Of a DNA stretch of 64,000 nucleotides, positions 1-64,000 are shown one piece after another. The position numbers were made by a program, and so were the translations under genes. The notes below the pieces were generated by a model, which saw only the letters and a list, made by a program, of their open reading frames with translations, had not been told where the DNA came from and ran no database searches. This DNA comes from a virus, in the IMG/VR virus record IMGVR_UViG_2718218017_000006, positions 18,956 to 82,955 of that record; one strand, given 5' to 3'. Every line of letters starts with the position of its first letter. The first letter of the stretch is position 1.

Positions 1-53
1 AAAATGTTAATAAAATTATAGCATATTCTGCTAATAAGGGGAATTTATATACA

Positions 54-464
54 TTAATCTGCCTCAATAGCATCCGTTAATTCATAACCTTCAAATGTAA
101 AAGGACTTTCTTCCATTACTAAATCCCCAACCTTTAAATCAATAAGGTTAACTTCATCAGCCATACAGTTCAACAATCTTATACTCTCATATCCATATGC
201 TTCTGGATCTTCAAGTCCTACGATAAGTTCAAATCGCTTAAAATCTCTTTTTATCATATCTGATGTTACATGATATCCAGTAAAACTGCCGGTACCTTTT
301 TTAGTACCTCTCTTATACCTAGTCCACTCATCTCCAACTACATTTATTTCTTTTTTATCAAGTGCGACTTTTGCAGTACACTCACTTACATTTGTTTGTT
401 CAACTCCATCCATAAGTATTTTTCCATACCTACTATGAATAGTTCTACTTGAATCTAAAGGCAT
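54..464 (-). CDS. Phage tail tube protein (XkdM-like)
   Basis: Follows sheath; SRTIHSRYGK...KKGTGSFTGYHVTS...ESPFTFEGYE pattern. Confidence 0.85.
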   Translation of the reverse strand: MPLDSSRTIHSRYGKILMDGVEQTNVSECTAKVALDKKEINVVGDEWTRYKRGTKKGTGSFTGYHVTSDMIKRDFKRFELIVGLEDPEAYGYESIRLLNCMADEVNLIDLKVGDLVMEESPFTFEGYELTDAIEAD

Positions 465-474
465 ATTATCCCTC

Positions 475-1902
475 CTATCTTATATATCCTGTACCATAAA
501 TTCTTTTCATCACATTTATATATTTAGCATCCCATATCCAGAAGAACTCATCATTTTTAGCATTCGCTTGAAGTTCTTCATCTATTTCCACAGTAAAATC
601 GCTATCTATTAGACCAGAATCATTCAAAGTTTCAAAGTACTGTTTCAAAGCTGCCAATACAGCAACCTGTCCTGTTCTATCATTGCCTATCTTTCCTATA
701 TATTTCTGATTACCTGTAGAACTAGTATCTTCATCTACTGCATCTATAAATTTAATAGCTCTTAAATATCCTAAAGTTTCATTTTGATCTGTCCCATAAG
801 ACTTTAAGGTATTTACATCATCTTCTACTATAACTTCACCATTATCGTATCTTACAATCATAGTACCTGCTTGTAATGAACTTTTAATTTCCTCATCAGT
901 TAGGTTTTTAGTCACATTACTAAACACAGTTTTAGCATTACACAAGCTTTCTTTAAGACTTTGACCTTCTCCAAGGGCTGCTATATAACATGCTGTTTCT
1001 GCTGGAGTATATGTTATTCCATCCAATATTCCTCCAACTGCACCAATATAACAGAATCCCTCATAATTGAAACTTTGTGATTTAGCATTAGCCTCATTTA
1101 TTGTCTCATCTAACCCACCACCGGCATATGCTCTTATTTTCTTTCCATTCTTCCTGTTTTTCTCAACCCATGATTTAACACTTGTTTGAAGAGCTGAATC
1201 TATTATTCCATCCAATACGAATCCATTAAATTTTACACCTTCAAATGCTGCCATGGCATCAATATATTTATCATTTGTTATTGCTGCTGCACCATCATTA
1301 CCACCTGTTAATGGCTGATTTACTATACTTGTCAAAGTACTGTTGCCATCTGCAACTTTTTCAGCATTAATCCACAGATTCTCTTCATTGTTATTTATTG
1401 ATTCAACCATTTCCTGTATTGCTCCAGAAAGTGCTGTAAAAGAATATATTTGAGTCGTCTCATCATAGAGAATTATATCTTTTTTAGATGAATCTACAAT
1501 ATTATCTCTCACAGTAACGTTGAATTTTCTTGTAGTAGGATATTTCGTATTGATTTTTAATACATCTCCAGAAGGTTCAGCTGTATCTTTTAATGTTATT
1601 GTAGATACCTTTTCATTTCCATCCGCAAGTCTATACAAAAGGAGTTCTTTGGGCTGACCTAATAATACCAGTCTTCCAAGTCTGTATGCAGTATAGCTGG
1701 TATCATCTCCGAAACTTGCAATTAATTCTTTTTCAGATGTTATTGATATCACTACTCCAACCGGTCCCCAATTGGCTTTTACAGGCATTGCAATAATGCC
1801 TCTTTTGCCTTGCTGTATACGTGATAAAGCTATAGCTTTAAACCTATTATAAAATCCTGGCCTTATCGGTTTATCTGTCTCACTCCAATATCCAGATGCC
1901 AT
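475..1902 (-). CDS. Phage tail sheath protein
   Basis: RPGFYNRF, PVKANWGP, LTGGNDG motifs typical of XkdK-type sheaths. Confidence 0.9.
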   Translation of the reverse strand: MASGYWSETDKPIRPGFYNRFKAIALSRIQQGKRGIIAMPVKANWGPVGVVISITSEKELIASFGDDTSYTAYRLGRLVLLGQPKELLLYRLADGNEKVSTITLKDTAEPSGDVLKINTKYPTTRKFNVTVRDNIVDSSKKDIILYDETTQIYSFTALSGAIQEMVESINNNEENLWINAEKVADGNSTLTSIVNQPLTGGNDGAAAITNDKYIDAMAAFEGVKFNGFVLDGIIDSALQTSVKSWVEKNRKNGKKIRAYAGGGLDETINEANAKSQSFNYEGFCYIGAVGGILDGITYTPAETACYIAALGEGQSLKESLCNAKTVFSNVTKNLTDEEIKSSLQAGTMIVRYDNGEVIVEDDVNTLKSYGTDQNETLGYLRAIKFIDAVDEDTSSTGNQKYIGKIGNDRTGQVAVLAALKQYFETLNDSGLIDSDFTVEIDEELQANAKNDEFFWIWDAKYINVMKRIYGTGYIR

Positions 1903-1903
1903 A

Positions 1904-2215
1904 CTATTCTACCTTCTTTCCTAAGAATTTTTTAATTCTTTCTTTAAGCTCTGTTTTAGTCATCTTTGTTTTTTCACAATTAAATAAAGCACCTGAGACT
2001 ACTTCTCTCCTGTAACCAAGTGCCTTACAATTATTTATAAAATCTTGTATGTCATATACTTCTTCTTTTGATGCCAATTTTTCCTCTTGATTAGCCTTAA
2101 CTCCTTCTACTTCTGTAACTGTAGTTTCCTCCAAATCTTCTTTGATAGATAAATTCTCTGGTACTATCTTTTCATCAGTCGGAATGTATTCTTTCTGTAT
2201 TGTATTATCTTCCAA
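1904..2215 (-). CDS. Hypothetical phage tail-region protein
   Basis: ORF track; position between tail completion gene and sheath. Confidence 0.55.
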   Translation of the reverse strand: MEDNTIQKEYIPTDEKIVPENLSIKEDLEETTVTEVEGVKANQEEKLASKEEVYDIQDFINNCKALGYRREVVSGALFNCEKTKMTKTELKERIKKFLGKKVE

Positions 2216-2241
2216 ATCTATCCCTCCTTAATTAACCTACT

Positions 2242-3057
2242 TTATTTTCTCCTTCCATAAATTTTATTTATAGTTGGTGTATTTTTCTCTATCATCTTCC
2301 TCCTAAAAAAAGTAACAGTTAGCTGGCCTACACCTAACATATCTGCTTCCCTATCTTCACTAATACTTTCTACAGTAAGGTATCGCCTATCTAACAAATC
2401 CAAAGGTATTTTAAAATCATCAATAAGATTATGTTCTATATCATCTAATAATTTATTAACTTGATTTTTATTATTACTGACAATGTGGCATACAAAAGTT
2501 TTAGTCTCTTTTACAAGAGCGTAATTTTCTCTTTCCTTCTTTTGATTCTTTACCCTCCATAAAATAGAAGGCACTTGAAAATTCTTTTTCCAATTATTAA
2601 GATATACTGTATAGTCTGTAATAGTTTTTGTATAGTCATATAATGCATGAAGCCATGTATCGGTATTGACTTCATACTCCTCATGTAGAGCTATGACATT
2701 AAACCGAAGTCCTCTTGCTATGGCCTGCCATTCCACATCTGCAACATCCTGTCCTATGGTGCCATTAAAAATACAGGTAAAAGTTTCATTTGTTTTTGTA
2801 TCTTCTATTACCTGCATATTAAGAGCCTTGATTACTTTGTCCCCCAGTGAATCCAGATTTTTAAAGGTAGTTCTTTTCTCATATATCCATATTTCTATAG
2901 TTCTTTTGAATCCAACTACCTCTCCACTGTCGGTATCATTACCCTGGAGAACTACTGCATAAGGTTTCGGGGTATCTCTTGTTGGAACAGTGGGATCACA
3001 ACATTTTTTAAGTTCTGGAATACTGTCAGTAAGTTTTTTTCTTATTCCGTCACGCAT
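2242..3057 (-). CDS. Putative tail terminator/completion protein
   Basis: Synteny upstream of sheath; PYAVVLQG...IEIWIY pattern. Confidence 0.6.
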   Translation of the reverse strand: MRDGIRKKLTDSIPELKKCCDPTVPTRDTPKPYAVVLQGNDTDSGEVVGFKRTIEIWIYEKRTTFKNLDSLGDKVIKALNMQVIEDTKTNETFTCIFNGTIGQDVADVEWQAIARGLRFNVIALHEEYEVNTDTWLHALYDYTKTITDYTVYLNNWKKNFQVPSILWRVKNQKKERENYALVKETKTFVCHIVSNNKNQVNKLLDDIEHNLIDDFKIPLDLLDRRYLTVESISEDREADMLGVGQLTVTFFRRKMIEKNTPTINKIYGRRK

Positions 3058-3284
3058 TGCTTTTCTACCTTTGCCTTAGCTTTTATTTTTAAATGTTCTG
3101 CGTAAAATTCTACTTTCACCATAGGTATATTTCGTGCATCCATTGAAAAACTAACGCTTTTTACTTTTTTTGAATGATCAATTCCATCTATAATTATTTT
3201 CCCTAATAATTTATCAATGCCATATTCTATTTCTATATCAGCTAATTTTAATTCTTCTTCATTTTTAATCTGATTTTCACTCAT
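3042..3284 (-). CDS. Hypothetical phage protein
   Basis: ORF track, tightly packed in operon. Confidence 0.5.
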   Translation of the reverse strand: MSENQIKNEEELKLADIEIEYGIDKLLGKIIIDGIDHSKKVKSVSFSMDARNIPMVKVEFYAEHLKIKAKAKVEKQCVTE

Positions 3285-3304
3285 ATTATCAATCCCCCCA
3301 TAAT

Positions 3305-3730
3305 TTATTCACTCCAATATTCAATTATTTTATTTGCTATATTGTTCTTATTATTTTTAAGGGTATTCTCTAAAACAGGCATAGGTTTTATTCCCTTTAC
3401 GAGCTTAGCAAAATGTCTATTTCCATCTTCATCAACCCAACTTAATATTTTCTTATTTACAGGTACTATAGGCTTTCCTGCAGGTCCGTATATTCCGGTA
3501 CCTTCTTCCAGCCATCCCCCATATTCTTCACTTGGAATCAAAGACAAAGTATATTTTCTTCCTGAGCCTTCCACACCGCCTTTTATACCCCTTCTTGCAT
3601 CTCCACTTCTGTCTTTCCAGTAGGCGTTCGACTTGGCCTCATTAACCAGCATGGGTTTTATTTTGTTATCAAGCAGCCCATACATTCCATTTAGTTTATT
3701 TTCTATGAAATCATTAACTTTGAATCCCAT
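3305..3730 (-). CDS. HK97 gp10-like neck protein
   Basis: WKDRSGDARRGI, YGGWLEEGTG, VKGIKPMPVL motifs. Confidence 0.75.
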   Translation of the reverse strand: MGFKVNDFIENKLNGMYGLLDNKIKPMLVNEAKSNAYWKDRSGDARRGIKGGVEGSGRKYTLSLIPSEEYGGWLEEGTGIYGPAGKPIVPVNKKILSWVDEDGNRHFAKLVKGIKPMPVLENTLKNNKNNIANKIIEYWSE

Positions 3731-3743
3731 ATAACCACACCTT

Positions 3744-4136
3744 TTAATCTATACGTTCCAAATCACACTCATAACCGCAGATTGTATCATTAATTATTAT
3801 AGGATATGCGGCCTTTACCTCGAATTTATCACCATTACTTGTAAATTCAATAGATTGTTTAGGCGTAACATCCAATTCTGCATCCTTGTCAGCAATCATT
3901 TTGTATCTGCTTATATAAGAAGTTCCCTGGATTCCTGAATTTATATTGATATTTACTGAATTACTATTTGTCCCAATATAAATTAATACCGTTATGGTTT
4001 TCTCAATTGGTTCATCATCTACAAATGCACCATCAACCTCTTCGTTAATAGTCTTAGTATAAGTTATAACCGTTGGATTTACTGATATGGCCTTATTGAT
4101 TGCATTTATAATTTTATTTGGATTTATTTTTGGCAT
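3744..4136 (-). CDS. Putative head-closure protein
   Basis: Synteny after connector. Confidence 0.55.
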   Translation of the reverse strand: MPKINPNKIINAINKAISVNPTVITYTKTINEEVDGAFVDDEPIEKTITVLIYIGTNSNSVNININSGIQGTSYISRYKMIADKDAELDVTPKQSIEFTSNGDKFEVKAAYPIIINDTICGYECDLERID

Positions 4137-4456
4137 TATGCACCATCACTTCTTCTCATGGAAGTTTTATAGCCTCTTACTATAGTTGGATTTAATGCAG
4201 CCTGTTCTGATAAATAATCAGCTTGATATATGGAAGCTAGATTATTCCAATAGTCAGGATCGGCATTTTCTATTGTTACAGGTCCCACCACTATTTTACT
4301 TTCCATATTTGCTTTCATTAAACAACCTCTCCAGCTGGCCTTAAGGACATTATTGTCATTTACTTCAAGTAAATTCTCCAATTCTTCATCTGAAAACACT
4401 GGGTACTGACTTTCATTAAGATTTACTTTCAATATTTCTAAAGGAGTAAAAGCCAT
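4136..4456 (-). CDS. Putative head-tail connector protein
   Basis: FSDEELENLLE motif, position after capsid genes. Confidence 0.6.
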   Translation of the reverse strand: MAFTPLEILKVNLNESQYPVFSDEELENLLEVNDNNVLKASWRGCLMKANMESKIVVGPVTIENADPDYWNNLASIYQADYLSEQAALNPTIVRGYKTSMRRSDGA

Positions 4457-4458
4457 AA

Positions 4459-4683
4459 TTATTCACCTGCCTCTGTACCTGCCTTTTCCCCTTCTCTATT
4501 AGGTGGAGTAGATGGAGGAGTTTCAGCTTCTTTTGGGATTTCTATATCTGCATATTTACTTAATTCTTCTATGTCTTTTTCATTGACTTTGAATTTTTCT
4601 CCTGTCTTCATGAATGCTCCATTATACTTAATATGTTGTCTTGCTATTGCATTATATTTTTTTGTTGCCATGAATTTATTCAC
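4459..4683 (-). CDS. Small head-region protein
   Basis: HIKYNG...GEKFKV, directly after major capsid gene. Confidence 0.5.
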   Translation of the reverse strand: MNKFMATKKYNAIARQHIKYNGAFMKTGEKFKVNEKDIEELSKYADIEIPKEAETPPSTPPNREGEKAGTEAGE

Positions 4684-4727
4684 TCCTTATAACATTAAAT
4701 TAAAAAGTAGCCATAATTAAATGACTA

Positions 4728-5786
4728 CTAAGCAACAGTACCAAAGAACACTTCATCTGCTCTATCAAACGAAACAATAGGCATTACCGACACCTTGGTA
4801 TCTACAGTTACTGGATCCCACTTAGTATTTGTAGTAACTGCTATACCTGGTTCTATTATTGTTGTATCTAATTTCCCACTGCCATGTGTTAAATCAAACT
4901 CTTCAGGAGTTGTACCATAAACAGTATCTCCTAAAGTTGCTCCACTCATTAATGTTATCTTATAATTCTCATAATAGGGTACTGGGTCTGCTCCTTCATA
5001 TGGATAATATGTTGTGTCTTCTAAGAATACGATAATCAAATTCATTCTTTCTTTAGCATATTGTAAATAATCTGATTGAGATAATATTCTTAATGTATTT
5101 AAATTGCTATTTCTTATGTCATTTGTAATTGCAGTATTAATTAAAAATGTTTCATCAAAAGTTTTCTCTGTCATAAGCATAATATTAGGCTTTGGACAAT
5201 TATCATCTGTTATTATCTTTTGAAAATTTTTAACGTCTCCAACTATATCGGCAGCAGGATTCGTCCATTTATCATCAGCAGTAAGTATAGTTCTGTGATT
5301 TTCTGGCACACCATACTCGACAGCAACATTTCCGTCCTTAGGATCACTAGAATAAATAATTTTCCCTGTTTGAATTACTTGTGCTCTCATTTTTTTAGCA
5401 ATTATTCCTGCACCTTTTATAAGATTTGCTTGCCCATCAAAAACTTGATCTAAAACTGCATTAACAATATTTTCATTATTACAATTCATAGCATTTATAA
5501 CTTCTCTTCTTGTGGTTTCATCTATTCCAACAGCTTCTTTAAAAAATGGAATCTCGGTTGTTGAAACTTCTACCTTAGCATTTAACGATCTCATTTTAGC
5601 AGCTACATCAAAAGTCGATTGCCTTAATGCTACAGCTTTCTTTTTAGCACCTTTTGCGTGTTCTAATTTAGTTCCTAATACTTTCTTATTAGGAAACAAT
5701 GTCTGGTCTATAGTATCTTCCACTGGTAATTCCTTAATATATAAGGCGATATTTTTTGAATTTATATAATCCTGTAATTTAGGCAT
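4728..5786 (-). CDS. Major capsid protein (capsid E family)
   Basis: 352 aa; LFPNKK, PFFKEA, KWTNPAADIVGD motifs; follows decoration and scaffold genes. Confidence 0.85.
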   Translation of the reverse strand: MPKLQDYINSKNIALYIKELPVEDTIDQTLFPNKKVLGTKLEHAKGAKKKAVALRQSTFDVAAKMRSLNAKVEVSTTEIPFFKEAVGIDETTRREVINAMNCNNENIVNAVLDQVFDGQANLIKGAGIIAKKMRAQVIQTGKIIYSSDPKDGNVAVEYGVPENHRTILTADDKWTNPAADIVGDVKNFQKIITDDNCPKPNIMLMTEKTFDETFLINTAITNDIRNSNLNTLRILSQSDYLQYAKERMNLIIVFLEDTTYYPYEGADPVPYYENYKITLMSGATLGDTVYGTTPEEFDLTHGSGKLDTTIIEPGIAVTTNTKWDPVTVDTKVSVMPIVSFDRADEVFFGTVA

Positions 5787-5798
5787 TTTTGTTCCTCC

Positions 5799-6185
5799 TT
5801 ATGCTCCAAATATTATTTGTTTTAACGCAGCCTTTTCTACTTCTGCATTATCTTCATTAAATTTAATTTCTGATTCGTATAAAACTCCATGTACCAGAAC
5901 CGGTACAATTTCTGTAGCATTGTTAGGATTAGAATCAACTGACATAGAATCTTTAAAACTTACATCTTGATAAACGACACCATAGGCATCTGTTGTACTT
6001 TCGGTTGTTGTTACTGGTTTTCCTTCCTTTGTTAATAATGTTCCAGCTTCTAACACTTCATCCGAATTTATTGCTGTTAATACATCTGCTTTCTTTACAT
6101 TAATAGGTAACGATATAAAATGGTCACCAGCTATTAATCTTAATTTCTTTTGGCCGCCTATAACCTCATACGAACTTTGATGCAT
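5799..6185 (-). CDS. Putative head decoration protein
   Basis: LEAGTLL...AYGVVYQDV...VLVHG, between scaffold and capsid genes. Confidence 0.65.
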   Translation of the reverse strand: MHQSSYEVIGGQKKLRLIAGDHFISLPINVKKADVLTAINSDEVLEAGTLLTKEGKPVTTTESTTDAYGVVYQDVSFKDSMSVDSNPNNATEIVPVLVHGVLYESEIKFNEDNAEVEKAALKQIIFGA

Positions 6186-6208
6186 TTTGCATTCCTCCTT
6201 AATAAAAA

Positions 6209-6823
6209 TTATTTTTTAGCAAAATCCAAAATATTTTTGGACTTACTAGCTTCTGCACGTTGCTTTCCAAGTTTTGTTGCTATATTTTCATCACTTGGTG
6301 TAGGATTTGATTCTGAACCGCCTGAGTTAAAAGTACCTGTACCCTTAATCTCTTTTTCAAATAGATAGTCATCAGATTTCTTGATTGCATCAACCTGCTC
6401 CTTAAGACCGATAAAATTACCATTGTCATCAAGGGTCAACTTGTCTAAGTCTAGTAATCCTTTCAGAACTTTAGAGTTTTTAGCCCCTATAGTAGCTAAT
6501 TTAGATTCAAGAGCAATATTGAACATCTGTTTCTTATACTCTGCCTCCTGTTTGCCCAAATCTTCTTTGTTTTTGCTCTGCAGGTCAGTGAGTTTAGTTT
6601 TTAAATCCTCATTGTCTTTAGCAAGTGGCTCCAAGTCTTTAATCTGCTTGTCTCTATCAGATACACCTTTTTTATAATCATCACGCTCCTTTTTCGTTTG
6701 ATTATATGTCTCCTTAGAAATATAATCAGAACTATCTACCAAATCTATGTCTTTGTATTTTTTCTGGAGATCTTCTGGTATTTGTGTAAATGAATCTCCT
6801 AATATTTCACTTAATTTTGGCAT
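6209..6823 (-). CDS. Phage scaffolding protein
   Basis: Coiled coil, GAKNSKVLKGLLD, QVDAIKKSDDYLF. Confidence 0.85.
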   Translation of the reverse strand: MPKLSEILGDSFTQIPEDLQKKYKDIDLVDSSDYISKETYNQTKKERDDYKKGVSDRDKQIKDLEPLAKDNEDLKTKLTDLQSKNKEDLGKQEAEYKKQMFNIALESKLATIGAKNSKVLKGLLDLDKLTLDDNGNFIGLKEQVDAIKKSDDYLFEKEIKGTGTFNSGGSESNPTPSDENIATKLGKQRAEASKSKNILDFAKK

Positions 6824-7246
6824 TATTTTAATCCTCCTTGTTTTTTTCTATTAAATGATTGACTTTATCCCTTCAAACTTTCCACTTAATTTTTAGTAAA
6901 TCAAACTTCAATTTATACAGTTCAGCAACTATATTTAAGTACTCAATTGGCTTTATGTCCTCATTATCCAGATATTCATCTGCCAATGATTTTAAATATG
7001 CTAGGTTTTCTATTTGTTGATCTAACTCGGTATTTATTTTATCTGCATCCACTAATTTTGTACCTCCTCATTTTGCAAGATGAAAAAAGGCCCTATTCTT
7101 TTAAGCCCTGAATTATTACTATATCTTAATTTTTTTCTTCCAAACGCAGATACACTTTCCTAAAATATTTATTTGTATCCAAGACTCTGCATACTTTAAT
7201 CCATTTTCTTCGTATTTTGTGATGTAGTGATGCATCCTTTTTCCTC

Positions 7247-7663
7247 CTATCTTTTCATATCTTGAAGTGTCTTTCTAAATTCTGTAGTAAATTTATTAAT
7301 AGCTCTATCGACTAAATCATCTACTAAGATATCATCATCTATATTTGCATCAATACCTATAGTATTCTGAGTTAACTTTTCATTGAATACTCTTGGGTTA
7401 TCTTTTACAAGTGCATAAATAGCAGTTTCTAAATCATAAATTTGTTTATGCTCTAATCCTATATTGTAAACAAAATTAATTTGATGAAGAACTTCATGTA
7501 TAAATGTAGTTTCCTTATACTGATGTGATGCACTTTTATCTATCTGTATTTCTTGTGAATTCCCACAGCTTCTTCCTGAACTTGAACCATCTCTCATAAG
7601 ATTATCAATTAAAGCTACTGAAAAAATCATGCCACCAATTTTAATTTTATCGGGTATATTCAA
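7247..7663 (-). CDS. Small HEXXH-motif phage protein (likely TTG start, MNIPDKIKIGG)
   Basis: TFIHEVLHQI motif; RBS upstream of TTG at 7663. Confidence 0.6.
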   Translation of the reverse strand: MNIPDKIKIGGMIFSVALIDNLMRDGSSSGRSCGNSQEIQIDKSASHQYKETTFIHEVLHQINFVYNIGLEHKQIYDLETAIYALVKDNPRVFNEKLTQNTIGIDANIDDDILVDDLVDRAINKFTTEFRKTLQDMKR

Positions 7664-7728
7664 CACAATCCCTCCCTTAATTTTGAGCATAATAAAAGCA
7701 CTCACTATTTTCACTTAGTAAGTGCTTC

Positions 7729-7878
7729 TTACTCGTTTACTTTATTAGACTCTAATTCTTTCATAAAAGTTTTATATTCATTTTTTACCCACTGTGGAGA
7801 ATCTTCTTTTATTTTTAGGCCCTCATCATCATAATAAACATATTCAGTACTCATAAACTTAGGTTCTGGTAGTTCCAT
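7729..7878 (-). CDS. 49-aa protein, candidate immunity partner of MuF toxin domain (absent from ORF track)
   Basis: Manual translation MELPEPKFMSTEYVYYDDEGLKIKEDSPQWVKNEYKTFMKELESNKVNE with GGGGTG RBS. Confidence 0.65.
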   Translation of the reverse strand: MELPEPKFMSTEYVYYDDEGLKIKEDSPQWVKNEYKTFMKELESNKVNE

Positions 7879-7883
7879 ATCTA

Positions 7884-9602
7884 TCACCCCTTATTAATAT
7901 GCTTTTTTAGTTTTTGCTCAACTATTTCTCCAAATACTTGAGCAAATTCTCTCGGAGTATCTCCTCCAAAATATTCTGCAAATGTTTCTGCAAATGCTTC
8001 TGCTGGATTTGTTCCTCCATATCTGCTTACCAGTTCAGATATATCTTTAAAACTATACGTATTATCATATTTTTTATTATACTCTAATAATACATCATTT
8101 ATAAAATTTTTGCACCAATTATCACTATCTAATTCATTATTTTCAAACCATTTAAGCGAATCTGCTACATGATGTCCATATTCATGTATAAATGTTTTAT
8201 AACTTTTTGCGTTTGGTATTGTCCATTTGCTTTTAATACATTGTTTAATATATTGCGTATTATAATCCTGATCACAAAAGTATTCACCATTTAGTACAAG
8301 TTCAACTGCTTCTGGATGCTCAGGATAATACCTATAGTATCCTACTGGGGTAATATTAGCTTTTATCTTTATACTAGGTAATTTTACTGGATCTACTTCT
8401 TTAAATCCTTTAAAATAATTATGGAATTTATCTAACCAATTAATTGAAGACTGTAATAATTCTTTATCTATAGGATACTTTCTACTATCAGAGAATTTTA
8501 TATCATAACTCTCTTTTAGATGATCACTTATTTCCTTTTTGTTCTTATATTGAGTATTTATATCTTTTACAGTGCTCCATTTTTGTTCCTTATCCATATT
8601 GACTATTTTATTATCGGCATCATAATTAATTTTAGTTTGAATTTCATCTGGAACGCTAACCTTAATAGAAGTTTTACTATCTCCTTCTTTAACCCATTCA
8701 TCTATATTGGATTTAATTTGAGAATTAACTTTATTTTTACTCCAATCTTTCATAGTCTCAATACATTTTCCAAACTCTTCAATTACTTCTGTCATGTAAC
8801 ATAGACAATTTGGATGCTGGAGTGGTAGATCTTCAGGTTTAAATACCTTGCCATTATACTCGTCACATATATCCATCCTGCCATGCATTCTAGCTGAGTG
8901 GCTTGCACTTAAATTCCACTTAAGCCCTTTACAGAATGGATTTTTCTTTGCATTTTGGATTAAGGTTTCTGTTTGTGCATGAGTTATACTGGTCCTTGCT
9001 AACCTTCTAGCTTGATATGATATATTGTCCCCACCTAGTCCATCAGCAAAAGTCTTAGGCGTAATGCGATTCTTAGGGTTAACATATTTCTCTAGTTCTG
9101 CAGCAAGTTTTTTAACATTGGCACCTTTGGCTATATTGGCTTTTATAATCATGTCAACCTTACTGCCATTGTCACCAGTTATATTCCATAATCTTCTACT
9201 TAATGTCTTACCATCTTTATAATAATTCCCTGCTATAAGCTGCCTTACAGTATCACTTGACACCTTGGTTATAGTCCTCTTTAAAGCTTTGTTTGTGGCT
9301 TCATCAGGCGAAATCATGTCTACAAAGCTAAGCTGTACGCCTTTTTGTATGTCAGAACTTTTTCGGATATTATTTTCAATTGTTTTACTGAGCTTATAAT
9401 AAAGCTCTGCCCTATACTCATTGATTATTTTATATTGTTCTATCTTATGATTTCTAGTTCTGGAATCTGGCATACTTAAGATTTCATCTATAAGTTTATC
9501 CCCGGCATTTTTATAAATATTAAAAAGTTCTTTTTCCTGCTGAAAATTCAGGGCAATAAATTCTTTTCTTGCCTGAAGAACTCTTTTTTCATATTCATTC
9601 AT
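7884..9602 (-). CDS. MuF/SPP1 gp7-type minor head protein with C-terminal zincin-like peptidase domain
   Basis: ARRLARTSITHA and PLQHPNCLCY (MuF); C-terminal FIHEYGHH and AEAFAETFAEYF. Confidence 0.85.
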   Translation of the reverse strand: MNEYEKRVLQARKEFIALNFQQEKELFNIYKNAGDKLIDEILSMPDSRTRNHKIEQYKIINEYRAELYYKLSKTIENNIRKSSDIQKGVQLSFVDMISPDEATNKALKRTITKVSSDTVRQLIAGNYYKDGKTLSRRLWNITGDNGSKVDMIIKANIAKGANVKKLAAELEKYVNPKNRITPKTFADGLGGDNISYQARRLARTSITHAQTETLIQNAKKNPFCKGLKWNLSASHSARMHGRMDICDEYNGKVFKPEDLPLQHPNCLCYMTEVIEEFGKCIETMKDWSKNKVNSQIKSNIDEWVKEGDSKTSIKVSVPDEIQTKINYDADNKIVNMDKEQKWSTVKDINTQYKNKKEISDHLKESYDIKFSDSRKYPIDKELLQSSINWLDKFHNYFKGFKEVDPVKLPSIKIKANITPVGYYRYYPEHPEAVELVLNGEYFCDQDYNTQYIKQCIKSKWTIPNAKSYKTFIHEYGHHVADSLKWFENNELDSDNWCKNFINDVLLEYNKKYDNTYSFKDISELVSRYGGTNPAEAFAETFAEYFGGDTPREFAQVFGEIVEQKLKKHINKG

Positions 9603-9604
9603 AA

Positions 9605-11102
9605 CTATTCACCAGTGTTTAAATTATTATCAACATTATTATTCAATTCACTATTCAATCCTTCAGTAAATGAATCCTCTGCATTACTCAATTGTGTTTT
9701 CTCCTCAAGTATTTCATTGAAAGCTTTTTCGTCGTCTTCCTCATCACTAAACTCTTTAATGTATGATTTCCTCGACCTCACATCAGCTTCGACTTCCAAA
9801 ATCGCAGTTTTCTTCTTTTCATCATCATCAGAAGGGAGAGGGTAATTATGCTTGAAGATGGTTGTATACTTTATACTCAACCATTCAGAGTTAAATATAC
9901 CTTTATAGCATACTGGAGCCACTTCAATAATAAAATTGATTAATGCCAACAAAGGCCTTTCCCAGTCATTCCACTTTTCCTCACACCTAGCTATCAAATC
10001 ATTGTAAAGATAAATCATGGCTTTAGCAGAGGGGATATTATTCAAGTCTGATAATTTAGGCATATCCAGTGCAAAATTCATATCCCTTTCTGTCCTGTCC
10101 AGGTAAGCTTCTATTGCATCAGAATTTCCTATATTGTATTCCATTCTTTGAACTGCAGCTTGTCCCCCATTTTCTACAAGTTCATCTCTGGTTTTTACTG
10201 CATGTAGTGCATTAGGAGCTATAGTGAATTTATTTACATCATCTTCATTACCATCAATCACAACCTCTGAACCAAATAACTGAAACCTCAACGCATCTGC
10301 AAAATCCGATATTCTCCTGTTATATTGGTTTTGAGCATCTTCCAGTTCAGTAACATCAGATTCACCAAAAGAATCATTAAGTTCCCCACCATTTTTAATA
10401 AGCCAGCAGGGTATAGCAGTAAATCCAGTGTCTATATCTATCGTAAGTTCTTCCTGCAGGTCTGTATTTTTATAGGTTTCTTTCTTATACCACGCCTGCC
10501 TTTCTTTTGAATTTTCATTGACTTTATAGTAATAGGTGTGAAGGTAGTAAATCTTATCTGCATCAGCTTCCCTGTATACATTAAGTTCATCCTCTTCAAA
10601 GAACACAACCTTTAATAAAACTCCATTCTTTTCTTTATAGTAAAAATTTTCTATAGTCTCATACTTAAGTACTAAAGGTTGTCCTGGATTAGCTTCTACT
10701 CTAAGCAGTACCCTCTTTTTTACCGTGGATTCTAAAAAAGCCTTTCTTGTATTATTCCAGAAGTTATTATTTTCAAAAATATCCTCTACAAATTTTCTTA
10801 AATCCTCACATTTATCCTTATCTTTAAAATCATCTGGTTTAAATATTAGGGTAGGTTCCTTCCCAAACATCCACCTTGCCTGTTTCCTAAGAAGAGGCTT
10901 TACCTTATTTCTTATATCTTGAGTAGGTTTATAATCGCAATTATCATCTGTCGGCCAGTTTTGGCCATATAATATGGGATCATTTTTAGCTCTCTCTGGA
11001 TCTGCGGATTTCCCTTTATAAAAGATATAATCTCTTCTTACTTTTCTTTCTCCTTTTAATTGTAAATCCTGTAAGTTTTAATGTTGCTGTTTTTATATTC
11101 AC
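9605..11102 (-). CDS. Portal protein (SPP1-type), one frameshift near the 5' end
   Basis: ORF 9605..10870; its frame stays open upstream to about 11070; GTG start at 11102 is in another frame. Confidence 0.8.
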
Positions 11103-12437
11103 TAAAATACAGTGCCTCCTTTCCTTCTATGATGTATTTTTATAACCCTCTGCCCTTGTTATAAACACTATCTGCATATTTTTGTTCTTTAATATCAGCA
11201 ACCTCATAACCATCTAATCCATACCATATAGCACTAAATGTATGAGGATCTATGTTAAATTCATCTTCTATAATTTCTCCATTTTTATCTATGCATATGT
11301 AAATCCTTTAATTCATCTACGGTATTAGTACAATTGCTAGAACATACTATTTTCTTGAATCTTTTAACCTTCTTGGTATTCTGCAGCCTTGACCCTGGAA
11401 ACTTTTTAGCTCTTCTAATGTTGAACCCTTGCTGATTGAAATACTTAATTGTTTTAGGTTCTGCACCATCAGCACGAATAAGTTCTTGAGTACTTTTAAA
11501 TTCAGCTATTTCAAGGGCAGTTCTATCGTCTGTCATTTGATTTTGTAATACTCCCAATAGATATAAAGTATCTTTTCATTATCGTCTACAACTAACCTTA
11601 ACAAAGCATTATAGGAATCTTCAAACCCAAAGTCAAAGCCAACCTCCTAATCGGATTTTTTATGTTCCTATAGCTTGAAGCACTTCATAGTGTGGCCTAA
11701 CTTCAAATTGAGGAAGTACCCTCCTACCATTTATACCGAATCTACCTTTTCTGGCTATCCTATATAAATCAATATCATAAGTTTTTAATTCTTCTAGCTG
11801 CTCTATATAACTTTTAGGCAAAAATAAATTATCATCTGCCAATGAGTGATGATAATAGGTATTATTTCTTACAACTATTCTTTTTTTGTAGAGTTCCTCG
11901 TCATCCAGTATGAATATTTTTTTCTTCTCATTTTTAAAGAAGTGCTTGTATGTCCCAATTATCCTTACTTACAGGGTTAGTTGAAAGTATCATATGCAGT
12001 GGCAGTCTTGGATGTCTTAAACGTCCTAAAAGTTCTTTGAATCCTTCATATTTAACCTCTGAACATTCCTCAATCCACACTATAGAAACATTGTTTATAG
12101 ACTTTAGCTTTGAAGGTTTATCCATACCTTTAAATATTATTTTGGAGCCATTAGGAAACCTAACCTGCATTGGTGAAGCTGTAAATTTAATTCTAGTGTC
12201 AAGTCCCATGTCTATTACTATTTCCTCTAAAAGTGAATAGCAGCTGTCCCTTATAGTATCAAACACTTCTCTAACCACAAGTGCAGTTCTTTTCTCCTGG
12301 AGCAATTTAAGTATTAATTTCAATGCCACATGATAACTCTTTGATGATCCATAACCACCAACTAAAAAATAGAATTTATAATCCCAGTTGAAAATAAAAT
12401 CTTCAAAGCTAGGATTTACTTCTTTTTCTATAAGCAT
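11102..12437 (-). CDS. xtmB: Terminase large subunit (PBSX XtmB family), broken by several indels
   Basis: GGYGSSKS Walker A, VWIEECSE Walker B, GFDFGF nuclease motif spread over frames. Confidence 0.85.
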
Positions 12438-13204
12438 TATTCATCACTTTTTCTTTTTATCATTATTTCTATAGGCTTGTTATCGTCAGGATTTTTAACC
12501 TTCTCTATCTCGGCCCTAAGTTTTTCCATCCTCAACCTTTGTTCTTCTGTGGCCATGTCTGGGTTGTTATGAACCATCTCATCATGTTGCTTGATAAGAC
12601 TACGAAGCTCTGACATAGCCCTAGATTGAGCTTTAAGAAATGTGGCTTGCCTGTCCCATGCAAATTGAAACTCATATTCTAATTCTTTCTCTGATTCATT
12701 GGTGGAAGTTTTCTGTGTGCTTCTACCTTTAGTCTTAACCTTGGACTTTCTAAGCTCCTTAATCATTTCTTCTTTACTCTTAACATCCATAATTCTCTGG
12801 GACCTTGCTATGGCCGTATACTGAATTATTATATTTTCCCAGAGCATATCCAGAGGATCTTTAATCATAATCTCCTGCACCACCTCCATTGTTTCAGGGG
12901 GAAAAATCTTAGAAAAAAAGCCATGGGATTCAGCGTTTTTGTTTCCTTTTGGTACGCTGCTCACATGACCTTTTGAATTCTTATTTTGTGGTTGGCCGCC
13001 CTTTTTTCGTTTAGTTGTACAACATTCATTTGTTTGTTGTACAACATTCAATTTATCTACCCATTTATCCCTTTGCTTCCAGACTGCAATCTTCTTTTCA
13101 TCTTCACTTAGAATCTTTGCAATCTGCCTATTTTCAATATTCCCACCATGTTCCTTGTAAATCTCAAATGCTTTATCCCTGTTTGGACTTCTCTGTCTCG
13201 GCAT
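12437..13204 (-). CDS. xtmA: Terminase small subunit (XtmA family)
   Basis: [16 protein letters not shown]...[30 protein letters not shown]. Confidence 0.9.
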
Positions 13205-13353
13205 CTCTACATTGTCACCACCTGCCTCATTCGTTTTGTTTGGGGGATGAAGAAAGAGCTTTATTATAGTTTCATCCCTCTACTAAATTTCATTAATTAT
13301 AAGTATCATAATAAATTCGTCAACCATACTATAATGCTAAGGAGGTAAGACTT

Positions 13354-13689
13354 ATGTCTTGTTGTAATAAAGTTCAAACACATGACCATGAATTTTTAGG
13401 AAGCACTATGTTAGCTGAATTAGAGGAAGATCCTCATAATCATAGATTTGCTGGAGTATCTGGTCCGGCGCTTAGAGTTACACGCGGACATGTTCATGTA
13501 GTTAAAGCAAGAACAGATTTTTATGAAAACCATTTTCATGAATTCGAAGCAACCTCAGGACTTCAAATAGATGTTGGAAATGGAAGACATGTTCATTTTG
13601 TACGAGCAATAACTACAGAAAACGATGGCCACACTCATAATTTAATTTTTGCTACACTTATTGAAAACCCTATTTCAGAAGAAGCCTAA
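13354..13689 (+). CDS. ymaF: YmaF-family His-rich protein
   Basis: QTHDHEFLGST, HNHRFAGVSG, GHVH, GRHVHF, DGHTH, FATLIENP; strong RBS. Confidence 0.85.
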   Translation: MSCCNKVQTHDHEFLGSTMLAELEEDPHNHRFAGVSGPALRVTRGHVHVVKARTDFYENHFHEFEATSGLQIDVGNGRHVHFVRAITTENDGHTHNLIFATLIENPISEEA

Positions 13690-13744
13690 TCTTAAAAAGT
13701 AGAGCTGCTAAATATTCATGCAGCTCTGCTGTATTTTAATTATT

Positions 13745-13906
13745 CTACCTCATCCTCCTAACAGCACCCTTAACTCTCCTGTAACACTCATGCCGCATTA
13801 ATTTTTCAATATCAGAAAAGGAGAGGTATTCGCCTCTCCTTGGTTTATCTTTATTTAGTTTTTTATTTTGGTTAAGCTTTTCTTTCAGGATTTCTCTTAT
13901 CTTCAT
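13745..13906 (-). CDS. Small basic phage protein, probable indel near 3' end
   Basis: Manual translation MKIREILKEK...IEKLMRHECYRRV. Confidence 0.45.
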   Translation of the reverse strand: MKIREILKEKLNQNKKLNKDKPRRGEYLSFSDIEKLMRHECYRRVKGAVRRMR

Positions 13907-13957
13907 ACCTCTCACCTTCTTTATGTTATGATTAAATAAAAAGGAGATTTCTCATCT

Positions 13958-14146
13958 ATGAAAATTCTAAAGTACATATTTCTATGGGTTATAAGTTTTA
14001 TTGCATTTATGTATGGTTCATCTATTCTTGATGTAATATTTAATAATGATTCTGATTCAAGCACAATATTGATTACTTTATATGCATTAGGAGCAACTAT
14101 AATAATTTGTACATACCTAATAATAAATTCTATAAAAGAAAAATAA
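13958..14146 (+). CDS. Small two-TM membrane protein (moron)
   Basis: Two hydrophobic stretches; opposite strand to late operon. Confidence 0.6.
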   Translation: MKILKYIFLWVISFIAFMYGSSILDVIFNNDSDSSTILITLYALGATIIICTYLIINSIKEK

Positions 14147-14266
14147 GCACTCTAAATGACGAGTGCCTACCTTTGACATACACATATATAGTTTTATTTT
14201 ATTTACGGTTTCCCGCATTGGCAGCCCTATTTAACCCTGGAGCTAGAGGTATATTCATGGGGAATA

Positions 14267-14713
14267 TTAAAATTTAACTTTATTTTCATTTGCCAATCTT
14301 CTCGGAGTGTCCCATGTAACTACAGGAGCAACCTCTTTATTTATTACTATATCCCCGTCAGGATTCGTTTTATATATAGACCTATTCTTTTCTACAAACG
14401 CACTATCACTTATATATTTATTTGCTTCATAGTTAACTGCCTTTACCACCTCTCGCCTACATGTTAAGGCAACCCTATGTTTATATTTTAAATTACTAAA
14501 GTTTCTTTGGATGCATTTTTCTACAGTATCTTTTTTAACATTTAATTTTCTAGCAATCTCAGGGGCTGTTAACCCATCTAAATACAAAATCTTAACTTCT
14601 TCTTTATTTAACACAGCTCTCAAATCATCAGCTCCTAAAAAAGAATATAGTTCACCCAAACCATAAAAGTGGACATGTTTTATTTTTACCAAATTCAACT
14701 CTTTGAATTTCAT
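14267..14713 (-). CDS. HTH DNA-binding protein
   Basis: LYLDGLTAPEIARKLNVKKDTVEKCIQR. Confidence 0.7.
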   Translation of the reverse strand: MKFKELNLVKIKHVHFYGLGELYSFLGADDLRAVLNKEEVKILYLDGLTAPEIARKLNVKKDTVEKCIQRNFSNLKYKHRVALTCRREVVKAVNYEANKYISDSAFVEKNRSIYKTNPDGDIVINKEVAPVVTWDTPRRLANENKVKF

Positions 14714-14833
14714 TTATATTATATACTATTTCTCAATGTATTTTGTCCCAACTTTGTCCTATTTTTGTTTCAAATTTGTCTCATTTTTGTCTCAAGATTT
14801 TTTACGATTAAAAAAGGCAACAGCATTATTTTT

Positions 14834-15316
14834 TCAGCTATTGCCATATACCCCTTCCCACTTCACGATATCCTCCAGTATATCCTCTCGCCACCTGTAG
14901 GCAGTACTTCTTACACCACCATACATTTCATTTGCTATCCATCCAACGCTTTTATTTAGCTTGTACTTATAAATAATGAATTGCATAATTTCTTCTGATA
15001 GTGGAGGGACTGTCAGAACTTTCTTCAACGGAGCTGTATTTCTCTTTAACCACCTTATCCTGGACATATTCTTACGGAATTTTCTATTTACATATTTTAG
15101 TTCATTCTTAAGCTCCTTAATTTCCTTTTCATCTTCATTTTCTATCACGCTTTCACTTGAGTGCTTTATATCCCACTGAATACTTTCCTCCTGATCTTGA
15201 AGGTCTTTGCATTCCAGTTCCAAAGCTTCCATTTCCTTAAGATCTCTAAAATAGCCATACAGCTTACCTTCTGTCCTTTTAAATGTTTCTTTGTCCAACA
15301 TACAGTTCCCTCCCAT
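14834..15316 (-). CDS. ArpU/RinA-type late transcription activator
   Basis: FKRTEGKLYGY, KYKLNKSVGWIA...STAYRWREDILEDI; upstream of terminase. Confidence 0.75.
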   Translation of the reverse strand: MGGNCMLDKETFKRTEGKLYGYFRDLKEMEALELECKDLQDQEESIQWDIKHSSESVIENEDEKEIKELKNELKYVNRKFRKNMSRIRWLKRNTAPLKKVLTVPPLSEEIMQFIIYKYKLNKSVGWIANEMYGGVRSTAYRWREDILEDIVKWEGVYGNS

Positions 15317-15378
15317 GTACTTATTTAAGCTAAACTTTTATTTGTCTCATATTCTGCATTTTACTATGAAATCGTCAA

Positions 15379-16786
15379 TTATTTAGCCAACTGCTCTATA
15401 TCCCTTCTTAATTCCATGGAATTATATATCATATTCACGTATTTCTTTATCCTAAGTTTTGGCATATTAATACTTTTCCTCTTTCCTTCTATATCCATAT
15501 CAATTTCTTTTATTCGTTCTTTAAGGAATTTAATTTTATTAGAAATCCGTTCTTTCTCTAAATTCCTGACGTTTATATAAGAAACTATGGCCTTTTCACT
15601 TTCCTGTAAATCTTCCTTTAATGAATTTATTTCTTCCAGCAGCTCTTTGACAATTCCTCTGTTTATTTTTTCAGGAAAACCATAGTCAATTTTAATAAGA
15701 GTGATGATTACCGATTCATCCTGTCTCAAAACAAGGAGTATATCATCCTTTACATAGAATCTTTTGATAGTTCCATCTCCACCAAGCCGGTCTTCCGTTA
15801 AAAACTCTGAATAGTTAAATATCTTATTTATATCTCGTATTATCCTGTCATTATTCGTTAACACGTAATTTTCTATATCAAAACTATTAGTTATTCCCTT
15901 AACTCTTTCCACATATCTCTCCTTGCAATGGTTGGTTACATCAACATGCTTAAGTTCTGTTAGCACTGCTTCCATGGAATCCCTCCTTTAATAAGTTTTA
16001 AAAATCGTCTTAATAAACCTTCTCTTTCCAAAAGCATTATATTGATAATAACTGTATTGTATATATCCATTTTTTTAACTATAGCATCTCTTAACCCTGA
16101 TACATTGTATATATCCTTAGCTTTACAGCTTACTTCCACATCTGCAACTCCCCACTCTTTATCTTCAGTAAAGATAAAGCATGAAACCAAATATTTATTC
16201 ATACCACCCCTCCTATTCCCTTAATTTTAATGCCTTTTCCCTATCATATTCTTCTTTCAAATAAAGCCCTGGTTCCGTATATACTTTATCTCCTAGTATC
16301 TTATCCACTTGAGATATCGCAGCTCTATCCGTTTTGGCTTCAATAATTACTTCCTGTTCAACTTTTTTATCATCTTTGTATACTAATATATACTCCATTT
16401 ATTCTCCTAACCTTCTTCCACACATAGGACAATACTTTATCTTAAAATGTCCTTGTGCAAGTCTATGCCTAAATAATACTATTCTGGGTTTATCACCTTT
16501 CAATTGAAATATTACAGCTTCATTAGGTTGTGTTTTTTTACTGTCAGGGCTTTTGTTTATAAGAATGCTTTTTCCATATTCACCGTCACAATATTGGCAC
16601 ATAAGCTATTCCTCCTTAACTTATTTACCTCCCATGCCTGTCCCATTCTTTTTTAAAATTCTTATAACTCTTAGCACTTTCCTTCCTGCAATTCCTGACA
16701 ACTATATAAATGCCTATTATCCCAACTATGCTAATTAAAGCCCATGTTCCTATAAACACATATCCTAATTTTATTAAATGTTCCAT
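15379..16786 (-). CDS. Cluster of small hypothetical phage genes (15379..15975, 15960..16202, 16213..16398, 16399..16602 Cys-rich, about 16625..16786 single-TM)
   Basis: ORF track plus manual translation; abutting ORFs with RBSs. Confidence 0.6.
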
Positions 16787-16880
16787 CTACTCACCTTCTT
16801 CAAATTTCTATGCATAATAAATCCAATTTTGCACATACTATCTTTGTGTTTCATTATGTAATTATGTTTTAATGTATGTG

Positions 16881-17094
16881 TAACATAATTAATCCTTATA
16901 CCGGGGATGGATAATCCCCGGTGTTTAGTTTTACTTGAAATTACAACTAATCTATATTAAATTCCCATGTATAATAACTTATAACTTTACACATACTATT
17001 TATATATCCATTGAATAATTATCTTTTCAATGTTTATCTTTAACATATTAGTTCCTCATACCAGGGGCATATAAATCCCTGGTATTTAGTTTTA
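16881..17094 (-). repeat. Two diverged copies of a hairpin-containing intergenic element
   Basis: TAAAACTAAA-stem-loop-RBS-ATGTTA at 16933->16881 and 17094->17041. Confidence 0.8.
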
Positions 17095-17117
17095 TTGCAA
17101 AGTATTTGAGATACGAA

Positions 17118-18476
17118 CTAACTTACATGTTCTTTTCTGCAACTTTCAGACATATTTGCCTGTGTTAATACTTTTGCCATTACCGGTACTACACTATTTC
17201 CTATTCTTGCAACCCTTTTACTTATTGGATACCTTTTACCAGTATAATCATGATCAATGATATAATTTTCCGGAAAACCTTGACCTAATTTTAATTCTTC
17301 AGGTTTTAACATCCTAAACCATATATCAATTAATTGATATTGCTCTCCTTTAATCACAACCGTTACAAGTCCAAATCTATCTTTAGTAACTATAGTACCT
17401 ATAGGCCCACTCACCCTTTGCCCTATCCCATTTCCATAATACTTGATTAGAAAGGCCGAAATTAAACCGAAATGTCCAGGACTTGTTGTAATGGTGTGTA
17501 TGGGTTCATTTACTGCCTGTCCAGTACCACTCTTATAAAATTTAGTGATAAATGCAGTAACTAATCCATATCGGTTGCTTGTGTCAATAGTCTTTATTGG
17601 TTCATTCAAGCTCTGACCTCTTACATATTCTTTTTTTGTTTCACCATGATATTGGATAAGGAATGATGATGCTATATCATCTGGTAAAAAGTAAGGGTTA
17701 TCATCATTAATAATGAATTTTTCAATTCCTCTTGCAATTCGGTTAAGTGTTTTTTCCTTTAATGGCTTTTCCCTTGTAAATATGGAACTTCCTAAGTCAT
17801 TCCAGTCAATACATTTTGATATTGGTTCCCACTTTTTAAGTCCATTTACACCAAGTTTATTATGTGTGGGTTCCGGCCAAATAATATTTTTTCCATCACG
17901 CCTAAATACTGCATACCATCTATTCCTTGTTGTTGGTGCCCCATAATCAGCAGCTATCAACTCCCTACTGTCAAATTCATAACCTAATCCTTTCATTGCA
18001 CTAATGAATTTCTTATAATCTTCCCCTTTACGTTCTTTTATAGGATGTCCCTCATTATCAAGAGGACCCCATTTTTGAATTTCTTCGACATTTTCCATTA
18101 GGATAACATCTGGCAAAATTTTTCTCGCATGTTTGTATACTGCCCATGGCAATATTCTTAATCCTTTTATCTTGGGTTGCCCGCCTTTTGCTTTTGAATG
18201 ACTTGTACAGTCTGGGGAAGCCCACATAAGTGAAACATGACGACCTTTTGTATATTTAAGCATGTCAACCTTGAATATATCTTCTGTAATGTGCATAGTC
18301 TCTGGATGGTTAGTTTTATGCATTAATATAGCATCAGGATCATGATTTACTGCTAAATCAATCGGTCTCCCCATTGCCATTTCAATTCCCGTAGATGCTC
18401 CACCTCCACCTGCAAAAATATCAATTATAAGTCCTTTATTCATTGTTTTAACCTCCACGTCTGGAGGCATGGCCAT
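17118..18476 (-). CDS. DNA (cytosine-5) methyltransferase
   Basis: DIFAGGGG, WASPDC, MENVEE, R-x-R, RIGNSVVP motifs; three internal repeats in variable region. Confidence 0.95.
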   Translation of the reverse strand: MAMPPDVEVKTMNKGLIIDIFAGGGGASTGIEMAMGRPIDLAVNHDPDAILMHKTNHPETMHITEDIFKVDMLKYTKGRHVSLMWASPDCTSHSKAKGGQPKIKGLRILPWAVYKHARKILPDVILMENVEEIQKWGPLDNEGHPIKERKGEDYKKFISAMKGLGYEFDSRELIAADYGAPTTRNRWYAVFRRDGKNIIWPEPTHNKLGVNGLKKWEPISKCIDWNDLGSSIFTREKPLKEKTLNRIARGIEKFIINDDNPYFLPDDIASSFLIQYHGETKKEYVRGQSLNEPIKTIDTSNRYGLVTAFITKFYKSGTGQAVNEPIHTITTSPGHFGLISAFLIKYYGNGIGQRVSGPIGTIVTKDRFGLVTVVIKGEQYQLIDIWFRMLKPEELKLGQGFPENYIIDHDYTGKRYPISKRVARIGNSVVPVMAKVLTQANMSESCRKEHVS

Positions 18477-18546
18477 GCATTTTATCTAGAATTACTCCGA
18501 TTTTTATTTTTTATTTACTTCACAATAATTTCAGATTATGTCACAA

Positions 18547-18945
18547 CTAATATCCTATAATAGTTTCAGTTCTGTCCATAAAACCACAATCTAATAAATA
18601 TTTGCAGAATTCTTCAGGTGTGGGGTCTTCACTATCATGTTCCCCTAATACATTAATCAAATCATGAAAATTTGACAACGCGCTCCAAGCATCACTGAAT
18701 ATATTCAATTCAGGAACTATTTTTCCACTTAGATTTATCCAATCCACTGTCATTTCACCGGTTGTACCTCCTTGGGAGGAATACAACCCAAAAATTACTC
18801 TATCTACATAATCTGAATTCCTTAAACAAACCTCTCCATACCATGCTCTTGATAATTGAGTAAAACCTTTAATCATGCCTTCGTTTTTATTTTCCATCAT
18901 CCTATCTCCTACACACATCAGCCCCAACCTCTGCACAAGCCTCAC
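18547..18945 (-). CDS. Hypothetical phage protein
   Basis: ORF track. Confidence 0.55.
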   Translation of the reverse strand: MRLVQRLGLMCVGDRMMENKNEGMIKGFTQLSRAWYGEVCLRNSDYVDRVIFGLYSSQGGTTGEMTVDWINLSGKIVPELNIFSDAWSALSNFHDLINVLGEHDSEDPTPEEFCKYLLDCGFMDRTETIIGY

Positions 18946-19267
18946 AGCCTCTATCCACCAACTTTTTATTATGCCTGTGGAATCCCTGGACTATGTCAAA
19001 ATTCTCTCTGAAAAGCTTCGCCAGAATCCCAATACCCACCTGAATAACATCCAGTACCTCTTCCATTATCTTTTTCTTATCTCCAGAGGAGAGAGCTTCA
19101 CACAACTCTCCTGATTCCTCTAAAACTTTATCCTTCCAATCCTCCCAGGTCATTGTACGATTGTCTATCTTATTTCCTCTTCGGTCTATCAATTTCCTAA
19201 GCACCATTAGCTTTAGTTTCAATGTGTTCACCTTCCTAATCAACTTCTGTTTCCAAATTAAATCCAT
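18902..19267 (-). CDS. MazG-like nucleotide pyrophosphohydrolase
   Basis: KVLEESGELCEAL...MEEVLDV (EExxE...EExxD). Confidence 0.75.
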   Translation of the reverse strand: MDLIWKQKLIRKVNTLKLKLMVLRKLIDRRGNKIDNRTMTWEDWKDKVLEESGELCEALSSGDKKKIMEEVLDVIQVGIGILAKLFRENFDIVQGFHRHNKKLVDRGCEACAEVGADVCRR

Positions 19268-20387
19268 CTATAACCATGTCCTCTTTAAGTTCTATAAGTA
19301 AGCACTTCTTTCCCGATTTAACATATACCACCTGTTTTACAGTACTCAAATCCCTGGGACTTATGGTTATATTGGTACTCTCATTTTCTATCTTTATAGA
19401 CTTGCTTCCAAAATCAGGTATTACATTTCTGACCTTAAATTCATAATCCCCTCCACACACTTCTTCAAAAGCACTTTTAACTATTCCTGTGTTTTCAACT
19501 CCACTTTCCCTTAACACTCTGGTTACTTCATTTATATCCAAAATAGGCTCTTCTTCTCCCTCATCTTGAAATTTTTCATTTATCCTTTCGTATATATCCT
19601 GAACTATATCAGGTTTTATTTTTCCCCCTAATGAGATCCCTAAAATGGCATTAAAATTCTCCTTTTCTTCCAAAGCTGTGGGTTTAATATTGCATTCCAA
19701 TACTTTTTCTACGAAAACATTGTTCATCTTCTTTGATTTTGAAGAATAATAAATTATTTTATTTACATCTACATATTCAGATGTAAAGCTTGGAAACATG
19801 AATCCTTCCACAGGAGAATTTAAGTTTATAACCATATCTAATGCAGAATTAGGTTTAAATTTCATCTCCGTATAATCAAACTTCAGCATCTTTTTAGGTA
19901 TTTCCACTTTATTTACACTACACAATATAACTTCTATGGCTTGTACATATTCCTCTAAAGAATCTTTTTTTCTCTTACCATCACTGTAATATTCTGCCTT
20001 TGTAAAACTTATAACCACATCCGTATCATAATTATAGTTTTGAGAAATTTTATCCACTATCTTATCTGCATATTCACTTATTCTTTCCTTTGAATTTAAA
20101 GCAGCATATAATACATGCTGAGTATTTTCTTCTGATTCTTCCTCATTTATATTTTTAAAATCCAACTCAAATATTTTAGAATCCAAAGTTCCTGTAAGCA
20201 CTTTTTTAAAGTTATTTAAATAAAGCTCTCTCTTTTCTACTTCCATCATTTCAAAATATTCCAGTTCTCCTGTTATTATTTCACCGTTATCCTTTTTCAG
20301 GTAAACACTATAGATTTCCTTAACTTTAAGCATATAGCTTCCCAACTTAAATTCTTTTCTTATATCCGATAAATCCTTTTTATTCAC
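19236..20387 (-). CDS. DUF4317-like protein
   Basis: MNKKDLSDIRKEFK, YLNNFKKVLTG, GFMFPSF. Confidence 0.7.
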   Translation of the reverse strand: MNKKDLSDIRKEFKLGSYMLKVKEIYSVYLKKDNGEIITGELEYFEMMEVEKRELYLNNFKKVLTGTLDSKIFELDFKNINEEESEENTQHVLYAALNSKERISEYADKIVDKISQNYNYDTDVVISFTKAEYYSDGKRKKDSLEEYVQAIEVILCSVNKVEIPKKMLKFDYTEMKFKPNSALDMVINLNSPVEGFMFPSFTSEYVDVNKIIYYSSKSKKMNNVFVEKVLECNIKPTALEEKENFNAILGISLGGKIKPDIVQDIYERINEKFQDEGEEEPILDINEVTRVLRESGVENTGIVKSAFEEVCGGDYEFKVRNVIPDFGSKSIKIENESTNITISPRDLSTVKQVVYVKSGKKCLLIELKEDMVIDGFNLETEVD

Positions 20388-20391
20388 AAAC

Positions 20392-20793
20392 TTATACCTC
20401 CTTCAATATTTTCAGTTCTACCTCTGGATACCTCAATTTAAACTGCTTGTACGTCCTCTTCCATTGTGCTGACTCATAACCTTTGGTATCCTCAACACTG
20501 TAGGTACCATCCTTATTCAAAACCAGAAAATCAGCAGTATAAGTTATAGCTCTTTCTTCTCCTTTACCTTCCTGAAGAATAAACTCCGGCTGCAATATAA
20601 ATCCTGCGATTTCCCCAGCATAGAATAAAAGTTTTAACTGGCAGTATCTCTTCATTTCCAGCTGACTCCTGAAATACATTCCATCATGCCATGCACCCTT
20701 ATTCCTGTATTTCTGCTTCTTTACTTTTGGTTTCTCTACCTTCTGACCTCTCTTTTTGAGGTATTCCTGGTATTGTTCCTCTGTCCAGTTCAT
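20392..20793 (-). CDS. DUF1064-like PD-(D/E)xK nuclease
   Basis: FRSQLEMKRY, LQPEFILQ, YTADF...VEDTKG. Confidence 0.8.
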   Translation of the reverse strand: MNWTEEQYQEYLKKRGQKVEKPKVKKQKYRNKGAWHDGMYFRSQLEMKRYCQLKLLFYAGEIAGFILQPEFILQEGKGEERAITYTADFLVLNKDGTYSVEDTKGYESAQWKRTYKQFKLRYPEVELKILKEV

Positions 20794-20859
20794 CCATCTT
20801 CATTCCTATCTGATTACCAAATTTTATGGGTTTGGCTCCTCTTATGATTTTTAAACTAC

Positions 20860-21141
20860 TCATGCCTTGGCTACTTCCTTAAGCTCCCTAAGTTCTGCAA
20901 TAAAATCATCAATATCCTTGAAATCTACTGGTATGGTATTAATATAAGATTTTTGCCTTAAAAGAAATCCACCCTCTTGAATTTCATAACTCATTACCTT
21001 ACCTTGGAGTAATGCTATTTTCAGTCTTTTCCCAGACTTTTCATTAATATCTTTCGCCGGCTCTTCGCAGTCCTTCGTCGGTTTATCCGCCGGCTTCGCT
21101 GGCTTATCGTCTGTTTTCTTGCTTTCCATGTTTGCCGCCAA
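20860..21141 (-). CDS. Hypothetical phage protein
   Basis: ORF track. Confidence 0.5.
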   Translation of the reverse strand: MAANMESKKTDDKPAKPADKPTKDCEEPAKDINEKSGKRLKIALLQGKVMSYEIQEGGFLLRQKSYINTIPVDFKDIDDFIAELRELKEVAKA

Positions 21142-21193
21142 TCCATTTTATGTTGCTTAAATTCTTAAGTTTCACATTATTCCTCCTTACTTT

Positions 21194-22093
21194 CTAACTG
21201 TTTAGTATATCTCTGAGCATCTGGGTTTTTCTAATCCCATTCTTTATCCGTATACTTGAACCTGTATTTTCAATAGGGGAACACATGTCATGGATTAATC
21301 TATCTGCAGTTCTGCCAATATCATATTCACAGTCCCTGTCATATCTCCTCTTAAGTTGATTCATTGACAAATTTGATGTTATAATTAATGGTTTTTTCTT
21401 CCTGTACCTTGAATCCAATATTTGATACATGGTAGCTCTGGACCAATCCGTATTATTTTCAACTCCTATATCGTCAATAATCACCAAATCTGCGTTATCC
21501 AAGCAATTGAGTATGTTCTGCACTCCTTCATCACCGTAGCTTCTGAAACTGCTCTTTATCCTCTCCAAAATTCCAATAGCAGAAACACAAACCACAGGTA
21601 TAAACTGTTTTATAAGTGTATTAGCAATACACCCCGATAAAAATGTTTTTCCGTTACCTGGCTTTCCGTAAATAAGCAGGCCTACGTTTTCTTTCAAGGC
21701 TTTTTCTTTGAAACATTTCACATACTTTATTCCTAGTTCATACATGCTCTCATTGCCCAAAGTATGGTCCCAGCTTTCAAAGGTGAACTCCCTAAACTCC
21801 CTGGTCATTAAGCTGTTATTAAATATTCTCTCAAGCCTAATCTGCTTTTCTCTGGCTTGAGATATACGCTCGTTTTCTTCAAAGGCTTCTTTTTTACACT
21901 TACACATCCTTGGGACTATATAATTTCTCCCCATTAGCCTGACCACTTTTCCTGTAGGTTCACCACAAACAGGACAATTGTCTAGTTCTGTTTCAGAAGT
22001 GGAAACCAATCCCGGAGCTGTCGATCCCCTTTTCTGTATTTTCTTGTTTTGGGTCTCTATCATGACTTTTACCCCCATTCTTGATATTTTCAC
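21194..22093 (-). CDS. DnaC/IstB-like helicase-loader ATPase
   Basis: CPVCG, GKPGNGKT, LVIIDDIG, IITSNL. Confidence 0.9.
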   Translation of the reverse strand: MKISRMGVKVMIETQNKKIQKRGSTAPGLVSTSETELDNCPVCGEPTGKVVRLMGRNYIVPRMCKCKKEAFEENERISQAREKQIRLERIFNNSLMTREFREFTFESWDHTLGNESMYELGIKYVKCFKEKALKENVGLLIYGKPGNGKTFLSGCIANTLIKQFIPVVCVSAIGILERIKSSFRSYGDEGVQNILNCLDNADLVIIDDIGVENNTDWSRATMYQILDSRYRKKKPLIITSNLSMNQLKRRYDRDCEYDIGRTADRLIHDMCSPIENTGSSIRIKNGIRKTQMLRDILNS

Positions 22094-22811
22094 GTTTCCA
22101 TAAATCTTTTATAATGCCTATGCAGTAGCAAAAAGAGTTTATTTTATCATTCTCAGTATCTGGCTTGAATCTATCAAAGGCTTGATCTATACCTCTTAGA
22201 ACTGTATTGAGGGACAGCACCTCATTACAAATCTTCTGGGCGGCTTCTAGTTCACGAGGTTTTAAATTCAGATCCAGCTTTCCTGATTTTTGGCAAAAAT
22301 ATTTTAATGCTATTTCCCATGGCTCTTTTTCAGTAGTAGTAATATTATTATCTTTATTATCATTATTGTTTGTCTCTGTTTGTAATCCATTATCATTCTG
22401 TTTGTAATCTGTTTGTAATCCATTATCGTTCTGGTTATCGGCGGAACTCGTTGATATATCTTCATTTAAACCGTTCTGATTTTGGTACTCTTCATAATTC
22501 ACTACTGTAATCATAGTTTTTCTTTTATCAGTTGATAATTTTATCATTTCTTCGGTAGCAAGGAGCTTTAAAAACCTTCTAGTTTTTTCTGTACCCCACC
22601 CCCATCTTTCCATTAATTTTTTTTGTGACGTTATAAAACTTCCTCTTTTTACATTTATTAATTCACTACCAAGTAAAGTTTTCTTATCCTTATGGTTGGC
22701 TGACAGGAGAAGGTCAATCCAAGCCTGGCCTTTAGAAAAAGGCTTCTCTTGCCATAACCAACTGTATTGAATTTTTCTGTGTACACTTATCCATCCTTTG
22801 CCTTCTCCCAT
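21993..22811 (-). CDS. Phage replication initiator
   Basis: GWISVHRKI, AWIDLLLSANH, KRGSFITS; internal iterons. Confidence 0.85.
   Translation of the reverse strand: MGEGKGWISVHRKIQYSWLWQEKPFSKGQAWIDLLLSANHKDKKTLLGSELINVKRGSFITSQKKLMERWGWGTEKTRRFLKLLATEEMIKLSTDKRKTMITVVNYEEYQNQNGLNEDISTSSADNQNDNGLQTDYKQNDNGLQTETNNNDNKDNNITTTEKEPWEIALKYFCQKSGKLDLNLKPRELEAAQKICNEVLSLNTVLRGIDQAFDRFKPDTENDKINSFCYCIGIIKDLWKRENIKNGGKSHDRDPKQENTEKGIDSSGIGFHF
22376..22433. repeat. Putative replication-origin iterons
   Basis: CTGTTTGTAATC at 22376, 22398 and 22409 inside the initiator gene. Confidence 0.75.
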
Positions 22812-22824
22812 AATCCAATACTCC

Positions 22825-23548
22825 TTAAAATAAATCTATCTTCAAACCTTTATCCGCAATATAGGTAGGCTTTCCTGTAAGCCTCTCTATCTCTTCTTGA
22901 AACTGTGCAGCATTACTATTGCTATCACTAAGATGTAAAAGCACAATATCTTTAACCTGACTTAAATCAGTGACCTTTAAAAATTCTTTTACATTATTCA
23001 GGCTGAAATGAGATTTCAAAAGCCTGTTTCTAAGTACGGGATGTATTAATCCTTTTCAAAGTTTTCATTTACAATATCCATACTGTAGTTGCACTCAATC
23101 ATAATGTGATTAAGTCCTGTAAAGTTATACTGGCAGTAGTAACTATCTGTAACAAAGAGCAGCTTACCCATATCACTATGTTGTATAAGGAAACCTAAAG
23201 GCTCTACTGCATCATGTTCAGCTTCAAAAGGGAGTACAGTAAAATTTCCTATAGAAACCTGATTTTCAGATTTAATTACTTGTGCTCTATAATCCCCAGC
23301 ATCTACTGCCTTAATGTTCCACTGCTGCTGTAAACATCTATTCCGTTACTGATAAGCTCCTTTATGGCCTTGGAATGATCTTTATGTTCATGTGTGACCA
23401 AGCATCCTGCCACATCAATTAAGTTGAAATTCAGTCCCTTTATGATAGTTTTATAGGGCAGTCCACACTCAAGTATCAAAGTTTCATCTCTATTCTGGAG
23501 TAGATAGCAGTTACCTGCCGATCCACTCCCTAAAACTGTAAATTTCAT
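22825..23548 (-). CDS. MBL-fold metallo-hydrolase, frameshifted
   Basis: GSGSAGNCY, THEHKDH, LLHLSDSNS in separate frames. Confidence 0.85.
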
Positions 23549-24487
23549 TAGAATCCTGGTCCTTCTATTTCAGTCTGTTCTGTTGAACTTGGAGTTTGCT
23601 TTTCTTCCACCTTCTCAGGCTCCACATCAATTATCTTCTGATTTTCTGTTTTTTCCTCAGAAGCCTTTATATCTATAGACTTCTTATTTGCCTTATCCTT
23701 TATCTCTTCCTTAACCTCATATTCAACATTACCTACCATGCTCTCCTCATCATAGGTCTTGTCCGTATTGTTAAAAGCTTCAATCAAAAGGTCACTGTCG
23801 TCAGAAGTATTTGCATACATCTTGCAAGCCCTGTTTATCACCGATTTCTTTGCCATTTCATCTGCAAAATTATTATGGGCTGTAGATTTTCCACTTTTAT
23901 AGGCAATACCCTGTCCCCATGCTTTTTTAATCTGGTCGATATTCATTACCTCTGCATGAATGGGACCATTCTCTCCTATTACTACTGCAAAGGCACCCTT
24001 TATTTTATTTGTATCTATATTTTCAAACTTGGGATTGAATTTACTAATTTTCAAAGTTGCTGTATCCAGGTCATAGGTCTGCTCAAATTCATCACCTCGT
24101 AAATGCAATAAGCTTTAATATCTTAACACCTCTTAATCTCTTTGTTACTGCTACAGTTCCCATGTAACTACGCATTAATTGCAACTGGTTTCCGTAAACT
24201 ACAAAATAGCATTGTTTTTTAGCTGGTGTCAGTCCCTGCAGGCACATATCATAAAGAGAACCTATAATTGAATTTTTGGTACATACCTCAAGCGCAGGTT
24301 TATGATCCTTACTTTGTACTTCTTGAAGTTGCAGCCATGCACTGTTTAAGGCATTGGCAACTGAATAATTAGGAGGAAATGCTATATCATTATTTTTTCT
24401 AAGCTCCCCTATTTTTTCCGTTATCTGATTTAAGGCATCTTCTTTGGCTAATGTTATTGCAGTACTTTTATTTTCCATTTTTATCAC
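23548..24487 (-). CDS. recT: RecT-family recombinase, split by two single-base deletions
   Basis: LQGLTPAKKQCYF, LMRSYMG, MAKKSVINRACK. Confidence 0.85.
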
Positions 24488-24504
24488 CTTCCCTTATTCT
24501 CAAT

Positions 24505-26493
24505 TTAACTTGCAAGCTGCTTTTCTTCTGCAAGTTCACCATTTTCAATTCTTAAAGATTTATCTTTACTGCTTACAACTAGATTCACTACTTGACTCTC
24601 TACATCTATAAGTTTTGTGGTGCTTTCCCTGTTATCTATAAATATTGGTGCATTAATTCCGCAGTGCTGAGACAAGGTGTTTATAATATCTATACCGGCA
24701 TTAATCCTTGCGCCTGAATTTAAGTTCGTAGAAAATGGAACTCCATCTACAAGGGGTTCACAGCCCTCTTCAATCCCTCCATTAACCAGTGTTTTAAAGA
24801 ACCTAAACTTAACATATTTGAATTTGGAATTGATACTTGTTTCCATAAGTTCAACCTTGGTTTTTATGAATTCATCACACAAAAACTCTTGTTTCTCTAA
24901 ATTAGCAATCTGCTGACTTAGCTCTTTTTCCTTGTTTAAAAGTTCCTCAATCCTGGCATTTGTTCTATCATTCATTTCCCTGTATCCCAGCTTGTAGTTG
25001 ACCTCCTCAAGTTCTTTTTCTATACTTTCTTTTCTCTCTTTGAGTTCTCTTATCTGGGCATCTGATTCTACTGGTTTTGACAGTTCCGTTTCAAATTCTT
25101 CCACCTGCCTCAATATATCCTGGTATTCCTTATTACTATCAAGGTCTATATTAATTTTGAAATTGTCCATTTCAGATTGAAGTTTATCTTTTTCATTATT
25201 GAGCTTTTCCAGAGAATCCCTAGCATTTTTCAGGGCAGTTTCATTATTCAATACTCTCTCTTTATACTTTTCAAGTTCATTAGATTTTTCTAAACCTTGA
25301 GCTTTTATACTTTTCAAGATTTTGGACTTATTCTGTTTAAAGTTCCCCTCCATCTCTTGCCTGTGGCTTTCAATATCCTCCTCGTCAAAAGGACGGTGGC
25401 AGGTAGGACATATACGTGCATCTTCTGGAAGTTCAAAAACTTTTGCATCTTCCTCATACCACTTGTCCCTTAAATTCTTAACTTCTACTTCTAAGTTGCT
25501 GGCTATTTTAAGGTTGTTGTTTTTCTCCATTTCAAGGGATTTAATATCAAACTTGAGTTCAGCTATTTCCCCATTCAAGCTGCTTATATCCTGGGCTATT
25601 TTATCTCTTCCACTTTCGGCCTTTTCAACTTCCTCATGTTCAATATCTTTTAATTTGGATTTAAGTCCATAAAGTTTATCTTTCTTCATAAATAGTTCAT
25701 CATCAAGTTTTGTCTTATCAAGGAGCTGCTCCTCCACACTTTTCATTCCTGCAACTATTCCACGTTTTCTAAACTCCAAGGCTTTAAAGTCAATATCTTC
25801 TTTTCTTATACTTTTTCTAAGTTCGTCAACTCTAGGAGGTATTGACTCCTTGTCCTTGATCAATTTCTTTCTTGATGCATTTATGCTTTTTTTAAGTTCA
25901 TCTATATCCTTGTTTACAAGAAGTTCTTCCAGAGGTTTCAATTTTCCCTTTGAATCAATAACATTCTGATCTGTAATTTCACCTATCATTCCCATGAGTA
26001 TATTTTTTCTTTCCTGCCATGTCATTTTAGTTGAGAAATGCATTGGATTTGTCAGGAGCTTAAATATATCCTCCTGGATGATTTCATTTATTTTCTTCTT
26101 ATACTCTTTCTCTTTCTTGGGTACATCATCAATATAGTAAGAAGCAGTGGCACCCTGAAACTCTGATTCAGTTTTTCCCTTTGGTTTAACCCACTTTTCT
26201 TTCAAGAGTTTCCTTAACAACATGTTCACACCATTTATCTCAAGTACTGCTTCCACTTCCGTATCAACCCTATGAACTACTTTATTGTCCCCATCAAGTG
26301 GTTGTACATCAAATTTGCTTATGTCCTGGCTGTCTTTGTTAAACAAAAGCCATGTAAAGGCATCAAATATCGTAGTCTTTCCTGTGGCATTGTCACCGTA
26401 GATGTTGGTTATGTTTGAAAAATCTATTGTTAAGTCCTTGATACCTTTGAAATTCTTAAGAGTCAGTTTTTCTAAAACTATTGTTTTACTCAT
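24505..26493 (-). CDS. SMC-like AAA ATPase
   Basis: LKNFKGI, GDNATGKT, long coiled coil, LNSGARI, PIFIDNRE. Confidence 0.9.
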   Translation of the reverse strand: MSKTIVLEKLTLKNFKGIKDLTIDFSNITNIYGDNATGKTTIFDAFTWLLFNKDSQDISKFDVQPLDGDNKVVHRVDTEVEAVLEINGVNMLLRKLLKEKWVKPKGKTESEFQGATASYYIDDVPKKEKEYKKKINEIIQEDIFKLLTNPMHFSTKMTWQERKNILMGMIGEITDQNVIDSKGKLKPLEELLVNKDIDELKKSINASRKKLIKDKESIPPRVDELRKSIRKEDIDFKALEFRKRGIVAGMKSVEEQLLDKTKLDDELFMKKDKLYGLKSKLKDIEHEEVEKAESGRDKIAQDISSLNGEIAELKFDIKSLEMEKNNNLKIASNLEVEVKNLRDKWYEEDAKVFELPEDARICPTCHRPFDEEDIESHRQEMEGNFKQNKSKILKSIKAQGLEKSNELEKYKERVLNNETALKNARDSLEKLNNEKDKLQSEMDNFKINIDLDSNKEYQDILRQVEEFETELSKPVESDAQIRELKERKESIEKELEEVNYKLGYREMNDRTNARIEELLNKEKELSQQIANLEKQEFLCDEFIKTKVELMETSINSKFKYVKFRFFKTLVNGGIEEGCEPLVDGVPFSTNLNSGARINAGIDIINTLSQHCGINAPIFIDNRESTTKLIDVESQVVNLVVSSKDKSLRIENGELAEEKQLAS

Positions 26494-26503
26494 GTTCTAC
26501 CTC

Positions 26504-26806
26504 CTAATCACAATAAGTCCTATTACAATGTGGACAACCTGTTATAAGTTCTTTACCGGCCTTTTCAGTGGATATCCCTGTTTTAAAATCAGCCTTTTCT
26601 AAATCAACTCTTATTCCATCACCAAATTCATCACGCTTCCAGCCAATTTGTTCGTAGATATTTTGATTACAACACCAGCATTTTCCTGAACTTGGTGCAA
26701 AATGTGGATAGTCTTTATCTTCACATAATTTTGCTTGAGCCTCTATAGATTCATTAATATCAAATTTTGCCATTTTAATTCCTCCCATATTTGATTTTTC
26801 CCCCAT
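26504..26806 (-). CDS. Cys-rich (zinc-finger) phage protein
   Basis: CWCC...CPHC. Confidence 0.6.
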   Translation of the reverse strand: MGEKSNMGGIKMAKFDINESIEAQAKLCEDKDYPHFAPSSGKCWCCNQNIYEQIGWKRDEFGDGIRVDLEKADFKTGISTEKAGKELITGCPHCNRTYCD

Positions 26807-26867
26807 TCTGCGGTAGAATGGGGATAACGAAGTTTTAATTTTGTGCCCTTTGGCGAGGGCTTTTTTT
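26791..26867 (+). ncRNA. Candidate short antisense transcript: sigma-A promoter plus intrinsic terminator
   Basis: TTGATT(26791)-17-TAGAAT(26814); GCCCT-N6-AGGGC-T7 at 26845..26867. Confidence 0.5.
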
Positions 26868-27814
26868 ATTTCTCTGGCATTTCAAAAATATAATACTCAT
26901 AATTGTATTGTTCTTCTGGTTGATTAATAAACATTCTATTATGTTCTATCAATTCAACATGTTTTTGTATTGCATCCAATACCTTAACTGCTTTTTCTTC
27001 GCTCTCATACTTTCCAATACAAATACCCGATTTTGGGATTTGGCCTGGCAATTCACTAACGAAAATTCTAGTATCACAAATATCCAGCATCCCAACATTT
27101 ACAAGTCTTTTCCTGTTCTGGCTTCTAATCCACATATTCTATCCCTCCATAAATATTTTTACTTCCTCATCCGTCAGTGCATCAATATCTTTAAAAGTCT
27201 CTCCAGATAACGGATCGTAAAGTTCCCCGTTGTTATCCAGTTCGCACTCTCTAAGTTTCTTTACTGTAAGTGCATCCATGTTACTCACCTTCTTTCCTTA
27301 TAATCTGGACAGTCGATTGGGCTTCCTAATGCTGCTGATATATCCCCTTCCCAAAATTCACTTTCTATGTCACAGTAGCATAAGTCTGCTGGGTAATTTT
27401 TATAATAGTCATATTCCAGGTTGTCCTTTAAATGGTTACAGGTGTTACAATTCACTTTCTTTCCACCTCCTAACCCTTCTTAATCTCCAACTGCTTGTAC
27501 ACATCCTCCTGACACTTAACCTTTTCCACGCAAATTTCCGCAAGTTGAATACCTTCTCTTAAAAGTTCCCTAAGCTTCTTGTTTTCCTTTTGCAACTTCA
27601 CAAACTTCTTATCTCGCATCTATTGGCCTCCCCTTCAAGCACTCATCAGCACTTTTAAACTTCTTTTCGCAATAGTAAACATCTGCTGTAAACTTGTCTT
27701 TTTACCGAACTTCATTCGGTTTTCCCTTATATCATCTGTAGTAATTTGCATTATTTCTCTAAACTCTGTGTCTGTTACTTTAACGCCAGCGTTCTGAAAC
27801 AATTGTTTTATCAT
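26866..27814 (-). CDS. Cluster of small early genes (26866..27135, 27635..27814 and three shorter ORFs between)
   Basis: ORF track and manual translation, e.g. MIKQLFQNAGVKVTDTEFREIMQ. Confidence 0.55.
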
Positions 27815-28338
27815 AACTGAACCTGCTTTCTTGCCCTACTTTTAGCAAATATTAAGTCTAGACTTTTTTGCCTCTTTTCCTTAGTCATTAACCCAATTTC
27901 ACTTGGAGTCATTATTGGCTTAGTTGAAGCATCTTCTAAGTTCCATTTATATTTTGTCACTCTGTCATAAAATGCATGGTCAGATATTCCATTTGCCCGA
28001 GCTGTTTCAAGATATTTTTTTGGAAGCTTTCTATTCTTTGAATAAGCTCTTGATACTGTTATCCTTTTATCTTCAATAGGCTCTGTTGCAGCTTTATACA
28101 TATCCCATCCTAATTTATTAACGCGTGTTCTTAAAGTGCTAATGCATACACCATTTCTTTTAGCAAGTTCTAAAATCTCTTTGGGATATTCTTTTCTAGT
28201 AAGTGGCGGTGTTGTCACAGCTTTTTCTTTATCCCACCCTCTGTACCTTATCCTTTTATCTAAAGTCTTTTTAGTTATGCCAATCTTAGCTGCCTCTTCA
28301 TATTCTTCAGGAGTTATATAAAAATCATAGACTTGCAT
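27811..28338 (-). CDS. Phage protein with three HTH-like repeats
   Basis: RIRYRGWDKEKA, RVNKLGWDMYKA, RVTKYKWNLEDA. Confidence 0.6.
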   Translation of the reverse strand: MQVYDFYITPEEYEEAAKIGITKKTLDKRIRYRGWDKEKAVTTPPLTRKEYPKEILELAKRNGVCISTLRTRVNKLGWDMYKAATEPIEDKRITVSRAYSKNRKLPKKYLETARANGISDHAFYDRVTKYKWNLEDASTKPIMTPSEIGLMTKEKRQKSLDLIFAKSRARKQVQL

Positions 28339-28365
28339 TCATTTTCCTCCTATCCTTCACCATAT

Positions 28366-28575
28366 CTAATACCACTCGCAATTCTTAGTAATATGCAACC
28401 ACATACCATCCTTTAAAGTTACTTTCAGATAATCCTTTACTCTTTGTATTTTCACTGGTGCGTGTTCCTTCGGATACTCCCATGCATCATAAAATCTTTT
28501 GCAGAACCTTTTGAAAAGCTCCTTGTCTGCATCATTTAATTTGCTAAATCCTTTTACCTCGGTAGCATCAAACAT
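28366..28575 (-). CDS. Hypothetical phage protein
   Basis: ORF track. Confidence 0.55.
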   Translation of the reverse strand: MFDATEVKGFSKLNDADKELFKRFCKRFYDAWEYPKEHAPVKIQRVKDYLKVTLKDGMWLHITKNCEWY

Positions 28576-28806
28576 TTACTTTCCTCCTTCTTTTCTAACT
28601 GCTCGTCTGTTCCACAACTCCCATAAATATCCCTTTTCCTGTACCCAACCGGGGTCAATATTTGCTATACAGTTCAAACATACAACTTTCCAACGCAACC
28701 CAAATTCAGTTTTATACGAAATAAATACAATCTCTTTACTGCCACAAAACGGGCAAGGCTGAAGAGTGTGTTCTGGTGGTTTATATACTTCAACAATATC
28801 TTCCAT
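28576..28806 (-). CDS. lar: Lar-family restriction alleviation protein
   Basis: LQPCPFCGS...VVCLNC...WNRR. Confidence 0.75.
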   Translation of the reverse strand: MEDIVEVYKPPEHTLQPCPFCGSKEIVFISYKTEFGLRWKVVCLNCIANIDPGWVQEKGYLWELWNRRAVRKEGGK

Positions 28807-29198
28807 TTATGTTTCGCCTCCTCCTTCTCCTGCATGGTCGTTCCATACTCTCCAATTCTTTCGAATATTCATCTAAGGGTAGACTCCCTAAATTATCAGT
28901 ATAGTAATCAATGTTTTCATGCGGGTAACATAGTTCTTGAATAATGCTTTGAGCCAATTCTCTGCGTGTTACCTGTGTTCCTGCAAATACACCTATTTTA
29001 ATTTTTCTTGGGTTGGTCATGCTCAATCTCACTCCATCCCCAGTCTAAATAGTCGCAAACCATGTCAAATACAGCTTTTGTAATTTCTTCCTCAGTTGCA
29101 TTTTCACTTAATCCTAACTCCTTTAATGTGTATTCTTCATCATCTAGACTTGCTACAGAAGAACTTACACCTATCTTGATTTTTCTTGAGTTGGTCAT
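28790..29198 (-). CDS. Two adjacent small genes sharing an N-terminal MTNxRKIKIGV sequence
   Basis: 28998..29198 and 28790..29020 (second ATG). Confidence 0.6.
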
Positions 29199-29365
29199 TT
29201 TGTTACCTGCCTTTCTTTGCTTCCCTGCCTCCTATCAAATTCAGATATCAAGTATCCAAGCTCCTCATGCGTTAATTCCTCGGATACAGCATCTGCAAGA
29301 AGTATAGAAAACTTTTTAACAAGTTCTGTCCTGTCCTTCGGTAGTGATACAACTGCTGAATACAT
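29195..29365 (-). CDS. 56-aa protein, paralog of 37738..37899 (absent from ORF track)
   Basis: Manual translation MYSAVVSLPKDRTELVKKFSILLADAVSEELTHEELGYLISEFDRRQGSKERQVTK; AGGAGG RBS. Confidence 0.75.
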   Translation of the reverse strand: MYSAVVSLPKDRTELVKKFSILLADAVSEELTHEELGYLISEFDRRQGSKERQVTK

Positions 29366-29376
29366 ATAAGTACCTC

Positions 29377-29892
29377 CTATCTTTTGATGTATTTTCTACT
29401 AATGAGCTTTTCTTTCTGAACTTTAAACATTTCCTGAATGTTTAAATTAAATTCCTTACACATGACTGCTATATAGATTGCACTTGCGTTATATACATCT
29501 ATGGTTTCTTGAATACTTTCAACTATGTTTTGAACATCTTCCATAATGCATGTTTTGGGATTCTTAGAAGTTTTAACTAAAGATATGGCCTGTACTGCTT
29601 CGTCAAGTTCTTCCATTGCTTTTTCTCTTACTGCTGCCCTATGTAAGTCAGCAGCTTCTCCATCTAGCCAATTAATATTAAATACATCTCCCGTTACTTC
29701 ACTAACAGCTTGAAAATATATAAAGGGATTGTCCAACTCCTTACATATAATTCTTAAATTATCTTTTGTAAGATTTCTTCTGCCTGTTTCTATTGCTGAA
29801 ATTGTCTTGTCTGATAAAAAACTTAATTGTCCTAATTCCTGCTGTGTCATTCCTTTCTCTTCCCTGGCTTCCTTTATCGCAGTTCCTATCAT
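29377..29892 (-). CDS. XRE-HTH regulator with C-terminal extension
   Basis: IKEAREEKGMTQQELG...ISAIETGRR. Confidence 0.85.
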   Translation of the reverse strand: MIGTAIKEAREEKGMTQQELGQLSFLSDKTISAIETGRRNLTKDNLRIICKELDNPFIYFQAVSEVTGDVFNINWLDGEAADLHRAAVREKAMEELDEAVQAISLVKTSKNPKTCIMEDVQNIVESIQETIDVYNASAIYIAVMCKEFNLNIQEMFKVQKEKLISRKYIKR

Positions 29893-30005
29893 TCTTTATG
29901 TCACCTCCCTTCGCTGTGGAATCTTTGATAGATATTTTTTAAAATGTAGATTTTGGTATATTTATATCTACCTTGAAATTTGGTATATTTAATTAAATGA
30001 GTTGG

Positions 30006-30248
30006 CTATACTACTTCTTTTTGAGTTGGTTCTGTTTCATCCAACCCCAGCAACTTACTTACTGATACTTCTAAGGCTTGGGATATTTTTAGCAATATAT
30101 TTGTGGATGGATTCTCCCTATCCCCAGTTTCCAATAATGCTATATATGCAGGGGTTACTTCTGCTTTTTCTGCCAGCTCTCTTTGCGATAAATTTTTTTG
30201 TGCTCTATATTTTTTAATATTATTTTTTAGGTTCATTTTTAAATGCAC
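30006..30248 (-). CDS. XRE/Cro-like regulator
   Basis: IKKYRAQKNLSQRELAEKA...LETGDRENPS. Confidence 0.85.
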   Translation of the reverse strand: MHLKMNLKNNIKKYRAQKNLSQRELAEKAEVTPAYIALLETGDRENPSTNILLKISQALEVSVSKLLGLDETEPTQKEVV

Positions 30249-30251
30249 CTC

Positions 30252-30391
30252 CTAACTTTAATTACATTATACTTACTTTAAGTTAGCATGTCAATATAAA
30301 TATTTACTAAAAGTTAGCATTTATATTAATTACATTGTTTAAAAGGATAAAAATTAATAAAATAAACTTAAGTGTGCTAACTATTAGAAAG
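30252..30391. promoter_or_regulatory. Divergent promoter region with four operator-like sites
   Basis: Minus-strand TTGACA(30294)-17-TATAAT(30271); degenerate CTAACT-N3-AGTTAG sites at 30252, 30272, 30303, 30377. Confidence 0.7.
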
Positions 30392-30401
30392 CAGGTATAT
30401 T

Positions 30402-30707
30402 ATGAATGATGTAACTTTTGTCGCTAAAAGAATAACTGAATTAAGATTAAGTAAAAATATCTCTAGTAGAAAATTAAGCCTTGATTTAGGTTTATCAAAC
30501 TCATATATAACTCAAATTGAAAATGGAAATAAATTACCATCTTTAGATAATCTATTTAAAATATGCAACTATTTTGGAATAAGTATTAGTGATTTCTTCA
30601 ATTCATCTTCTATTACTCCTGAAATAAGAAATCTACTTGATACTATTCGTGACCTTACTCCAGAGCAATTAGAATTATTATCTAAGTTCATACAATCCCT
30701 AAAATAA
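30402..30707 (+). CDS. XRE repressor-like protein
   Basis: ITELRLSKNISSRKLS...IENGNKLPSLDNLFKIC. Confidence 0.85.
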   Translation: MNDVTFVAKRITELRLSKNISSRKLSLDLGLSNSYITQIENGNKLPSLDNLFKICNYFGISISDFFNSSSITPEIRNLLDTIRDLTPEQLELLSKFIQSLK

Positions 30708-30729
30708 ATTCTGAAAGGATATGATATAA

Positions 30730-31008
30730 ATGTCTTCTACCGAAAAACTATTGCAACAAATACTTGACTCTCAGAATAAGACCAATGAACGTCTTGATAA
30801 ACTTGAAGCTCAAACATCTGAAAACACTCAAATACTCAAAGCTCTTGAGCATAATTCACAAGAACATAAAGCTTTACTTGATCAACTCAACCACAGGGTT
30901 GCATCAGTTGAGGGTAAAGTTGATGCCATATCAAAAGATTTAACTATGGTAGAAGCTGTTGCTGGCAAGAACATGACCGACATAGCTTTTCTTAAGGGTA
31001 TTAGGTAG
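30730..31008 (+). CDS. Coiled-coil hypothetical protein
   Basis: Heptad pattern. Confidence 0.6.
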   Translation: MSSTEKLLQQILDSQNKTNERLDKLEAQTSENTQILKALEHNSQEHKALLDQLNHRVASVEGKVDAISKDLTMVEAVAGKNMTDIAFLKGIR

Positions 31009-31025
31009 ATGGATCTCCGCATCCA

Positions 31026-31301
31026 TCACACGACCTCCTTTTGAGTTTCCTTTGTTATCTGTTTGGCAACTTTATCATCAAAAAAAATATTATTAAAGAA
31101 GATAAAAGCAGGATCTTTTTTAAAAATTTTGCTAATCTTATACATCTCACTCTCCGAAAAATCGGCATACCCATTTTCTTTCCTGTTATACGTAGACTCT
31201 GATATGCCAATTTTCCTAGCTATATCAGACTGCTTTAAATTATTTTCCACTCTTAACCCTTTTAATTTAAAGTTAGCCTTTCTCTTTTCCAATACTTTCA
31301 C
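31026..31301 (-). CDS. Cro-like regulator
   Basis: LKGLRVENNLKQSDIARKIGISESTYNRKENG. Confidence 0.85.
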   Translation of the reverse strand: MKVLEKRKANFKLKGLRVENNLKQSDIARKIGISESTYNRKENGYADFSESEMYKISKIFKKDPAFIFFNNIFFDDKVAKQITKETQKEVV

Positions 31302-31313
31302 CTCATTTCTTTT

Positions 31314-31461
31314 TGTTATCCATATGGTAACTTTATTGTATTATACATTTGGCAACTTGTCAATAACTTTTAATAAGAAATATTTTATTTTTGGCAACTT
31401 AGATTTTATTTTTGGCAACTACATGCTATTATAATTTTAAAGAGGTGTTATTATGGCAACT
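31314..31461. promoter_or_regulatory. cro/cI divergent promoters with repeated GGCAAC operators
   Basis: Minus TTGACA(31363)-17-TACAAT(31340); TTTGGCAACT at 31348, 31390, 31411 and 31062; TGGCAACT over the cI start codon. Confidence 0.75.
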
Positions 31462-31878
31462 TTTAATCAAAGAATGAAAGAACTTAGAGCAGAAAAAAAT
31501 ATAACATTAGAAGAATTAGCAAAAGTTTTAAATACAACTAAATCTACTTTATCGAGGTATGAAAATAATTTGAGAACTCCAAATGCAGATTTTATAAACC
31601 AATTGGCCAAATATTTTAACGTATCCTTAGATTATCTTCTGGGTAATACCGATAAAAAAGAACCAGAAATCAATATTCCAAAGGAATATACAGATAAATA
31701 CAAAATTACTTCTCGTGATAAAAAGCAATATTTAGAACATATGAAAAAAGCAAATGAAGCTTTCTTTATGAATGATGAATTTGACGAAGAGGATAAAAAA
31801 GAAATATTAGATACAATGGCAGAAATATTTTGGAAGGCTAAAGCAATGAATAAAAGAAAACCTAAAGAAGGTAAGTAG
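31453..31878 (+). CDS. CI-like (ImmR-type) repressor
   Basis: N-terminal XRE HTH, divergent from cro, followed by ImmA-type protease. Confidence 0.85.
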   Translation: MATFNQRMKELRAEKNITLEELAKVLNTTKSTLSRYENNLRTPNADFINQLAKYFNVSLDYLLGNTDKKEPEINIPKEYTDKYKITSRDKKQYLEHMKKANEAFFMNDEFDEEDKKEILDTMAEIFWKAKAMNKRKPKEGK

Positions 31879-31886
31879 GTGGTCTG

Positions 31887-32342
31887 ATGATAAATATTCA
31901 TGCAAGAGTTAAACACTTAATTCAAAAATACGGCACAAGAGATCCTGAAAAACTTGCAAGGGAATTAAAAATAACAATAATTAAAAGACCTTTTAAAAAA
32001 ACTATGGGATTTTTTAAAAAAGACTTAGGTAAAAAATTTGTAATAGTAAACTCAAATCTAGATGAATTCATACAAAGATTAGTATTAGCACACGAATTAG
32101 GACACGCCTTACTACATTCTAGTAATCAAACCTCATACATACATGAATACACACTCTTCCCTAGAGGTAGAGTTGAAATAGAAGCTAATAAATTCGCAGC
32201 AGAACTTTTAATTGATGAAGCTGAAATTGACAAATGCTATTTAGAAAACATGTGCACAAGCCAAGTCGCATCATATTTTGGAGTCCCTAAAAAACTAGTT
32301 GAATATAAATTTGATAAATATATAATACACAGGGAAGGATAG
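31887..32342 (+). CDS. immA: ImmA/IrrE metallopeptidase (anti-repressor)
   Basis: LAHELGHALLH, EIEANKFAAELLI. Confidence 0.9.
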   Translation: MINIHARVKHLIQKYGTRDPEKLARELKITIIKRPFKKTMGFFKKDLGKKFVIVNSNLDEFIQRLVLAHELGHALLHSSNQTSYIHEYTLFPRGRVEIEANKFAAELLIDEAEIDKCYLENMCTSQVASYFGVPKKLVEYKFDKYIIHREG

Positions 32343-32348
32343 ATTTAA

Positions 32349-33419
32349 ATGGAAATCAAAGAAAAAATACAAGCATTATCAGATAGAGCTGAAATGTTAG
32401 TAACTCAGATTAAAACAGAAGAGGCAACCAAGCAGTCATTAATATTACCATTTTTTCAAATGTTAGGATATGATGTATTCAATCCTCTTGAATTTTGTCC
32501 TGAATTTGACGCTGATTATGGTGTGAAAAAAGGGGAAAAAGTTGATTATGCAATTCTCATAAACGGAATTCCTACAATTCTTGTAGAGGCAAAAGACTGC
32601 AATGATAATCTTGATAAACATGGTTCTCAACTTTTTAGATATTATACCACATCATCAGCCAAATTCGGAATTTTAACTAATGGTATAAAATATAGATTTT
32701 ACGCAGATTTAGATGAACCAAATAAAATGGATGAAAAACCATTCTTTGAAATTAATTTATTTGATTTAAAAGATAGCTCCATTGAATACTTAAAACGATT
32801 TTCTAAAGATGAACTTGATGTAGATGCAATCATTAATTCTGCATCTGATTTAAAATATACAAGCCTTATAAAGGATTTTCTAAAAAAACAAATAGAGAAA
32901 CCATCCGAAGATTTTGCTAATTATATATTAGGAGAAATATATGAAGGCAGAAGAACATCTTCCATTATAGAAAAATTTATTCCCATAGTAAAAAAATCAC
33001 TTAACCAATTTATTAATGAAACTATGAGTGATAAATTTAGGGAAACATTGAAAGGAACAGATTCAGAAGTTACTAATACATCAAAAGAAGAGATTGCTGT
33101 TACAGAGGATGTTGCTGAAGATAAGCACAAAATTCTCACTACAGTAGAAGAACTCGAAGCATACGCAATAATAAAATCGATTCTCCGAAACAACGTTGAT
33201 TTATCACATATTACATACAAAGATACCGAATCATATTTTGGAATCTTATTTGATAATAATACAAGAAAATGGATTTGTAGATTATATATTAACGTAAAAA
33301 AAATACTGACATTACCTAATGAAGATAAAACTCATACAAAATATGAATTAAATTCTTTAGATGATTTATACTCATATTCAGATAAATTAATTGAGGTGTT
33401 AAATAGATATATTAATTAA
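32349..33419 (+). CDS. Type I restriction enzyme HsdR-N-like nuclease-domain protein
   Basis: VDYAI...VEAKD...QLFRYY...ILTNG. Confidence 0.8.
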   Translation: MEIKEKIQALSDRAEMLVTQIKTEEATKQSLILPFFQMLGYDVFNPLEFCPEFDADYGVKKGEKVDYAILINGIPTILVEAKDCNDNLDKHGSQLFRYYTTSSAKFGILTNGIKYRFYADLDEPNKMDEKPFFEINLFDLKDSSIEYLKRFSKDELDVDAIINSASDLKYTSLIKDFLKKQIEKPSEDFANYILGEIYEGRRTSSIIEKFIPIVKKSLNQFINETMSDKFRETLKGTDSEVTNTSKEEIAVTEDVAEDKHKILTTVEELEAYAIIKSILRNNVDLSHITYKDTESYFGILFDNNTRKWICRLYINVKKILTLPNEDKTHTKYELNSLDDLYSYSDKLIEVLNRYIN

Positions 33420-33440
33420 AATTAGAGATTCAGATAAATA

Positions 33441-33466
33441 AAGGAGCCTTTTATATGGCTCCTTTA
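33441..33466. terminator. Bidirectional intrinsic terminator
   Basis: AAAGGAGCC-N7-GGCTCCTTT between convergent genes. Confidence 0.75.
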
Positions 33467-33514
33467 ATCTTATAAATTATACAATATCCTTGTTCTTTAG
33501 TTATTCATGCCGTT

Positions 33515-34315
33515 TTAATACACCTTTTCAGAAGAAGTTTTGTCAAATGAAACCTTTGATTTAATGATGAAAATTAAAGATATAATAGCGACTACTAAAA
33601 CTATACCCTCTATTAAAAATATACTTTTGATCTTTCCTGCTTGATACAAAGCAGCAGGAAAATCAATTATAGCATGGATTATTATAGCATATAAAAGATA
33701 TATTTTCTTCCCTTTTTTAATTCCATATAACACCACAAGAGATAGAGCTATATGTAATGGCAGTACCAGCATTCTTTCTATACCTATAAACCCAAACATA
33801 TAATATGGAGTGTTCTCTAAGCTATTTTTTATTGATGCTAACATACTAACAGGAATCTTAGCACTAAGAACTTTTTCAAAAGTACCAGAGTTTATTAAAT
33901 TTGAATATACTATATTTTGTATACCTGCAACTCCACCTATTAATATAGCCTCTATTCCACCATGGCCTATACCATAGGCAATTCCATCTTTCCATTCTCT
34001 TTGATCTTTAAGTAAAAACTTAAAACCAATATATCTACCCACTTCTTCAAATATTCCTGCTGCAAGTCCTCCATAAATCATAAATAGCCATGGATTCTTT
34101 AATAATGCTACGGTGTTAGGGTTCTTTGTTAATACAAAATAATGTAATGCTTTTTCTAAAACCTGAGAAAATATTATAAATATTAATACTCCTATAAATA
34201 CACATTTTATTGATATTTTATACTTTTTATAAAAGTAAGCTACTAACACTAAAGGTAACCCAACTGAAATAATTAGAGATATAATTAAGAACATAATTGA
34301 TGTATTACTTACCAT
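33515..34315 (-). CDS. yhfC: YhfC-family intramembrane metalloprotease
   Basis: Multi-TM; AGIFEEVGRY, GIGHGGIE, IHAIIDF. Confidence 0.85.
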   Translation of the reverse strand: MVSNTSIMFLIISLIISVGLPLVLVAYFYKKYKISIKCVFIGVLIFIIFSQVLEKALHYFVLTKNPNTVALLKNPWLFMIYGGLAAGIFEEVGRYIGFKFLLKDQREWKDGIAYGIGHGGIEAILIGGVAGIQNIVYSNLINSGTFEKVLSAKIPVSMLASIKNSLENTPYYMFGFIGIERMLVLPLHIALSLVVLYGIKKGKKIYLLYAIIIHAIIDFPAALYQAGKIKSIFLIEGIVLVVAIISLIFIIKSKVSFDKTSSEKVY

Positions 34316-34395
34316 GAAATTCCTCCTTTCATATATAGAGATCTACTAATATTAATAAATTATACTCTATTTTTTACATTTTAAAAACTCATCCT

Positions 34396-35358
34396 TTATT
34401 GTGGTGGATTACATACTTTACAAGGTTCATAGCCTTCTGCTTTTGCTTCTGATAAGAATACAGCCGTAGAACTGTTTTTTATTGTTCTGCAACCAGCATT
34501 ATGGTACTTGTGACCTGTGGGTGTTATATATACTGTTGTTCCCTGATTATCTGACGAAGCACTTTGCTGTACAGTGCTTTGCTGTGTTGCAGAACTATTG
34601 CTTTGATCCGAACTACTATTTCCAGCACTACTGCTATCACTAATTTGACTGGTACTAGATGTGCTTGTCCCAATATCGCTTCCGGCACTGCTATTATTTA
34701 CTTGAGCTATGGTATCCCCCTTTGTAGTTCCATTTATATTTATTGCCCATAATCCCCTGCTGCTATCTCTAGCATTTGCACAGAAATTCTTAAAATATTC
34801 GGCATATTTTACATTAGGTTGTACAGTCATCTGCTGAGCATATCCATTGTAAGCTAATATAGCATTAAACATCTTATTTCTAATTTCATCATCCGTTATT
34901 TCATCATCCGTTATTTCAGTAGGCGGCTGAATCCATACATACCTTAAAAGTCTGCCATAAGTATCTGTATCCCCTGTATCTTTCTCAAGATATACGGTTT
35001 TTCCTACTAATTGTGACTTGGTATAGTTAGAGGCTTCTTCTCCATATTCTTCATGTTGTGTTGTACTTTCTGGAGTATTCACCCCTATTAATCTGACCTT
35101 TTGATATTGACCATCTTTTGTTGTTACTCCGATTGTATCTCCATCTATTCCTTTAGTTACACTAACTGTTTCTAATTGTATTGGAGATTTAGAAGTATCC
35201 GCAGTCGTGTTCTTGGTAGATGTAGTTTTAGATGCGCTTTGCTGTGTTGAGGTACTACTATTGGAGCTAGTTTTGGTATCATCCGAACATCCTGCTACTG
35301 AAGTTAAAAACGTAAAAATTACAATTACAAAAAGAAGTTTATTAACAAGTCTTTTCAT
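34396..35358 (-). CDS. Thermonuclease (SNase) lipoprotein with C-terminal Zn-binding domain
   Basis: Lipobox VAGC; DGDTI, VRLIGVNTPE, DTYGRLLRYVW; C-terminal TGHKYHNAGC...PCKVC. Confidence 0.9.
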   Translation of the reverse strand: MKRLVNKLLFVIVIFTFLTSVAGCSDDTKTSSNSSTSTQQSASKTTSTKNTTADTSKSPIQLETVSVTKGIDGDTIGVTTKDGQYQKVRLIGVNTPESTTQHEEYGEEASNYTKSQLVGKTVYLEKDTGDTDTYGRLLRYVWIQPPTEITDDEITDDEIRNKMFNAILAYNGYAQQMTVQPNVKYAEYFKNFCANARDSSRGLWAININGTTKGDTIAQVNNSSAGSDIGTSTSSTSQISDSSSAGNSSSDQSNSSATQQSTVQQSASSDNQGTTVYITPTGHKYHNAGCRTIKNSSTAVFLSEAKAEGYEPCKVCNPPQ

Positions 35359-35589
35359 TTTGATTTATCCCCCTTATTTTCCTTTAATAAACTTTCACAC
35401 TAGGTATTTCTACGTATATTTCTAAAATCCTCCTAAAAGTGATAAAAAATCTAATTATTTAGGACATAATATTTATACAAAAGATACATTATTAAACTAT
35501 AAGAATTTATAAAATTCTTATAAAAATCTATCAAACTTTCAAGAAATAAAACTTAATTTTCTTAAATTTTATTTCTTTTGTAAAATATA

Positions 35590-35618
35590 GCAGGAAAATT
35601 GAATATCTTGTAGAATTT
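35590..35618 (+). promoter_or_regulatory. Sigma-H-like promoter upstream of agrD
   Basis: GCAGGAAAA-11-GTAGAATTT matches RnAGGAwWW-N11-12-RnnGAATww. Confidence 0.6.
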
Positions 35619-35652
35619 ATACATTAAAACGTTTTAAGGAGGTATATGGCAA

Positions 35653-35796
35653 ATGAAATTCTCCAAAGAAAGGCTATTAAGGAAAAGTATGAAAATAGTA
35701 GGTTCGTTGTTTCTATTTCTAGCAACAATAGTTATAGTTCCAACATCAATAGGTGTTGGCCATCAGCCAAAATGTCCTGATGAATTTCTAAGATAA
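35653..35796 (+). CDS. agrD: AgrD-like cyclic autoinducing peptide precursor, 47 aa (absent from ORF track)
   Basis: MKFSKERLLRKSMKIVGSLFLFLATIVIVPTSIGVGHQPKCPDEFLR: basic/amphipathic leader and QPKxPxxLx tail; AAGGAGG RBS; upstream of GHKL kinase. Confidence 0.85.
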   Translation: MKFSKERLLRKSMKIVGSLFLFLATIVIVPTSIGVGHQPKCPDEFLR

Positions 35797-35902
35797 TCAA
35801 TTAATTTTTTATAAATGTTGTAGTTAAAATTTCTATAAAAACGTAAGAATATTAACCTACAGCATTTATAAAATATCTTAAAAAAACAAAGGAGGAATTC
35901 AT

Positions 35903-37219
35903 ATGTACTTGATTGCAAGAGAAATAATACTGGATATTATTGAAGCATTACTTCTTTTAGGAATTTTTCAAGCATTATATAATAAAAAGAAATTTATAAT
36001 ACAGCATAAGATTAGATCAGTATTATTTTGTATACTATATGTTTTTATAGCTTATTGTATTACATTCAATGTAACATTAACTTATCACTCTTTAATTCTT
36101 ATAATTTTATATATTTTATTACTTTCTTACATTACAAAAATAAGAATTTTTGATTCTACAATTATAGTTTGCTTGCTTTTTACAATAGTTTTCAGTACAG
36201 AATTTCTTATTGAAATAATTGAACTATTTATATTAAAAGTAAATTTAAATCAACTAGTTTCAAATTCTACATATTTATCGAGCATTATTTTAATTTCAAA
36301 GTTATTACAAATTTTTATTGTAGCAATGATTTTAAAATTTAACTCATATTTTACTAAACTTAAATTATTTGAAAAAGAAGGGGCTATTTTCGCCAACTTA
36401 ATAATTGAATTAGGTGTATTTTCTACATTCATATTTTGTGTTAACTTTGGTATTTTCCATATAAAAAATATCGAAACCTATAATATTATTATTTTTATAA
36501 TTTATTTTATATTTTTAGTGGCAAAATTCAGAAGCTTAAAAGAAAGACAGCTGGCCGTAAATATAAATATCAATTATAAAATCCAAGAGCAGCAAATTAA
36601 AAATATGGAGGAAATAATAAGTATCATAAGGCAAGAAAAACATGATTTTGCCAACCATATAAATGTTATACAAGGACTGTGTTTATTAAACAAGCCTGAT
36701 ACCGTAGAGAAGATAGATAGTTATGTACGAAAAATTTCAGGTACAATACATTCCTCTTTTAGGTATTTGGATACAGGAAATGATTACATAGATGGTATGT
36801 TATCCATAAAAAATAACTATGCAATGAAAAACAATATTGATTTTAAAGTTATAATTGATGAACCTTTCAGCTCAATAAAAATTAGAGAAGACGAATTGAT
36901 AAGTATTATGAGTAATCTTATAGACAATGCATTTGAAGCATTCACTAAATCAGATGTTGGAAATAAAGAAATATCCATCACCACTTTTAAGGAAGACACA
37001 AACTTTTGTATTGAGATAGCCGACAATGGGGATGTTATCCCTGAAAATATAATAGAAAAAATTTTCAATAGAGGTTTTTCTACAAAAGTTAAACAAAATG
37101 ATCTTCATGGATTCGGATTGTATATTATTAAACAATTAGTTGAAAAAAATAATGGGACTATATCCGTAGAAAGTATTCCAGGAAAAACTAAGTTTGTGAT
37201 AAAGTTTAGAATGGATTAA
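35903..37219 (+). CDS. agrC: AgrC/VirS-like membrane sensor histidine kinase
   Basis: Multi-TM N-terminus; RQEKHDFANH H-box; SNLIDNAFEA, DNG, GFSTK, GFGLYI. Confidence 0.9.
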   Translation: MYLIAREIILDIIEALLLLGIFQALYNKKKFIIQHKIRSVLFCILYVFIAYCITFNVTLTYHSLILIILYILLLSYITKIRIFDSTIIVCLLFTIVFSTEFLIEIIELFILKVNLNQLVSNSTYLSSIILISKLLQIFIVAMILKFNSYFTKLKLFEKEGAIFANLIIELGVFSTFIFCVNFGIFHIKNIETYNIIIFIIYFIFLVAKFRSLKERQLAVNININYKIQEQQIKNMEEIISIIRQEKHDFANHINVIQGLCLLNKPDTVEKIDSYVRKISGTIHSSFRYLDTGNDYIDGMLSIKNNYAMKNNIDFKVIIDEPFSSIKIREDELISIMSNLIDNAFEAFTKSDVGNKEISITTFKEDTNFCIEIADNGDVIPENIIEKIFNRGFSTKVKQNDLHGFGLYIIKQLVEKNNGTISVESIPGKTKFVIKFRMD

Positions 37220-37367
37220 ATAGATAAAGCTCTTACATAGAAAAGTAACTAAAATATGGTATAATATTTACCAAGAGAATAAAAATGTTTTTAGTTAGTC
37301 ACCTTCCGGAATTTATCTCTTACAAAGAGGTCGTTGCGGTTAATAGACAGCAGAGGAGGTGGCAAAT

Positions 37368-37547
37368 TTGAGTGAAACTATCATTGCATTAGGATTTATA
37401 TGTGTCACATCACTTGGCTTAACAGCTATGGTGATTATAGGAACATATTTAAAAGATAGACTTGAAATCAAAGGTAAGTCTTCAGTTCACAAGTTAACTG
37501 AAAATGAAATTTCTATAACTGCTGAAGATAAAAACTCAAAAAACTAA
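37368..37547 (+). CDS. Small single-TM protein, candidate type I toxin (likely TTG start)
   Basis: Hydrophobic N-half, charged tail; GGAGG 8 nt before TTG; own extended -10 at 37257. Confidence 0.5.
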   Translation: MSETIIALGFICVTSLGLTAMVIIGTYLKDRLEIKGKSSVHKLTENEISITAEDKNSKN

Positions 37548-37577
37548 AAATGCACCTTTCCTACAAAGTGCATTTTT
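37546..37577. terminator. Bidirectional hairpin
   Basis: AAAAATGCAC-N12-GTGCATTTTT. Confidence 0.7.
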
Positions 37578-37737
37578 AAACGCTAAAAATAGTTAACTTT
37601 AAAAACCGTAACGGCTTCTTTTAAATATATTATACCACAATTATATTAAATTTAAACTTGTTTAACCTTAATTTTAAAATCAAATTATAAGATGTTTATG
37701 TAGCTATAGTTAATCATTTTATCCTCTTTTAAGTAAT

Positions 37738-37899
37738 TTATTTAGTATTTTTAATATTTTCTCTCCTATCAAATTCAGAGATTAAATATCCAAGCTCCTC
37801 ATATGTCAGTTCTTCTGTCACTGCATCTGCAAGAAGTTCTGCATATCTTTTTTTCAGTTCTTCTTTATTCTTTGGAATTGAGATAATAACTGAATACAT
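37738..37899 (-). CDS. 53-aa protein divergent from integrase (candidate directionality factor or regulator)
   Basis: Manual translation MYSVIISIPKNKEELKKRYAELLADAVTEELTYEELGYLISEFDRRENIKNTK; AGGAG RBS. Confidence 0.7.
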   Translation of the reverse strand: MYSVIISIPKNKEELKKRYAELLADAVTEELTYEELGYLISEFDRRENIKNTK

Positions 37900-38012
37900 T
37901 CAAACAACTCCTGTATTAAAGACATATCCATCTTATGTTATGTTAGACTTACTAATATTGTTACTTCACACTAAATAATTTTAAGTTTGTAAAAAATGAT
38001 ATAATAAAATAA

Positions 38013-40016
38013 ATGCTACAAAGGGGGTTAAAAGTAATGCTAAAGGTAGCTATATACAGCAGAAAATCAAAGTTTACCGGCAAGGGGGATTCTGTAGAAA
38101 ATCAAATAGAAATGTGTAAACAGTATATTATAAATCATTTAGAGGGAGATGTTGATTTTTTAATTTATGAAGATGAAGGCTTTAGTGGCAGCACAATAAA
38201 CAGGCCTCAATTTAAAAAACTAATTCAAGACATAAAACTTAAAAAAATAAATTATTTAGTATGTTACAGATTGGATCGTATCAGCAGAAATGTATCTGAT
38301 TTTTCCTCTACTTTAGAATTATTGCAAAATTACAATGTAAGTTTTATAAGTATAAAGGAGCAGTTTGACACTTCTACACCTATGGGAAAGGCTATGATAT
38401 ATATTGCCAGTGTCTTTGCACAGTTAGAAAGAGAGACGATCGCAGAACGTGTAAAAGATAATATGCTTGAGTTAGCTAAGAATGGTAGATGGACCGGAGG
38501 GAAAATACCCTTAGGATTTACTTCTAAAAGAAAAAAATACAGAGATAAATCTGGTTTAGAAAGAGAATTTTCTATTCTTGAAATAAATAAGGAAGAAATG
38601 GACTTTGTTAAATTTTTATATGAAAAATATTTAGAAGTTGGTAGCCTCCATAAGTTAGAAGTATATATGACTGAAAATCAAATAAAATCAAAAAATAATA
38701 TTTTATTTGAAAAATCTACTTTAAAAATCATCCTCCAGAATCCTATATATGTAAAAGCTAATGCGGCAGTAATTGGATATTTGGAATCGAATGGATGGAA
38801 TATTTATGGTGAAGCAGATAATATTCATTCTCTACTCACATATAATAAAACTAGACAAGTAATAAGAAATGGTAAGCGTACTAAATCCCTAAATCCCGAA
38901 AGTGAACGCTTTGCTTCTGTAAGCAATATAACGGGAGCACTGGAGCCTGAACTATGGTTAAAGGTTCAAAATCAATTTGATAGAAATAAAGATACTTTCC
39001 CTAGATTAGGTAAAACCCATAATGCTTTATTAACTGGTAAATTAAAATGTGGCCGGTGTAAAGAATATATGTTAGTACAACATGGCAGAGTTTCTAAACT
39101 TACCGGAGAAAAACTCTTTTATTATGTATGCTCATTAAAACGAAAATCACACAAGAAATTTTGTGATAATAAAAATGCTAAAGCTGCAGAGCTTGAAAGT
39201 TTAGTATTGTTAAGTTTAAAAAAGCTAGGCAATGAACAAAAACAATTTATGGACAGATTGAAAGAAAATTATAATTCTAAATTAAAAGATGATAGCAAAA
39301 GCGAAAAAATGTTACTAGATAAAGCTTTAACCGAAAAGAAAAATCAAATCGACAATCTACTAAATATGCTTTCAAAAAGTAAGGATATAGAAGATGTAAT
39401 GATTGATAAAATTAAATCTATAAAAAATGAATGCATAGAAATCGAAAAGAGGCTAACTGTTCTTGATGATGAAAGTAAAAAGGATAAAGTAGAAAAAATC
39501 AACTTAGATCTAATAGAAAATATATTATGTGATTGTGCAGTAATAGATGAGCTCCCACGTGTCAAACAAAAGCAAATTATTAATACATTGATAGATGTTA
39601 TATACTGGTACGGAGACAAAAACAACAACGGAAAAGTATTTATAAAATTTATAGGCTCTGATAAAGATGATTTTGAAGAAATTGAATTGCCTGATATAGA
39701 TTTTTCCAATACTATGTTGCAGTTTTGTTCACCTAGCACATGCAGTATGAACAAAACTGCAACATATAGAAATGTATTTAAAGATATTGAAAACTCTACC
39801 TCTACAGTATATTATACACTTCCTGAAAGAACAATTGCACAAAAAATTTATAAATTAAGAATGATCAAAGGATATACCCAACGTGAATTTGCTAAAGTTT
39901 GTTCTATAGGCTATTCTTCTTTATGTAAATATGAAATAGGGAAATCAAAACCTAAGCGTGTTAATTTGGAGAAGATATGCCAAACTTTTAATATGTCTAT
40001 TGATTATTTTTTATAA
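38013..40016 (+). CDS. Large serine recombinase (integrase) with in-frame C-terminal XRE HTH
   Basis: AIYSRKS, YEDEGFSG, YRLDRISR, recombinase domain, CGRC Zn ribbon; C-terminal IYKLRMIKGYTQREFAK...KYEIG. Confidence 0.95.
   Translation: MLQRGLKVMLKVAIYSRKSKFTGKGDSVENQIEMCKQYIINHLEGDVDFLIYEDEGFSGSTINRPQFKKLIQDIKLKKINYLVCYRLDRISRNVSDFSSTLELLQNYNVSFISIKEQFDTSTPMGKAMIYIASVFAQLERETIAERVKDNMLELAKNGRWTGGKIPLGFTSKRKKYRDKSGLEREFSILEINKEEMDFVKFLYEKYLEVGSLHKLEVYMTENQIKSKNNILFEKSTLKIILQNPIYVKANAAVIGYLESNGWNIYGEADNIHSLLTYNKTRQVIRNGKRTKSLNPESERFASVSNITGALEPELWLKVQNQFDRNKDTFPRLGKTHNALLTGKLKCGRCKEYMLVQHGRVSKLTGEKLFYYVCSLKRKSHKKFCDNKNAKAAELESLVLLSLKKLGNEQKQFMDRLKENYNSKLKDDSKSEKMLLDKALTEKKNQIDNLLNMLSKSKDIEDVMIDKIKSIKNECIEIEKRLTVLDDESKKDKVEKINLDLIENILCDCAVIDELPRVKQKQIINTLIDVIYWYGDKNNNGKVFIKFIGSDKDDFEEIELPDIDFSNTMLQFCSPSTCSMNKTATYRNVFKDIENSTSTVYYTLPERTIAQKIYKLRMIKGYTQREFAKVCSIGYSSLCKYEIGKSKPKRVNLEKICQTFNMSIDYFL
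39713..39766. other. attP-like serine-integrase site inside the integrase ORF
   Basis: Perfect 19-bp inverted repeat TATGTTGCAGTTTTGTTCA/TGAACAAAACTGCAACATA around a GCA-CA-TGC core. Confidence 0.75.
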
Positions 40017-40138
40017 AGTGTAAAAGAAAGAAAGGGGTATTACTAAGCCCCTCTTCACCACATTGACCTTACTTTCCCCAGCAATTTCTCCCCTGTGTCT
40101 ATTATCTGGTATAATGGAATAAAAGGAGGCGTGGTTGC

Positions 40139-40333
40139 ATGGCAATGTCTAATAGAGAATTATTTGCTTTAATGTACAATAAAGTATTTGAAATTGCTAA
40201 TAACTATAAGTCTGATTGTATATATGATGAGAAAGTTAAGGAAGAAGTAGCAAGACAGTTCGGTAAGAAAAAACTGATTGGTTCTATCATACTTGGAAAA
40301 AGATTTGAGGGTTGTGGCTCTCTTTTGTTTTAA
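40139..40333 (+). CDS. Small hypothetical protein
   Basis: ORF track; AAGGAGG RBS and TGGTATAAT upstream. Confidence 0.55.
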   Translation: MAMSNRELFALMYNKVFEIANNYKSDCIYDEKVKEEVARQFGKKKLIGSIILGKRFEGCGSLLF

Positions 40334-40468
40334 ATATAGTAAGTTGGTTATAATGGTTAATGTCATAAGAATACTTTAAAGTCTTGCTCATTATTGTTCT
40401 AATTGGTGAAAGCCCTGGGTTTGGTCCTGGGGCTTTCTACAATTAGAACATAATGAAACCGTTAATTC

Positions 40469-40645
40469 TTAAGATAGCTTATTAAGTACTTCTGAATTTA
40501 ATACATTTAATCTATTTTGAAGATTTCTTTTATATGCGTTAGAAACTGGAGGTAAAACAAACTTTAAAAATCTATAGACTAATAAATCCAATCTAGCAAT
40601 TTTTATTTTAATTAATAGTCTAGTTGTTTCATATGAATTAAGCAT
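40469..40645 (-). pseudogene. 58-codon gene with one internal TAA
   Basis: Strong RBS then MLNSYETTRLLIK*KIARLDLLVYRFLKFVLPPVSNAYKRNLQNRL... Confidence 0.5.
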
Positions 40646-40671
40646 ACTTTCACCTCCTTAGACTTTAATAA

Positions 40672-41736
40672 TTATTTTTCATTAAATGATTTATCGTTAT
40701 CTTGAATTTTGTATAAATTACCAGTTAAGAAAAATTCATCTGGTAATTTGCTATTTTTTAACTCAGGTATACCTATCTTTTCTCCATTTAGAATTATTGA
40801 AGGATTGTTCTTAAATAGTTCACTATTTAATTTTTCTAAATCCTGTAGTTTATTCTGTAATTCAGGATCATTTAATTCTAACTTTAATTCAGCTGTTTCT
40901 TTTATTAATTTAATATATTCTCCTCGAACTTTTATATCTCCTTGTATTTTTTCTTGTCGTGCTTTCCAACTAAACTGTTCTTTGTATACTTCATAAGAAA
41001 ACTTTATGACTCCACCAACAATTGCCACCGCCGAAATATTCCCTATTAATGAGGCCAACACAGTTCCTGACTCAATCCTATTATATTTAAGCGGATATTC
41101 CTCATTTGAAATACCTGTAATTAAACATATTATATTATACATATTTTCTATAATTTTTAATGATTCTAACGTAGCATTAAATTTATTATCTTCATTTAAT
41201 AATCTTATAGAAAAGTTACTTGGTTCAGTACCTACATTAAGCGATTCCCTAATCGACTTTATATTATTTATTTCTATTATAATTTTATTATAATAATGAA
41301 TCATAGAATCTATGGTATTTATAATATTTGCATAATCTTGAGATGAATTAACATTAATACTTCTGAAATCATGAATCTTTAAATAATTTTCTTTCATATT
41401 ATTTATAAATTTATCTATTTTTAATATGTTATACACATTATTACCATTTTCATTGATTTTTTCTAATGCGATCCACATATTCATAAAATCAATTTGCATT
41501 AATTTTTGTCTAAAATTTCTATAATGACTATCTGTATTATTTTTCAAAGTTCTGATATTATTTATTTCAGGAGTTCCATTTCCAGATATATTAGATTTTA
41601 ATATAACGTTCATTGATGAATTATACCAATCTTGATGTGATTTTTTACACGTTTTTAATTTATTTATTATATCATTCATTTTTTGTATTTCTTTTTCCAT
41701 ATATTCCACATAGTCCGCAATATCATTATAATTCAA
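40672..41736 (-). CDS. AT-rich hypothetical protein (coiled coil plus one hydrophobic segment)
   Basis: 354-aa ORF with RBS; no recognised motif. Confidence 0.7.
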   Translation of the reverse strand: MNYNDIADYVEYMEKEIQKMNDIINKLKTCKKSHQDWYNSSMNVILKSNISGNGTPEINNIRTLKNNTDSHYRNFRQKLMQIDFMNMWIALEKINENGNNVYNILKIDKFINNMKENYLKIHDFRSINVNSSQDYANIINTIDSMIHYYNKIIIEINNIKSIRESLNVGTEPSNFSIRLLNEDNKFNATLESLKIIENMYNIICLITGISNEEYPLKYNRIESGTVLASLIGNISAVAIVGGVIKFSYEVYKEQFSWKARQEKIQGDIKVRGEYIKLIKETAELKLELNDPELQNKLQDLEKLNSELFKNNPSIILNGEKIGIPELKNSKLPDEFFLTGNLYKIQDNDKSFNEK

Positions 41737-42130
41737 TATAGTTCACTCCTATTATAATATTGTATTCTTAATTTAAATGTCCTATAATAGGAGTATAAAT
41801 AAGAATACATTTTGTTTTAAGAAACCATTAAGATTGGTAGTCGTCATGGTTTCTTTTTTATTGTATAGCTTTTTACCAAAAAGGACAAGTCTTGACAATA
41901 AAAATAAGACCTGCCAGAAAATCCAGCAGGCTTAAAATTATTAAAGTGTCTTTTAGCTCCAATAGGTACCTATAGTTGTAAAACACTACAAAGATAATTA
42001 AATAATAAAAAACAACGAACAAATTAAATGTATTCCTACTCCCTTTAATCTTATTGAATAAACGTAATTATATAGAGAAGAGTATTTTCTCTATATAATT
42101 ACGAGATGAAAATGTGAGGATGATCTAAGA

Positions 42131-42397
42131 ATGAACTTTGAAGAATTTATTAATAAGATTAAAAGAGCAAAACAACCCGAGGTAATAACTTTCAATAACA
42201 AACAGAAGATTATAATACATAATTATGATATATTAAAGAATGATTTAAAATATATGGACAACTCTCAGTTATATAGGTATGAATTAGTTAGAAATGCTGG
42301 ATTTAACCATAGTTTAGCTTTAGAATATGCACTACAAAAATACAGATTATTAGAAAGTTGTTTAAACGAGTCCAATCAAGCACCCTTTACATATTAG
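42131..42397 (+). CDS. Hypothetical protein
   Basis: ORF track; preceded by 17-bp inverted repeat. Confidence 0.55.
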   Translation: MNFEEFINKIKRAKQPEVITFNNKQKIIIHNYDILKNDLKYMDNSQLYRYELVRNAGFNHSLALEYALQKYRLLESCLNESNQAPFTY

Positions 42398-42582
42398 TCA
42401 AAAATATAGTGGCCTGTTAAGACCACTAATAGGGGTAATACTAGCAGCCTTGTCATGTACTGAAAAGCAAATGTAATTTTTTGTTAATCTTATATAATCG
42501 TAGACTAAAAATATGAGTTTACTATATAATAAAGGTAAGAACAAGAAAATTCTTAGCCTTATTATATGAGGAGGATTACCAT

Positions 42583-43284
42583 ATGACTCCATTTAAGAAA
42601 TGTATATCTACTAAGAGCATAATTATATTTAGTATGTTGGTAACTTTAATGACAGGATGCTCTAGCACATCTAATTCAGCAAACAACTCTTCTAATAATG
42701 CTGAAAAAGTCATTGACAGTACTAAACAAAATTCTAATACTGGAGATTCTAAATCTTCTACTAATAAACCATCTAATAGTTCTCACAATAATTCATCTAA
42801 CGTAGAAGATTCTTCCGAAGTATTTTTACCAAACATCATGCAGTTAGCTAAGCAGGGAAAGGTTATCAACTGTGAATTCGCTGATAAGATAAATGTTATT
42901 GAAGATGTCGAGGAAAAATGGGGAGAACCTGATAAAACCGATTGGGTTCCTGCAGCTAAGGGAAATTATGCTACGTATTCAGAGCACAATATAGTTTTTG
43001 GATTTAATAAAGGCTCTCGAATATTTGAAGTGAGATCCTTTGACAGTGGAATAAAGAAAATAACTTTATCTAAGGTAAAAGAGGTATTTGGAACTCCGGC
43101 ATATGATGTTAAATCCAATGGTGAAGAAATAATTGGCTATGTAGCAACAAAAGAGTTTAAAATATTATTTGTATTTCCCCAGTCCGAAAGCAATAACAAA
43201 GATCCTTTACTAGATCATTATTCAGTTCTTTATCCTCAAGGAACTGTTAACTCAATGGCAGATGATCCAGGAAGGCAATGGTAA
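42583..43284 (+). CDS. YjgB/DUF4309-like lipoprotein
   Basis: Lipobox MTGC, Ser/Asn linker, LAKQGKVINCEF, WGEPDK, DHYSVLYP. Confidence 0.7.
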   Translation: MTPFKKCISTKSIIIFSMLVTLMTGCSSTSNSANNSSNNAEKVIDSTKQNSNTGDSKSSTNKPSNSSHNNSSNVEDSSEVFLPNIMQLAKQGKVINCEFADKINVIEDVEEKWGEPDKTDWVPAAKGNYATYSEHNIVFGFNKGSRIFEVRSFDSGIKKITLSKVKEVFGTPAYDVKSNGEEIIGYVATKEFKILFVFPQSESNNKDPLLDHYSVLYPQGTVNSMADDPGRQW

Positions 43285-43404
43285 ATCAGGAATAAGGACT
43301 GGTAAGTGGGTCTAACACCAGCAGTTGTGTTATGAATAACTACTATACTCATAAATTATCTTTATATGGTACATGATAAGGCTGCTGGTGTTACCACTAA
43401 TAGA

Positions 43405-43839
43405 TTAATTCTGTGCTGCTTCAGGGATAGTATTTTCTGCTGCTTTATCCTCTGCAACTGCTGTATTTGTTACATTGGTAACTTGTATAGGTGTCAATAT
43501 TTCTTGTCCTATTTTGATAGCACTATTGCATACCTCTTTATTTATGGCATCCAGTTCATTCTGTGTAAGTCCTGGTATTATTTCAAGCAGCCTTTTCTCC
43601 ATTTCTGATCTTTTGGCATCTCCTGCCTTAACTAAATCTTTAAATTCATCTTCCAGCACATAGTACAACCCCTTAGCAACACTAAGAGCACGATTGTAAT
43701 TGTCTGCTCCTTTTTTCGCTGCAAGAGCTTGTTTCTGTACCTCTATTGCATCTGCAACTTTCTTTAACACAAAAGTACCTATAATCCCAAACACCCCTAT
43801 AATAAACTGTACTCCCATGCTTAATATCTGTTCTTTCAT
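43405..43839 (-). CDS. Holin-like protein (single N-terminal TM)
   Basis: Directly downstream of endolysin; N-terminal TM then helical domain. Confidence 0.6.
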   Translation of the reverse strand: MKEQILSMGVQFIIGVFGIIGTFVLKKVADAIEVQKQALAAKKGADNYNRALSVAKGLYYVLEDEFKDLVKAGDAKRSEMEKRLLEIIPGLTQNELDAINKEVCNSAIKIGQEILTPIQVTNVTNTAVAEDKAAENTIPEAAQN

Positions 43840-43888
43840 CTCTCATTCCTCCATAATTTATAATTTAAAAAGAGAGCCTTTCAGCTCC

Positions 43889-44710
43889 CTAATTATTCAA
43901 AAATATACTCCATGTCTCTGGCCTCAAAACCCCATCCGTTGACCTCTCCCAGTTCTTCTGGAGTTCAGTTACTGCTTGGAAAGTTGGTTCGTCATACAAC
44001 ATTTGAGTATAGGAATTTTCTTTTAGATAGCCATATTGTTCTAGTTTCTGTTGAAGCCATAAAACTACATTGGACTTGTGGCCTTTAACAATAATATCCT
44101 GTATTCCTTTCAATGCTGCCATAGTAGCCGGACCTGCTATTCCATCTACAGCTAACCCTGCATTATAATCAATATTCAAGTTGTATTGAAGGGCTTTAAT
44201 TTGCTCTATAAGTGTATTTGGTTTTACTGGTTCATTTGTACCACTTGCTAATCTTGCCTTAAAATCATTCCACTTAGCCCAGTTATTAGCACTCATATTA
44301 TGTGGACAGTCTTTCCTGCTTGCATCATAATGTCTTACTACATTATTAATAGAAACACTATATTTACTCATTAAACTTCTTACAAGCTCCAGAGTATTAT
44401 TTATGGTTGTATCGGAAATATACCCACCAGAATTGCACATTTCAATACCTATGGAATTATGATTTCCTATGCCATATTTGTCGTGGCCATCCCCGCAGTG
44501 CCATGCTGCTTGATTTTCCTCCACAACCTGATATATGGAAGTATCATCCACAAAATAATGTGCAGAAGCCTGTCTATCCCCTCCATTGAAATAAGTAGCA
44601 TTTGCCAGAGCTGTATCCTTATAATTTCCTGTGTCATGCATAACTATAAACTTAATGTCATTCCCTGCTGAATGGTTGTAAGGTGATATTTTTCTTGTGA
44701 TTGGTAACAT
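43889..44710 (-). CDS. Endolysin, N-acetylmuramoyl-L-alanine amidase with peptidoglycan-binding domains
   Basis: IVMHDTG, ASAHYFVD, AWHCGDG, SIGIEMC, RHYDASRKDCP; VDGIAGPAT. Confidence 0.95.
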   Translation of the reverse strand: MLPITRKISPYNHSAGNDIKFIVMHDTGNYKDTALANATYFNGGDRQASAHYFVDDTSIYQVVEENQAAWHCGDGHDKYGIGNHNSIGIEMCNSGGYISDTTINNTLELVRSLMSKYSVSINNVVRHYDASRKDCPHNMSANNWAKWNDFKARLASGTNEPVKPNTLIEQIKALQYNLNIDYNAGLAVDGIAGPATMAALKGIQDIIVKGHKSNVVLWLQQKLEQYGYLKENSYTQMLYDEPTFQAVTELQKNWERSTDGVLRPETWSIFLNN

Positions 44711-44722
44711 ATTACCTGCCTC

Positions 44723-44977
44723 CTATTTTTTTAATAAAATTCCTATAACAAAAATAGAGACTGTGACAAATATGCCAAGTCCCCATTTAATTGTTGATAT
44801 GAAATCATCCATCTTTTTTATTAAATTCCTAATTTCCGTTCTATTCTCAGTCTCGTTTCGTTCAAGCTCATCCAATCTATCAGAGTGGTTATCTAACCTC
44901 TTATCATGCGTTCCTAGTTTTTCTTTTATTTGTTCATGCTTCTCTTCACACAATTTCCCATCATAGCATTCACTCAT
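44723..44977 (-). CDS. XhlA-like holin/hemolysin
   Basis: Coiled coil HDKRLDNHSDRLDELE plus C-terminal TM. Confidence 0.8.
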   Translation of the reverse strand: MSECYDGKLCEEKHEQIKEKLGTHDKRLDNHSDRLDELERNETENRTEIRNLIKKMDDFISTIKWGLGIFVTVSIFVIGILLKK

Positions 44978-45064
44978 ATAGCACCTCCTGTAAGTATTTT
45001 TAAATACTAAAAAAGAGCCCTGGATTTCTCCAAAACTCTATAGGCTCAATAGAATCTGCTTAAT

Positions 45065-45892
45065 TCATCTTTTGATATCATAATATTCTATAGTTTTATC
45101 ATTTATCCTAGTTGCAATACTTATCCTATTAAACTCAACTTCATTTTCTGATATAGTTTTCAATTCTATATTTTCTACTGAAACTATTTTTAATTTTTTA
45201 TCAACTGCTTCTGGTTTCACTGCTAAGTTTTTATTTCTATTTAACGCAACAGATGGATATTCGTATGCCTCACATCCCGGCATATCGAAAAAATTTTTCG
45301 CGAGCATATTAGAAATTCTATATAAATATTCTATACCTTTACCAACATCTCTAGTGAACTCTGTATAGAAAAATTGATCTATTATTGTACTATTTATTTT
45401 CCCTTGTTCATTTAAAGACGTATCATTTGGATTTGTTCCTCCACCAATAACATATGCTAATAGCTTTAACCCTTCACGTACTTCATAACAAATAGCAGTG
45501 TATTTGCCTCCCACTTTTGCCTTTACCTCATAAAAAGGAGTTATTTGGTCATTTGAGACATATAACATACTTTCTCCAACGTCATTTAACCTACCCATTT
45601 TAGTAACAAGGTGTTTGGGTTTATAACTAAGTTCATTTATATTTTCATAGTTTTTTCCAAAATATTCTCTTACCCTATAAAATTTAGAACCAGATATATA
45701 AGAACGGCTACCCACATTACAACACGGTATTGTTTCTAAGGTTAGATTAAACAATTTTTTATTTGATATTCTCTTTAAATCTATTTTTTTATATCTTTCC
45801 AGCATAGATAATATTTCCATAGTAGGAATAGTGTTTAATGGATTATGTTTTTTTCTAAATTCTAAAATTAAATTTTCTATATGATCTTTCAT
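45065..45892 (-). CDS. RES-domain protein
   Basis: FYRVR, GRLNDVGESMLYVS, FYEV, YPSVA...NLA. Confidence 0.75.
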   Translation of the reverse strand: MKDHIENLILEFRKKHNPLNTIPTMEILSMLERYKKIDLKRISNKKLFNLTLETIPCCNVGSRSYISGSKFYRVREYFGKNYENINELSYKPKHLVTKMGRLNDVGESMLYVSNDQITPFYEVKAKVGGKYTAICYEVREGLKLLAYVIGGGTNPNDTSLNEQGKINSTIIDQFFYTEFTRDVGKGIEYLYRISNMLAKNFFDMPGCEAYEYPSVALNRNKNLAVKPEAVDKKLKIVSVENIELKTISENEVEFNRISIATRINDKTIEYYDIKR

Positions 45893-45959
45893 ATTAACTC
45901 CCTAGAATTATAATTTAATATTATAGTTCTACTAATTCTACAAAATATTAAAAAATCCT

Positions 45960-46148
45960 CTATTCTTCCTCAATATAATATCTATTACCATTCCATTCAT
46001 CACTTTTCTTTATGTCTTTAATTCTATTAAATATCATAAATTCTCCACTATCGGTAAAACCACTATTAATATATATTTCTTCATCTTCTAAATTCATTTC
46101 TTTTATTAACTTAATTATTTCTCCACCTGTCATATCATCACTTCCCAA
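45960..46148 (-). CDS. Small acidic protein upstream of RES gene
   Basis: ORF track. Confidence 0.5.
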   Translation of the reverse strand: MGSDDMTGGEIIKLIKEMNLEDEEIYINSGFTDSGEFMIFNRIKDIKKSDEWNGNRYYIEEE

Positions 46149-46467
46149 TTATATTTTATCTATAAATGAATCTTACTAAAAGATATAAAAACAAAAACCT
46201 CCCCTATAGTTATTTTTAAACACTAAAAAAGAGCCTTAAATTCTTCTAAAGCTCTTATACTTTTTCCGTTGTCAAATTCATATATTTTTCACCTCTACGT
46301 TGCTTTAATATTTACGTAACATTAAGATTTTTGGATATAAAAAAGACTTAAATTAATAAGCATTTACGTCGCATAAGTTTTCAATTACAACCTAATAGTA
46401 CCATATTTTCCAGCCAAAATAAAAAAAGCTATCCCTAGCTCCTGTTTTGCCTTGTAGTTTATAAAGA

Positions 46468-46605
46468 CTATGCTATATAGTCCTGCCCTGTAATTTCTTT
46501 AAATTGGTCTGCTGTTAAGTCCCCGATCTGCACTGCTATTTTTAAATCGTCTATAATCAATGCTCCAGTCTTATAAAACATATTATAAAAGTCATAGCTT
46601 AACAC
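46468..46605 (-). CDS. xkdX: XkdX-like small tail protein (absent from ORF track)
   Basis: GTG start; ...GDLTADQFKEITGQDYIA. Confidence 0.75.
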   Translation of the reverse strand: MLSYDFYNMFYKTGALIIDDLKIAVQIGDLTADQFKEITGQDYIA

Positions 46606-46606
46606 T

Positions 46607-46969
46607 TTATTCGCCTCCTAAATTCAATGATTTAAGCGCATCTAAAATAGCCCTTACCAAATCTGCATTCTTATTATCATTAGTAAAGGCTATATTGAAA
46701 TTAAAGAGTGTTTTTGCAAGCATTGTTGCCTGTTCATCCGCTGTTATAGGTATAGGTGTAAGTTCATCAAACACCACTGCTTTTGTTGCAACATCTACAT
46801 GATATTTAATTACTCTACTAAATTCATCCTTATAAGCTCCATATTCTAAGTCTATATAAGTAATTCCATTCCAGACAGGTCTTTCTTCTGTAGCATCTGT
46901 CTGTTCTCCTGTGTCTAAGATTACTTTCCCTGTCTGATTATCATATACTATACGTCTTCCTAAATTCAT
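46607..46969 (-). CDS. Putative tail-fibre assembly protein
   Basis: GRRIVYDNQTGKVI; directly after fibre gene. Confidence 0.6.
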   Translation of the reverse strand: MNLGRRIVYDNQTGKVILDTGEQTDATEERPVWNGITYIDLEYGAYKDEFSRVIKYHVDVATKAVVFDELTPIPITADEQATMLAKTLFNFNIAFTNDNKNADLVRAILDALKSLNLGGE

Positions 46970-46979
46970 TTTTATCCTC

Positions 46980-49900
46980 CTATGCTATTGTAAGTGGACT
47001 TACTAAGTCTGTTGATACTTTGATGTTTTTTATATAGGCATTATAATCTTCATTATAAGACTTTATAAGAAATTCAAATACATCTCCTTGACTACAAGTT
47101 ACATCTATAGTTTCCGTTGTCCATGAAGTCGAATTGTATGAATTGCTAGTTACAAGACTACCGTTTTTATCTACTTCATATCCCAGGGATGCGCTGCCAC
47201 CACAGCGTAGATCAAATGATATTCGTATTTTCCCTTTTATGTTTGTAGTTATTGTTTTACCGACTTTTACTCTTGTATATGAAGTAGTATTATATTGCTG
47301 TGAATCCAAAAATAATACATTAGAATCTCCTGCTGTTAATTCGTATGGCTTTAATGTACCTATTTTCCCGAACATGCCAACATCTTCTCTTATATTTTCA
47401 GGCTTTAAATTTGCATCGCCCTTAACTATACCACTACCATTATGGTAACCATTAGAAATAGTCTGGTCTGTTGTTCCTGGTGTTAATGTTACAACTCCCC
47501 TATTTGGCATAGTTCCTGTAGTTTTAACGCCATTTATATAAACAGTCTTAGTAGATAATACATCTCCTGCTACCCCGGTAGCATCTGCTGTATCTACGAC
47601 TGAAGTTTTTCCCGCCACTCCAAATATATTAGCTTCCGCCTTTATATTTGCACTAACTAAATCTGCATCCCCTTTTATAGTAATCGGACCATCATAAATT
47701 CCTGCTGCTTTCACAATATCAGAAGTTCCCGGCGTAACTGTTTGTGGTCCTGTTGCTTGTACTGCTAAACCTCCAGTTATTGCAGCGCCATTCACAAAAC
47801 CTTTTTTTCCACTTCTGACGGTATTTGTTGCTATAGGATTTGTAGATTCTGTTGTTTCTATTACAGTAGATTTCCCGGCAACATTAAAGATACTAGCATT
47901 TGCTTTTATATTCGCACTTATCAAGGCGGCATCCCCTAAAATTGTTTGTACTCCATCTAAATATTGTCCAGAAGCAATTGTTTGATTACTTGTTCCAGGT
48001 GTATATGTCTGAGCAGATTTTGAAGGAATTGTTCCAGTTATTTGTCCAGCATCTACAGTCGCAGTTTTTCCACTTAATAAATCTCCTGCTACCGCATTTC
48101 CACCACCTCCTTTACCCTGTAAGATAAAAGAATCCGAACTACTTTCGTAGACTAAGTTGGCTGGTAAATTTGCCCTTACATTTGTGACATCATTTCCAAA
48201 ATAGTCTTTTACTGCTTTTGCACCAGTACCCCCTACATTTACAGTAATAGCTCCAGTGCTTGCAGCATTAAATTTTACTACTAATAATTGTCCATCTTGT
48301 AAAGTGAACCCTGTTGGAGCTGTTAAGGTATAAGCATTACCCGAATTGGTAGTTGTACCTAAACTTAAAATTTTATTATCTGAATAAGTCTTATTATCTT
48401 CAACAGAAGGTTTCCAATCTGTTATCATTGTACCAGTTTCCACTTGGGCATTTGCTACATAAAAAGTTACTGTACTTCCACTGGTGTCCCAACTAAAAAT
48501 TGATAATATATTATTTGCTCCAGGATTTTTATTTTGAATAAAATAATATCTCGTCCATTCTGTAGTAAGAGTTATAGTTTGTCGATTATTATCCAAGCCA
48601 AAAGCTATCGTCAAAGGGGCATCTGCTTTTAACCACGCAGAATAGACATAAGTTCCTGCGTCATTTTTAATAGCACTAGGAGATCTATTATAAATACCGC
48701 CGCCTTGAACGGAAGTAACTATTTTACAACACTTACTGAATTTTTCATCTGAAATTATAGATAATGTTGCAGTATTATTTTTAGTCCATGAATTTAATCC
48801 ATTATCAAAACTTCCATTAGATAATAAATTTATTCCTCCTTGTTCTTCGCGCGTGATGACTTTTTCATTGTTATACACTAGATTAGGCAATTTATTTACT
48901 GTAGTATCAAATTCTAAAGAATCATATATCTCTTGATTTAACACTGTAGATGTATCTGTAGCATAATAATCTAAACCAAATATATTAAAATTTGAAGATC
49001 CCATAAATTCTATAGTGGATGAAGGTGCTGCCATAAAATAAAATTCAACTCCACCATATTTTTTCCCATTATACGTGAAAGTGCATGGACGTAAATTTAC
49101 TATATTATTCCCCAATCCTAAACCAAAATAACTCATATTGGAGGTATTATATTTTTTTTCAGCTCCTACATATAAAGAATTTATTTCTGCCCCCAGTGTT
49201 CCATTATATCTATGAAAACTGATTATTCCTGAACTATAAGAATCCAAATTCGGATTATCATTAGTAACTTCACATAATGCTATAACGGATTTTCTATAAC
49301 TCGTAAGTTGAAGCTGTCCTGTCAAAATAACTCTTTTTGTTTTAGTATCAGGATCAAAATTACCATCATGCCATAATTTTCTCCAAGGCTGCCAAGTTGT
49401 AAAATTTGTATCTGTGCCTCCCCCTTTAGCCCCTTGCCTCATGTAATATTCATTGTTAGAATATCCTGTGATAATTTGGAATGCAGTATCAACTCCTCGG
49501 GATACAATTAATTGTCCGTAACCAACATTTGAATTTGGGGGTAAATTAGTATAATTAGGTGACGTAGCATCAAGTCTATAAAAACCAGATGTAACGACTG
49601 TATTTAGGTCTGTTCCAGAAGGTAATACAATATATTTACTCACCGCATCTGTTACTCCGTACCCTGCTAATGTAGTTGGTTTACCAGATGCTATCTTTGA
49701 CCAATCAAGGTTAGGTATATCCGAAGCACTTAAATTAGTTGCAGAAATAACCCTGCCTTTTGCATCTATAGTAAGTTTAGTATAAGTTCCTGCTGTCGCT
49801 CCACTGTTAGCTAGTACCACAGTTATACTCTTATTGGCAGAACCATCAAAAGGAGTAGAACCTGTGGCATCTCCTATTAATGATATAGTTCTCGCTGTAG

Positions 49901-50405
49901 CCAATTTATTTGCCGTAGACGCATTACCTCCATCAGCTGGCATAGAAGTTGGAAAATCCGTTATCTGTGATTTTGTATGAGTATGGACCTTTGGTGCCTG
50001 AGCATTTACACCACTTGCATCTAAGGTAGCTACCCCATTATTAGTTCCCATTTCAGTTCTTTTTACCTGTGCATCATTTGTTACATTTCCCAGTCCTACA
50101 TCACTCTTTGTAGTTCCATGAGGATTGGTACCACTTCCAGGATGAGTGTAAACTGTTTTTTCTGTTCCATTTATTTTTATGTTTCCATTAGTACTAGACT
50201 GCTCTACTTTATTTGCTCCTGTACTTATGCCATCAAGCTTTACTTTATCTTCTTTAGCCATTCTTCCATCTTGTGTAGAAGATGCTTTTTTTACTATTTC
50301 CAGATCAACAGCAGCATTATCATCCACAAAATCCTGCCTCTTGGGATATTCATTTCCCTGCCATTGGTTTAATCCTATATTTGGTGTTTTGTTAGCACTA
50401 GGCAT
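46980..50405 (-). CDS. Tail fibre/receptor-binding protein, multi-module
   Basis: KTPNIGLNQW N-terminus, pyocin-knob-like segment, CBM-like segment, three TPGT...GDA repeats. Confidence 0.85.
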   Translation of the reverse strand: MPSANKTPNIGLNQWQGNEYPKRQDFVDDNAAVDLEIVKKASSTQDGRMAKEDKVKLDGISTGANKVEQSSTNGNIKINGTEKTVYTHPGSGTNPHGTTKSDVGLGNVTNDAQVKRTEMGTNNGVATLDASGVNAQAPKVHTHTKSQITDFPTSMPADGGNASTANKLATARTISLIGDATGSTPFDGSANKSITVVLANSGATAGTYTKLTIDAKGRVISATNLSASDIPNLDWSKIASGKPTTLAGYGVTDAVSKYIVLPSGTDLNTVVTSGFYRLDATSPNYTNLPPNSNVGYGQLIVSRGVDTAFQIITGYSNNEYYMRQGAKGGGTDTNFTTWQPWRKLWHDGNFDPDTKTKRVILTGQLQLTSYRKSVIALCEVTNDNPNLDSYSSGIISFHRYNGTLGAEINSLYVGAEKKYNTSNMSYFGLGLGNNIVNLRPCTFTYNGKKYGGVEFYFMAAPSSTIEFMGSSNFNIFGLDYYATDTSTVLNQEIYDSLEFDTTVNKLPNLVYNNEKVITREEQGGINLLSNGSFDNGLNSWTKNNTATLSIISDEKFSKCCKIVTSVQGGGIYNRSPSAIKNDAGTYVYSAWLKADAPLTIAFGLDNNRQTITLTTEWTRYYFIQNKNPGANNILSIFSWDTSGSTVTFYVANAQVETGTMITDWKPSVEDNKTYSDNKILSLGTTTNSGNAYTLTAPTGFTLQDGQLLVVKFNAASTGAITVNVGGTGAKAVKDYFGNDVTNVRANLPANLVYESSSDSFILQGKGGGGNAVAGDLLSGKTATVDAGQITGTIPSKSAQTYTPGTSNQTIASGQYLDGVQTILGDAALISANIKANASIFNVAGKSTVIETTESTNPIATNTVRSGKKGFVNGAAITGGLAVQATGPQTVTPGTSDIVKAAGIYDGPITIKGDADLVSANIKAEANIFGVAGKTSVVDTADATGVAGDVLSTKTVYINGVKTTGTMPNRGVVTLTPGTTDQTISNGYHNGSGIVKGDANLKPENIREDVGMFGKIGTLKPYELTAGDSNVLFLDSQQYNTTSYTRVKVGKTITTNIKGKIRISFDLRCGGSASLGYEVDKNGSLVTSNSYNSTSWTTETIDVTCSQGDVFEFLIKSYNEDYNAYIKNIKVSTDLVSPLTIA

Positions 50406-50420
50406 TTTTCATTCACTCCC

Positions 50421-50966
50421 CTATCCTTTATAAGCTTCTAATTCATCCCATGTTAAGTCTAATGCATCCCATTGATCGAAAGTTTTATTATAGTTATCAA
50501 ATTCATTCCAAATTATATATCTGAAAATATAATCCAACAGTAGATATGCAGGCTTTATATCATTAACTGCATTTTTTAAATCCTGAATGTTAGAAGGTAC
50601 CCCATAAACATTGACAAAAGCAATATGAATAATACCATCAAAAGTAACTTCCACATCACCATTTGTAAAAGAATCACATACAAGTTTTATAAGTGCAGCA
50701 TTTAATTTTCCTGTACCTCTGGACTTGGATTTTATTACACTTCTTCTATAATCTAAAGCTTTTGTATAATCCGTAATTATACCCAGTTCTCTTTCATATA
50801 TATCTAAGGCCCAGGTTGCAGTATCTATATTTAATTGAGCCTTTATATTATCAATATTGCCGTACATATTGTTAAATTCAGTATCTTCGCTGTTTAATAC
50901 TCCCCTAAATATCTTAGTATCTGCAGGTATTGGGGGTAAATAATTTTTCAATGCAGTATTACTCAT
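50421..50966 (-). CDS. Baseplate wedge protein (YmfQ/DUF2313-like)
   Basis: TATWALDIYERELGI, IKPAYL. Confidence 0.85.
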   Translation of the reverse strand: MSNTALKNYLPPIPADTKIFRGVLNSEDTEFNNMYGNIDNIKAQLNIDTATWALDIYERELGIITDYTKALDYRRSVIKSKSRGTGKLNAALIKLVCDSFTNGDVEVTFDGIIHIAFVNVYGVPSNIQDLKNAVNDIKPAYLLLDYIFRYIIWNEFDNYNKTFDQWDALDLTWDELEAYKG

Positions 50967-52044
50967 TTATTGCCACCGTCCCCAATATTGGAGTTTCACA
51001 TAAAGTTTTTGTTAATGATATTGGAATGTTTGTTGTTCCTCCATTTACAGTTAAATTGGAATAGTCCAGCACTCCTTTACTATCAAGTATTGCCACACCA
51101 ATTTTAGCATAAGAAACTACAGCATTATCTATAAATGCCAGTGATTTTAAATATTCAGTTATACTTGCCTCAACATTAGCAAGTCTTTGTTCATCAGTAT
51201 AATTTGTGTCTTTCACGATTGCAAAACTTACATTTATAGTTTTAGCTGCAGCTTCTTCAACTGTTGTATAGCAAAATGCCGGTGCTTTTCCATATCCCAG
51301 TCCCCAACTCTCTCCTAGTGGGTCCATGTAATTTTGTACTTCATTCACTAAATCTGCACCAGGGACTTGTTTATTGGCATCTATAATAACTAATTTTATA
51401 GTGTTATTTCCATTCCAGGTGGGAAAAACTTTAGCGTCACCTACACCGGGATATTCTTTAACCAGATTTTGAAAATAAGCTATATTGCTTCCCGTATCTG
51501 GATTTTGTAATTTTTCATAATATCTTTCAAGTAAATGGGCATCACTTTCAGCATCAAAACCTCCCTGAGCTGCCAGAGGATTTGTAACACCGATTACACC
51601 ACTTATAGCCACAGGCATAACGGTTATTTGGTTGGCCGGAATATTTCCACTACCTCCCGGTATTACAGCTTGTATTTCAATTGTTCCACTGCCGGTTATA
51701 GTTTTGGATTCCAGTGATTTAAACTGTACTGCATTAGGGGTTTGAAATAAATCCCCTTCAGCTATAGTTGCAGTTCCTGTTATATTTAAAATTCCTGCTG
51801 CATATTTGGCGGGATTTCTGGTTTGACCTGTCCTCTGTTTTATTCTTAACTCCAATTCATCATCACTAAGTTTGCTTAAATCAAACTTGTCAACTATACT
51901 ATCTAATTCAGTGGAGACTTTTACAAATTCTTTGCTTGCAGCAACTACACTGTCATATACAAGATAACCTTCTGTTTTATCTACACTGTCAGATATATTC
52001 CCTAACATTCTGGTTTTTATAGTTTCTTCTGATTCACTATACAT
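50959..52044 (-). CDS. Baseplate J-like protein
   Basis: GGFDAESDAHLLERY, AKVFPTWNGNNT. Confidence 0.9.
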   Translation of the reverse strand: MYSESEETIKTRMLGNISDSVDKTEGYLVYDSVVAASKEFVKVSTELDSIVDKFDLSKLSDDELELRIKQRTGQTRNPAKYAAGILNITGTATIAEGDLFQTPNAVQFKSLESKTITGSGTIEIQAVIPGGSGNIPANQITVMPVAISGVIGVTNPLAAQGGFDAESDAHLLERYYEKLQNPDTGSNIAYFQNLVKEYPGVGDAKVFPTWNGNNTIKLVIIDANKQVPGADLVNEVQNYMDPLGESWGLGYGKAPAFCYTTVEEAAAKTINVSFAIVKDTNYTDEQRLANVEASITEYLKSLAFIDNAVVSYAKIGVAILDSKGVLDYSNLTVNGGTTNIPISLTKTLCETPILGTVAINE

Positions 52045-52495
52045 CCATATCCACCTCCCCCTGATCTGTAAGAGCTGTAAAGCTAACGGTTAAAGTATCT
52101 CCATCATATGCAGTAGTGAAATTCTGCATACCTGTTATATGATGATTTAAACTTATGCATTCCCATACAATTCTCCTGGCTTCACTTTCAATTAATCCAC
52201 TGCTAAACCCCTGACCTATCAAACTATCTAAATCATGACCATAATTATCAGAGTAAATACTATAGTTCATCTTTACAGTGTTCAGTGCTTTCCATATCCA
52301 TATCTTAAGAGCTTCTTTACCTTCCACTATTACAAACTTACCATCTTTAAGAAGGAAATCATCATTTTCAAAGTCCCAGGCATATTCTTTTGGAGTTGTA
52401 ACTGTACTTGAAGAATTTTCAATACTTTGATTTATTACATTATCTATATTTACATCAAATTGTGGTAATATACTCATAAGCTTACCACCTTGCAT
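52037..52495 (-). CDS. XkdS/DUF2634-like baseplate protein
   Basis: EYAWDF, EALKIWIWKAL, YSDNYG. Confidence 0.85.
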   Translation of the reverse strand: MQGGKLMSILPQFDVNIDNVINQSIENSSSTVTTPKEYAWDFENDDFLLKDGKFVIVEGKEALKIWIWKALNTVKMNYSIYSDNYGHDLDSLIGQGFSSGLIESEARRIVWECISLNHHITGMQNFTTAYDGDTLTVSFTALTDQGEVDMDV

Positions 52496-52845
52496 AATAC
52501 AATATATTTTTGTCCATCAGGGGTAGCTAGACAGGCTACCATATCGTCTTTTTTAAGACCCTCTATAAAGTTTAATTCTGCATCAGGTATTCCTATAGAT
52601 GTTATGCTACCATCTGTTGTAGATCCTGTAGCACTTGTGGAAGGTATCTTTATCCTCCTTTTATAGTTAGCCAGTAAAAAATCTGATACTAGGAGATTTT
52701 TTTTAGTAAGTGGCGTATCATTTATTTGAATTGTCAAAGGGTCAGAACTTATTACCTTTCCAATATCAATAGAAGGAGGATTATAAGCTGCCCCCTGACT
52801 TCTCATTTTCAAAAGTATATCATTATATGGATTCTTTATATTCAT
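52474..52845 (-). CDS. DUF2577-like baseplate protein
   Basis: IGKVISSDPLTI, LKKDDMV, QKYIVL. Confidence 0.75.
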   Translation of the reverse strand: MNIKNPYNDILLKMRSQGAAYNPPSIDIGKVISSDPLTIQINDTPLTKKNLLVSDFLLANYKRRIKIPSTSATGSTTDGSITSIGIPDAELNFIEGLKKDDMVACLATPDGQKYIVLCKVVSL

Positions 52846-53852
52846 GCTGCCGCATCCACCTCCACCAGTTTCATTTTAGTTTGAAAGTTTAAAGTTAAAT
52901 CCATAGTGTATTTACCGGTTCCAACCTCCCATGTATGTGTATCTGCATCAATACACATTACAGTATCCAATAAATTATAGATATATGGTATTTGAACCTT
53001 AACTCCCCATCCAGTTGTACATCTAGTATCACCAATAAGATTTACAAAAACAGTTTCATCCACACCATGCAGCATATTTGTTGCTGTTGTGATTGGGGCA
53101 TTATCATCATCTGGAGCAGAATATACATCTTGAAGTATTCCGTAAGCTTTTATCCAATCTCTTTGCCATGCAGTACCTACATATTCACCTTTGCTGTTAT
53201 AGACATTTACCTTATTTATCATATTGCTTATGGAATCGGAATAAGTTGTTTTTCCTAGATTTAGACTAGGTTTTATAACAAAATTATCAATCGCAACACC
53301 CATGTTCATTATTTCTAAAACATCTCTATTCATAAATGGATAAAAGTTATACCTGCCACCGTTAAAGTGCCATACCTTTGTATAGGCCATCATTATAGTA
53401 TCGTAGAATGTTTTCTCCATTGCTAGTAAATCTATTTTTAACCCTGTAACTCCAATATCTCCACAAAATACTCCTGCTTCCCCGCAAACTACCCTTGTTA
53501 TTTCTTCAGGTGTTATATTGGTAAAATTGTGGCTGCTCTTGGACTTTGCAAGGTATATCATACAGTCAAAAGCCACAAATTTAAGTTCCTGGGTATCAGA
53601 ATCTATTTCCCTGTCAAATACATGTCCCCTGAAAATCTCTTTTTCATCCTCTACCATCCAGATTAAAGTCCCTGGACCTATCTGTACATTAGGCTGGTTT
53701 TTATCCCATATGCTGTAGGCCATAGTAACTTCAAGTTTTCTTGCTATGGAATCCTTATCACCACTCCATACAATGGTTTTACAGAAGTTAGTTATTTTTG
53801 TGTGTATAAGCCCTCGACTGGAGCTGTTATAAAGAGAATATAAATTAATCAT
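52842..53852 (-). CDS. XkdQ-like baseplate hub protein
   Basis: WSGDKDSIARKLE, YSDSISNMINKV, YGILQ. Confidence 0.85.
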   Translation of the reverse strand: MINLYSLYNSSSRGLIHTKITNFCKTIVWSGDKDSIARKLEVTMAYSIWDKNQPNVQIGPGTLIWMVEDEKEIFRGHVFDREIDSDTQELKFVAFDCMIYLAKSKSSHNFTNITPEEITRVVCGEAGVFCGDIGVTGLKIDLLAMEKTFYDTIMMAYTKVWHFNGGRYNFYPFMNRDVLEIMNMGVAIDNFVIKPSLNLGKTTYSDSISNMINKVNVYNSKGEYVGTAWQRDWIKAYGILQDVYSAPDDDNAPITTATNMLHGVDETVFVNLIGDTRCTTGWGVKVQIPYIYNLLDTVMCIDADTHTWEVGTGKYTMDLTLNFQTKMKLVEVDAAA

Positions 53853-54265
53853 TTCAGCACCCCATATTCTTTTAAGGTCAGAATAAAAGAAATATCCCCT
53901 GTTCCGTCGTTTTCCTTAAAATTAAAAGATTCAATAGAACAGAGAATATTTACTATAGTTCCTGTTATTATATATCTTACAGGTTTGCCACTGTCTATCA
54001 TTTTTTTAATTGTAACCACGCAATCTTCAGGACTTGGAAAATCACTGTAAGTACAAAAACTGTATTTCTGGTTAGGAAAAAAGCTTTCTATAGGGGCTAT
54101 TTCAGTTAGTTTGGGCTTTCCCAGAAAATTTACCTCTCCCCTTCCTTCCACTAAAAAAGAGCTGTTATTATTAGCCCAGGTTATATCATAGTTTGCTGGT
54201 GGAACAGGGAGCCTTAAAGAAGTACCATTGTCCTGCTTTAACCAAAATTCCATATTCTTTTTCAC
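53849..54265 (-). CDS. XkdP-like tail tube initiator
   Basis: LRLPVPP, ESFFP, GDISFILTLKEY. Confidence 0.75.
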   Translation of the reverse strand: MKKNMEFWLKQDNGTSLRLPVPPANYDITWANNNSSFLVEGRGEVNFLGKPKLTEIAPIESFFPNQKYSFCTYSDFPSPEDCVVTIKKMIDSGKPVRYIITGTIVNILCSIESFNFKENDGTGDISFILTLKEYGVLK

Positions 54266-54278
54266 TATACCTCAACTC

Positions 54279-57200
54279 CTATATATTCATTTCAGCTATA
54301 GTAAGTTTTTTAACCAAAGCTGTAGCTATCTTGTCTATATCTGCTTCTTCCCTAACAACTATTTTATCTGCCAGTTTCTCTATTATAATTTTTATACCGG
54401 ATTTTTTATCCCCATTTACTAAAGCTTCTGCCTGTTCCAATAAATATTTTGAGCGTGAGTTGTCTTTCTTTAAAGGTATTGCCATCTCTGGATAATCACC
54501 CTCACCAAAAATTGAAGGTTGAGTTGCTATACCACCCTGGGCATAACCTACATAGTTACCACCATAAAGATTAGGAATGTTATTTACGTTTCCATAACGT
54601 GATTTAATATAATCTATCGCACTCGCAGCATTGGCAATCGGATTCATTATATTATTTAACCCCGAAACCATATGTTCTCTAAATGTGCTTCCTAACATTT
54701 GTAAGAGTCCAGTAGCATGTTCTCCTCCAACACTTATTGAATTCCATGCTGTAGGATTTCCACCAGATTCTCTTTTCACTAGTTGTAATAATCCTGGAAG
54801 CCAACTCATAGGTGTACCTGTTATTCCAAGAGCAGCAGTTAACCATTCTGTAACATTCCCGCCCATGGCACTTCCAGCCATAGAAGTGATATCTCCAATC
54901 CAGTTTTTAATGAACTTTTGAATGTCTATAGAGGATATACCCTTTATAACTCCTTGAGGAATGAATTGTGACAACTTATACATAACTAAACTAGGGCTAT
55001 GAATCCCAAAACCCGTTTTGAATTCTTCAATGACCTTGTCTGTAAGTGCTTTAACTATACTTGTTAAATTACCCACATTCGACTGTATACCTGCCCCAAG
55101 TTCCTGAACAATTCCCTGGCCATAAGTCAAACTTTGGTTTTTTAAATCTGTATAAATATTTTTAACCCCTGTACTCATATTAGTAGTAGGGGTTGTTACA
55201 GATTTTATGTTATTTTGGATGCCTGTTCCATAAGTTTTCATCATATCTACTGCATAAGTATCAAAATCACTTAAAGGTCCTTTGTCTGGTACACTGAAAT
55301 GGATTAATTCTTTTATTTTAGAAGCCATTAAAGTCGTTGCGTCTGTTACAGATTTAGTATTCTGTCTTATTCCTTTTGCCATACTTTCTGGAATATCCTC
55401 TCCCCATTTAGTTATATTTGAGGTATTCATATTAGGTATTGAAGCTTGAACTTGCATATTTTTCATCATATTATTAGATTCTCTATTACTATGAATTTTA
55501 GTACCTGCGGGAAGCTCCATTAATTCAGGACCATTTTCATTTACCCACGTAGGTCCCCCTCTCCAATAAGTAGTCCCAAGAGCATTATTACCCGGAATAG
55601 GTCCTACTTTCCAGTCAGTCATAGTTACAGTAGTTGTTTTTCCGTTTTCATCCTTTGTGGTAACTTTATTACTTTTATCTTTATCAAGCCATTTTGTAAG
55701 CCAATCGTAAGCCTTTTTAATAGCATCAGCTATACCATTAAATAAATCTATAATCCAGCCTAAAATTGGAGCTATAAAATCATATACACCTTTTATTATA
55801 GGAGAAAGTTCTGCAATTACATCTAAAGCTTTTCCAACAACTTTTGCTATTATATCAAAAGCAACACTAAAAACTTTTTGAATTCCTGGCATAGCTTCTT
55901 TAATTTTTCCCCATAAATCCTGAACTATTGGGATAATATTCACTTTTATTACATTCCAGAAATGTTCAAGATGAGGTTTTATGCTATTAAAGGACTTTAT
56001 AAAAGAATTTGCTATAGGAGGTAAATATTTATTTACTACCCCAGCTATAGCTGTTACTGCAGGAATTACATACTGTTGAGCAATACCACCTAAGAATTTA
56101 AAAGCAGGTAAAACCACTGTTTGAACTATTTTAGATAAAGATTTAAATGCCGGTTCTCCCACAGATTTTATTATTTTAGATATAGTATTAAAAGTAGGAG
56201 TTAAGACGGTTCCTATCTTCCCACCTATCTTTATAATATTTTCGCCAAACTTAGTAAAACCATCTGCATTTTTATCTAATAAATTGGCAAGAGGTGTAAG
56301 GATTTTATTGATAACAGGTAAAAAAGCCTTGCCAAAATTTGCTCCTATTGTTTCTAAATTTCCTGTTACGGTACTCCACTTACCAGCAGTGGAATTACTT
56401 AATTCACTTGCTCCTCCTGCAAATACTTTTCCTATATTTCCCTCGGAACTTGTTTGCTGTTTAAAATAACTTTCAACTCCCCCAGCATTATTTATATCAT
56501 CCTGACTTATTTTGAAACCAAACTCTTTCATTCTTTCAGTTTCGCCAGTTTTTAAATCAGCCAAAGCTTCCATAGCATCCATTACACTTTTTCCAGGATT
56601 AAGTGCTGCCATATTCTCACTCAATTTCACTAAATCCATGCCTGCTTTAGTATCTCCTGAAGTTATATTCACAGCTCTACGCCCTGCTGCTATAACTTCA
56701 CTAGTTCCAAAAGGCGTAATGTTAGCTTCTGTCCTAAGTTGGGATATATAAGAATCCGTCATTTTCTGAACATCTGCTTGACTAGAACTTTGGTTATTGT
56801 AGCCTATAAAATGCTTCATAGCTATTTGTTCTTGTTCTAAGTCTGAAGCTGCACCTATAGTAGCTTTTCCTGCCGCATTTGTTGCCATTGTGGCTGCTAA
56901 AGTTTTTAGACTAAATAGATTATTCTTAATCTTAGATATCACCGAAGAAGTTTCATCTTTAGCCTTAATGGCTATTGTGACAGGTAATTTTGCTAAACTG
57001 AGCAATTCACTTTTGGCCTTAGATACAACTCCTACTGTTTTATTTACTGCATTAATAGATAATAAAGTAGATTTTATAGTAGCCATATCACCTTTAACTT
57101 TAGAAATAACTTCTTTAGTCTTATTGGTGGCGTTGATTGGAATATTTAATGGATGTGTTACTATTTCTTTAATGTTATTTTTTAATTCACCTATTTTACT

Positions 57201-57563
57201 GTTAGCTAAAGCAGTATCCATATCTATTCTTTTTCCTGATACCATATCAATAACTTCAGCTGTAGAATTAACTGAATTTTTTACTTCATTAATCTTATCA
57301 ATGGCATTATCAGTATTTATACTTACCTTCTTTTTAGACATAAGGTCTATAACATTGTTAGCAGATGTAACGCTCTCCTTAACATTCTTAATTTCATTAA
57401 TGGCACTGGTTGTATCTACATCTATATTTTTCCCTGTCATCATATCAATTACATTATTGGCAACTTTCGCACTTTCCGTAAGCTTATTAACAGCTTCTAT
57501 AGGTGAAACTATTTGAGAACTCATAGTATCTTCTAATACAATTCTAGCTCTTATCTCTGCCAA
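54279..57563 (-). CDS. Tape measure protein with lytic transglycosylase domain
   Basis: ANITPFGTSEV tape domain; KRESGGNP...GLLQ SLT motif. Confidence 0.9.
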   Translation of the reverse strand: MAEIRARIVLEDTMSSQIVSPIEAVNKLTESAKVANNVIDMMTGKNIDVDTTSAINEIKNVKESVTSANNVIDLMSKKKVSINTDNAIDKINEVKNSVNSTAEVIDMVSGKRIDMDTALANSKIGELKNNIKEIVTHPLNIPINATNKTKEVISKVKGDMATIKSTLLSINAVNKTVGVVSKAKSELLSLAKLPVTIAIKAKDETSSVISKIKNNLFSLKTLAATMATNAAGKATIGAASDLEQEQIAMKHFIGYNNQSSSQADVQKMTDSYISQLRTEANITPFGTSEVIAAGRRAVNITSGDTKAGMDLVKLSENMAALNPGKSVMDAMEALADLKTGETERMKEFGFKISQDDINNAGGVESYFKQQTSSEGNIGKVFAGGASELSNSTAGKWSTVTGNLETIGANFGKAFLPVINKILTPLANLLDKNADGFTKFGENIIKIGGKIGTVLTPTFNTISKIIKSVGEPAFKSLSKIVQTVVLPAFKFLGGIAQQYVIPAVTAIAGVVNKYLPPIANSFIKSFNSIKPHLEHFWNVIKVNIIPIVQDLWGKIKEAMPGIQKVFSVAFDIIAKVVGKALDVIAELSPIIKGVYDFIAPILGWIIDLFNGIADAIKKAYDWLTKWLDKDKSNKVTTKDENGKTTTVTMTDWKVGPIPGNNALGTTYWRGGPTWVNENGPELMELPAGTKIHSNRESNNMMKNMQVQASIPNMNTSNITKWGEDIPESMAKGIRQNTKSVTDATTLMASKIKELIHFSVPDKGPLSDFDTYAVDMMKTYGTGIQNNIKSVTTPTTNMSTGVKNIYTDLKNQSLTYGQGIVQELGAGIQSNVGNLTSIVKALTDKVIEEFKTGFGIHSPSLVMYKLSQFIPQGVIKGISSIDIQKFIKNWIGDITSMAGSAMGGNVTEWLTAALGITGTPMSWLPGLLQLVKRESGGNPTAWNSISVGGEHATGLLQMLGSTFREHMVSGLNNIMNPIANAASAIDYIKSRYGNVNNIPNLYGGNYVGYAQGGIATQPSIFGEGDYPEMAIPLKKDNSRSKYLLEQAEALVNGDKKSGIKIIIEKLADKIVVREEADIDKIATALVKKLTIAEMNI

Positions 57564-57707
57564 ATCCTCACCCCATTTCTAGATATAATAAAAGTGCCTA
57601 ACAATAAAAGCAGCCGTATCTTCCAAATAAAAAAGAACCACATGAGTGATTCTCTCTTAAATATGCCACCTTAACTTGAATAAAGTTAGAGATCTTTAGT
57701 ACCAATA

Positions 57708-57917
57708 TTAAATCTTCCACTTATGTCCACAATTAATACAAACGGCAAGAGTTTCGGTTTTAACCTTGCCCTTTCTCTTACCTATAATCAACCAAAGGCC
57801 TAAAGTACATATTATTAAGCAAAGCCTTCCTATTGCCCATAAACAACCCGTGCCCTTCACCCTTGAATCGCCTTGCACTACTTGAATATTATCAGAACCA
57901 CATTTAGAGCATATCAT
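57708..57917 (-). CDS. Zn-ribbon single-TM moron protein
   Basis: CSKC...TM...CINC; own promoter (57954..57983) and terminator (57627..57653). Confidence 0.7.
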   Translation of the reverse strand: MICSKCGSDNIQVVQGDSRVKGTGCLWAIGRLCLIICTLGLWLIIGKRKGKVKTETLAVCINCGHKWKI

Positions 57918-58012
57918 GACAATTTCCCCCTTAATTCATAATTTGTCAATAATATTGTAACAAAATGTATATGTTCTTGTCCAATTTTATGACAAAATTC
58001 CTTATAGAGGGA

Positions 58013-58569
58013 TTATATGATAACTGCTGGGAAAACAGGAATTTTATTATTTAACATTTGCCTTCTTTCCTCACTCTTTTCTTCTATTTCGTAATCATAG
58101 AAAGCTCTTAATACAGTCTTATCGCCCTCAGAAGCATTCCAAAACTCAGACGGTAAAGTGATGTGTTTAGTTTTCCATAACTCATACATAAGAGTTACTT
58201 CTCCACCTGAGTTGATGAGTTTTTTATTTCTTTTATTGCATCAGTTCCGAAACCACTCAAGTTAGTTATAACTTTGACTAAAGAAGTAATTTCTCCTGGT
58301 AAAAATATTGTATTTACTGCTTCTGTTGCTGTTACCACGCCATAATATTCTATTACCTGTTGATTAGTAAAATCGGGATCTTTAACCCCTTTTATAACCA
58401 TATCCTCGTTAGCTGTCTTGGTGTTCTCCAATTCTTTAAATTCATCTGCAGTCAACGCCTGACAAGTAACAGTAAAAGGTTCACCTAAAATATCACTCAA
58501 TCTTTTTATTTCAACTTCTTGCTCAGGTCTTACTAACTTACTCTTATCTACCTTTAATAGTAAATTCAT
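58013..58569 (-). CDS. Tail assembly chaperone (XkdN-like, 58195..58569) with predicted -1 frameshift extension to 58013
   Basis: A AAA AAC slippery heptamer at 58225->58219; open -1 frame KKLINSGGEVTLMYELWK...VII. Confidence 0.75.
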
Positions 58570-58665
58570 TTTATTACTTATGTTTTATTCCTCCTAATAA
58601 TTAATTTTGTTTTTTATATTCTGAAGCAATAAAAAACAACCATAAATCTAACTGTATGGTTGTTT

Positions 58666-59127
58666 TTATGCTGAAGTTATTATGCTTGGGTCGATAGTAT
58701 CCAGTGGTTCAAAATCTTCAAAAGTAAAAGGGATTGACTCAGACCCCAACTTCCCAGATCCCCAATCAGCAAGTGTTAATTCATCAAATTTTACTCCTGA
58801 CATCTTAACTCTTTCAGTACCACCATTGCCCGGGTCACTTACCTTACTGATCATAGTAAACACCGTTTCAATTCCATTTTTTAGATTAGTAGCCATAAGC
58901 AACATCATTCTAGAACTAACTTTATTTAAAGTTATGGTACCACTACCATCCCAACCAACGGTTTTATACTTTTTTGAATTTGTGCCACACATAGGTACTT
59001 CTACTTTGTTTACTTTACACTTGGCCTGAAGAGCTGTAGCTTCTGCAACTTGTGAATCATCCAAGAACACACTGCCATAGTTACCATATATGGTTTTCTC
59101 TTCATTGTAATTTCCTGCATTTGTCAT
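58666..59127 (-). CDS. xkdM: Tail tube protein (XkdM-like)
   Basis: IYGNYGSVFLD, GSGTITLNKV, DELTLADW, SIPFTFEDF. Confidence 0.9.
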   Translation of the reverse strand: MTNAGNYNEEKTIYGNYGSVFLDDSQVAEATALQAKCKVNKVEVPMCGTNSKKYKTVGWDGSGTITLNKVSSRMMLLMATNLKNGIETVFTMISKVSDPGNGGTERVKMSGVKFDELTLADWGSGKLGSESIPFTFEDFEPLDTIDPSIITSA

Positions 59128-59139
59128 ACTTTACACCTC

Positions 59140-60228
59140 CTACGCCGCAATATTTAAATCAACATCTTCCATGCTGTCTAATATAGTTGTAGCAGCACCT
59201 ATAAACACCTTATCATCTGTATTAGCTTCCTTGATTTCCTGTGTTGTCATATCATCTACACCCCTACCATCAGTGGTCGTATATCCTTGGGCTTTCAAGT
59301 AAGCTTTCTGTGCTTCCACATCAATATAAACGCTACTGGAACCTTTGTCCAAAAGACCCGATAGCTCCAACTGTTCAAAATAGCCACCTATAGCACTCAT
59401 GAGTAAAATCTTATGGTCATAATCATTAGGTACTTTACCTATATAGCTATCTGATATAGTTTTCTTTACATCTCCATGCATAAGGTCCATAATATCTACT
59501 ATTTTAATTTTCTTGAACTTCTTCCCTTTATCCTTAGTAGTAGTTACCAGACTATTTACAGCTCTTACAACCTTAACTTTTTCGCCATCATTCATTAGAA
59601 TGAATTTTCCCGCATCAACAGCAGTATCCATTTCAGTTTTAGTTAAATGGTCACAGTCATCCAACTCACTTAAAGGTGCATAAGTAGCACTAATAGTAAG
59701 TGGTGTTCCTGCTATTAACCCTGCTGCTCTGGAACAGTACTCTTTTGCTGTATAAGTTTTGTCCCCTTCTTTGTTGCTGTTATTAGCATAATTAATTACT
59801 CCCTCATGGTCAGATGGACAATTCGGAAGTATCGCCTTAACTTTTTTATCTATATTATCTCTTAAGCCTTTAATCCATGTAGCAAAAGGTGTAACATCTG
59901 CATCTGCTATTTCAGGAAAAGCAAAATAGTCCCATCTAATAGTTTCTAGATAGTGCTGTGCTTCTGTATAATCTGTAGTATCTTCTGCTATTACATAAGC
60001 TATAACCTGTTTAGGTGGATTTACATAACCCATAAAAGCTAGGGTTATTTGATTTTTATTGGCATCCGTGAGTGTATCGGGAATATCTGATACAATACTC
60101 ATTACTATTGGATTGGTAGATGGGACTGTATCTTTTAAAAGTAAAGCTACTATGCCCCGATCACCACGTTCAATAGTACTTGTTGCCAACTCTTTAAATA
60201 CTATATTAATGCTTGGTGCTCCCATCAA
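59140..60228 (-). CDS. xkdK: Tail sheath protein (XkdK-like)
   Basis: MGAPSINIVFKE, DHEGVIN, RAVNSL, KKIKIVDIMD. Confidence 0.9.
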   Translation of the reverse strand: MMGAPSINIVFKELATSTIERGDRGIVALLLKDTVPSTNPIVMSIVSDIPDTLTDANKNQITLAFMGYVNPPKQVIAYVIAEDTTDYTEAQHYLETIRWDYFAFPEIADADVTPFATWIKGLRDNIDKKVKAILPNCPSDHEGVINYANNSNKEGDKTYTAKEYCSRAAGLIAGTPLTISATYAPLSELDDCDHLTKTEMDTAVDAGKFILMNDGEKVKVVRAVNSLVTTTKDKGKKFKKIKIVDIMDLMHGDVKKTISDSYIGKVPNDYDHKILLMSAIGGYFEQLELSGLLDKGSSSVYIDVEAQKAYLKAQGYTTTDGRGVDDMTTQEIKEANTDDKVFIGAATTILDSMEDVDLNIAA

Positions 60229-60232
60229 TTTT

Positions 60233-60673
60233 TCACTCCTTTATATTAAGGTTAATTTCTCCCATAAGCTGGGTGTTTTCATTATCTTTATTAATCACAT
60301 CTCTAATTGAAACCAGGTAATCCAAATTTATTTGAAAGTGAAGTACAAAATCCACTATTTCGTATTCTGTTTTTTGAATATTAATAAACCTGTCTTTAAC
60401 TTGTATACCTATTATAAAGCTGTTTTCAAGTTTATCCTGCATATCGTATAATTCATCATTACATTCTTCTCTAGGGAAGAAATGAATATCCACAACCAAA
60501 GTAGGGTTTTTAGTAAAGAAGCTTGACCTAGTTGTATTTATAGGAATTAATTGCACAAAAAAAGCAGGTGCCTCAAACCCCTGTCTTACCTGTTCATCAT
60601 ATACAATATTCTGTTGAAACTCCTTGCTAAGTTTTAAAGCTACTGCATCTTTTACATCCTTTATACTAATCAT
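60233..60673 (-). CDS. Putative tail terminator protein
   Basis: EQVRQGFEAPAFF, VLHF; synteny. Confidence 0.7.
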   Translation of the reverse strand: MISIKDVKDAVALKLSKEFQQNIVYDEQVRQGFEAPAFFVQLIPINTTRSSFFTKNPTLVVDIHFFPREECNDELYDMQDKLENSFIIGIQVKDRFINIQKTEYEIVDFVLHFQINLDYLVSIRDVINKDNENTQLMGEINLNIKE

Positions 60674-61122
60674 AGGCCGTGCTCCCTGATTACATTATCA
60701 AGCCAGTTTGACAAATACCCCGGAAGTTCTTTATTTAATTCCTCTATACTTATTTTAAGCATGTGTTTACCTGGGACAAAATCAATGGTACCACGCTTTT
60801 TATAAGTATCTGGATGATCAGTTTTACCAAGTCTTGTCCTATGTCCATATTCAACATGGCTTGCATAATCAAGGATATTGAACACTTCTATATAGTATCC
60901 GTTGCCCTCTTTAACTAAGTTTCCTATATGCCATTTTTTTCTTAAGTCTCCGCCAGTATGCCCATCCTTATAAACTCCAACTGGAGTTCTCTTTTTAACT
61001 TTTGCTAAAAGTCTATTTGCAAGCTTGTATATTTCCTTTTCAAGTTCTTCAGGAAACTTAATCTCTGCAAGTTCCATCAAAGCATTTTTGAATTCATCCA
61101 ATCCTTCTATATGAAACCCCAT
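60670..61122 (-). CDS. HK97 gp10-like protein
   Basis: KKRTPV, GGDLRKKW, YASHVEYGHR. Confidence 0.85.
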   Translation of the reverse strand: MGFHIEGLDEFKNALMELAEIKFPEELEKEIYKLANRLLAKVKKRTPVGVYKDGHTGGDLRKKWHIGNLVKEGNGYYIEVFNILDYASHVEYGHRTRLGKTDHPDTYKKRGTIDFVPGKHMLKISIEELNKELPGYLSNWLDNVIREHGL

Positions 61123-61472
61123 TATGATTTCTCCTTTCTTAAAAGAGGTACCTCTAAATGACTTGCATAATAAAAAGGCTCTCCTGCTTCATATTTTCTC
61201 TTAGTACCATTTTCGAATGTAACCTCTACATCATCACCTGAAGCTATAGGAGTATCAGGCGCACAGAATAGTATTGAATTGTACTGAATATTATTTGTAG
61301 TATCAGTTTGATTTACATTTGCTACATCCTTTTTAGATATAGCACAACTGATATTCTCCACTTTTATTCCTGGCTTAAATGCTGTAGCCCCATTAGGTTT
61401 TGTATATGGGACCTGTCCTGATATAGTTACTTTATCAAAGTAAGTAAGTGCCAATATTTCTGCTTCCGTCAT
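61122..61472 (-). CDS. Head-tail adaptor
   Basis: LFCAPD...GDDVEV; synteny. Confidence 0.65.
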   Translation of the reverse strand: MTEAEILALTYFDKVTISGQVPYTKPNGATAFKPGIKVENISCAISKKDVANVNQTDTTNNIQYNSILFCAPDTPIASGDDVEVTFENGTKRKYEAGEPFYYASHLEVPLLRKEKS

Positions 61473-61795
61473 ATGAATCTAACCTTTCTAAAAGAATTTA
61501 ATTCTTTTTTATCCTGATCTGTTAAGTTTACCAATTCAGTTTGAGTTTTTTGTCCTGTATATTCAAATCGAGTATCTCCTCTTTGAATCGACTTAATATT
61601 GTTAGTTGTATCCGGGGCTTTTAAAATTAATACAACCTTGTTTTCTATAAAAGGTATGATTTCTTCTGGCAGACTAGATAAATTACAATATTTTAAAACC
61701 TTTTTAGTTATAGCATCAGTATAATAATTTATTAATGCATCTTTAGATGTATCTTCTGAAGCAATGCCTAAAAGCATTTTTATATTTTCTAGCAT
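61469..61795 (-). CDS. Head-tail connector protein
   Basis: MLENIKMLLGI, KYCN, IKSIQRGDT. Confidence 0.8.
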   Translation of the reverse strand: MLENIKMLLGIASEDTSKDALINYYTDAITKKVLKYCNLSSLPEEIIPFIENKVVLILKAPDTTNNIKSIQRGDTRFEYTGQKTQTELVNLTDQDKKELNSFRKVRFI

Positions 61796-61806
61796 AAAAT
61801 CACATC

Positions 61807-62052
61807 CTATTCAATTTCATGTTCTTTAATCTTTTCCAGAATACCACTAATGCTAGTTGATTTACCTACATCTATCGCTTTTTCTTTTGCATAATCCCTT
61901 AACTCTTCAATAGTCATTTCTTCTAAAGGTTTAACATTTCCTGACTCTTCTTTTTTACTTACTAATAACTCAAAACCACTGCTAAGCAAGTCGTCACGTG
62001 CAGTTTCCGATAAAACTACACGCTCTATATTAGATTTTTTTAATCTGTACAT
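61807..62052 (-). CDS. Small head-region protein (Rho-N-like helical tail)
   Basis: EMTIEELRDYAKEKAI. Confidence 0.6.
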   Translation of the reverse strand: MYRLKKSNIERVVLSETARDDLLSSGFELLVSKKEESGNVKPLEEMTIEELRDYAKEKAIDVGKSTSISGILEKIKEHEIE

Positions 62053-62062
62053 ATCAATCCTC

Positions 62063-62995
62063 CTATGACTTCGCTTGCTTTATATTTGCATAAATTGAAT
62101 TAATTTTATTGTCCAAAACCCAAAGGTCGTGGTATCTTCTATAATCCATAGACCACGCATTAGCAGCCTGATTTGTATTTGGATCGAATATTCTCATTAT
62201 GTCCTGTTTAGTGATTGCTAATGGAACATCTCTAGGTGCTATAATAAAGTTTACATCCTTTGCTGTAGTCCCTTTGGTATATCCTCCAATCTTTTGACCT
62301 TCTGTTACTCCATCATATAAAGTAATTGACGAATACAATCTATTTGAGGGTGTAGAAATAATAGGACAAATATCTACAGCTGGAACTTTAGTGTCAATAC
62401 CTCCCTGTGAAAAGGTTACAGATGCAATCTTATTAGACATTGCTATTTCCAATTCATTAACTACATCATAGTTTGCGTGGATAATTAGTTGCCCATTATA
62501 CCCATTTTCTCTTATTACCTTTATACCAAGCTTAAGTTCTGCTAAAATAGTTGCTGCTGCTGGAGTATATCCATATTTAACATTAGTATCATCAGCCACA
62601 GACATGGCTTTAGTTGCCAGTGAAGATAATCTATAAGCATCAATTTCAGGTATCACCTTGGTTCTTTGAAATTCTCCCATTATATTACCTGCAGTTAATA
62701 CAAATCCTGTTTCATCAACATCCATGGCATCAATAGAGAATTTTCTCCCTCTATCTTGAGTCATTTCATAAGTTTTATATTCAAATTTAACGTCTCCACC
62801 TGCATAACCACCGGCTGATCCTCTTTCATAATCTCCTAATCCATCTACAGTTAATTGTGGTATTTTAACTTCTTTACCGCCATTATATTTTACTTTACCG
62901 GCGTTTGAATCCATCCATCCTGTTAACATCTCATGCACAGCCGCCTTATCTAATTCACTTTGAAATATGGTGGCATATTGTATTACATTAGCCAT
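62063..62995 (-). CDS. Major capsid protein B
   Basis: GGKEVKIP, MTQDRGRKFSIDAMD, VIPEIDAYR, YRRYHDLWV. Confidence 0.9.
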   Translation of the reverse strand: MANVIQYATIFQSELDKAAVHEMLTGWMDSNAGKVKYNGGKEVKIPQLTVDGLGDYERGSAGGYAGGDVKFEYKTYEMTQDRGRKFSIDAMDVDETGFVLTAGNIMGEFQRTKVIPEIDAYRLSSLATKAMSVADDTNVKYGYTPAAATILAELKLGIKVIRENGYNGQLIIHANYDVVNELEIAMSNKIASVTFSQGGIDTKVPAVDICPIISTPSNRLYSSITLYDGVTEGQKIGGYTKGTTAKDVNFIIAPRDVPLAITKQDIMRIFDPNTNQAANAWSMDYRRYHDLWVLDNKINSIYANIKQAKS

Positions 62996-63021
62996 TCTTT
63001 TTACCTCCTAAAATTTTATTT

Positions 63022-63639
63022 CTAAATCGTTCCTGCTATAGCACTTGCTATTTGTGCTGCTACTTCCTGACCTCCCTCACTTCCACCTTTGGGCTGATAC
63101 ACATATGTGTTCTGATTTTGTTGATTATCTGGATTGGTATTTTCATCTGCAAACACTCCTGGATTATTTTCTTTAAACTGTTTTATATAATCATCTGCTC
63201 CTAAAAACTTGCCATCAGATAACTTAAGTTCTTGGCCAACAAACTCTTTTAAGAAAGCATTTTTTGTAAAGTCATTAGCGAATTTAAGACTATTTATATA
63301 GTCTTTAGCTGAAAATTCATACTCTTGGGTTTTCATTTTTTTCTCAAGCTCTGTTTTTTGATTTTCTGCCTCTGTTTGGAAACTTTCATACTTAGTTTTC
63401 CATTCTTCTGCTGAATTTTTAATACCTTCTATATCCATTTCTTTAAACTTTTCAATCTGAGAGTTTGCTTCATCTAAAGTCTGTTTATTAGCTTCAAGCT
63501 CAATTTCCAAGCCTTTAATTTTTTCTGTCACTTTTTCAGTTTCTTTCTTTTGCTTTTCAACATCCTTGCCATTTTCACCCATAACTTTATCTATGACTGA
63601 ATCCTCTAATCCTAACTCTTTTAAAAATTCTCTTTTCAT
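63022..63639 (-). CDS. Phage scaffolding protein B
   Basis: MKREFLKELGLED...MGENGKD. Confidence 0.85.
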   Translation of the reverse strand: MKREFLKELGLEDSVIDKVMGENGKDVEKQKKETEKVTEKIKGLEIELEANKQTLDEANSQIEKFKEMDIEGIKNSAEEWKTKYESFQTEAENQKTELEKKMKTQEYEFSAKDYINSLKFANDFTKNAFLKEFVGQELKLSDGKFLGADDYIKQFKENNPGVFADENTNPDNQQNQNTYVYQPKGGSEGGQEVAAQIASAIAGTI

Positions 63640-63746
63640 ATCCTATTCCTCCAATACATTACGTTTTTTACGAATTTAACATTTTCAATACTGATACTTA
63701 TTTCTTTTACGCCTAATAACTTTTAAAAAGGCAAAAATAAAAAGCC

Positions 63747-64000
63747 TTACTCCGAAGACTTATAATTTTTAGATTCCAATTTTATAATAAAATCATTTCT
63801 CTTATTCAATTCTTCTATTAATTTATTTGTTGGTACTAATGATAAATCCATATCATTGAAAGATTCAGGATTTCTCAAAGATTCACCAATCAATTCATAA
63901 ACCGGAACATCAAGAGCTTTTGCTATTTCGTTTAAAGTGTCTATGTTAGGTTCTCTTTTATTATTTTCATACCTGGTTATAGTAACTGGTATAACTCCAA
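63747..64000 (-). CDS. XRE HTH protein, 5' end outside window
   Basis: Manual translation ...TITRYENNKREPNIDTLNEIAKALDV... Confidence 0.7.
   Translation of the reverse strand, partial: GVIPVTITRYENNKREPNIDTLNEIAKALDVPVYELIGESLRNPESFNDMDLSLVPTNKLIEELNKRNDFIIKLESKNYKSSE

Follow-up and report, generated by a model that had tools for sequence, protein, structure and literature searches.

Gene content of the tandem block

The window, that is, the whole stretch of 64,000 nucleotides that was analyzed, lies inside a tandem block of 119.3 kb (window positions -25874 to 93427) and carries parts of two phages, here called X and Y, together with the gene of recA, which, like recB, is used here as a label for a phage serine recombinase. 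Structural module A (1..13204, minus strand) is part of the resident prophage X, the phage of recB (~62.9 kb), and structural module B (46980..64000, minus strand) is part of phage Y, the phage of recA (56,364 bp). The annotation of both modules is based on PHROGs and Pfam matches.

54-464, minus strand: module A tube (DUF2001)
475-1902, minus strand: module A sheath (475 aa, Phage_sheath_1)
4728-5786, minus strand: module A capsid (352 aa, Phage_cap_E)
6209-6823, minus strand: module A scaffold
7884-9602, minus strand: module A MuF-like protein
9605-10870, minus strand: module A portal (SPP1-type, N-terminus missing)
11143-12437, minus strand: module A TerL pseudogene (fragments)
12437-13204, minus strand: module A TerS
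46980-50405, minus strand: module B fibre
50959-52044, minus strand: module B baseplate
54279-57563, minus strand: module B tape measure
58666-59127, minus strand: module B tube
59140-60228, minus strand: module B sheath (362 aa)
62063-62995, minus strand: module B capsid (310 aa, phrog_422)
63022-63639, minus strand: module B scaffold
Within 46980..64000, minus strand: module B head-tail connectors
64.7-69.6 kb, outside the window: module B MuF-like protein, portal, TerL (471 aa, intact) and TerS

The tail, fibre and lysis genes of X extend leftward beyond the window to about -22 kb. Two complete head/contractile-tail modules in the same orientation, as reported in the initial annotation, are indeed present on the minus strand, and sheath, tube, tape measure, baseplate, capsid, portal and terminase genes occur in both, with TerL and the portal pseudogenized in module A. 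The description of the modules as unrelated applies to the capsid, TerL and TerS, which fall into different families, but not to the tube, sheath, baseplate, portal and scaffold, which are distant homologues (29% identity for the tubes, 28% for the sheaths and 33-34% for the baseplate proteins). Parts of the fibre and lysin of A and B are 83-97% identical, and the C-terminal domain of the Y lysin is 92% identical to the same domain of the GH25 lysin of X. Nearest-phage searches of a phage collection gave only short matches of 117-300 bp, all to the clostridial myophages phiCD119 and phiCDHM19 of C. difficile and phiCT453A and phiCT19406A of C. tetani; over 300 bp, the module B capsid gene shares 77.8% identity with capsid genes of the phiCD119 type, and the module A scaffold gene is ~80% identical over 117 bp to C. 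tetani phages. Because of this lack of extended nucleotide similarity, neither unit is close to any deposited phage, and known phages gave no basis for placing the borders of the units.

Between the structural modules lie an early region, a lysogeny control and cargo region (26506..37900) that belongs to phage Y, recA, and the left end of Y.

13202..26505, minus strand: early region copy 1 (copy 2 at 69566-82798, outside the window), encoding YmaF, a transcriptional regulator, a DNA methyltransferase, DUF4317, a Holliday-junction resolvase, DnaC- and DnaD-like loaders, a RecT-like protein and an SbcC-like protein
29377-29892, minus strand: XRE HTH gene (Pfam)
30402-30707: XRE HTH gene (Pfam)
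31453-31878: CI-like repressor (Pfam)
31887-32342: ImmA/M78 peptidase (Pfam)
32349-33419: HSDR_N protein, 356 aa (Pfam)
33515-34315: YhfC protease (Pfam)
34396-35358: SNase (Pfam)
35903-37219: GHKL histidine kinase (Pfam)
38013-40016, plus strand: recA, large serine recombinase of 667 aa (attP-state form)
39713-39766: uncut recA attP, with perfect 19-bp inverted arms, a 16-bp centre and the crossover at 39738-39740
40227..40436: conserved left-end block, comprising the 3' part of a small ORF and a terminator-like hairpin (second copy at -22365 to -21991)
40672..46969, minus strand: left-end cargo and lysis genes of Y (Pfam), including a 354-aa unknown protein and small ORFs
42583-43284, plus strand: DUF4309 protein, Y cargo
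43889-44710, minus strand: Y amidase lysin (Amidase_2 and PG_binding_1)

The two copies of the early region are direct repeats that flank Y with an offset of 56,364 bp and share 97.3% identity over 13.3 kb in a self-blastn comparison. About 9.8 kb is nearly identical, with identical tracts at 13202-18071 (4870 bp), 18072-18913 (841 bp) and 19212-22996 (3784 bp); the copies can be told apart by one indel, by a diverged patch of 300 bp and by a stretch of 3.5 kb in which identity is 86-95%. The lysogeny modules are named by the adjoining copy, lysogeny module A being on the copy 1/recA side and lysogeny module B on the copy 2/recB side. The lysogeny genes of Y are also linked with recA-like genes in the related genome G004 and in one metagenome contig. 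Some functional assignments were discarded during annotation: the 452-aa early gene is not a helicase, PHROGs giving a DNA methyltransferase, and the 356-aa ORF at 32349-33419 has an HSDR_N domain and is not an integrase. A sporulation-related function of the kinase was a guess that no test here supported.

Prophage X is decaying. Most gene decay lies on its side of the block, in TerL and the portal of module A and in the early genes of copy 2, and module B and recA are intact. The TerL gene of module A is broken into five frame pieces and carries six 1-bp indels relative to its intact homologue in G004, and the TerL/portal boundary has deletions of 26, 11 and 2 bp relative to the same genome. 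In copy 2, at least four frameshifts interrupt the SbcC-like gene, and one each is present in the genes of the RecT-like protein and the methyltransferase. Decay is not limited to X, since two small genes are frameshifted in copy 1, which is assigned to Y in the model proposed below.

Attachment sites of the two recombinases

The outer ends of the block are the attL and attR of recB, a 551-aa serine recombinase that is encoded outside the window. A single host gene for an NMT1-like lipoprotein is split by the block, and its N- and C-terminal fragments lie at opposite ends.

L004 7733-9388: recB (Resolvase, Recombinase and zinc-ribbon domains)
93.35-93.65 kb: NMT1-like N-terminal fragment, adjoining recB
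-26.66 to -25.88 kb: NMT1-like C-terminal fragment

Both outer borders, in the NMT1-like fragments, share the core ATCTGC, and attL and attR together rebuild one ORF. The recB attP reconstructed from the two phage ends is dyad-symmetric, with imperfect 21-bp arms around ATCTGC, as read from the sequence. The block contains a single recB-type attL/attR pair. A recB-like gene beside an NMT1 N-terminal fragment is also found in C. luticellarii and Ca. C. eludens; no empty NMT1 attB was found in the two genomes searched for one (G011 and G006), both sites being occupied by similar prophages. The second terminase, the integrase and the outer attL/attR that the initial annotation had proposed to look for in the flanks were located beyond the window as the TerL of module B, recB and the recB attL/attR.

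In the interior of the block, recA, which is 40% identical to recB, encodes Resolvase, Recombinase, Zn_ribbon_recom and HTH_19/HTH_3 domains, the XRE HTH being at the C-terminus (residues ~610-667). The lysis/cargo end of module B abuts this gene (38013-40016, plus strand), as had been noted with a comparison to a circular phage map, and the internal junction described as attP-like is in fact a complete attP located inside the recA reading frame. In three related genomes (G004, G017 and G003), the same sequence is cut at 39738-39740 into attL and attR; there, the left arm joins DNA equivalent to position C1:2305048 onward of the present genome (G000), and the DNA next to the right arm corresponds to sequence up to 2305050. 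The corresponding attB (C1:2305048-2305050) is continuous in G000 within an intact 425-aa GIDA/FAD-oxidoreductase gene, and this gene (C1:2305049) lies 1.42 Mb from the NMT1-like gene. For recA, therefore, attL and attR are reciprocal hybrids of attP and attB in G004, G017 and G003, and attB is empty in G000. In G004 and G017, the two arms at 39713-39766 occur as the right and left ends of individual prophages of the recA type, so that the junction is an unrecombined attP of one recA-type phage and not a hybrid of arms from both phages. A shared att specificity, as proposed earlier, is contradicted by the 40% identity of the recombinases and by the different attB genes (GIDA/FAD and NMT1-like).

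Since attP lies inside the recA ORF, integration exchanges the C-terminus of the enzyme: the integrated homologues in G004 and G017 have 587 aa without the HTH, as opposed to 667 aa with the XRE HTH. The exchange is confined to the C-terminal 91 aa of recA and leaves the catalytic and DNA-binding domains intact. When the uncut attP was searched as an exact pattern, there was no match in genome contigs or viral contigs and a match in one metagenome contig; in this fermentation-metagenome contig, the uncut attP lies inside a recA-like ORF that is 91.9% identical. No match to recA with its attP was obtained in the plasmid collection.

Origin of the tandem arrangement

At this locus, a host gene is split, two different att systems are present, one attP is intact, its attB is empty, repeats flank Y and genes have decayed. 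The initial interpretation as a tandem dilysogen of different phages is supported in this respect. No host genes lie between the units; genes at 33.5-37.2 kb that look like host genes belong to the mobile cargo, since the GHKL kinase has an 80%-identical paralogue beside recB and the YhfC gene is 95.8% identical to a copy on contig C2. Because the attP of the second phage is uncut, its entry was most likely by homologous recombination with the first, unless the assembly is in error. Probably, the circle of phage Y recombined by homology into the decaying resident prophage X. In the proposed sequence of events, X, like Y a mosaic temperate contractile-tailed Clostridium phage, would have been integrated first by recB into the NMT1-like lipoprotein gene. 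Phage Y, circular and carrying its own lysogeny module and recA, would then have entered with its own integrase unused, through one homologous crossover between the Y circle and X within the shared early region, which encodes the RecT-like and SbcC-like recombination proteins. The product would be a circularly permuted Y, its attP uncut, with a direct copy of the early region on either side. Such an insertion would explain why the window resembles a circular phage map with lysis/cargo genes beside the integrase gene, and it agrees with the features of a Campbell-type co-integrate found here, namely, direct repeats of shared homology flanking Y, an intact attP and an unoccupied attB. Weaker alternative substrates for the crossover are the 97-bp block or the kinase genes (87% identical). 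In G004, the NMT1 site is occupied by one prophage of 72.6 kb, which shares the left end and carries structural genes of the A type, a lysogeny module of the B type and recB; this is the predicted X alone, and a recA-type prophage is integrated separately at the GIDA/FAD site.

It is possible, though doubtful, that the arrangement is an assembly artefact in which X alone occupies the NMT1 site and Y is a free circle, either episomal or excised and replicating, that was threaded in through the near-identical 9.8-kb repeat. An intact attP with an empty attB is the pattern of a free circle, identical tracts of up to 4.87 kb are of the repeat type through which an assembler could thread an episomal circle into a chromosome, and the G004 site shows X alone. 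Moreover, the assembly has a contig of its own for C2, a phage-like replicon of 58.6 kb that is also related, so that the culture may contain circular phage DNA; on the other hand, C2 stayed separate and was not merged. The two repeat copies were likewise not collapsed, and since they differ in the 300-bp patch, the indel and the 3.5-kb stretch, they would be placed by reads of at least ~6 kb. A single contig of 4.45 Mb makes up the chromosome, which suggests that such repeats were generally resolved. The arrangement is known from assembly; no public sequencing run contained more than 41% of the words sampled from 36-44 kb.

Site-specific tandem lysogeny, either with the same att site for both phages or by recA-driven nested insertion into an attB-like site in the other prophage, would account for the head-to-tail units in the same orientation and for the 97-bp direct repeat (-22085 to -21991 and 40341-40436), near both copies of which weakly similar AGCAATTT motifs occur. 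It is nevertheless very improbable, as the recombinases and attB genes differ, there is only one recB-type attL/attR pair, and any recA-mediated insertion would have split the recA attP. The 97-bp repeat is part of the left-end block, whose copies are 92.8% identical over 97 bp and 84% over 61 bp (self-blastn) and which, as a common element of phage left ends, is found in many other prophages of the genus. The idea that recA had inserted unit A in a nested fashion, at a AGCAATTT core near -22135 and 40095, was rejected, the true crossover in relatives being at 39738-39740 and attP being uncut. A composite element that has been selected to encode two types of virion, which was also among the initial interpretations, would fit the two full head and tail gene sets in one orientation within one attL/attR pair. 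It can hardly be upheld, because TerL and the portal of module A have decayed, with indels in TerL, deletions at the TerL/portal boundary and a portal without its N-terminus; in addition, the whole early region and two lysogeny modules are duplicated, as for two genomes, and 119 kb is far above the size of either unit.

A broader version of the preferred recombination of Y into X would make homology-driven piggy-backing a regular route of lysogeny in this phage group, in which a recA-type phage parks in a related and often defective resident prophage. In this extension, which is unlikely, attP would stay uncut and the integrase would be made as the attP-state Int-XRE fusion, exit would be by RecT/RecA loop-out or in-situ packaging, and the 667-aa form with the HTH, as opposed to the 587-aa form plus a separately translated 89-aa XRE protein, would signal the state of the phage.

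Comparison with known systems and implications

SPbeta in spsM and Listeria A118 in comK are large-serine-recombinase prophages that interrupt host genes, and the present block resembles them in a recombinase at the prophage end, a split host ORF, a short common core and a dyad-symmetric attP. Unlike in those prophages, the attP of Y lies inside the recombinase ORF and is unused in this genome. An attP within the int gene is known from fusellovirus SSV1-type integrases, in which integration partitions the gene; the attP of Y is likewise embedded in an integrase coding sequence, but SSV1 Int is an archaeal tyrosine recombinase, in contrast to the bacterial serine recombinase of Y, in which only the C-terminal 91 aa is swapped. 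A literature search for an attP located in the gene of a serine integrase yielded no relevant paper.

In classical lambda int- and b2 genetics, tandem double lysogens arise when an incoming genome and a resident prophage undergo general recombination. As in lambda double lysogens, one crossover by a circle would here yield two head-to-tail genomes in one attL/attR pair with the incoming attP uncut. Unlike in the lambda case, the genomes are heterologous mosaics with different serine integrases, attB genes and structural modules, the resident prophage is defective, and the event would have occurred in nature, as opposed to a cross made in the laboratory. De Paepe et al. (2014; PMC3945230) describe the acquisition of DNA by temperate phages from defective prophages through relaxed homologous recombination. 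Common to that description and the proposed origin of the present locus are exchange between an infecting phage and a decaying prophage via shared modules and the implicated functions, single-strand-annealing recombinases there and a RecT-like gene here; unlike in the exchanges described there, the apparent product here is the single-crossover co-integrate itself, kept in the chromosome.

For prophage annotation, same-orientation neighbours need not share att sites, and borders drawn by gene order alone would be wrong here: module A belongs with recB and module B with recA, although proximity would suggest the reverse. From the uncut attP, the attP, attB, attL and attR of recA could be read directly; the C-terminus of this integrase changes on integration and is a candidate state switch. 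If the arrangement is real, it would be a clean natural case of a temperate phage lysogenizing without its integrase, via a decaying relative, and would capture the single-crossover intermediate of the exchange that is thought to generate phage mosaicism.

Two structural modules within one attL/attR pair

The window corresponds to positions 3725481-3789480 of the chromosome (C1, 4.45 Mb) of genome G000, which also contains a second contig (C2) of 58.6 kb, and 40 kb on either side was examined; positions below 1 or above 64000 are flank positions relative to the window. The GC content of the window is ~32%, the minus strand carries nearly all genes at 1-30 kb and 43-64 kb, and the nearest named relatives, judged by the recombinases, are Clostridium (Ca. 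C. eludens, C. luticellarii, and C. magnum). The features on which the analysis is based are as follows.

Module A (minus strand; PHROGs/Pfam): DUF2001 tube, 475-aa sheath, 352-aa Phage_cap_E capsid, scaffold, MuF-like protein, SPP1-type portal, TerL fragments, TerS
11143-12437: module A TerL, in five frame pieces; homologue in the genus relative G004 intact
Module B (minus strand; PHROGs/Pfam): scaffold, 310-aa capsid (phrog_422), 362-aa sheath, tube, 1094-aa tape measure, baseplate, 1141-aa fibre, amidase lysin
Directly right of the window: remainder of module B (MuF-like protein, portal, intact 471-aa TerL, TerS)
38013-40016: recA, 667-aa large serine recombinase with a C-terminal XRE HTH
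91733-93388: recB, second serine recombinase, 551 aa
Immediately past recB: NMT1-like lipoprotein gene, N-terminal fragment
-26663 to -25881: NMT1-like lipoprotein gene, C-terminal fragment

PHROGs and Pfam confirmed two structural sets in the window. Their initial description as unrelated holds only for the head and packaging genes, since all-against-all blastp gave no match between the capsids or terminases of modules A and B, whereas the tails are distant homologues (tube 29%, sheath 28%, and baseplate proteins 33-34% identity). Fibre parts, one downstream gene, and the wall-binding domain of the lysin are 83-97% identical in the same comparison. Module A TerL differs from the intact 450-aa TerL of G004 by six 1-bp indels, and deletions of 26, 11, and 2 bp relative to G004 occur at the TerL/portal boundary (10870-11140); the portal is without its N-terminus, while its G004 homologue is intact. 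No such damage is apparent in module B, lysogeny module A, or recA.

A second terminase, a second integrase, and outer attL/attR sites, for which the initial annotation had proposed inspecting the flanks, were all found there, as the intact TerL of module B, recB, and a recB-type attL/attR pair. The two NMT1-like fragments rejoin without loss (...TTGQGAD / KTMQQ...), ATCTGC is common to both outer junctions (-25874 to -25869 and 93422-93427), and the two outer phage ends together restore a dyad-symmetric attP. Because one NMT1-like gene is split with a shared ATCTGC, all 119.3 kb between its fragments are enclosed by a single recB-type attL/attR pair. A recB-like gene also adjoins the NMT1 N-terminal fragment in C. 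luticellarii and Ca. C. eludens. Similar phage ends cut the NMT1-like gene at the identical position in two further species of the genus, G011 (L183) and G006 (L184), neither of which showed an empty site; this position is a hot spot at which recB-type integration recurs. In Ca. C. eludens NZ_JBJHZX010000003.1 (L086), the recB-like gene and N-terminal fragment have an inverted orientation with respect to the host flank and the C-terminal fragment lies just ~4 kb off in the opposite orientation, a layout suggestive of an element that is rearranged or a remnant. In G000, a T-box leader (122 bits; L001 13064-13277, minus strand) lies between the NMT1 C-terminal fragment and an 898-aa host gene, directly downstream of the former and upstream of the latter.

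The uncut attP of recA

The attP-like junction noted between the modules proved to be a complete attP with perfect 19-bp arms (39713-39731 and 39748-39766). In a genus search, the sequence at 39500-40700 was contiguous only in G000; in the relatives G004, G017, and G003 a break at 39738-39740 separates its left part (recA) from its right part by 50-70 kb, each part forming one end of a single prophage. These prophages are flanked by sequence matching C1:2304520-2305050 and 2305048-2306604, two stretches contiguous in G000, and the four sequences compared form a textbook attP x attB = attL + attR set, with the recA attB located within an intact 425-aa GIDA/FAD-oxidoreductase gene. Since attP is uncut and attB contiguous in G000, the phage of recA has left its integrase unused in this genome, and same-att tandem integration and recA-mediated nested insertion are both excluded by the uncut attP. 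The proposal of a shared att specificity fails likewise, as identity between recA and recB is only 40% and their attB sites differ (GIDA/FAD gene versus NMT1-like gene).

Because attP falls at codon 576 of the recA ORF, the recombinase C-terminus differs by integration state: the attP-state protein has 667 aa including the XRE HTH, and the integrated recA-type genes of G004 and G017 encode 587 aa, the last 11 residues being host-derived. At attL, the stop of the truncated host ORF overlaps an ATG (GTATGAAC) which opens an 89-aa XRE protein. A fermentation-metagenome contig also has an uncut attP within a recA-like ORF (91.9% identity). Comparison confirms the attP site and the C-terminus swap, the functional role of which lies outside these data.

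The 356-aa ORF at 32349-33419 encodes an HSDR_N protein rather than an integrase. The host-looking genes between this ORF and recA (YhfC protease, SNase, and GHKL kinase) are mobile cargo: the kinase region recurs beside recB (87% identity in self-comparison) and the YhfC gene has a 95.8% identical copy on C2. The GHKL histidine kinases at 35903-37219 and 89940-91253 are paralogues (80% amino-acid identity), each immediately upstream of a serine recombinase, as is the kinase of a recA-like gene in Ca. C. eludens (L005).

Proposed joining of two phages through a shared early region

Self-comparison revealed a 13.3-kb direct repeat of 97.3% identity (copy 1, 13202-26505; copy 2, 69566-82798), an early region encoding a methyltransferase, a Holliday-junction resolvase, and DnaC-/DnaD-like loaders, RecT-like, and SbcC-like proteins. 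The only interruptions between its identical tracts (4870, 841, and 3784 bp) are one T5/T6 indel and a diverged patch of 300 bp. The homopolymer indel (18071 versus 74436), the sole difference over 5.7 kb, frameshifts the methyltransferase in copy 2; either genuine slippage or an error in sequencing could account for it. Frameshifts in copy 2 number at least four in the SbcC-like gene and one each in the RecT-like and methyltransferase genes, and copy 1 has two small frameshifted genes; because long genes in other parts are undamaged, these are signs of local decay and not of sequencing error spread evenly.

In the proposed mechanism, circle Y (56,364 bp) would comprise the attP right arm, left-end cargo, lysis B, structural module B, the shared region, lysogeny module A, kinase, and recA, and resident prophage X (~62.9 kb) would comprise the left end, structural module A, the shared region, lysogeny module B, kinase, and recB. 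A single crossover between them within the shared region would yield exactly the observed gene order. The sister genome G004 holds the predicted parents separately: its NMT1 site is occupied by one 72.6-kb prophage, in which the same left end (95.7%) is combined with tail and head genes of A type (86-93%), lysogeny genes of B type, and recB (93.6%), and its GIDA/FAD site contains a separate recA-type prophage of 70.5 kb. From the state of decay, we infer that X was the older, defective resident and Y the later arrival.

The arrangement is probably a real co-integrate. Y could instead have been a free circle that the repeat misled the assembler into joining to X, which we regard as rather unlikely: the repeat copies were kept distinct in the assembly, with differences at anchoring positions, and C2, a related replicon, stayed a separate contig. 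Public sequencing runs searched with 36-44 kb gave none above 41% of sampled words. Other readings share the small remaining probability.

Related prophages and known mechanisms

The left-end cargo of X includes a type I restriction-modification specificity subunit and N6-methylase (L001 18037-19964; window -21963 to about -18930), with a GNAT acetyltransferase and an Fe-alcohol dehydrogenase between these genes and attL. A solitary CRISPR repeat also belongs to this cargo (L001 17765-17794; window -22235 to -22206; Rfam CRISPR-DR3, 49.4 bits); upstream of it lies a partial, degenerate repeat, and its AT-rich flank resembles a leader. G004 has the same 31-bp repeat as a spaced array (C1:2835138-2835834), whereas the homologous window position 40287-40341 has no copy.

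Classical lambda double lysogens arise by general recombination into a resident prophage. This is the closest known mechanism, of which the X/Y case would be a natural, heterologous instance. The joining is also close to the exchange between phage and defective prophage that De Paepe et al. 2014 (PMC3945230) describe. A third mosaic relative of X and Y, C2 (58,581 bp), was assembled as its own contig and has a serine recombinase homologue, the YhfC gene, early genes, a TerS-A-like region, and lysis genes; the beginning of C1 holds a fourth related prophage (C1:~52-123 kb). G000 is polylysogenic for a single group of recombining phages.

Follow-up and report, generated by a model that had tools for sequence, protein, structure and literature searches.

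In Staphylococcus aureus the agr system is encoded as agrBDCA, and in S. intermedius/pseudintermedius the autoinducing peptide (AIP) is a Ser lactone, Ser replacing Cys as the ring nucleophile. To our knowledge, the quorum sensing known so far for phages of Firmicutes is almost wholly of the RRNPP type, in which the receptors are cytoplasmic. Among these, Rap-Phr and other RRNPP systems of Bacillus and of Firmicutes prophages manipulate the initiation of sporulation (Bernard et al., PMC8027211; bioRxiv 10.1101/2021.07.15.452460). The agr-type phage cases in the cited literature are only phiCDHM1, a Clostridioides difficile phage whose agr3 locus holds agrD, agrB and agrC, and a few Paenibacillus phages, the mechanism being resolved for none of them (Hargreaves et al. 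2014, PMC3901668). In C. autoethanogenum, System 1 consists of agrD1-agrC1-agrB1 plus a spo0E-like gene, and System 2 of agrD2-agrC2 (Piatek et al. 2022, PMC8748961).

The DNA analysed here, a stretch of 64 kb referred to as the window, carries an agrD gene and an AgrC-like kinase gene in a myovirus-type prophage of Clostridium, ~2 kb short of its right end. The pair is the phage's copy of an agr module that lacks a regulator and is typical for the C. kluyveri/C. ljungdahlii group, and a member of the genus-wide, published regulator-less agr family (Piatek 2022, PMC8748961). System 2 of C. autoethanogenum belongs to the same family and shares the layout, in which an AgrC-like kinase comes after agrD and both agrB and agrA are missing; a single core AgrB was proposed there for all AgrDs, as is proposed here, and, likewise in common, a spo0E-like gene stands beside the core and the P-x-x-P tail is conserved while each five-membered ring is unique (PMC8748961). 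On the contrary, phages go unmentioned in that work and the partner regulator is left open, whereas here the cassette stands in prophage lysogeny modules and its context indicates Spo0A; moreover, the phage cassette falls in an accessory group of its own that is associated with a toxin-antitoxin (TA)-like gene, and there are five agrD-kinase copies per genome. The regulator-less agr family and phage-borne quorum sensing were known already, and what is new is a cassette devoid of agrB and agrA within prophage lysogeny modules.

Regarding phiCDHM1, both phages are temperate, lack a response regulator and have agr genes of host origin close to the integrase; for phiCDHM1, a regulator of the host was proposed to relay the signal (PMC3901668). 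However, phiCDHM1 has its own agrB, which is missing here, its kinase shows 34% identity to the present one over 40% of the length, and the cassette described here recurs in several prophage lineages with pherotype-like diversification. RRNPP systems are alike in concept, as prophage-borne, host-derived peptide systems with a predicted input into the Spo0A pathway and a position near sporulation regulators such as spo0E, but their receptors are cytoplasmic TPR proteins for imported linear peptides, whereas a membrane histidine kinase and a predicted cyclic, AgrB-made peptide are encoded here; the phage cassette is not a member of the RRNPP family. The same distinction applies to arbitrium (AimR-AimP-AimX), in which AimR is an intracellular TPR protein for an Opp-imported linear peptide, in contrast with a membrane kinase and an AgrD-type peptide, and no AimR-, AimP- or aimX-like genes were seen among the ORFs and Pfam matches of the lysogeny module. 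With S. aureus agr the cassette shares the AgrD layout, a predicted five-residue ring, a presumed AgrB-type maturation, a polytopic kinase and hypervariability of ring and sensor, but AgrA and RNAIII are missing and the gene order is agrD-agrC(-agrB).

Prophage setting and gene content

The features of the region are as follows, in window coordinates.

31026..31301, minus strand: cro-like HTH gene, divergent
31453..31878, plus strand: cI-type repressor (Pfam HTH_3/Phage_CI_repr)
31887..32342, plus strand: ImmA/IrrE metalloprotease (Pfam Peptidase_M78)
33515..34315, minus strand: YhfC intramembrane protease (Pfam)
34396..35358, minus strand: secreted SNase lipoprotein (Pfam)
35536..37688, plus strand: block of ~2.15 kb with promoter, agrD, kinase and TA-like gene (blastn, tblastn)
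35592..35618, plus strand: sigma-H-type promoter, AGGAAAA-11 nt-GTAGAAT, upstream of agrD (consensus match only)
35653..35796, plus strand: agrD, 47-aa autoinducing-peptide precursor (TIGR04223, alignment with paralogues and orthologues)
35903..37219, plus strand: AgrC-like sensor histidine kinase, 438 aa (Pfam, hydropathy, AF2 helices)
37238..37656, no strand assigned: type I toxin-antitoxin-like module (alignment of 10 copies, promoter/terminator scan; function from anatomy only)
37238-37265: sense extended -10 promoter of the TA-like module
37359..37547: 62-aa ORF with a TM segment and a charged tail
37544-37579: bidirectional terminator of the TA-like module
37656-37629: convergent antisense extended -10 promoter of the TA-like module
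38013..40016, plus strand: large serine integrase (Pfam Resolvase/Recombinase/Zn_ribbon_recom plus C-terminal HTH_19)

An earlier sequence-only reading had placed the cassette between the cI/ImmA module and the integrase, which the Pfam-based gene order confirms, and had seen neither agrA nor agrB in the window. Searches agree with the latter point as well, since no AgrB, LytTR or receiver domain was found in the 64-kb window or in the neighbouring prophage. This second prophage, in tandem in the same genome, has its own agrD-kinase pair encoding a different peptide, the cassette lying directly 3' of cI. Portal, head and tail-sheath genes are found further left of the window cassette. The right end of the prophage falls at ~39745, within the 3' end of the integrase ORF, whose final ~90 codons (an XRE HTH) are contributed by the integration target; similarity to two 95%-identical integrases ends after ...SPSTC, and those ORFs stop 10 codons on.

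YhfC and the SNase are neighbouring morons outside the agr module. A 96%-identical YhfC is encoded on a 58.6-kb phage-like contig (C2) without agr genes, and both proteins are missing from the other type of agr-carrying prophage. For YhfC, this distribution leaves a role as AgrB substitute or AIP maturase unsupported. Public phage records gave no megablast match to the lysogeny module, and tblastn of the kinase gave kinase-domain matches only, at ≤34% and with phiCDHM1 AgrC among them. IMG/VR was scanned with the kinase as well as a 15-sequence alignment, and no contig with a relative came up.

Peptide precursor, sensor kinase and host paralogues

The 47-aa ORF, proposed from the letters alone as AgrD-like with a strong RBS, starts and ends exactly as given and carries AAGGAGG 10 nt 5' of its ATG. 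The TIGR04223 (AgrD) profile matches it with 32.4 bits (E 7e-8; cut-off 19) and finds the same gene in a six-frame genome search at 31.3 bits, a Pfam search of the ORF giving no match. Since ~37 homologues hold the equivalent site 5' of homologous kinases, the ORF is far beyond chance. Its product consists of a hydrophobic leader (KD19 maximum of 2.34), a predicted five-residue ring S-I-G-V-G beginning at Ser32, and the tail HQPKCPDEFLR. Among the ~37 AgrDs compared the tail is invariant, the leader near-invariant and the ring variable.

Alignment with four paralogues and ~32 orthologues places Ser or Cys five residues ahead of the invariant [HY]QPKCP tail, with Cys in paralogues c3 and c5 and in ~12 relatives, and Ser in the remainder, the AgrD of the host core locus (see below) included. 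Given this family-wide exchange of Ser and Cys at a single position, the predicted phage ring is most sensibly read as a Ser lactone, in line with the Ser/Thr lactone envisaged before. That proposal relied on the lack of Cys, which holds for the ring region PTSIGVG but needs correcting for the peptide, since it has one Cys in the invariant tail QPKCPDE, which AgrB is predicted to remove.

The kinase starts 107 nt past agrD. A 7-TM sensor (residues ~1-212) precedes a Spo0B/CitA-type DHp domain with H247 and a classical HATPase_c, with every one of the H, N, G1, F and G2 boxes preserved; the AgrC-like GHKL kinase named in the earlier reading, directly 3' of agrD, is intact. The seven hydrophobic helices of the sensor are predicted by hydropathy and by an AF2 model that is mediocre (pLDDT 66.5) and served for the helix count only. 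Pfam scores are 41.5 bits for the SPOB_a-type DHp, 72.3 for HATPase_c and 46.4 for HATPase_c_5, and the top NCBIfam match is DcuS/MalK. With HATPase_c outscoring HATPase_c_5 and a DHp of the SPOB_a type, the catalytic core is not of the HPK10 type; compared with S. aureus AgrC, its ATPase is better described as classical HATPase_c, the match to the AgrC CA domain (4bxi) being marginal (E 7.6e-4) and ranking below WalK, ZraS and SrrB.

The genome holds five paralogous agrD-kinase pairs, the phage cassette being one, and agrB adjoins only one of the five. This core locus, a chromosomal agrD-agrC-agrB with a Spo0E-like gene, lies ~105 kb downstream of the cassette and is syntenic in four other species. 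Its AgrB, with the catalytic motif GGYHA...C intact, is the only cognate AgrB and probably matures the phage AgrD in trans, as judged from gene content, a model put forward earlier for System 2 of C. autoethanogenum (PMC8748961). The idea that the phage makes and senses its own peptide is supported as far as both agrD and kinase are present, but not in full: with a host core AgrB predicted to act in trans, the phage would not make the peptide alone and would need the host enzyme for maturation.

The four paralogous kinases are 73-80% identical to the window kinase, with values of 61-72% for the sensor against 77-95% for the kinase domain. Likewise, dN/dS is 0.06-0.16 in the kinase domain and 0.27-0.51 in the sensor, the former range holding even among prophage copies and denoting purifying selection. 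Roughly 475 relatives were counted in genomes. While family members are chromosomal for the most part, prophage-borne copies form an accessory group: six prophages, the tandem one of this genome among them, carry the cassette, no two sharing a ring. They come from four species and have integrases of two types. Variation concentrated in ring and sensor, alongside a conserved kinase domain, is the classical pherotype pattern, and cross-group inhibition between staphylococcal agr pherotypes provides the model for signal interference, in which the phage peptide would antagonise or mimic at the core AgrC, or the phage kinase would eavesdrop. A single residue separates the phage ring SIGVG from SIGGG, the ring of the host core locus, as interference might predict, but such near-identity is not seen in two other species with both loci, and the phage sensor, 62% identical to the core sensor, is no closer to it than to those of the other paralogues. 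Although compatible with the main explanation given below, interference is considered very unlikely.

Candidate output regulators

No regulator is encoded by the phage, and the output of the cassette must pass through a host one. The best explanation as a whole, drawn from sequence comparison and given a probability of about 0.5, is that the cassette is a working, phage-borne agr copy with maturation by host AgrB and output most likely through Spo0A. In a lysogen, the cassette would be transcribed from the sigma-H-type promoter; the host core AgrB would recognise the invariant leader and QPKCPDE tail of the phage AgrD and release a five-membered Ser-lactone peptide with the ring SIGVG; the phage 7-TM kinase, its sensor having presumably diverged together with the ring, would detect this peptide; and the kinase would signal to the regulator of the host paralogues, most likely Spo0A directly. 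That the regulator is shared is suggested by the kinase domain being almost unchanged from that of the host paralogues. The prophage would in this manner add a private pherotype channel to the transition-state and sporulation decision of its host.

Gene context links the family to Spo0E and Spo0A. Spo0E-like genes (PF09388) flank it at no fewer than 14 loci (≥14), and the only regulators adjoining family kinases are of the Spo0A type: in C. psychrophilum a Spo0A paralogue (REC + Spo0A_C, 139.5 bits) lies directly 3' of agrD-kinase-agrB, in C. estertheticum another is directly upstream of a family kinase, and at a third locus a Spo0A-like receiver follows AgrB (loci L087, L089 and L093). This link is drawn from distant relatives, with kinases 55-60% identical, and from gene neighbourhood, and in those genomes the majority of Spo0A paralogues have no family kinase beside them. 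The promoter exactly fits RNAGGAWWW-N11-12-RNNGAATWW, which has 3 matches in the window against 0.64 expected. The element, with ~90 nt around it, is kept upstream of agrD in the window cassette and in paralogues c2 and c3; variants occur in c4 and c5, and it is conserved in many relatives. A promoter scan of the plus strand upstream of agrD found no good sigma-70 promoter, and Rfam returned nothing meaningful over 35200-38100. Thus, Spo0A is favoured because (i) no LytTR gene is adjacent, (ii) Spo0E-like genes and Spo0A paralogues are, and (iii) the sigma-H-type promoter is conserved. The sequence-only reading had named a LytTR protein or Spo0A of the host as receiver; the host route stands and, of both, context favours the latter.

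Under classical agr wiring, the receiver would be a host LytTR regulator of the AgrA type, either the canonical AgrA (4.08 Mb) or an AgrA-like one (0.42 Mb). The canonical AgrC of the same genome, encoded in an agrBD/CA locus next to a REC+LytTR AgrA, is homologous to the phage kinase over its full length (30% identity over residues 17-422, 34% in the core) and both have the H-box HDFxNHxNxIQG; with a DHp H-box so like that of a LytTR-paired kinase, cross-talk to AgrA is possible. Furthermore, the AgrA-like regulator is conserved with its own kinase in genomes G000, G011 and G015. However, tblastn with the two REC-LytTR regulators of the genome found no LytTR gene beside any of 58 distinct family kinases, the regulator at 0.42 Mb has, in this same genome, a frameshift within an A-run, the canonical locus already has its own AgrC, and agrA was not found for the family by Piatek et al. 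(PMC8748961). The Spo0E and Spo0A context also points elsewhere, and output through a LytTR regulator is regarded as rather unlikely. Two further candidates were discarded. An orphan-looking LytTR regulator at 3.27 Mb adjoins a 7TMR-DISM/His_kinase (LytS-like) kinase, and no relative of it was found at E 1e-20 in G011, although five kinase copies are present there. A CheY-like regulator 2.2 kb upstream of the L042 relative is part of a CheC/GGDEF unit outside the cassette.

Having shed agrB and agrA, the module appears host-dependent for both maturation and output. Its diversification among related prophages, even co-resident ones, resembles that of pherotypes. That C. kluyveri-group prophages in general carry private agr pherotypes, parasitise host AgrB and converge on Spo0A is a tentative extension. 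If true, every co-resident prophage would signal how dense its own lysogens are, and together they would time the sporulation or transition state of the host, possibly setting their own induction through that timing. Phage RRNPP communication would thereby gain an agr-type counterpart, and an output regulator would for the first time be assigned to the clostridial agr systems that have none of their own. The comparative data offer Spo0A as a testable answer on the orphan AgrC partner in industrial acetogens and chain-elongating clostridia; if Spo0A holds, prophages would share in the sporulation and solvent/acid decisions of C. kluyveri-type fermentation bacteria.

Role in the phage and mobility of the block

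An arbitrium-like role had been suggested, in which the peptide reports the density of prophage-carrying cells and directly biases lysis-lysogeny or induction. The cassette does lie in the lysogeny module, where it points the same way as cI and int, or directly 3' of cI in the second prophage, and both the different ring in each of the six prophages and the distinct peptide-sensor pairs of two tandem prophages in one genome are consistent with such a role. Nonetheless, neither a regulator nor a receiver domain is encoded by the prophages; the window shows no enrichment of 0A boxes (14 versus 9.3 expected), and none is present in the cI/cro intergenic region or the agrD promoter region. In addition, the family is mostly chromosomal, the module with the same TA-like gene also occurs at non-phage chromosomal sites (c3, L022 and L026), and stop codons have made a pseudogene of the kinase in two related prophages, one TAA in L024 and three TGA in L066, which indicates that it is dispensable for the phage. 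The arbitrium-like proposal is not supported by these data, and a direct lysis-lysogeny function is quite unlikely.

The module travelling with the cassette appears, from its anatomy, to be type I TA-like. A conserved leader of ~95 nt follows its sense promoter, and the 62-aa ORF has no match in Pfam or PHROG, falling in the ESM Atlas into unnamed clusters only. According to blastn of the window against L019, L020, L024 and L054, the ~2.15 kb block is 81-88% identical in nucleotides among prophages, whose integrases share only 38% and cI only 46% of amino acids.

Movement as a block with an addiction-like gene would agree with the cassette being a functionless passenger, a decaying hitch-hiker held by its TA-like neighbour, and so would the pseudogenes of L024 and L066 and the frameshifted N-terminus of the c5 AgrD. 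Against decay, every catalytic motif of the window kinase is intact, the low kinase-domain dN/dS between prophage copies reflects strong purifying selection, and the cassette is present in metatranscriptome assemblies; the passenger explanation is deemed highly improbable. Four mud metatranscriptome runs, absent among the listed holders of the portal and head genes of the same prophage (lowest listed share of 0.16), contain 0.39-0.75 of the cassette 31-mers, these values being k-mer index shares only.

The cassette and its prophage

The cassette was located at 35653-37219, exactly where the sequence-only reading had placed it, and profile searches confirmed that it encodes an AgrD-like peptide and an AgrC-like kinase. 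The features considered here are:

35653..35796, + strand: agrD, a 47-residue ORF matching TIGR04223
35903..37219, + strand: AgrC-like kinase, 438 residues, seven predicted membrane helices, Pfam domains
37238-37656: toxin-antitoxin-like module with a 62-aa ORF (TM segment and charged tail)

The start of agrD is preceded by AAGGAGG 10 nt 5' of the ATG, and its product displays a basic N-terminus, a hydrophobic leader, a PTSIGVG stretch and an HQPKCPDEFLR tail, scoring 32.4 bits against NCBIfam TIGR04223 (AgrD; cut-off 19) and matching nothing in Pfam. The kinase combines a dimerisation domain of the Spo0B/CitA type (PF14689, 41.5 bits) with an ATPase domain closer to the classical HATPase_c (72.3 bits) than to HATPase_c_5 (46.4 bits), all catalytic boxes being intact in the window copy. 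As had been noted from the sequence, agrB and agrA are missing: in searches of the whole genome, neither the window nor the adjacent prophage yielded an AgrB, a LytTR domain or a receiver domain.

To the left lie a cro-like gene, cI, ImmA, an HSDR_N protein, a YhfC protease and a secreted nuclease, with portal, head-morphogenesis, major-head and tail-sheath genes farther left, while on the right the 62-aa membrane ORF is followed by a large serine recombinase; this stretch forms the lysogeny module of a prophage of the myovirus type. With two 95%-identical integrases as reference, the prophage ends on the right at ~39745, in the 3' end of its integrase ORF, which puts the cassette ~2 kb within the element. 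This ORF (window 39700-40016) is a hybrid, its likeness to both integrases ending after ...SPSTC (~39745) and the frame continuing into an XRE-type HTH derived from the integration target; attP and the int 3' end therefore overlap, and the integrase acquires an altered C-terminus on integration. Divergent from the integrase, a 53-aa ORF (37738-37899, -) is paralogous, at 66% identity, to an ORF in this prophage's early region (29195-29365, -; tblastn), neither showing a family match. The second contig of this genome, C2 (58.6 kb), resembles a phage or phage-plasmid with cI-like genes and carries homologues of the prophage portal (42% identical), major head (49%), head-morphogenesis (28%), recombinase/SbcC-like (93%), serine integrase (46%) and YhfC protease (96%) genes, with no agr genes on it.

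A mobile branch of a genus-wide family

The genome containing the window, G000 (4.45 Mb plus the 58.6-kb contig), has genes for seven AgrD-like peptides and three AgrBs. Four paralogues of the window kinase (73-80% identical) were found in it, each with an AgrD of the same type upstream.

Paralogous agrD-kinase pairs on contig C1 of G000
win, 3.761 Mb (this window): prophage A, without AgrB
c2, 3.815 Mb: second, tandem prophage; order cro, cI, agrD, kinase, 62-aa ORF (92% identical)
c3, 2.10 Mb: chromosomal, without AgrB
c4, 3.87 Mb: core locus agrD-kinase-agrB, flanked by housekeeping genes
c5, 3.45 Mb: chromosomal, without AgrB

The core locus (c4) carries a Spo0E-like gene (PF09388) ~1.1 kb past agrB and is syntenic in four other species. 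Of 19 other species of the genus that were searched, 17 have relatives of the kinase, and one genome can encode as many as five of full length; further relatives come from C. ljungdahlii, C. ragsdalei, C. drakei, C. tyrobutyricum, C. algifaecis, C. estertheticum and others. The cassette is a member of the agr family published for C. autoethanogenum by Piatek et al. (PMC8748961), where System 1 comprises agrD1-agrC1-agrB1 and a spo0E-like gene, System 2 consists of agrD2-agrC2 alone, and no agrA was found for either; phages are not mentioned there, whereas the cassette of the window sits in a prophage.

A ~2.15-kb block (35536-37688: promoter, agrD, kinase, 62-aa ORF and flanks) retains 81-88% identity from one prophage to another, their integrases and repressors showing no relationship at that level, and the order repressor ... 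agrD, kinase, small ORF, integrase recurs in two other Clostridium genomes, G011 (two prophages) and G015 (one), and in 'Ca. Clostridium eludens' (one). A maximum-likelihood phylogeny built from 58 distinct kinases groups five of the six prophage copies with one chromosomal copy (support 85/95). The group is nested in a well-supported accessory clade of 14 rows (98/94), where the sixth prophage copy and, with one exception, every small-ORF-linked copy also fall; the core-locus clade (100/100) is separate from it. Two prophage kinases are pseudogenes.

The tandem prophage on the right contributes its lysis, tail and tape-measure genes to window 43400-64000. Beyond the window (G000:C1:3789480-3818900, L054), its lysogeny module bears its own agrD (ring SSMVG), the small ORF and a serine integrase that differs from that of the window (38% identity); its kinase is 80% identical to the window kinase overall (sensor 64%, kinase domain 95%). 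Two A-run frameshifts were also observed, one in an A8 run removing the normal N-terminus of the c5 AgrD (G000:C1:3453560-3453715; a 35-aa ORF is left) and one splitting an AgrA-like REC+LytTR regulator at 0.42 Mb (G000:C1:418928-419650) after ~residue 68; each is either genuine, as a pseudogene or phase variant, or an error in sequencing the homopolymer.

The small ORF accompanies the cassette both in prophages and at chromosomal sites, and has no family match in Pfam, PHROGs or named Atlas clusters. With a sense extended -10 promoter, a ~95-nt conserved leader, a bidirectional terminator and a convergent antisense extended -10 promoter, its locus looks in anatomy like a type I toxin-antitoxin locus, a class that stabilises C. 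difficile prophages (PMC7699646); we treat it as a separate passenger travelling with the cassette.

Peptide, maturation and output

Alignment of ~37 AgrD sequences shows a near-constant leader and tail, [HY]QPKCP[DE]E[LF]L[KR], and five freely variable residues preceding the latter, the first being mostly Ser and in about a dozen sequences Cys. This alternation at a single column identifies the ring nucleophile and supports the proposal of a Ser lactone for the phage peptide, while the tail Cys, a family constant, would leave with the removed tail. The window peptide has the predicted ring SIGVG, that of the tandem prophage SSMVG and that of the host core locus SIGGG. The first and the last (35653-35796 and G000:C1:3871349-3871492) differ by a single residue, suggesting possible cross-talk or antagonism between phage and host core peptides; in the two further species that allowed a comparison of both loci, no such near-identity is seen. 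Between paralogous kinases, sensors share 61-72% identity and kinase domains 77-95%, with dN/dS of 0.27-0.51 and 0.06-0.16, respectively. Predicted ring and kinase sensor thus diversify jointly, and the low values for the kinase domain, obtained also between prophage copies, indicate that the phage kinase is functionally constrained.

An AgrB of the matching family is encoded in G000 at the core locus only; the protein retains its GGYHA...C motif, and Ser is likewise the ring-position residue of its own AgrD substrate. Since, moreover, the phage AgrD has the family-constant leader and recognition tail, the economical reading is that the host core AgrB would mature the phage peptide in trans, as already proposed for AgrB1 and both C. 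autoethanogenum peptides, System 2 included (PMC8748961). The YhfC protease near the cassette was discarded as a candidate, not being consistently linked to it across the loci compared.

Regarding output, either a LytTR protein or Spo0A had been suggested. A LytTR regulator is a live rival, the kinase H-box resembling that of canonical AgrC, but none was found next to any of the 58 kinases (tblastn with two REC-LytTR regulators of G000). Among the four LytTR proteins of G000, one partners the canonical AgrC, one a LytS-like kinase, one is frameshifted and one is devoid of a receiver domain; no relative of the LytS-linked regulator was found in G011, which holds five family kinases. A Spo0E-like phosphatase gene accompanies the family at at least 14 loci, C. 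psychrophilum shows the order Spo0E-like, agrD, kinase, agrB, Spo0A paralogue (REC + Spo0A_C, 139.5 bits), C. estertheticum has a Spo0A paralogue directly 5' of a family kinase, and at another locus a Spo0A-like receiver follows agrB, although this link is one of gene neighbourhood in relatives, most Spo0A paralogues of those genomes not lying beside such a kinase. In addition, the predicted agrD promoter is an exact match to the sigma-H consensus, kept among paralogues, and no good sigma-70 promoter was found upstream on the + strand. These three aspects (LytTR neighbours absent, Spo0E-like and Spo0A neighbours, sigma-H-type promoter) favour Spo0A over AgrA, and the prophage module probably feeds Spo0A.

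Altogether, two full Spo0A paralogues and one receiver-only copy adjoin kinases of the cassette family in psychrophilic clostridia, where genomes of the C. psychrophilum and C. estertheticum group (loci L087, L089, L093, L137-L151) encode three to six Spo0A_C proteins each. The second prophage's lysis region contributes a second exact sigma-H match, at 45933-45959 (-), just 5' of a 275-aa ORF (45065..45892).

Phage control, novelty and expression

The sequence-only reading also envisaged an arbitrium-like lysis/lysogeny role, for which no support was found. Nothing shows that the cassette steers the phage itself: the phage encodes no regulator, 0A boxes show no enrichment and do not occur within the switch region, and the module occurs at non-phage sites too and is decayed in some prophages. 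The original observation holds, while its interpretation does so in part, the Ser lactone being supported, Spo0A favoured and phage steering unsupported.

The cassette is a prophage-borne agr pherotype module lacking agrB and agrA and probably dependent on the host core locus. Both the regulator-less agr family and phage-borne agr were already known. The cassette unites the established concept of prophage-borne RRNPP peptide systems hijacking sporulation (PMC8027211; bioRxiv 10.1101/2021.07.15.452460) with the regulator-less phage agr genes of phiCDHM1 and Paenibacillus phages (PMC3901668), a combination without a match in this form in the literature searched.

Finally, four mud metatranscriptome runs from one study contain 0.39-0.75 of the sampled 31-mers of 35400-37700 and are absent among the runs listed for the portal/head stretch 7900-10200 (lowest listed share 0.16), an indirect sign that fits expression of the cassette in lysogens.

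Follow-up and report, generated by a model that had tools for sequence, protein, structure and literature searches.

An attP-like palindrome inside the reading frame of a serine integrase with a C-terminal HTH domain in a Clostridium-type prophage

The attP sites of serine integrases are about 50 bp long, show dyad symmetry around a non-palindromic dinucleotide and lie beside int (PMC3783163, PMC3556126). The site analyzed here is found in a stretch of DNA of 64,000 nucleotides (from now on referred to as the window), which corresponds to G000 C1:3725481-3789480 in a 4.5 Mb genome consisting of two contigs. Like the attP sites of A118/LI, phiC31, Bxb1, TP901-1 and SPbeta SprA, it is a dyad of ~50 bp with a non-palindromic central dinucleotide, located between lysogeny and lysis modules. 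As in known LSR systems, its attB shares almost nothing with attP beyond the core (3 nt here), the target is a protein-coding gene and polarity appears to follow the dinucleotide. The features of an LSR attP that were looked for, namely inverted half-sites, LSR domains, splitting into attL and attR, a cognate attB and polarity, were all found. However, known LSR attP sites have imperfect arms, while the arms here are perfect (19/19, and 22/22 in G060, a relative from another genus), and the present site is part of the integrase ORF, where it falls in a linker preceding an XRE HTH domain.

Integrase genes that overlap their attP have been described for tyrosine integrases. In Mx8 and SSV, the int ORF crosses attP and integration gives it a new 3' end, which in Mx8 was reported to alter integrase activity (PMC6070905, PMC4383910). 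The gene described here likewise crosses attP and has its 3' end replaced on integration (667 to 587 aa), similar to Mx8 IntP/IntX and SSV. The enzyme is, however, a serine and not a tyrosine recombinase, with different chemistry and site architecture, and thus resembles the Mx8 type in gene layout only. Further, what is removed here is an entire HTH domain, which folds separately and persists as an ORF at the opposite end of the prophage. In integration-dependent immunity (BPs, Brujita, cluster P and M. abscessus prophages), attP is found inside a regulator ORF, and tandem prophages have been described as well (PMC3694055, PMC9934374). What these phages have in common with the present one is a DNA-binding protein whose viral form is not that of the prophage. 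In those phages, however, the repressor is interrupted, the integrase is a tyrosine integrase and a C-terminal degradation tag is removed, whereas relatives of the present phage have a separate cI-like gene upstream of int and the HTH is separated whole; no degradation tag was identified in the integrase-HTH protein. Engineered integrase-RDF fusions, in which a small protein is joined to the C-terminus of a serine integrase via a flexible linker, switch directionality (PMC5737554, PMC12286644). The natural protein also carries a small protein at this position via a flexible linker, but the engineered fusions are artificial and contain a known RDF, whereas any contact of the natural HTH with the integrase would be hypothetical. 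A non-exhaustive literature search found no attP within a serine-integrase ORF. The attP class itself is well known, and it is the position inside the ORF together with a detachable HTH that appears to be undescribed for serine integrases.

We consider it very probable that a temperate phage of the Clostridium type, ~56 kb in size and here called phage X, has its intact attP in this palindrome, inside its own serine-integrase ORF, and that the site is uncut because X threaded into a related resident prophage, here called Y.

The palindrome and the integrase-HTH gene

The gene and the elements of the putative attP are as follows.

38013-40016, plus strand: 667-aa ORF, viral (attP-state) form of the integrase; LSR core 1-~552, flexible linker ~553-609, XRE HTH 610-667
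39713-39731, no strand: P arm of the putative attP, integrase-proximal half-site; encodes ...MLQFCS; perfect 19-nt inverted repeat
39732-39747, no strand: inner 16 bp, with the inner symmetric GCA/TGC and the ACA core (39738-39740) common with attB
39739-39740, plus strand: central non-palindromic CA dinucleotide at the dyad axis, inside the shared ACA core; predicted crossover and polarity determinant
39748-39766, no strand: P' arm of the putative attP, HTH-proximal half-site; encodes (M)NKTATY; perfect inverted repeat
39747-40016, plus strand: 89-aa HTH ORF (M579 to stop), a separate gene once the phage is integrated, as seen at the junctions in genomes G015, G011 and G016

A sequence-only reading of this DNA had described a 54-bp palindrome with perfect 19-bp arms about a CA dinucleotide, in frame within the gene, and both a repeat search and a sequence read-out confirmed it. 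The two 19-nt arms are 100% complementary and separated by a 16-nt spacer, in which GCA-CA-TGC occupies 39736-39743 and the dyad axis falls between C39739 and A39740. Of 27 symmetric positions across the dyad, 22 pair. The palindrome is in frame within the 667-aa ORF and covers residues 567-585. Such symmetry had also been said not to be expected from coding alone. This is the only perfect inverted repeat of at least 19 nt (loop up to 30) in the window, and first-order Markov simulations of the window (n = 30) gave none, even at 15 nt. The symmetry is far beyond chance. Across the 4.45-Mb chromosome, perfect inverted repeats of at least 19 nt (loop up to 30) occur at 66 loci. Another perfect inverted repeat in the window, at 42063-42105, has 17-nt arms starting at 42063 and 42087 with a short loop and is located just upstream of an ORF at 42131-42397.

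Pfam analysis of the 667-aa ORF identified Resolvase (12-160), Recombinase (194-325), Zn_ribbon_recom (339-399) and HTH_19/HTH_3 (610-667) domains. PF00239, PF07508 and PF13408, the combination that marks an LSR, all score above cut-off. In an AlphaFold2 model built on 23 fused relatives, the LSR is folded up to residue ~546, including long helices at 391-508 compatible with a coiled coil, and the HTH (608-666) is modeled at pLDDT 81-88, with residues 559-595 at pLDDT 27-31 (<50). The peptide encoded by the palindrome is thus predicted to be part of a flexible linker, a location in which strict DNA symmetry would be tolerated inside a reading frame. The HTH is most similar to phage repressors of the RstR/DicA type, at scores below the NCBIfam cut-offs.

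Split sites, an empty attB and tandem prophages

A search of 60 related genomes for the integrase protein revealed three genomes of the same genus that hold it in two pieces.

G015: recombinase piece, residues 1-578, 99% identical; HTH piece, residues 559-667, 69 kb upstream on the same strand
G011: recombinase piece present; HTH piece ~50 kb away, in the same arrangement as in G015
G016: recombinase piece present; HTH piece on a separate contig

In all three, the protein breakpoints lie near residue 576 and the DNA breakpoints, located by blastn, within window positions 39738-39742. The LSR and HTH pieces are circularly permuted and 50-70 kb apart, as expected of a circle opened inside the ORF. 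Single arms joined to host DNA, which the sequence-only reading had proposed to look for, are present in these genomes as attL- and attR-type junctions. At the attL-type junction, host sequence ending in ...GATACGGGAC is joined to ATGCAGTATGAAC..., which leads into the HTH gene; at the attR-type junction, the LSR gene ending in ...TTCACCTAGCAC is joined to A[C/T]GTAAAACTTATGACC... of the right host flank. Splits at 39739, also anticipated, were found in the metagenome runs X5 and X8, where contigs with 99-100% identity to the window break off at 39738/39740 and run on into exactly the host flanks seen in these genomes. In these two runs as well as in the three genomes, the P arm stays with the LSR gene at attR and the P' arm with the HTH gene at attL. 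The intact, unsplit site is crossed by a 2,424-nt contig of run X1 with no differences, and one contig of run X10 bridges attP.

When the G015 host flanks are joined, they give a continuous match (94.5%) to G000 C1:2304520-2306603. The predicted attB is therefore present in G000, intact and empty, with its ACA core at C1:2305048-2305050 in the context GGG-ACA-CGT, identical to the flanks used elsewhere. attB and attP share the 3-nt core, and neither arm is related to the host flanks; a comparison of the attB and attP half-sites by eye yielded no convincing common motif outside the core. The target is the gene of a 425-aa GIDA/TrmFO-like FAD protein, entered at about codon 260. In the three same-genus genomes (L025, G015 C1:1990000-2000000; G000 equivalent C1:2304520), the GIDA-like gene is interrupted twice and thus present in three pieces, with codon ~84 holding another large element that ends in a 43-45%-identical LSR and codon ~260 holding the phage with the integrase described here (LSR-A). 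The GIDA-like gene is a double integration hotspot.

The mechanism of LSRs has been established for A118, phiC31 and Bxb1 and serves as the model for the following steps. An integrase dimer would bind each of attP and attB, 2-nt staggered cuts would be made at the central CA, and subunit rotation followed by religation would produce attL and attR. Based on symmetry, cleavage would occur exactly at CA and not at AC within the ACA core. Integration would cut Int to 587 aa and free the HTH as an 89-aa ORF.

In G000, the site is found in a different context, which comprises the following segments.

Window 13202-26505, no strand: copy 1 of a 13.3-kb block common to both prophages (self-blastn)
G000 C1:3795046-3808278, outside the window: copy 2 of the 13.3-kb block (self-blastn)
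Window 26506-64000 and beyond the window end, no strand: phage-X-specific DNA flanking attP left and right; the LSR-A elements integrated at attB in G011 and G015 are colinear with it

Self-comparison of G000 showed two colinear prophages in tandem at 3.69-3.84 Mb, with attP located within the second phage. The block (13,314 bp, 97.3% identity; 3738682-3751985 and 3795046-3808278) repeats with a period of 56,364 bp, and the two prophages are more diverged elsewhere. Phage-X DNA starts with lysogeny and early genes, followed by LSR-attP-HTH and by minus-strand lysis and tail genes, including an amidase gene at 43889-44710; on both sides of attP it is homologous to the ends of the attB-integrated elements in G011 and G015. 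Prophage Y has its own LSR (39% identical, G000 3817225-3818907). The single prophage found at the site of Y's LSR in G015 is colinear with G000 3709-3738 kb, followed by the block and 3808-3826 kb; the segment at 3752-3795 kb, with LSR-A, attP and HTH, is absent from it. The earlier statement that the junction is in the attP state, excised or tandem, rather than attL/attR is thus supported, with tandem being the applicable case, as the two prophages are arranged in tandem and the arms are split in relatives.

We propose that circular X joined Y by Campbell-type homologous recombination within the shared 13.3-kb, 97%-identical block. Homologous entry of this kind would leave attP untouched, which would explain why it is uncut: X entered via the neighboring prophage and its own site went unused. 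A phage threaded into a related prophage illustrates how attP can persist uncut in a chromosome. On this chromosome, 1.46 Mb separates attP from an attB of the same orientation, so that recombination between the two would excise 1.46 Mb, and integrase expression would be strongly selected against. We thus assume that the integrase must be silent or inactive in the G000 lysogen. The 13.3-kb direct repeat should also allow homologous excision of a 56.4-kb circle, making the array potentially unstable.

The tandem arrangement is taken from one assembly, and its main competitor, which we regard as unlikely, accepts a true attP but considers its chromosomal position an assembly artefact, with X being an extrachromosomal or excised circle wrongly threaded into Y via the block. 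The copies of the block are 97.3% identical over 13.3 kb, the genome already includes a separate 58.6-kb phage-like contig (C2) with its own LSR and attP-like site, and contigs of another genome, G012, end inside the att core, indicating that assemblies break or mix at such sites. However, a difference of ~2.7% between block copies separates them in most assemblies, and a free circle normally yields its own contig, as C2 did. In addition, the flanks outside the block are colinear with the single G015 prophage, as a real insertion predicts. The spanning X1 contig possibly stems from the same strain and would look alike for a tandem and a free circle.

In four metatranscriptome libraries from one mud study (X1-X4), window positions 39240-40239 are represented at 95-100% of sampled words. 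The X1 contig covers the LSR 3' end, attP and HTH, and the fused message may therefore be transcribed, with DNA carry-over or the presence of this very strain also being possible.

Conservation and polarity of the site in relatives

The best 120 homologue clusters include 22 fused forms with HTH (~645-663 aa, 51-98% identity), nearly all from metagenome assemblies; the rest are forms of ~557-620 aa, many of which come from isolate genomes. Fused relatives have the same temperate-phage gene order as phage X, with a cI-like gene preceding LSR-HTH and oppositely oriented amidase/holin genes following it. For 8 of the 10 fused relatives examined, the strongest dyad symmetry of the linker is found at the same codon and in the same codon phase, with L080 and L082 having weak symmetry at the homologous place. 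The arm sequences vary between relatives and are complementary within each. In an ungapped alignment of the ten sites, 72.3% of cells are paired, compared with 32-41% in slid controls, and 14 pairs are changed on both sides, compared with 2-4 in the controls, a number reached by 0 of 500 shuffles. Compensatory changes thus preserve the dyad symmetry at this codon even in diverged relatives (51-72% identity).

Compensatory changes that keep pairing would also be expected of an RNA stem, and the palindrome has a predicted RNA fold of -29.1 kcal/mol (z = -6.8 vs shuffles) and is spanned by a contig from an RNA library. It could accordingly be read as mainly an RNA hairpin controlling translation or stability between the integrase and HTH parts, with DNA symmetry being secondary. 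We hold this to be very unlikely, as an RNA element does not explain why recombination, in each of five independent sources, has broken the sequence precisely at the dyad axis. Moreover, the arms are 50-70 kb apart in the integrated state, where no hairpin is possible, yet both are conserved. There is no T-run 3' of the hairpin, a terminator scan gave no call at this position, and promoter and terminator predictions across 37200-40700 were at chance level. An RNA side-effect in the attP state may exist alongside the attP role. That the site is a hybrid attL/attR junction, or that it pairs with a second copy elsewhere as the substrate of an invertase or resolvase, is almost certainly wrong: it does adjoin a serine recombinase gene at the apparent boundary of two prophages, but every relative has phage DNA in both arms, and these arms are unrelated to the host flanks. 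In addition, G000 retains an intact attB and contains no further arm copy with fewer than 3 mismatches, which excludes an inversion or resolution pair. An attP kept in frame within the integrase gene remains the reading that we favor.

The central dinucleotide sets the polarity of integration in serine integrases such as phiC31 and Bxb1. In G012 (72% identity) and G060 (65%), the integrase is split and the halves rejoin in frame. The G060 halves rebuild a perfect 22+TG+22 palindrome, TG being the complement of CA. The G060 element interrupts the host gene at the same codon but is inverted, whereas in the G000 type (CA) the HTH is co-directional with the host gene. In this one natural comparison, insertion orientation thus seems to follow the central dinucleotide, and the combination of TG with an inverted insertion is the behavior expected if the dinucleotide alone sets polarity.

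In G012, contigs C39 (L089) and C21 (L087) both terminate within the att core; the two ends have CATG in common, and joining them there regenerates attP. This suggests either a mixed integrated/excised population in the culture or an assembly-graph break at the site. A count of in-frame stops over the linker (0 vs 33 and 90 off-frame, 562 codons) was dropped as evidence for in-frame fusion because the ten relatives had been chosen for being fused and the frame is partly frozen by the fixed arm spacing; the unbiased data on frame consist of G012 and G060 only, both of which are in frame. 'Full-length' matches in IMG/VR were also rejected as fusions, most being an LSR plus an unrelated upstream cI-like HTH, with L054 as the only true fusion. 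A search with linker plus HTH only returned 4 matches, a number limited by the word prefilter and not a measure of the spread of the fusion, and megablast of the region against phage records gave no match.

Fate and possible roles of the HTH domain

Since attP is located inside the integrase ORF, in the linker before the XRE HTH, recombination alters the protein. The attP state encodes Int-linker-HTH as one 667-aa protein and the integrated state a 587-aa Int and a free 89-aa HTH ORF. The integrase of integrated relatives ends in ...SPST[R/C]KTYDLLLPLR-stop (587 aa), with an 11-residue tail encoded by the host at attR. At the other prophage end, the 5' fragment of the host gene in G015, G011 and G016 terminates in ...LLDTGHAV-stop, and its TGA overlaps the ATG of the HTH ORF (GTATGAAC); the HTH frame opens only just upstream of this ATG. 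The reversed orientation in G060 means that coupling of the HTH to the host gene is not general.

A more tentative hypothesis, which we consider possible rather than probable, is that the HTH tail is a sensor of recombination state, with Int-HTH present in the free or excised phage and a shorter Int plus a free XRE protein in the prophage, the two states differing in integrase activity, directionality or repression. If so, the free HTH in the G000/G015 orientation would be read from the interrupted host gene via the overlapping stop-start (ATGA), and the system would represent a serine-integrase counterpart of both Mx8 IntP/IntX and integration-dependent immunity, conserved across a Clostridium phage lineage. 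C-terminal tuning has so far been known from engineered Int-RDF fusions and tyrosine integrases; the present gene makes it testable whether fusions of natural origin at the C-terminus adjust the activity of a serine integrase or the control of lysogeny. Across the many diverged members of this lineage, the integrase gene is one that its own reaction rewrites, a whole DNA-binding domain being attached or detached depending on integration state. The system also provides a natural serine integrase for which attP, attB, attL, attR, the crossover core and a polarity rule could be mapped purely by sequence comparison, and the unusually symmetric attP may offer an orthogonal integrase tool for clostridia.

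Two further LSR loci were noted. The phage-like contig C2 of G000 (58,581 bp) encodes a 48%-identical LSR at about 5900-7545 (minus strand), whose ORF stops (...KKKLLL-stop) just before a palindrome with 16-nt arms (ATTGCACTTTGGTACA / TGTACCAAAGTGCAAT), which is the usual arrangement. C2 probably represents a phage that was excised or exists outside the chromosome, and its own attP would be intact and conventionally placed. In L044 (IMGVR_UViG_2585428079_000001, 2087-4300), the left-arm peptide KLQFSSTSTCK of a 64%-identical LSR is joined to unrelated sequence followed by a stop, and a different HTH gene lies ~180 nt downstream; the arrangement may reflect an attR-type junction with a different target, or else rearrangement of the site.

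What the first reader, a model, noticed from the sequence alone, without database searches (positions are those of the whole stretch)
38013..40016. Recombination-state-dependent integrase-XRE fusion
Seen: the reading frame runs through the att-like site into a complete XRE HTH (about the last 70 aa). Inference: crossover at CA would swap the C-terminus, so the attP form makes Int-HTH and the integrated form makes a different, HTH-less Int. This would be a genetic switch analogous to integration-dependent repressor truncation in mycobacteriophage BPs, but acting on the recombinase itself.
Basis: inference. Interest (0 to 1): 0.75.

Follow-up and report, generated by a model that had tools for sequence, protein, structure and literature searches.

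The report
Integrase that loses its HTH on integration
A Clostridium phage integrase gene runs straight through the phage's own attachment site into a DNA-binding domain, so the free phage makes a fused integrase-regulator, while the integrated prophage makes a shorter integrase and leaves the regulator as a separate small gene at the other prophage end.

Summary
Observation and central inference both hold.

- **The gene.** ORF 38013-40016 (likely true start 38037) is a large serine integrase. Its folded core ends near aa 546. A roughly 50-aa low-confidence linker and an XRE HTH follow.
- **The site.** A 54-bp attP (39713-39766) lies in the linker-coding DNA. It has 19-bp perfect inverted arms and a central CA at 39739-40.
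- **attP-state relatives.** The isolated phage CP51, circular 39.8-kb contigs and the window all encode Int-HTH.
- **Integrated relatives.** They encode a shorter Int with a host-coded tail. In a sister species a 99% identical Int is 587 aa. The HTH part sits 25-70 kb away at the other prophage end as an 89-aa ORF.
- **Junctions.** attL and attR of that species equal the window's attP crossed with this genome's own empty attB, exactly at CA. attB lies inside a flavoprotein gene.
- **State, not lineage.** HTH presence is scattered over the integrase tree.
- **Orientation.** Phages with centre CA or TG insert in opposite orientations.
- **Why the window is un-recombined.** This 56-kb phage appears nested in another prophage through a 13.3-kb homology.
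- **Open.** The regulatory consequence is untested.
- **Precedent.** Closest is Mx8 IntP/IntX (tyrosine integrase). I found no description for serine integrases.
- **Earlier scan note.** The integrated-state side was noted on other DNA (e1-5347900).

The parts
38013..40016 (+). Int-HTH open reading frame (667 aa as longest ORF; probable true start ATG 38037, 659 aa)
37996..38029 (+). Candidate int promoter (extended -10 TGATATAAT 37996-38004) and Shine-Dalgarno AAGGGGG (38022-38029) before ATG 38037
   Evidence: Read from the sequence; inference. The RNA-library contig begins at 37994.
38037..39659 (+). Folded integrase core: catalytic resolvase domain, recombinase domain (DBD1), zinc-ribbon domain (DBD2) with a long coiled-coil insert
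   Evidence: Pfam. AF2 model: helices 383-500 form the coiled coil, and the last strands are 519-538 in 659-aa numbering.
39660..39806 (+). Coding DNA for a ~49-aa low-confidence (probably flexible) linker between integrase core and HTH; contains attP
   Evidence: residues 542-590 (659-aa numbering) have pLDDT < 50.
39713..39766 (.). attP: 19-bp perfect inverted arms, 16-bp spacer
   Evidence: The same 54-bp quasi-palindrome occurs in CP51, L001/L002 and L004.
39739..39740 (.). Central CA dinucleotide, the crossover point (codon T576)
   Evidence: attL and attR of G187 and G173 switch partner exactly here; metagenome contigs of runs X4 and X8 break at 39738-39740.
39747..40016 (+). 89-aa XRE HTH module (HTH_3 at nt 39846-40010). 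It is a separate ORF in lysogens and the C-terminal domain of Int in the attP state.
40031..40055 (+). Short G+C-rich hairpin directly after the HTH stop codon (terminator-like), kept in relatives that otherwise diverge here
   Evidence: Sequence; alignment.
13202..26505 (.). Left copy of a 13.3-kb, 97.3% direct repeat. The right copy is at 69566-82798 in window coordinates, outside the window. The offset of 56,364 bp equals one phage genome.

Best explanation
**Shown.**
- The gene encodes a large serine integrase. Its attachment site attP lies inside its own coding sequence, in the DNA for a disordered linker that joins the integrase core to an XRE helix-turn-helix domain.
- While the phage genome is free or circular (attP state), translation gives Int-HTH of 659/667 aa.
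- Integration is a crossover at the CA of codon 576 with attB, which lies inside a host flavoprotein gene (TrmFO/MnmG-like C-terminal part). This cuts the gene in two.
- At one prophage end the integrase now finishes with a few host-coded residues (587 aa in the 99%-identical prophage of a sister species).
- At the other end, 25-70 kb away, the HTH part remains as an 89-aa ORF.
- In phages with centre CA, the prophage lies in the sense orientation of the host gene. The ATG of the HTH ORF then overlaps the TGA that ends the truncated host gene (ATGA).
- In phages with centre TG, the prophage lies the other way round, and the HTH ORF starts at an ATG on the crossover with no upstream gene.
- Excision restores Int-HTH and the host gene.
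- The window's copy is un-recombined, and its attB at C1:2305049-50 is empty.

**Inferred.**
- This phage (A, 56.4 kb) probably sits in the chromosome inside a related prophage (B), through a 13.3-kb homology rather than through its own attB.
- The HTH is a regulatory DNA-binding module, and the form in which it is made reports integration state. It is tethered to a multimeric integrase when unintegrated. It is free (host-operon driven) or silent when integrated.
- The folded integrase tolerates any tail because the cut falls in a linker.

I put the physical swap at about 0.95, and a selected regulatory role for it at about 0.5.
For: **att table.** attL of G187 is the left half of attB (as in G000) + CA + the right half of attP (as in the window). 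attR is the reverse. Both are exact over 40+40 nt. G173 gives the same result.

**Predicted tail found.** The G187 Int is 99% identical over aa 1-578 and 587 aa long. It ends SPST + RKTYDLLLPLR, the tail I had predicted from G000's attB.

**HTH at the far prophage end.** Seen in G187, G173, G276, G193, G207 and C. septicum. The start-stop overlap is ATGA in four and GTGA in one.

**attP-state genomes encode the fusion.**
- CP51 has an annotated 655-aa integrase.
- Two 39.8-kb contigs with different start points show the order cI, ImmA, Int-HTH, then lysis genes convergent.
- A 54-bp quasi-palindrome with centre CA or TG sits in the same codon in all of them.

**State, not lineage.** HTH presence needs 18 changes on the Int-body tree, against 21.4 (17-23) for shuffled labels. 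HTH+/HTH- pairs reach 0.90-0.99 identity.

**Tails of HTH-less proteins are host-coded and follow the centre.** In the motif-classified proteins, core codons T (ACA), M (ATG) and V (GTG) give:
- xCA: sense, +1 frame tails (19 clusters).
- xTG: antisense tails (48 clusters).
- No exception among these; a few other core codons and 24 proteins without the motif were not classified.

**Metagenome contigs.** Two runs break at 39738-39740, one run holds both forms, and an RNA-library contig spans 37994-40419.

**Structure.** The AF2 model shows a linker with pLDDT < 50 between DBD2 and a confident HTH.

**Nesting.** A 13.3-kb repeat with an offset of 56,364 bp. The outer block is bounded by halves of an NMT1-like gene, with a second integrase beside one half. 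There is no second copy of the att arms or the HTH in the genome.
Against: - No experiment shows that Int-HTH and the short Int behave differently, or what the HTH binds.
- Conservation of the in-frame fusion proves little. The att site has a fixed length, and both flanking codings are under selection. Only 0-3 free codons separate the crossover from the HTH start.
- No Shine-Dalgarno precedes the HTH start in any state. One lysogen (G193) has no start codon there (GTAA). TG-class lysogens have no upstream gene to couple to. A free HTH is therefore not a general product.
- attP and attB lie in direct orientation 1.46 Mb apart on this chromosome. An active integrase would delete that segment. 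This argues for silence of int here, or for an assembly that threaded a free phage genome into the chromosome through the 97% repeat.
- I found no convincing operator for the HTH.
Confidence: 0.8

Rival explanations
1. Neutral by-product. The physical swap is real, but the fusion itself has no function. attP simply lies across the end of int and the start of a small XRE gene in a compact genome. The integrase works with any tail. The only meaningful HTH product is the free 89-aa protein made in lysogens.
For: - The cut falls in a disordered linker.
- Host-coded tails of 1 to about 50 aa are all tolerated.
- A start codon sits at or 3 codons after the crossover in most cases. ATGA/GTGA overlap with the host gene's new stop occurs in 5 of 6 sense-orientation lysogens.
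- Frame conservation is explained by the fixed-length att site.
Against: - In the commoner TG class the HTH ORF lies antisense to the host gene, without a Shine-Dalgarno or an upstream ORF to couple to.
- G193 has no start codon.
- In the attP state the HTH can only be translated as part of Int, and an RNA-library contig covers the whole fusion.
Confidence: 0.4
2. Two lineages. Integrases with and without a C-terminal HTH are separate subfamilies, each keeping its architecture whatever the state.
For: Two length classes appear in the homologue list.
Against: - HTH presence is scattered on the tree: 18 changes against 21.4 for shuffles.
- HTH+/HTH- pairs are 0.90-0.99 identical in the body.
- The window and G187 are 99% identical.
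- Tails of the short class are translations of the host gene.
- The missing HTH is found at the far prophage end.
Confidence: 0.02
3. Read-through into target DNA. The HTH belongs to the host or to the neighbouring prophage, and the integrase frame merely runs on into it after integration.
For: The window lies in a chromosome, and a second prophage's lysis genes follow.
Against: - Both arms are phage-type and perfectly symmetric.
- The same P'-HTH segment follows int in the virion genome of CP51 and in circular contigs.
- It travels with the prophage to its far end in six lysogens.
- The real host-side sequences are the flavoprotein gene halves.
Confidence: 0.02
4. Sequencing or assembly artefact. 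A frameshift or a chimeric join created the fusion.
For: The surrounding arrangement (a phage nested through a 97% repeat, with attP and an empty attB on one chromosome) could partly reflect assembly choices.
Against: The fused frame recurs in 22 independent protein clusters, in CP51, and in contigs of unrelated runs that cover 37994-40419 without indels in the ORF. The artefact question touches where the phage sits, not the fusion.
Confidence: 0.03

Closest known systems
Myxococcus phage Mx8 IntP/IntX (Tojo 1996; Magrini 1999; summarised in PMC6070905)
   Same: attP lies inside the integrase coding sequence. Integration creates a recombinant int gene with a new 3' end, so the prophage makes an integrase with a different C-terminus. 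Excision restores the original.
   Different: - Mx8 Int is a tyrosine recombinase, while this is a large serine recombinase with a 2-bp crossover.
- Here the lost part is a complete, separately folded XRE DNA-binding domain, which survives as its own ORF at the other prophage end.
- In one orientation class that ORF is placed behind a host gene with an ATGA overlap.
Integration-dependent immunity of mycobacteriophages BPs, Brujita and Charlie (Broussard 2013; PMC3694055, PMC4557955, PMC9934374)
   Same: The attP core lies inside a regulatory gene's reading frame, so integration changes the C-terminus of a phage DNA-binding protein and thereby reports integration state.
   Different: - There the gene is the repressor, the enzyme is a tyrosine integrase, and the removed part is an ssrA-like degradation tag.
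- Here the split gene is the integrase itself. No degradation tag is evident: the fusion ends DYFL, and host-coded tails end LPLR, TCI or KFF.
- An effect on immunity is not shown.
Gene-interrupting elements moved by large serine recombinases (SPbeta SprA/SprB in spsM, skin, gin; PMC4191935, PMC5499854)
   Same: A large serine recombinase inserts a prophage inside a host coding gene, and precise excision would restore the gene. The same host gene is a hot spot: a second, 43%-identical recombinase element sits further upstream in it in G187 and G173.
   Different: - In those systems attP is outside the recombinase ORF, and the enzyme is the same in both states.
- No sporulation link is seen here. 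The target is the second gene of a two-flavoprotein operon.
Engineered integrase-RDF C-terminal fusions (Olorunniji 2017, PMC5737554; PMC12286644)
   Same: A second protein tethered by a flexible linker to the C-terminus of a serine integrase, close to DBD2. This is where directionality factors act, and appended domains there can change or inhibit activity.
   Different: Those are artificial fusions with a known RDF. Nothing shows that the natural HTH binds the integrase or affects directionality.

Membership tests
Large serine recombinase (phage serine integrase) | N-terminal resolvase catalytic domain, recombinase domain (DBD1), and zinc-ribbon domain (DBD2) with a coiled-coil insert | tested here: met
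   Pfam PF00239, PF07508 and PF13408 all score above their cut-offs. Cysteines of the zinc ribbon are invariant. Long helices 383-500 appear in the model.
Large serine recombinase (phage serine integrase) | About 50-bp att sites with inverted half-sites and a 2-bp central crossover whose sequence sets the orientation | tested here: met
   A 54-bp attP. An exact attP/attB/attL/attR table with exchange at CA. Centre CA versus TG predicts sense versus antisense insertion without exception among the T-, M- and V-codon clusters classified.
Large serine recombinase (phage serine integrase) | Catalysis of attP x attB without host factors, and RDF-dependent excision | not testable with these tools
   Only natural recombination products were observed. 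No RDF was identified.
XRE/Cro-C1 type HTH regulator | HTH_3-type five-helix DNA-binding domain | tested here: met
   PF01381 scores 34.5 bits (cut-off 23) and PF12844 scores 36.2 bits (cut-off 30.2). PHROG 8/3/4 transcriptional regulators match. Five helices with pLDDT 76-90 appear in the model.
XRE/Cro-C1 type HTH regulator | Sequence-specific operator binding | not tested
   No operator was found by looking for palindromes around int and downstream of the HTH.
Integration-dependent immunity (BPs type) | attP core inside the repressor gene, and integration removes a C-terminal ssrA-like tag to give a stable repressor | tested here: not met
   The split gene is int. No AA-type tag sits at either C-terminus. 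A separate cI-like gene exists upstream in relatives.
Integration-dependent immunity (BPs type) | Tyrosine integrase | tested here: not met
   Serine recombinase domains only.
Mx8-type state-dependent integrase (IntP/IntX) | attP within the int coding sequence, and the prophage int has a new 3' end | tested here: met
Mx8-type state-dependent integrase (IntP/IntX) | Tyrosine recombinase, with altered activity of the prophage form shown | tested here: not met
   The recombinase family differs. An activity difference could not be tested.

The most novel reading that the evidence does not exclude
The swap is a true integration-state switch on a serine integrase.
- **Unintegrated state.** The HTH, dimerised by the integrase it is tethered to and positioned next to DBD2 (the region where RDFs act), changes either the integrase's directionality or RDF sensitivity, or phage gene expression.
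- **Integrated state.** The enzyme becomes the plain RDF-responsive form. In CA-class phages, the freed HTH is put under control of a host operon by stop-start overlap, so that host transcription feeds into prophage control.
Probability: 0.3. Interest if true: 0.85.

Novelty: new variant of a known kind. Interest (0 to 1): 0.7.

Why it matters
1. **Extends a known principle.** "The recombination site inside a gene rewrites that gene" was known for tyrosine-integrase phages (Mx8, BPs). This case extends it to large serine integrases, and the exchanged part is a whole DNA-binding domain.

2. **Directly testable.** Close natural pairs exist: the same integrase at 99% identity in attP state (this window) and in integrated state (sister species). 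An isolated phage, CP51, also carries the fusion.

3. **A practical warning.** Catalogues of serine integrases mined from integrated prophages (for example PMC10083194, which annotates coding sequences in host genomes) will list enzymes of this family with host-coded tails and without the native C-terminal domain.

4. **A natural design for synthetic biology.** An att site inside a linker lets recombination split a fusion protein and re-wire the distal domain to another promoter.

5. **The orientation rule seen in nature.** CA-centre and TG-centre phages enter the same host gene in opposite orientations, which displays the central-dinucleotide rule.

Tried and rejected
- **The search of protein representatives** with aa 540-667: dominated by multi-HTH repeat proteins. 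Its only use was to show stand-alone 88-92-aa ORFs that begin at the crossover.
- **Operator hunt for the HTH**: palindromes around the int promoter and downstream of the HTH gave nothing convincing. Relatives diverge right after the terminator-like hairpin.
- **The genome search on the records behind L015, L010 and L007**: not held, so the far ends of those prophages were not seen.
- **P0025 (C. botulinum)**: it has a CA-class core, but its tail leaves the flavoprotein sequence after 7 residues and the neighbouring genes differ. This may be a rearranged or secondary site. Not followed.
- **Exact crossover of the second integrase (Int2) in the NMT1-like gene**: not resolved without an uninterrupted homologue.
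- **Sporulation-gene target idea (as for SPbeta or skin)**: dropped. The target is the second gene of a two-flavoprotein operon.
- **Literature**: eight searches and four papers read found no serine integrase whose ORF crosses attP into an HTH. Subscription journals were not covered.
- **Depth in Logan contigs**: cannot rank expression. The higher depth of 37994-40419 than of its flanks in the RNA library X1 is only a hint of transcription.
Full report
**What is there**

The window is G000:C1:3725481-3789480 of a 4.5-Mb, low-G+C genome (31.6% G+C on the chromosome) with two contigs. ORF 38013..40016 (+) is 667 aa. Pfam finds the three domains of a large serine recombinase: Resolvase 12-160, Recombinase 194-325 and Zn_ribbon_recom 339-399. 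It also finds HTH_19/HTH_3 at 610-667.

All homologues begin at the second ATG, 38037. That ATG has a Shine-Dalgarno AAGGGGG and an extended -10 upstream, so the protein is probably 659 aa.

Inside the ORF, 39713-39731 and 39748-39766 are perfectly complementary 19-nt arms separated by 16 nt. The symmetry centre is CA at 39739-40, in codon T576. M579 (39747) starts the last 89 residues. By my estimate the chance of such a repeat is about 1e-7.

An AlphaFold2 model built on 23 HTH-bearing relatives ends the zinc-ribbon domain near residue 538 (659-aa numbering). It gives pLDDT below 50 for residues 542-590, and a confident five-helix HTH from 591 to 659. The att site therefore lies in DNA coding a probably flexible linker.

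**Two forms of the protein**

The protein search returned 22 clusters of 643-663 aa with the HTH and about 98 clusters of 547-619 aa without it. All share the motif MLQFxSPS coded by the left att arm, and they diverge within three residues after it.

The short forms do not end at random.
- Where the core codon is xCA (T), the tail is the +1 frame of the sense strand of a host flavoprotein gene (CKINDFLLS..., 19 clusters).
- Where it is xTG (M or V), the tail is the antisense strand of the same gene (TCI*, TSIK*, SSIKQNYIFSKFF*, 48 clusters).
- There was no exception among these motif-classified clusters.

On a tree of the integrase body (572 columns, 121 rows, all listed proteins kept), HTH presence needs 18 changes, against 21.4 (17-23) for shuffled labels. 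HTH+/HTH- pairs reach 0.90-0.99 identity. HTH presence is therefore a state, not a lineage.

**Free phages carry the fusion**
- Protein P0010 lies on 39.8-kb contigs from two samples with different start points. The gene order is cro | cI, ImmA-like protease, Int-HTH | accessory genes, amidase, holin, tail fibre. This is the closed-circle arrangement, in which int and the lysis genes converge on attP.
- The isolated C. perfringens phage vB_CpeS-CP51 (39,108 bp) is annotated with a 655-aa integrase that contains the in-frame HTH.
- All these genomes have the 54-bp quasi-palindrome (20-22 of 27 positions per half), with centre CA or TG in the same codon.

**Prophages carry the split gene**

In C. 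septicum the 569-aa integrase abuts a 263-aa N-terminal fragment of an FAD protein gene on the opposite strand. About 39 kb away lie the 163-aa C-terminal fragment and a 91-aa HTH ORF that starts at an ATG on the crossover.

In 288 Clostridiaceae genomes, only G000 has the full frame. G187 (99% identical), G173 (95%) and G276 (89%) stop matching at aa 578-579 or carry stops. In G187, G173, G276, G193 and G207 the HTH part is separate. Where both parts lie on one contig, it is 25-70 kb upstream on the same strand.

**The att table**
- G000 carries an intact 425-aa copy of the target gene, with an unoccupied site centred on CA at C1:2305049-50.
- attL of G187 equals the left 40 nt of that attB, then CA, then the right 40 nt of the window's attP.
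- attR of G187 equals the left 40 nt of the window's attP, then CA, then the right 40 nt of attB.
- The G187 integrase is 587 aa and ends SPST-RKTYDLLLPLR. I had predicted that tail from G000's attB before seeing it.

Logan contigs of unrelated runs add independent support. Contigs in two runs break at 39738-39740. One run holds both a spanning contig and a broken one. A 2,424-nt contig of a mud metatranscriptome covers 37994-40419 without interruption. That depth is higher than in the flanks, which is only a hint of transcription.

**Orientation rule**

Phages with centre TG (C. septicum and most isolates) lie antisense to the host gene. Phages with centre CA (the window, G187, G173, P0020) lie in the sense orientation. 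This is what the central dinucleotide of a serine-integrase site is known to dictate, and it confirms the crossover position.

**What becomes of the HTH in lysogens**

In sense-orientation prophages the truncated host gene ends ...LLDTGHAV-TGA, and the TGA overlaps the ATG of the HTH ORF. The overlap is ATGA in G187, G173, G276 and L043, and GTGA in G207. G193 has GTAA and no start codon.

No Shine-Dalgarno precedes the HTH start in any state. A short G+C-rich hairpin follows the stop codon in all relatives. In antisense prophages nothing upstream could drive or couple translation. A free HTH is therefore a plausible product only in one orientation class. The feature common to both classes is that the integrase loses the HTH.

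**Why the window shows attP inside a chromosome**

The window holds parts of two related myovirus-like prophages. A 13.3-kb, 97.3% direct repeat (13202-26505 and 69566-82798) has an offset of 56,364 bp.

The segment between the repeat copies is a complete phage map: early genes, lysogeny genes, an agr-like kinase, Int-attP-HTH, accessory genes, lysis, tail, head and terminase. The outer parts form a second complete map. That map ends in a 551-aa integrase (38% identical) whose 3' end overlaps the first 100 codons of an NMT1-like gene. The rest of that gene lies 119 kb to the left.

No second copy of the att arms or of the HTH exists in the genome. The simplest reading is that phage A entered prophage B by homologous recombination. 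An assembler threading a free phage A genome through the repeat cannot be excluded. The second contig is a third related phage genome.

attP and attB lie in direct orientation 1.46 Mb apart, so an active integrase would delete that segment. This remains unexplained.

**Mechanism**
- **Shown:** the two gene states, their junctions, and their interconversion in nature.
- **Inferred:** that the difference matters.
- **For a role:** in the attP state the HTH can only be made as part of the integrase. It hangs on a flexible tether from the end of DBD2, the region where directionality factors bind and where appended domains can alter or block activity (PMC12286644). A short XRE domain without its own dimerisation part would gain avidity from a dimeric or tetrameric integrase.
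- **Against:** the in-frame fusion is locked by the fixed-length att site and needs no extra selection, and all kinds of host-coded tails are tolerated.

I put the physical swap at about 0.95, a selected regulatory role at about 0.5, and the specific directionality or host-operon reading at about 0.3.

**Comparison with what is known**

The nearest precedent is Mx8, where attP lies within int and integration gives int a new 3' end (PMC6070905). Integration-dependent immunity of BPs-type phages is the nearest regulatory analogue. Both use tyrosine integrases.

SPbeta, skin and gin elements share the enzyme family and the gene-splitting habit, but not the intragenic attP. Eight literature searches found no serine integrase whose ORF crosses attP into an HTH. 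The large catalogue of serine recombinases (PMC10083194) takes coding sequences from integrated elements and does not discuss this.

I checked that claim independently.

**Verdict**

It is a new variant of a known kind. Interest 0.7.

Noticed in passing
window 13202-26505 and 69566-82798 (second copy outside the window); block bounds about -25880 and 93390 in window coordinates: Two related prophages of about 56 and 63 kb appear to be nested through a 13.3-kb, 97.3% direct repeat. The whole 119-kb block is bounded by the two halves of an NMT1-like substrate-binding protein gene. A second serine integrase (551 aa, 38% identical) overlaps the N-terminal half.
   Followed up: partly
G000:C1:2305049-2305050 (L014) versus window 39739-39740: An unoccupied attB, identical over 40+40 nt to the one used in the sister species, coexists with the intact attP on the same chromosome. 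They lie in direct orientation 1.46 Mb apart, so integrase activity would delete the interval. Either int is silent here or the phage is really extrachromosomal.
   Followed up: partly
L017 1-925 (G187) and L018 2287-3255 (G173): A second large serine recombinase (43-44% identical) from another element is inserted further upstream in the same flavoprotein gene, at about codon 79-100. That gene is therefore a hot spot for serine-recombinase elements. L007 (Clostridium sp. FP2) also has two such recombinases close together.
   Followed up: no
window 37167-37667: In a mud metatranscriptome (run X1) this short stretch beside int has a summed contig depth of 5e4 to 5.7e5, against about 87 over int and 4-12 just upstream of int.
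   Followed up: no
window 38013 versus 38037: The longest ORF starts at 38013, but the homologues, the Shine-Dalgarno (38022-38029) and the extended -10 (37996-38004) point to ATG 38037 as the true start of int.
   Followed up: yes
G000 contig C2 (58,581 bp): The second contig is a third related phage genome. It shares mosaic blocks of 90-99% identity with both prophages and with other chromosomal regions, and it has its own 541-aa serine integrase (46-48% identical). No terminal overlap was found.
   Followed up: partly
window 35882-37665 and 89920-91698 (outside the window): Both prophages carry an 87%-identical cassette with a GHKL/SpoOB-type sensor kinase just upstream of their integrase.
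   Followed up: no
window 40139-40333 and L017 1868-2059: A small ORF of 63-64 aa with a strong Shine-Dalgarno and its own extended -10 follows the HTH. It is conserved between the window and G187 and ends at a 21-nt-arm hairpin (40395-40450). It has no family match and is a candidate accessory or directionality factor.
   Followed up: no
L015 7700-7800 (C. botulinum CP006908): A CA-class integrase whose host-coded tail follows the flavoprotein sequence for only 7 residues. The tail then diverges, and the neighbouring genes are unrelated. This may be a rearranged or secondary attachment site.
   Followed up: no
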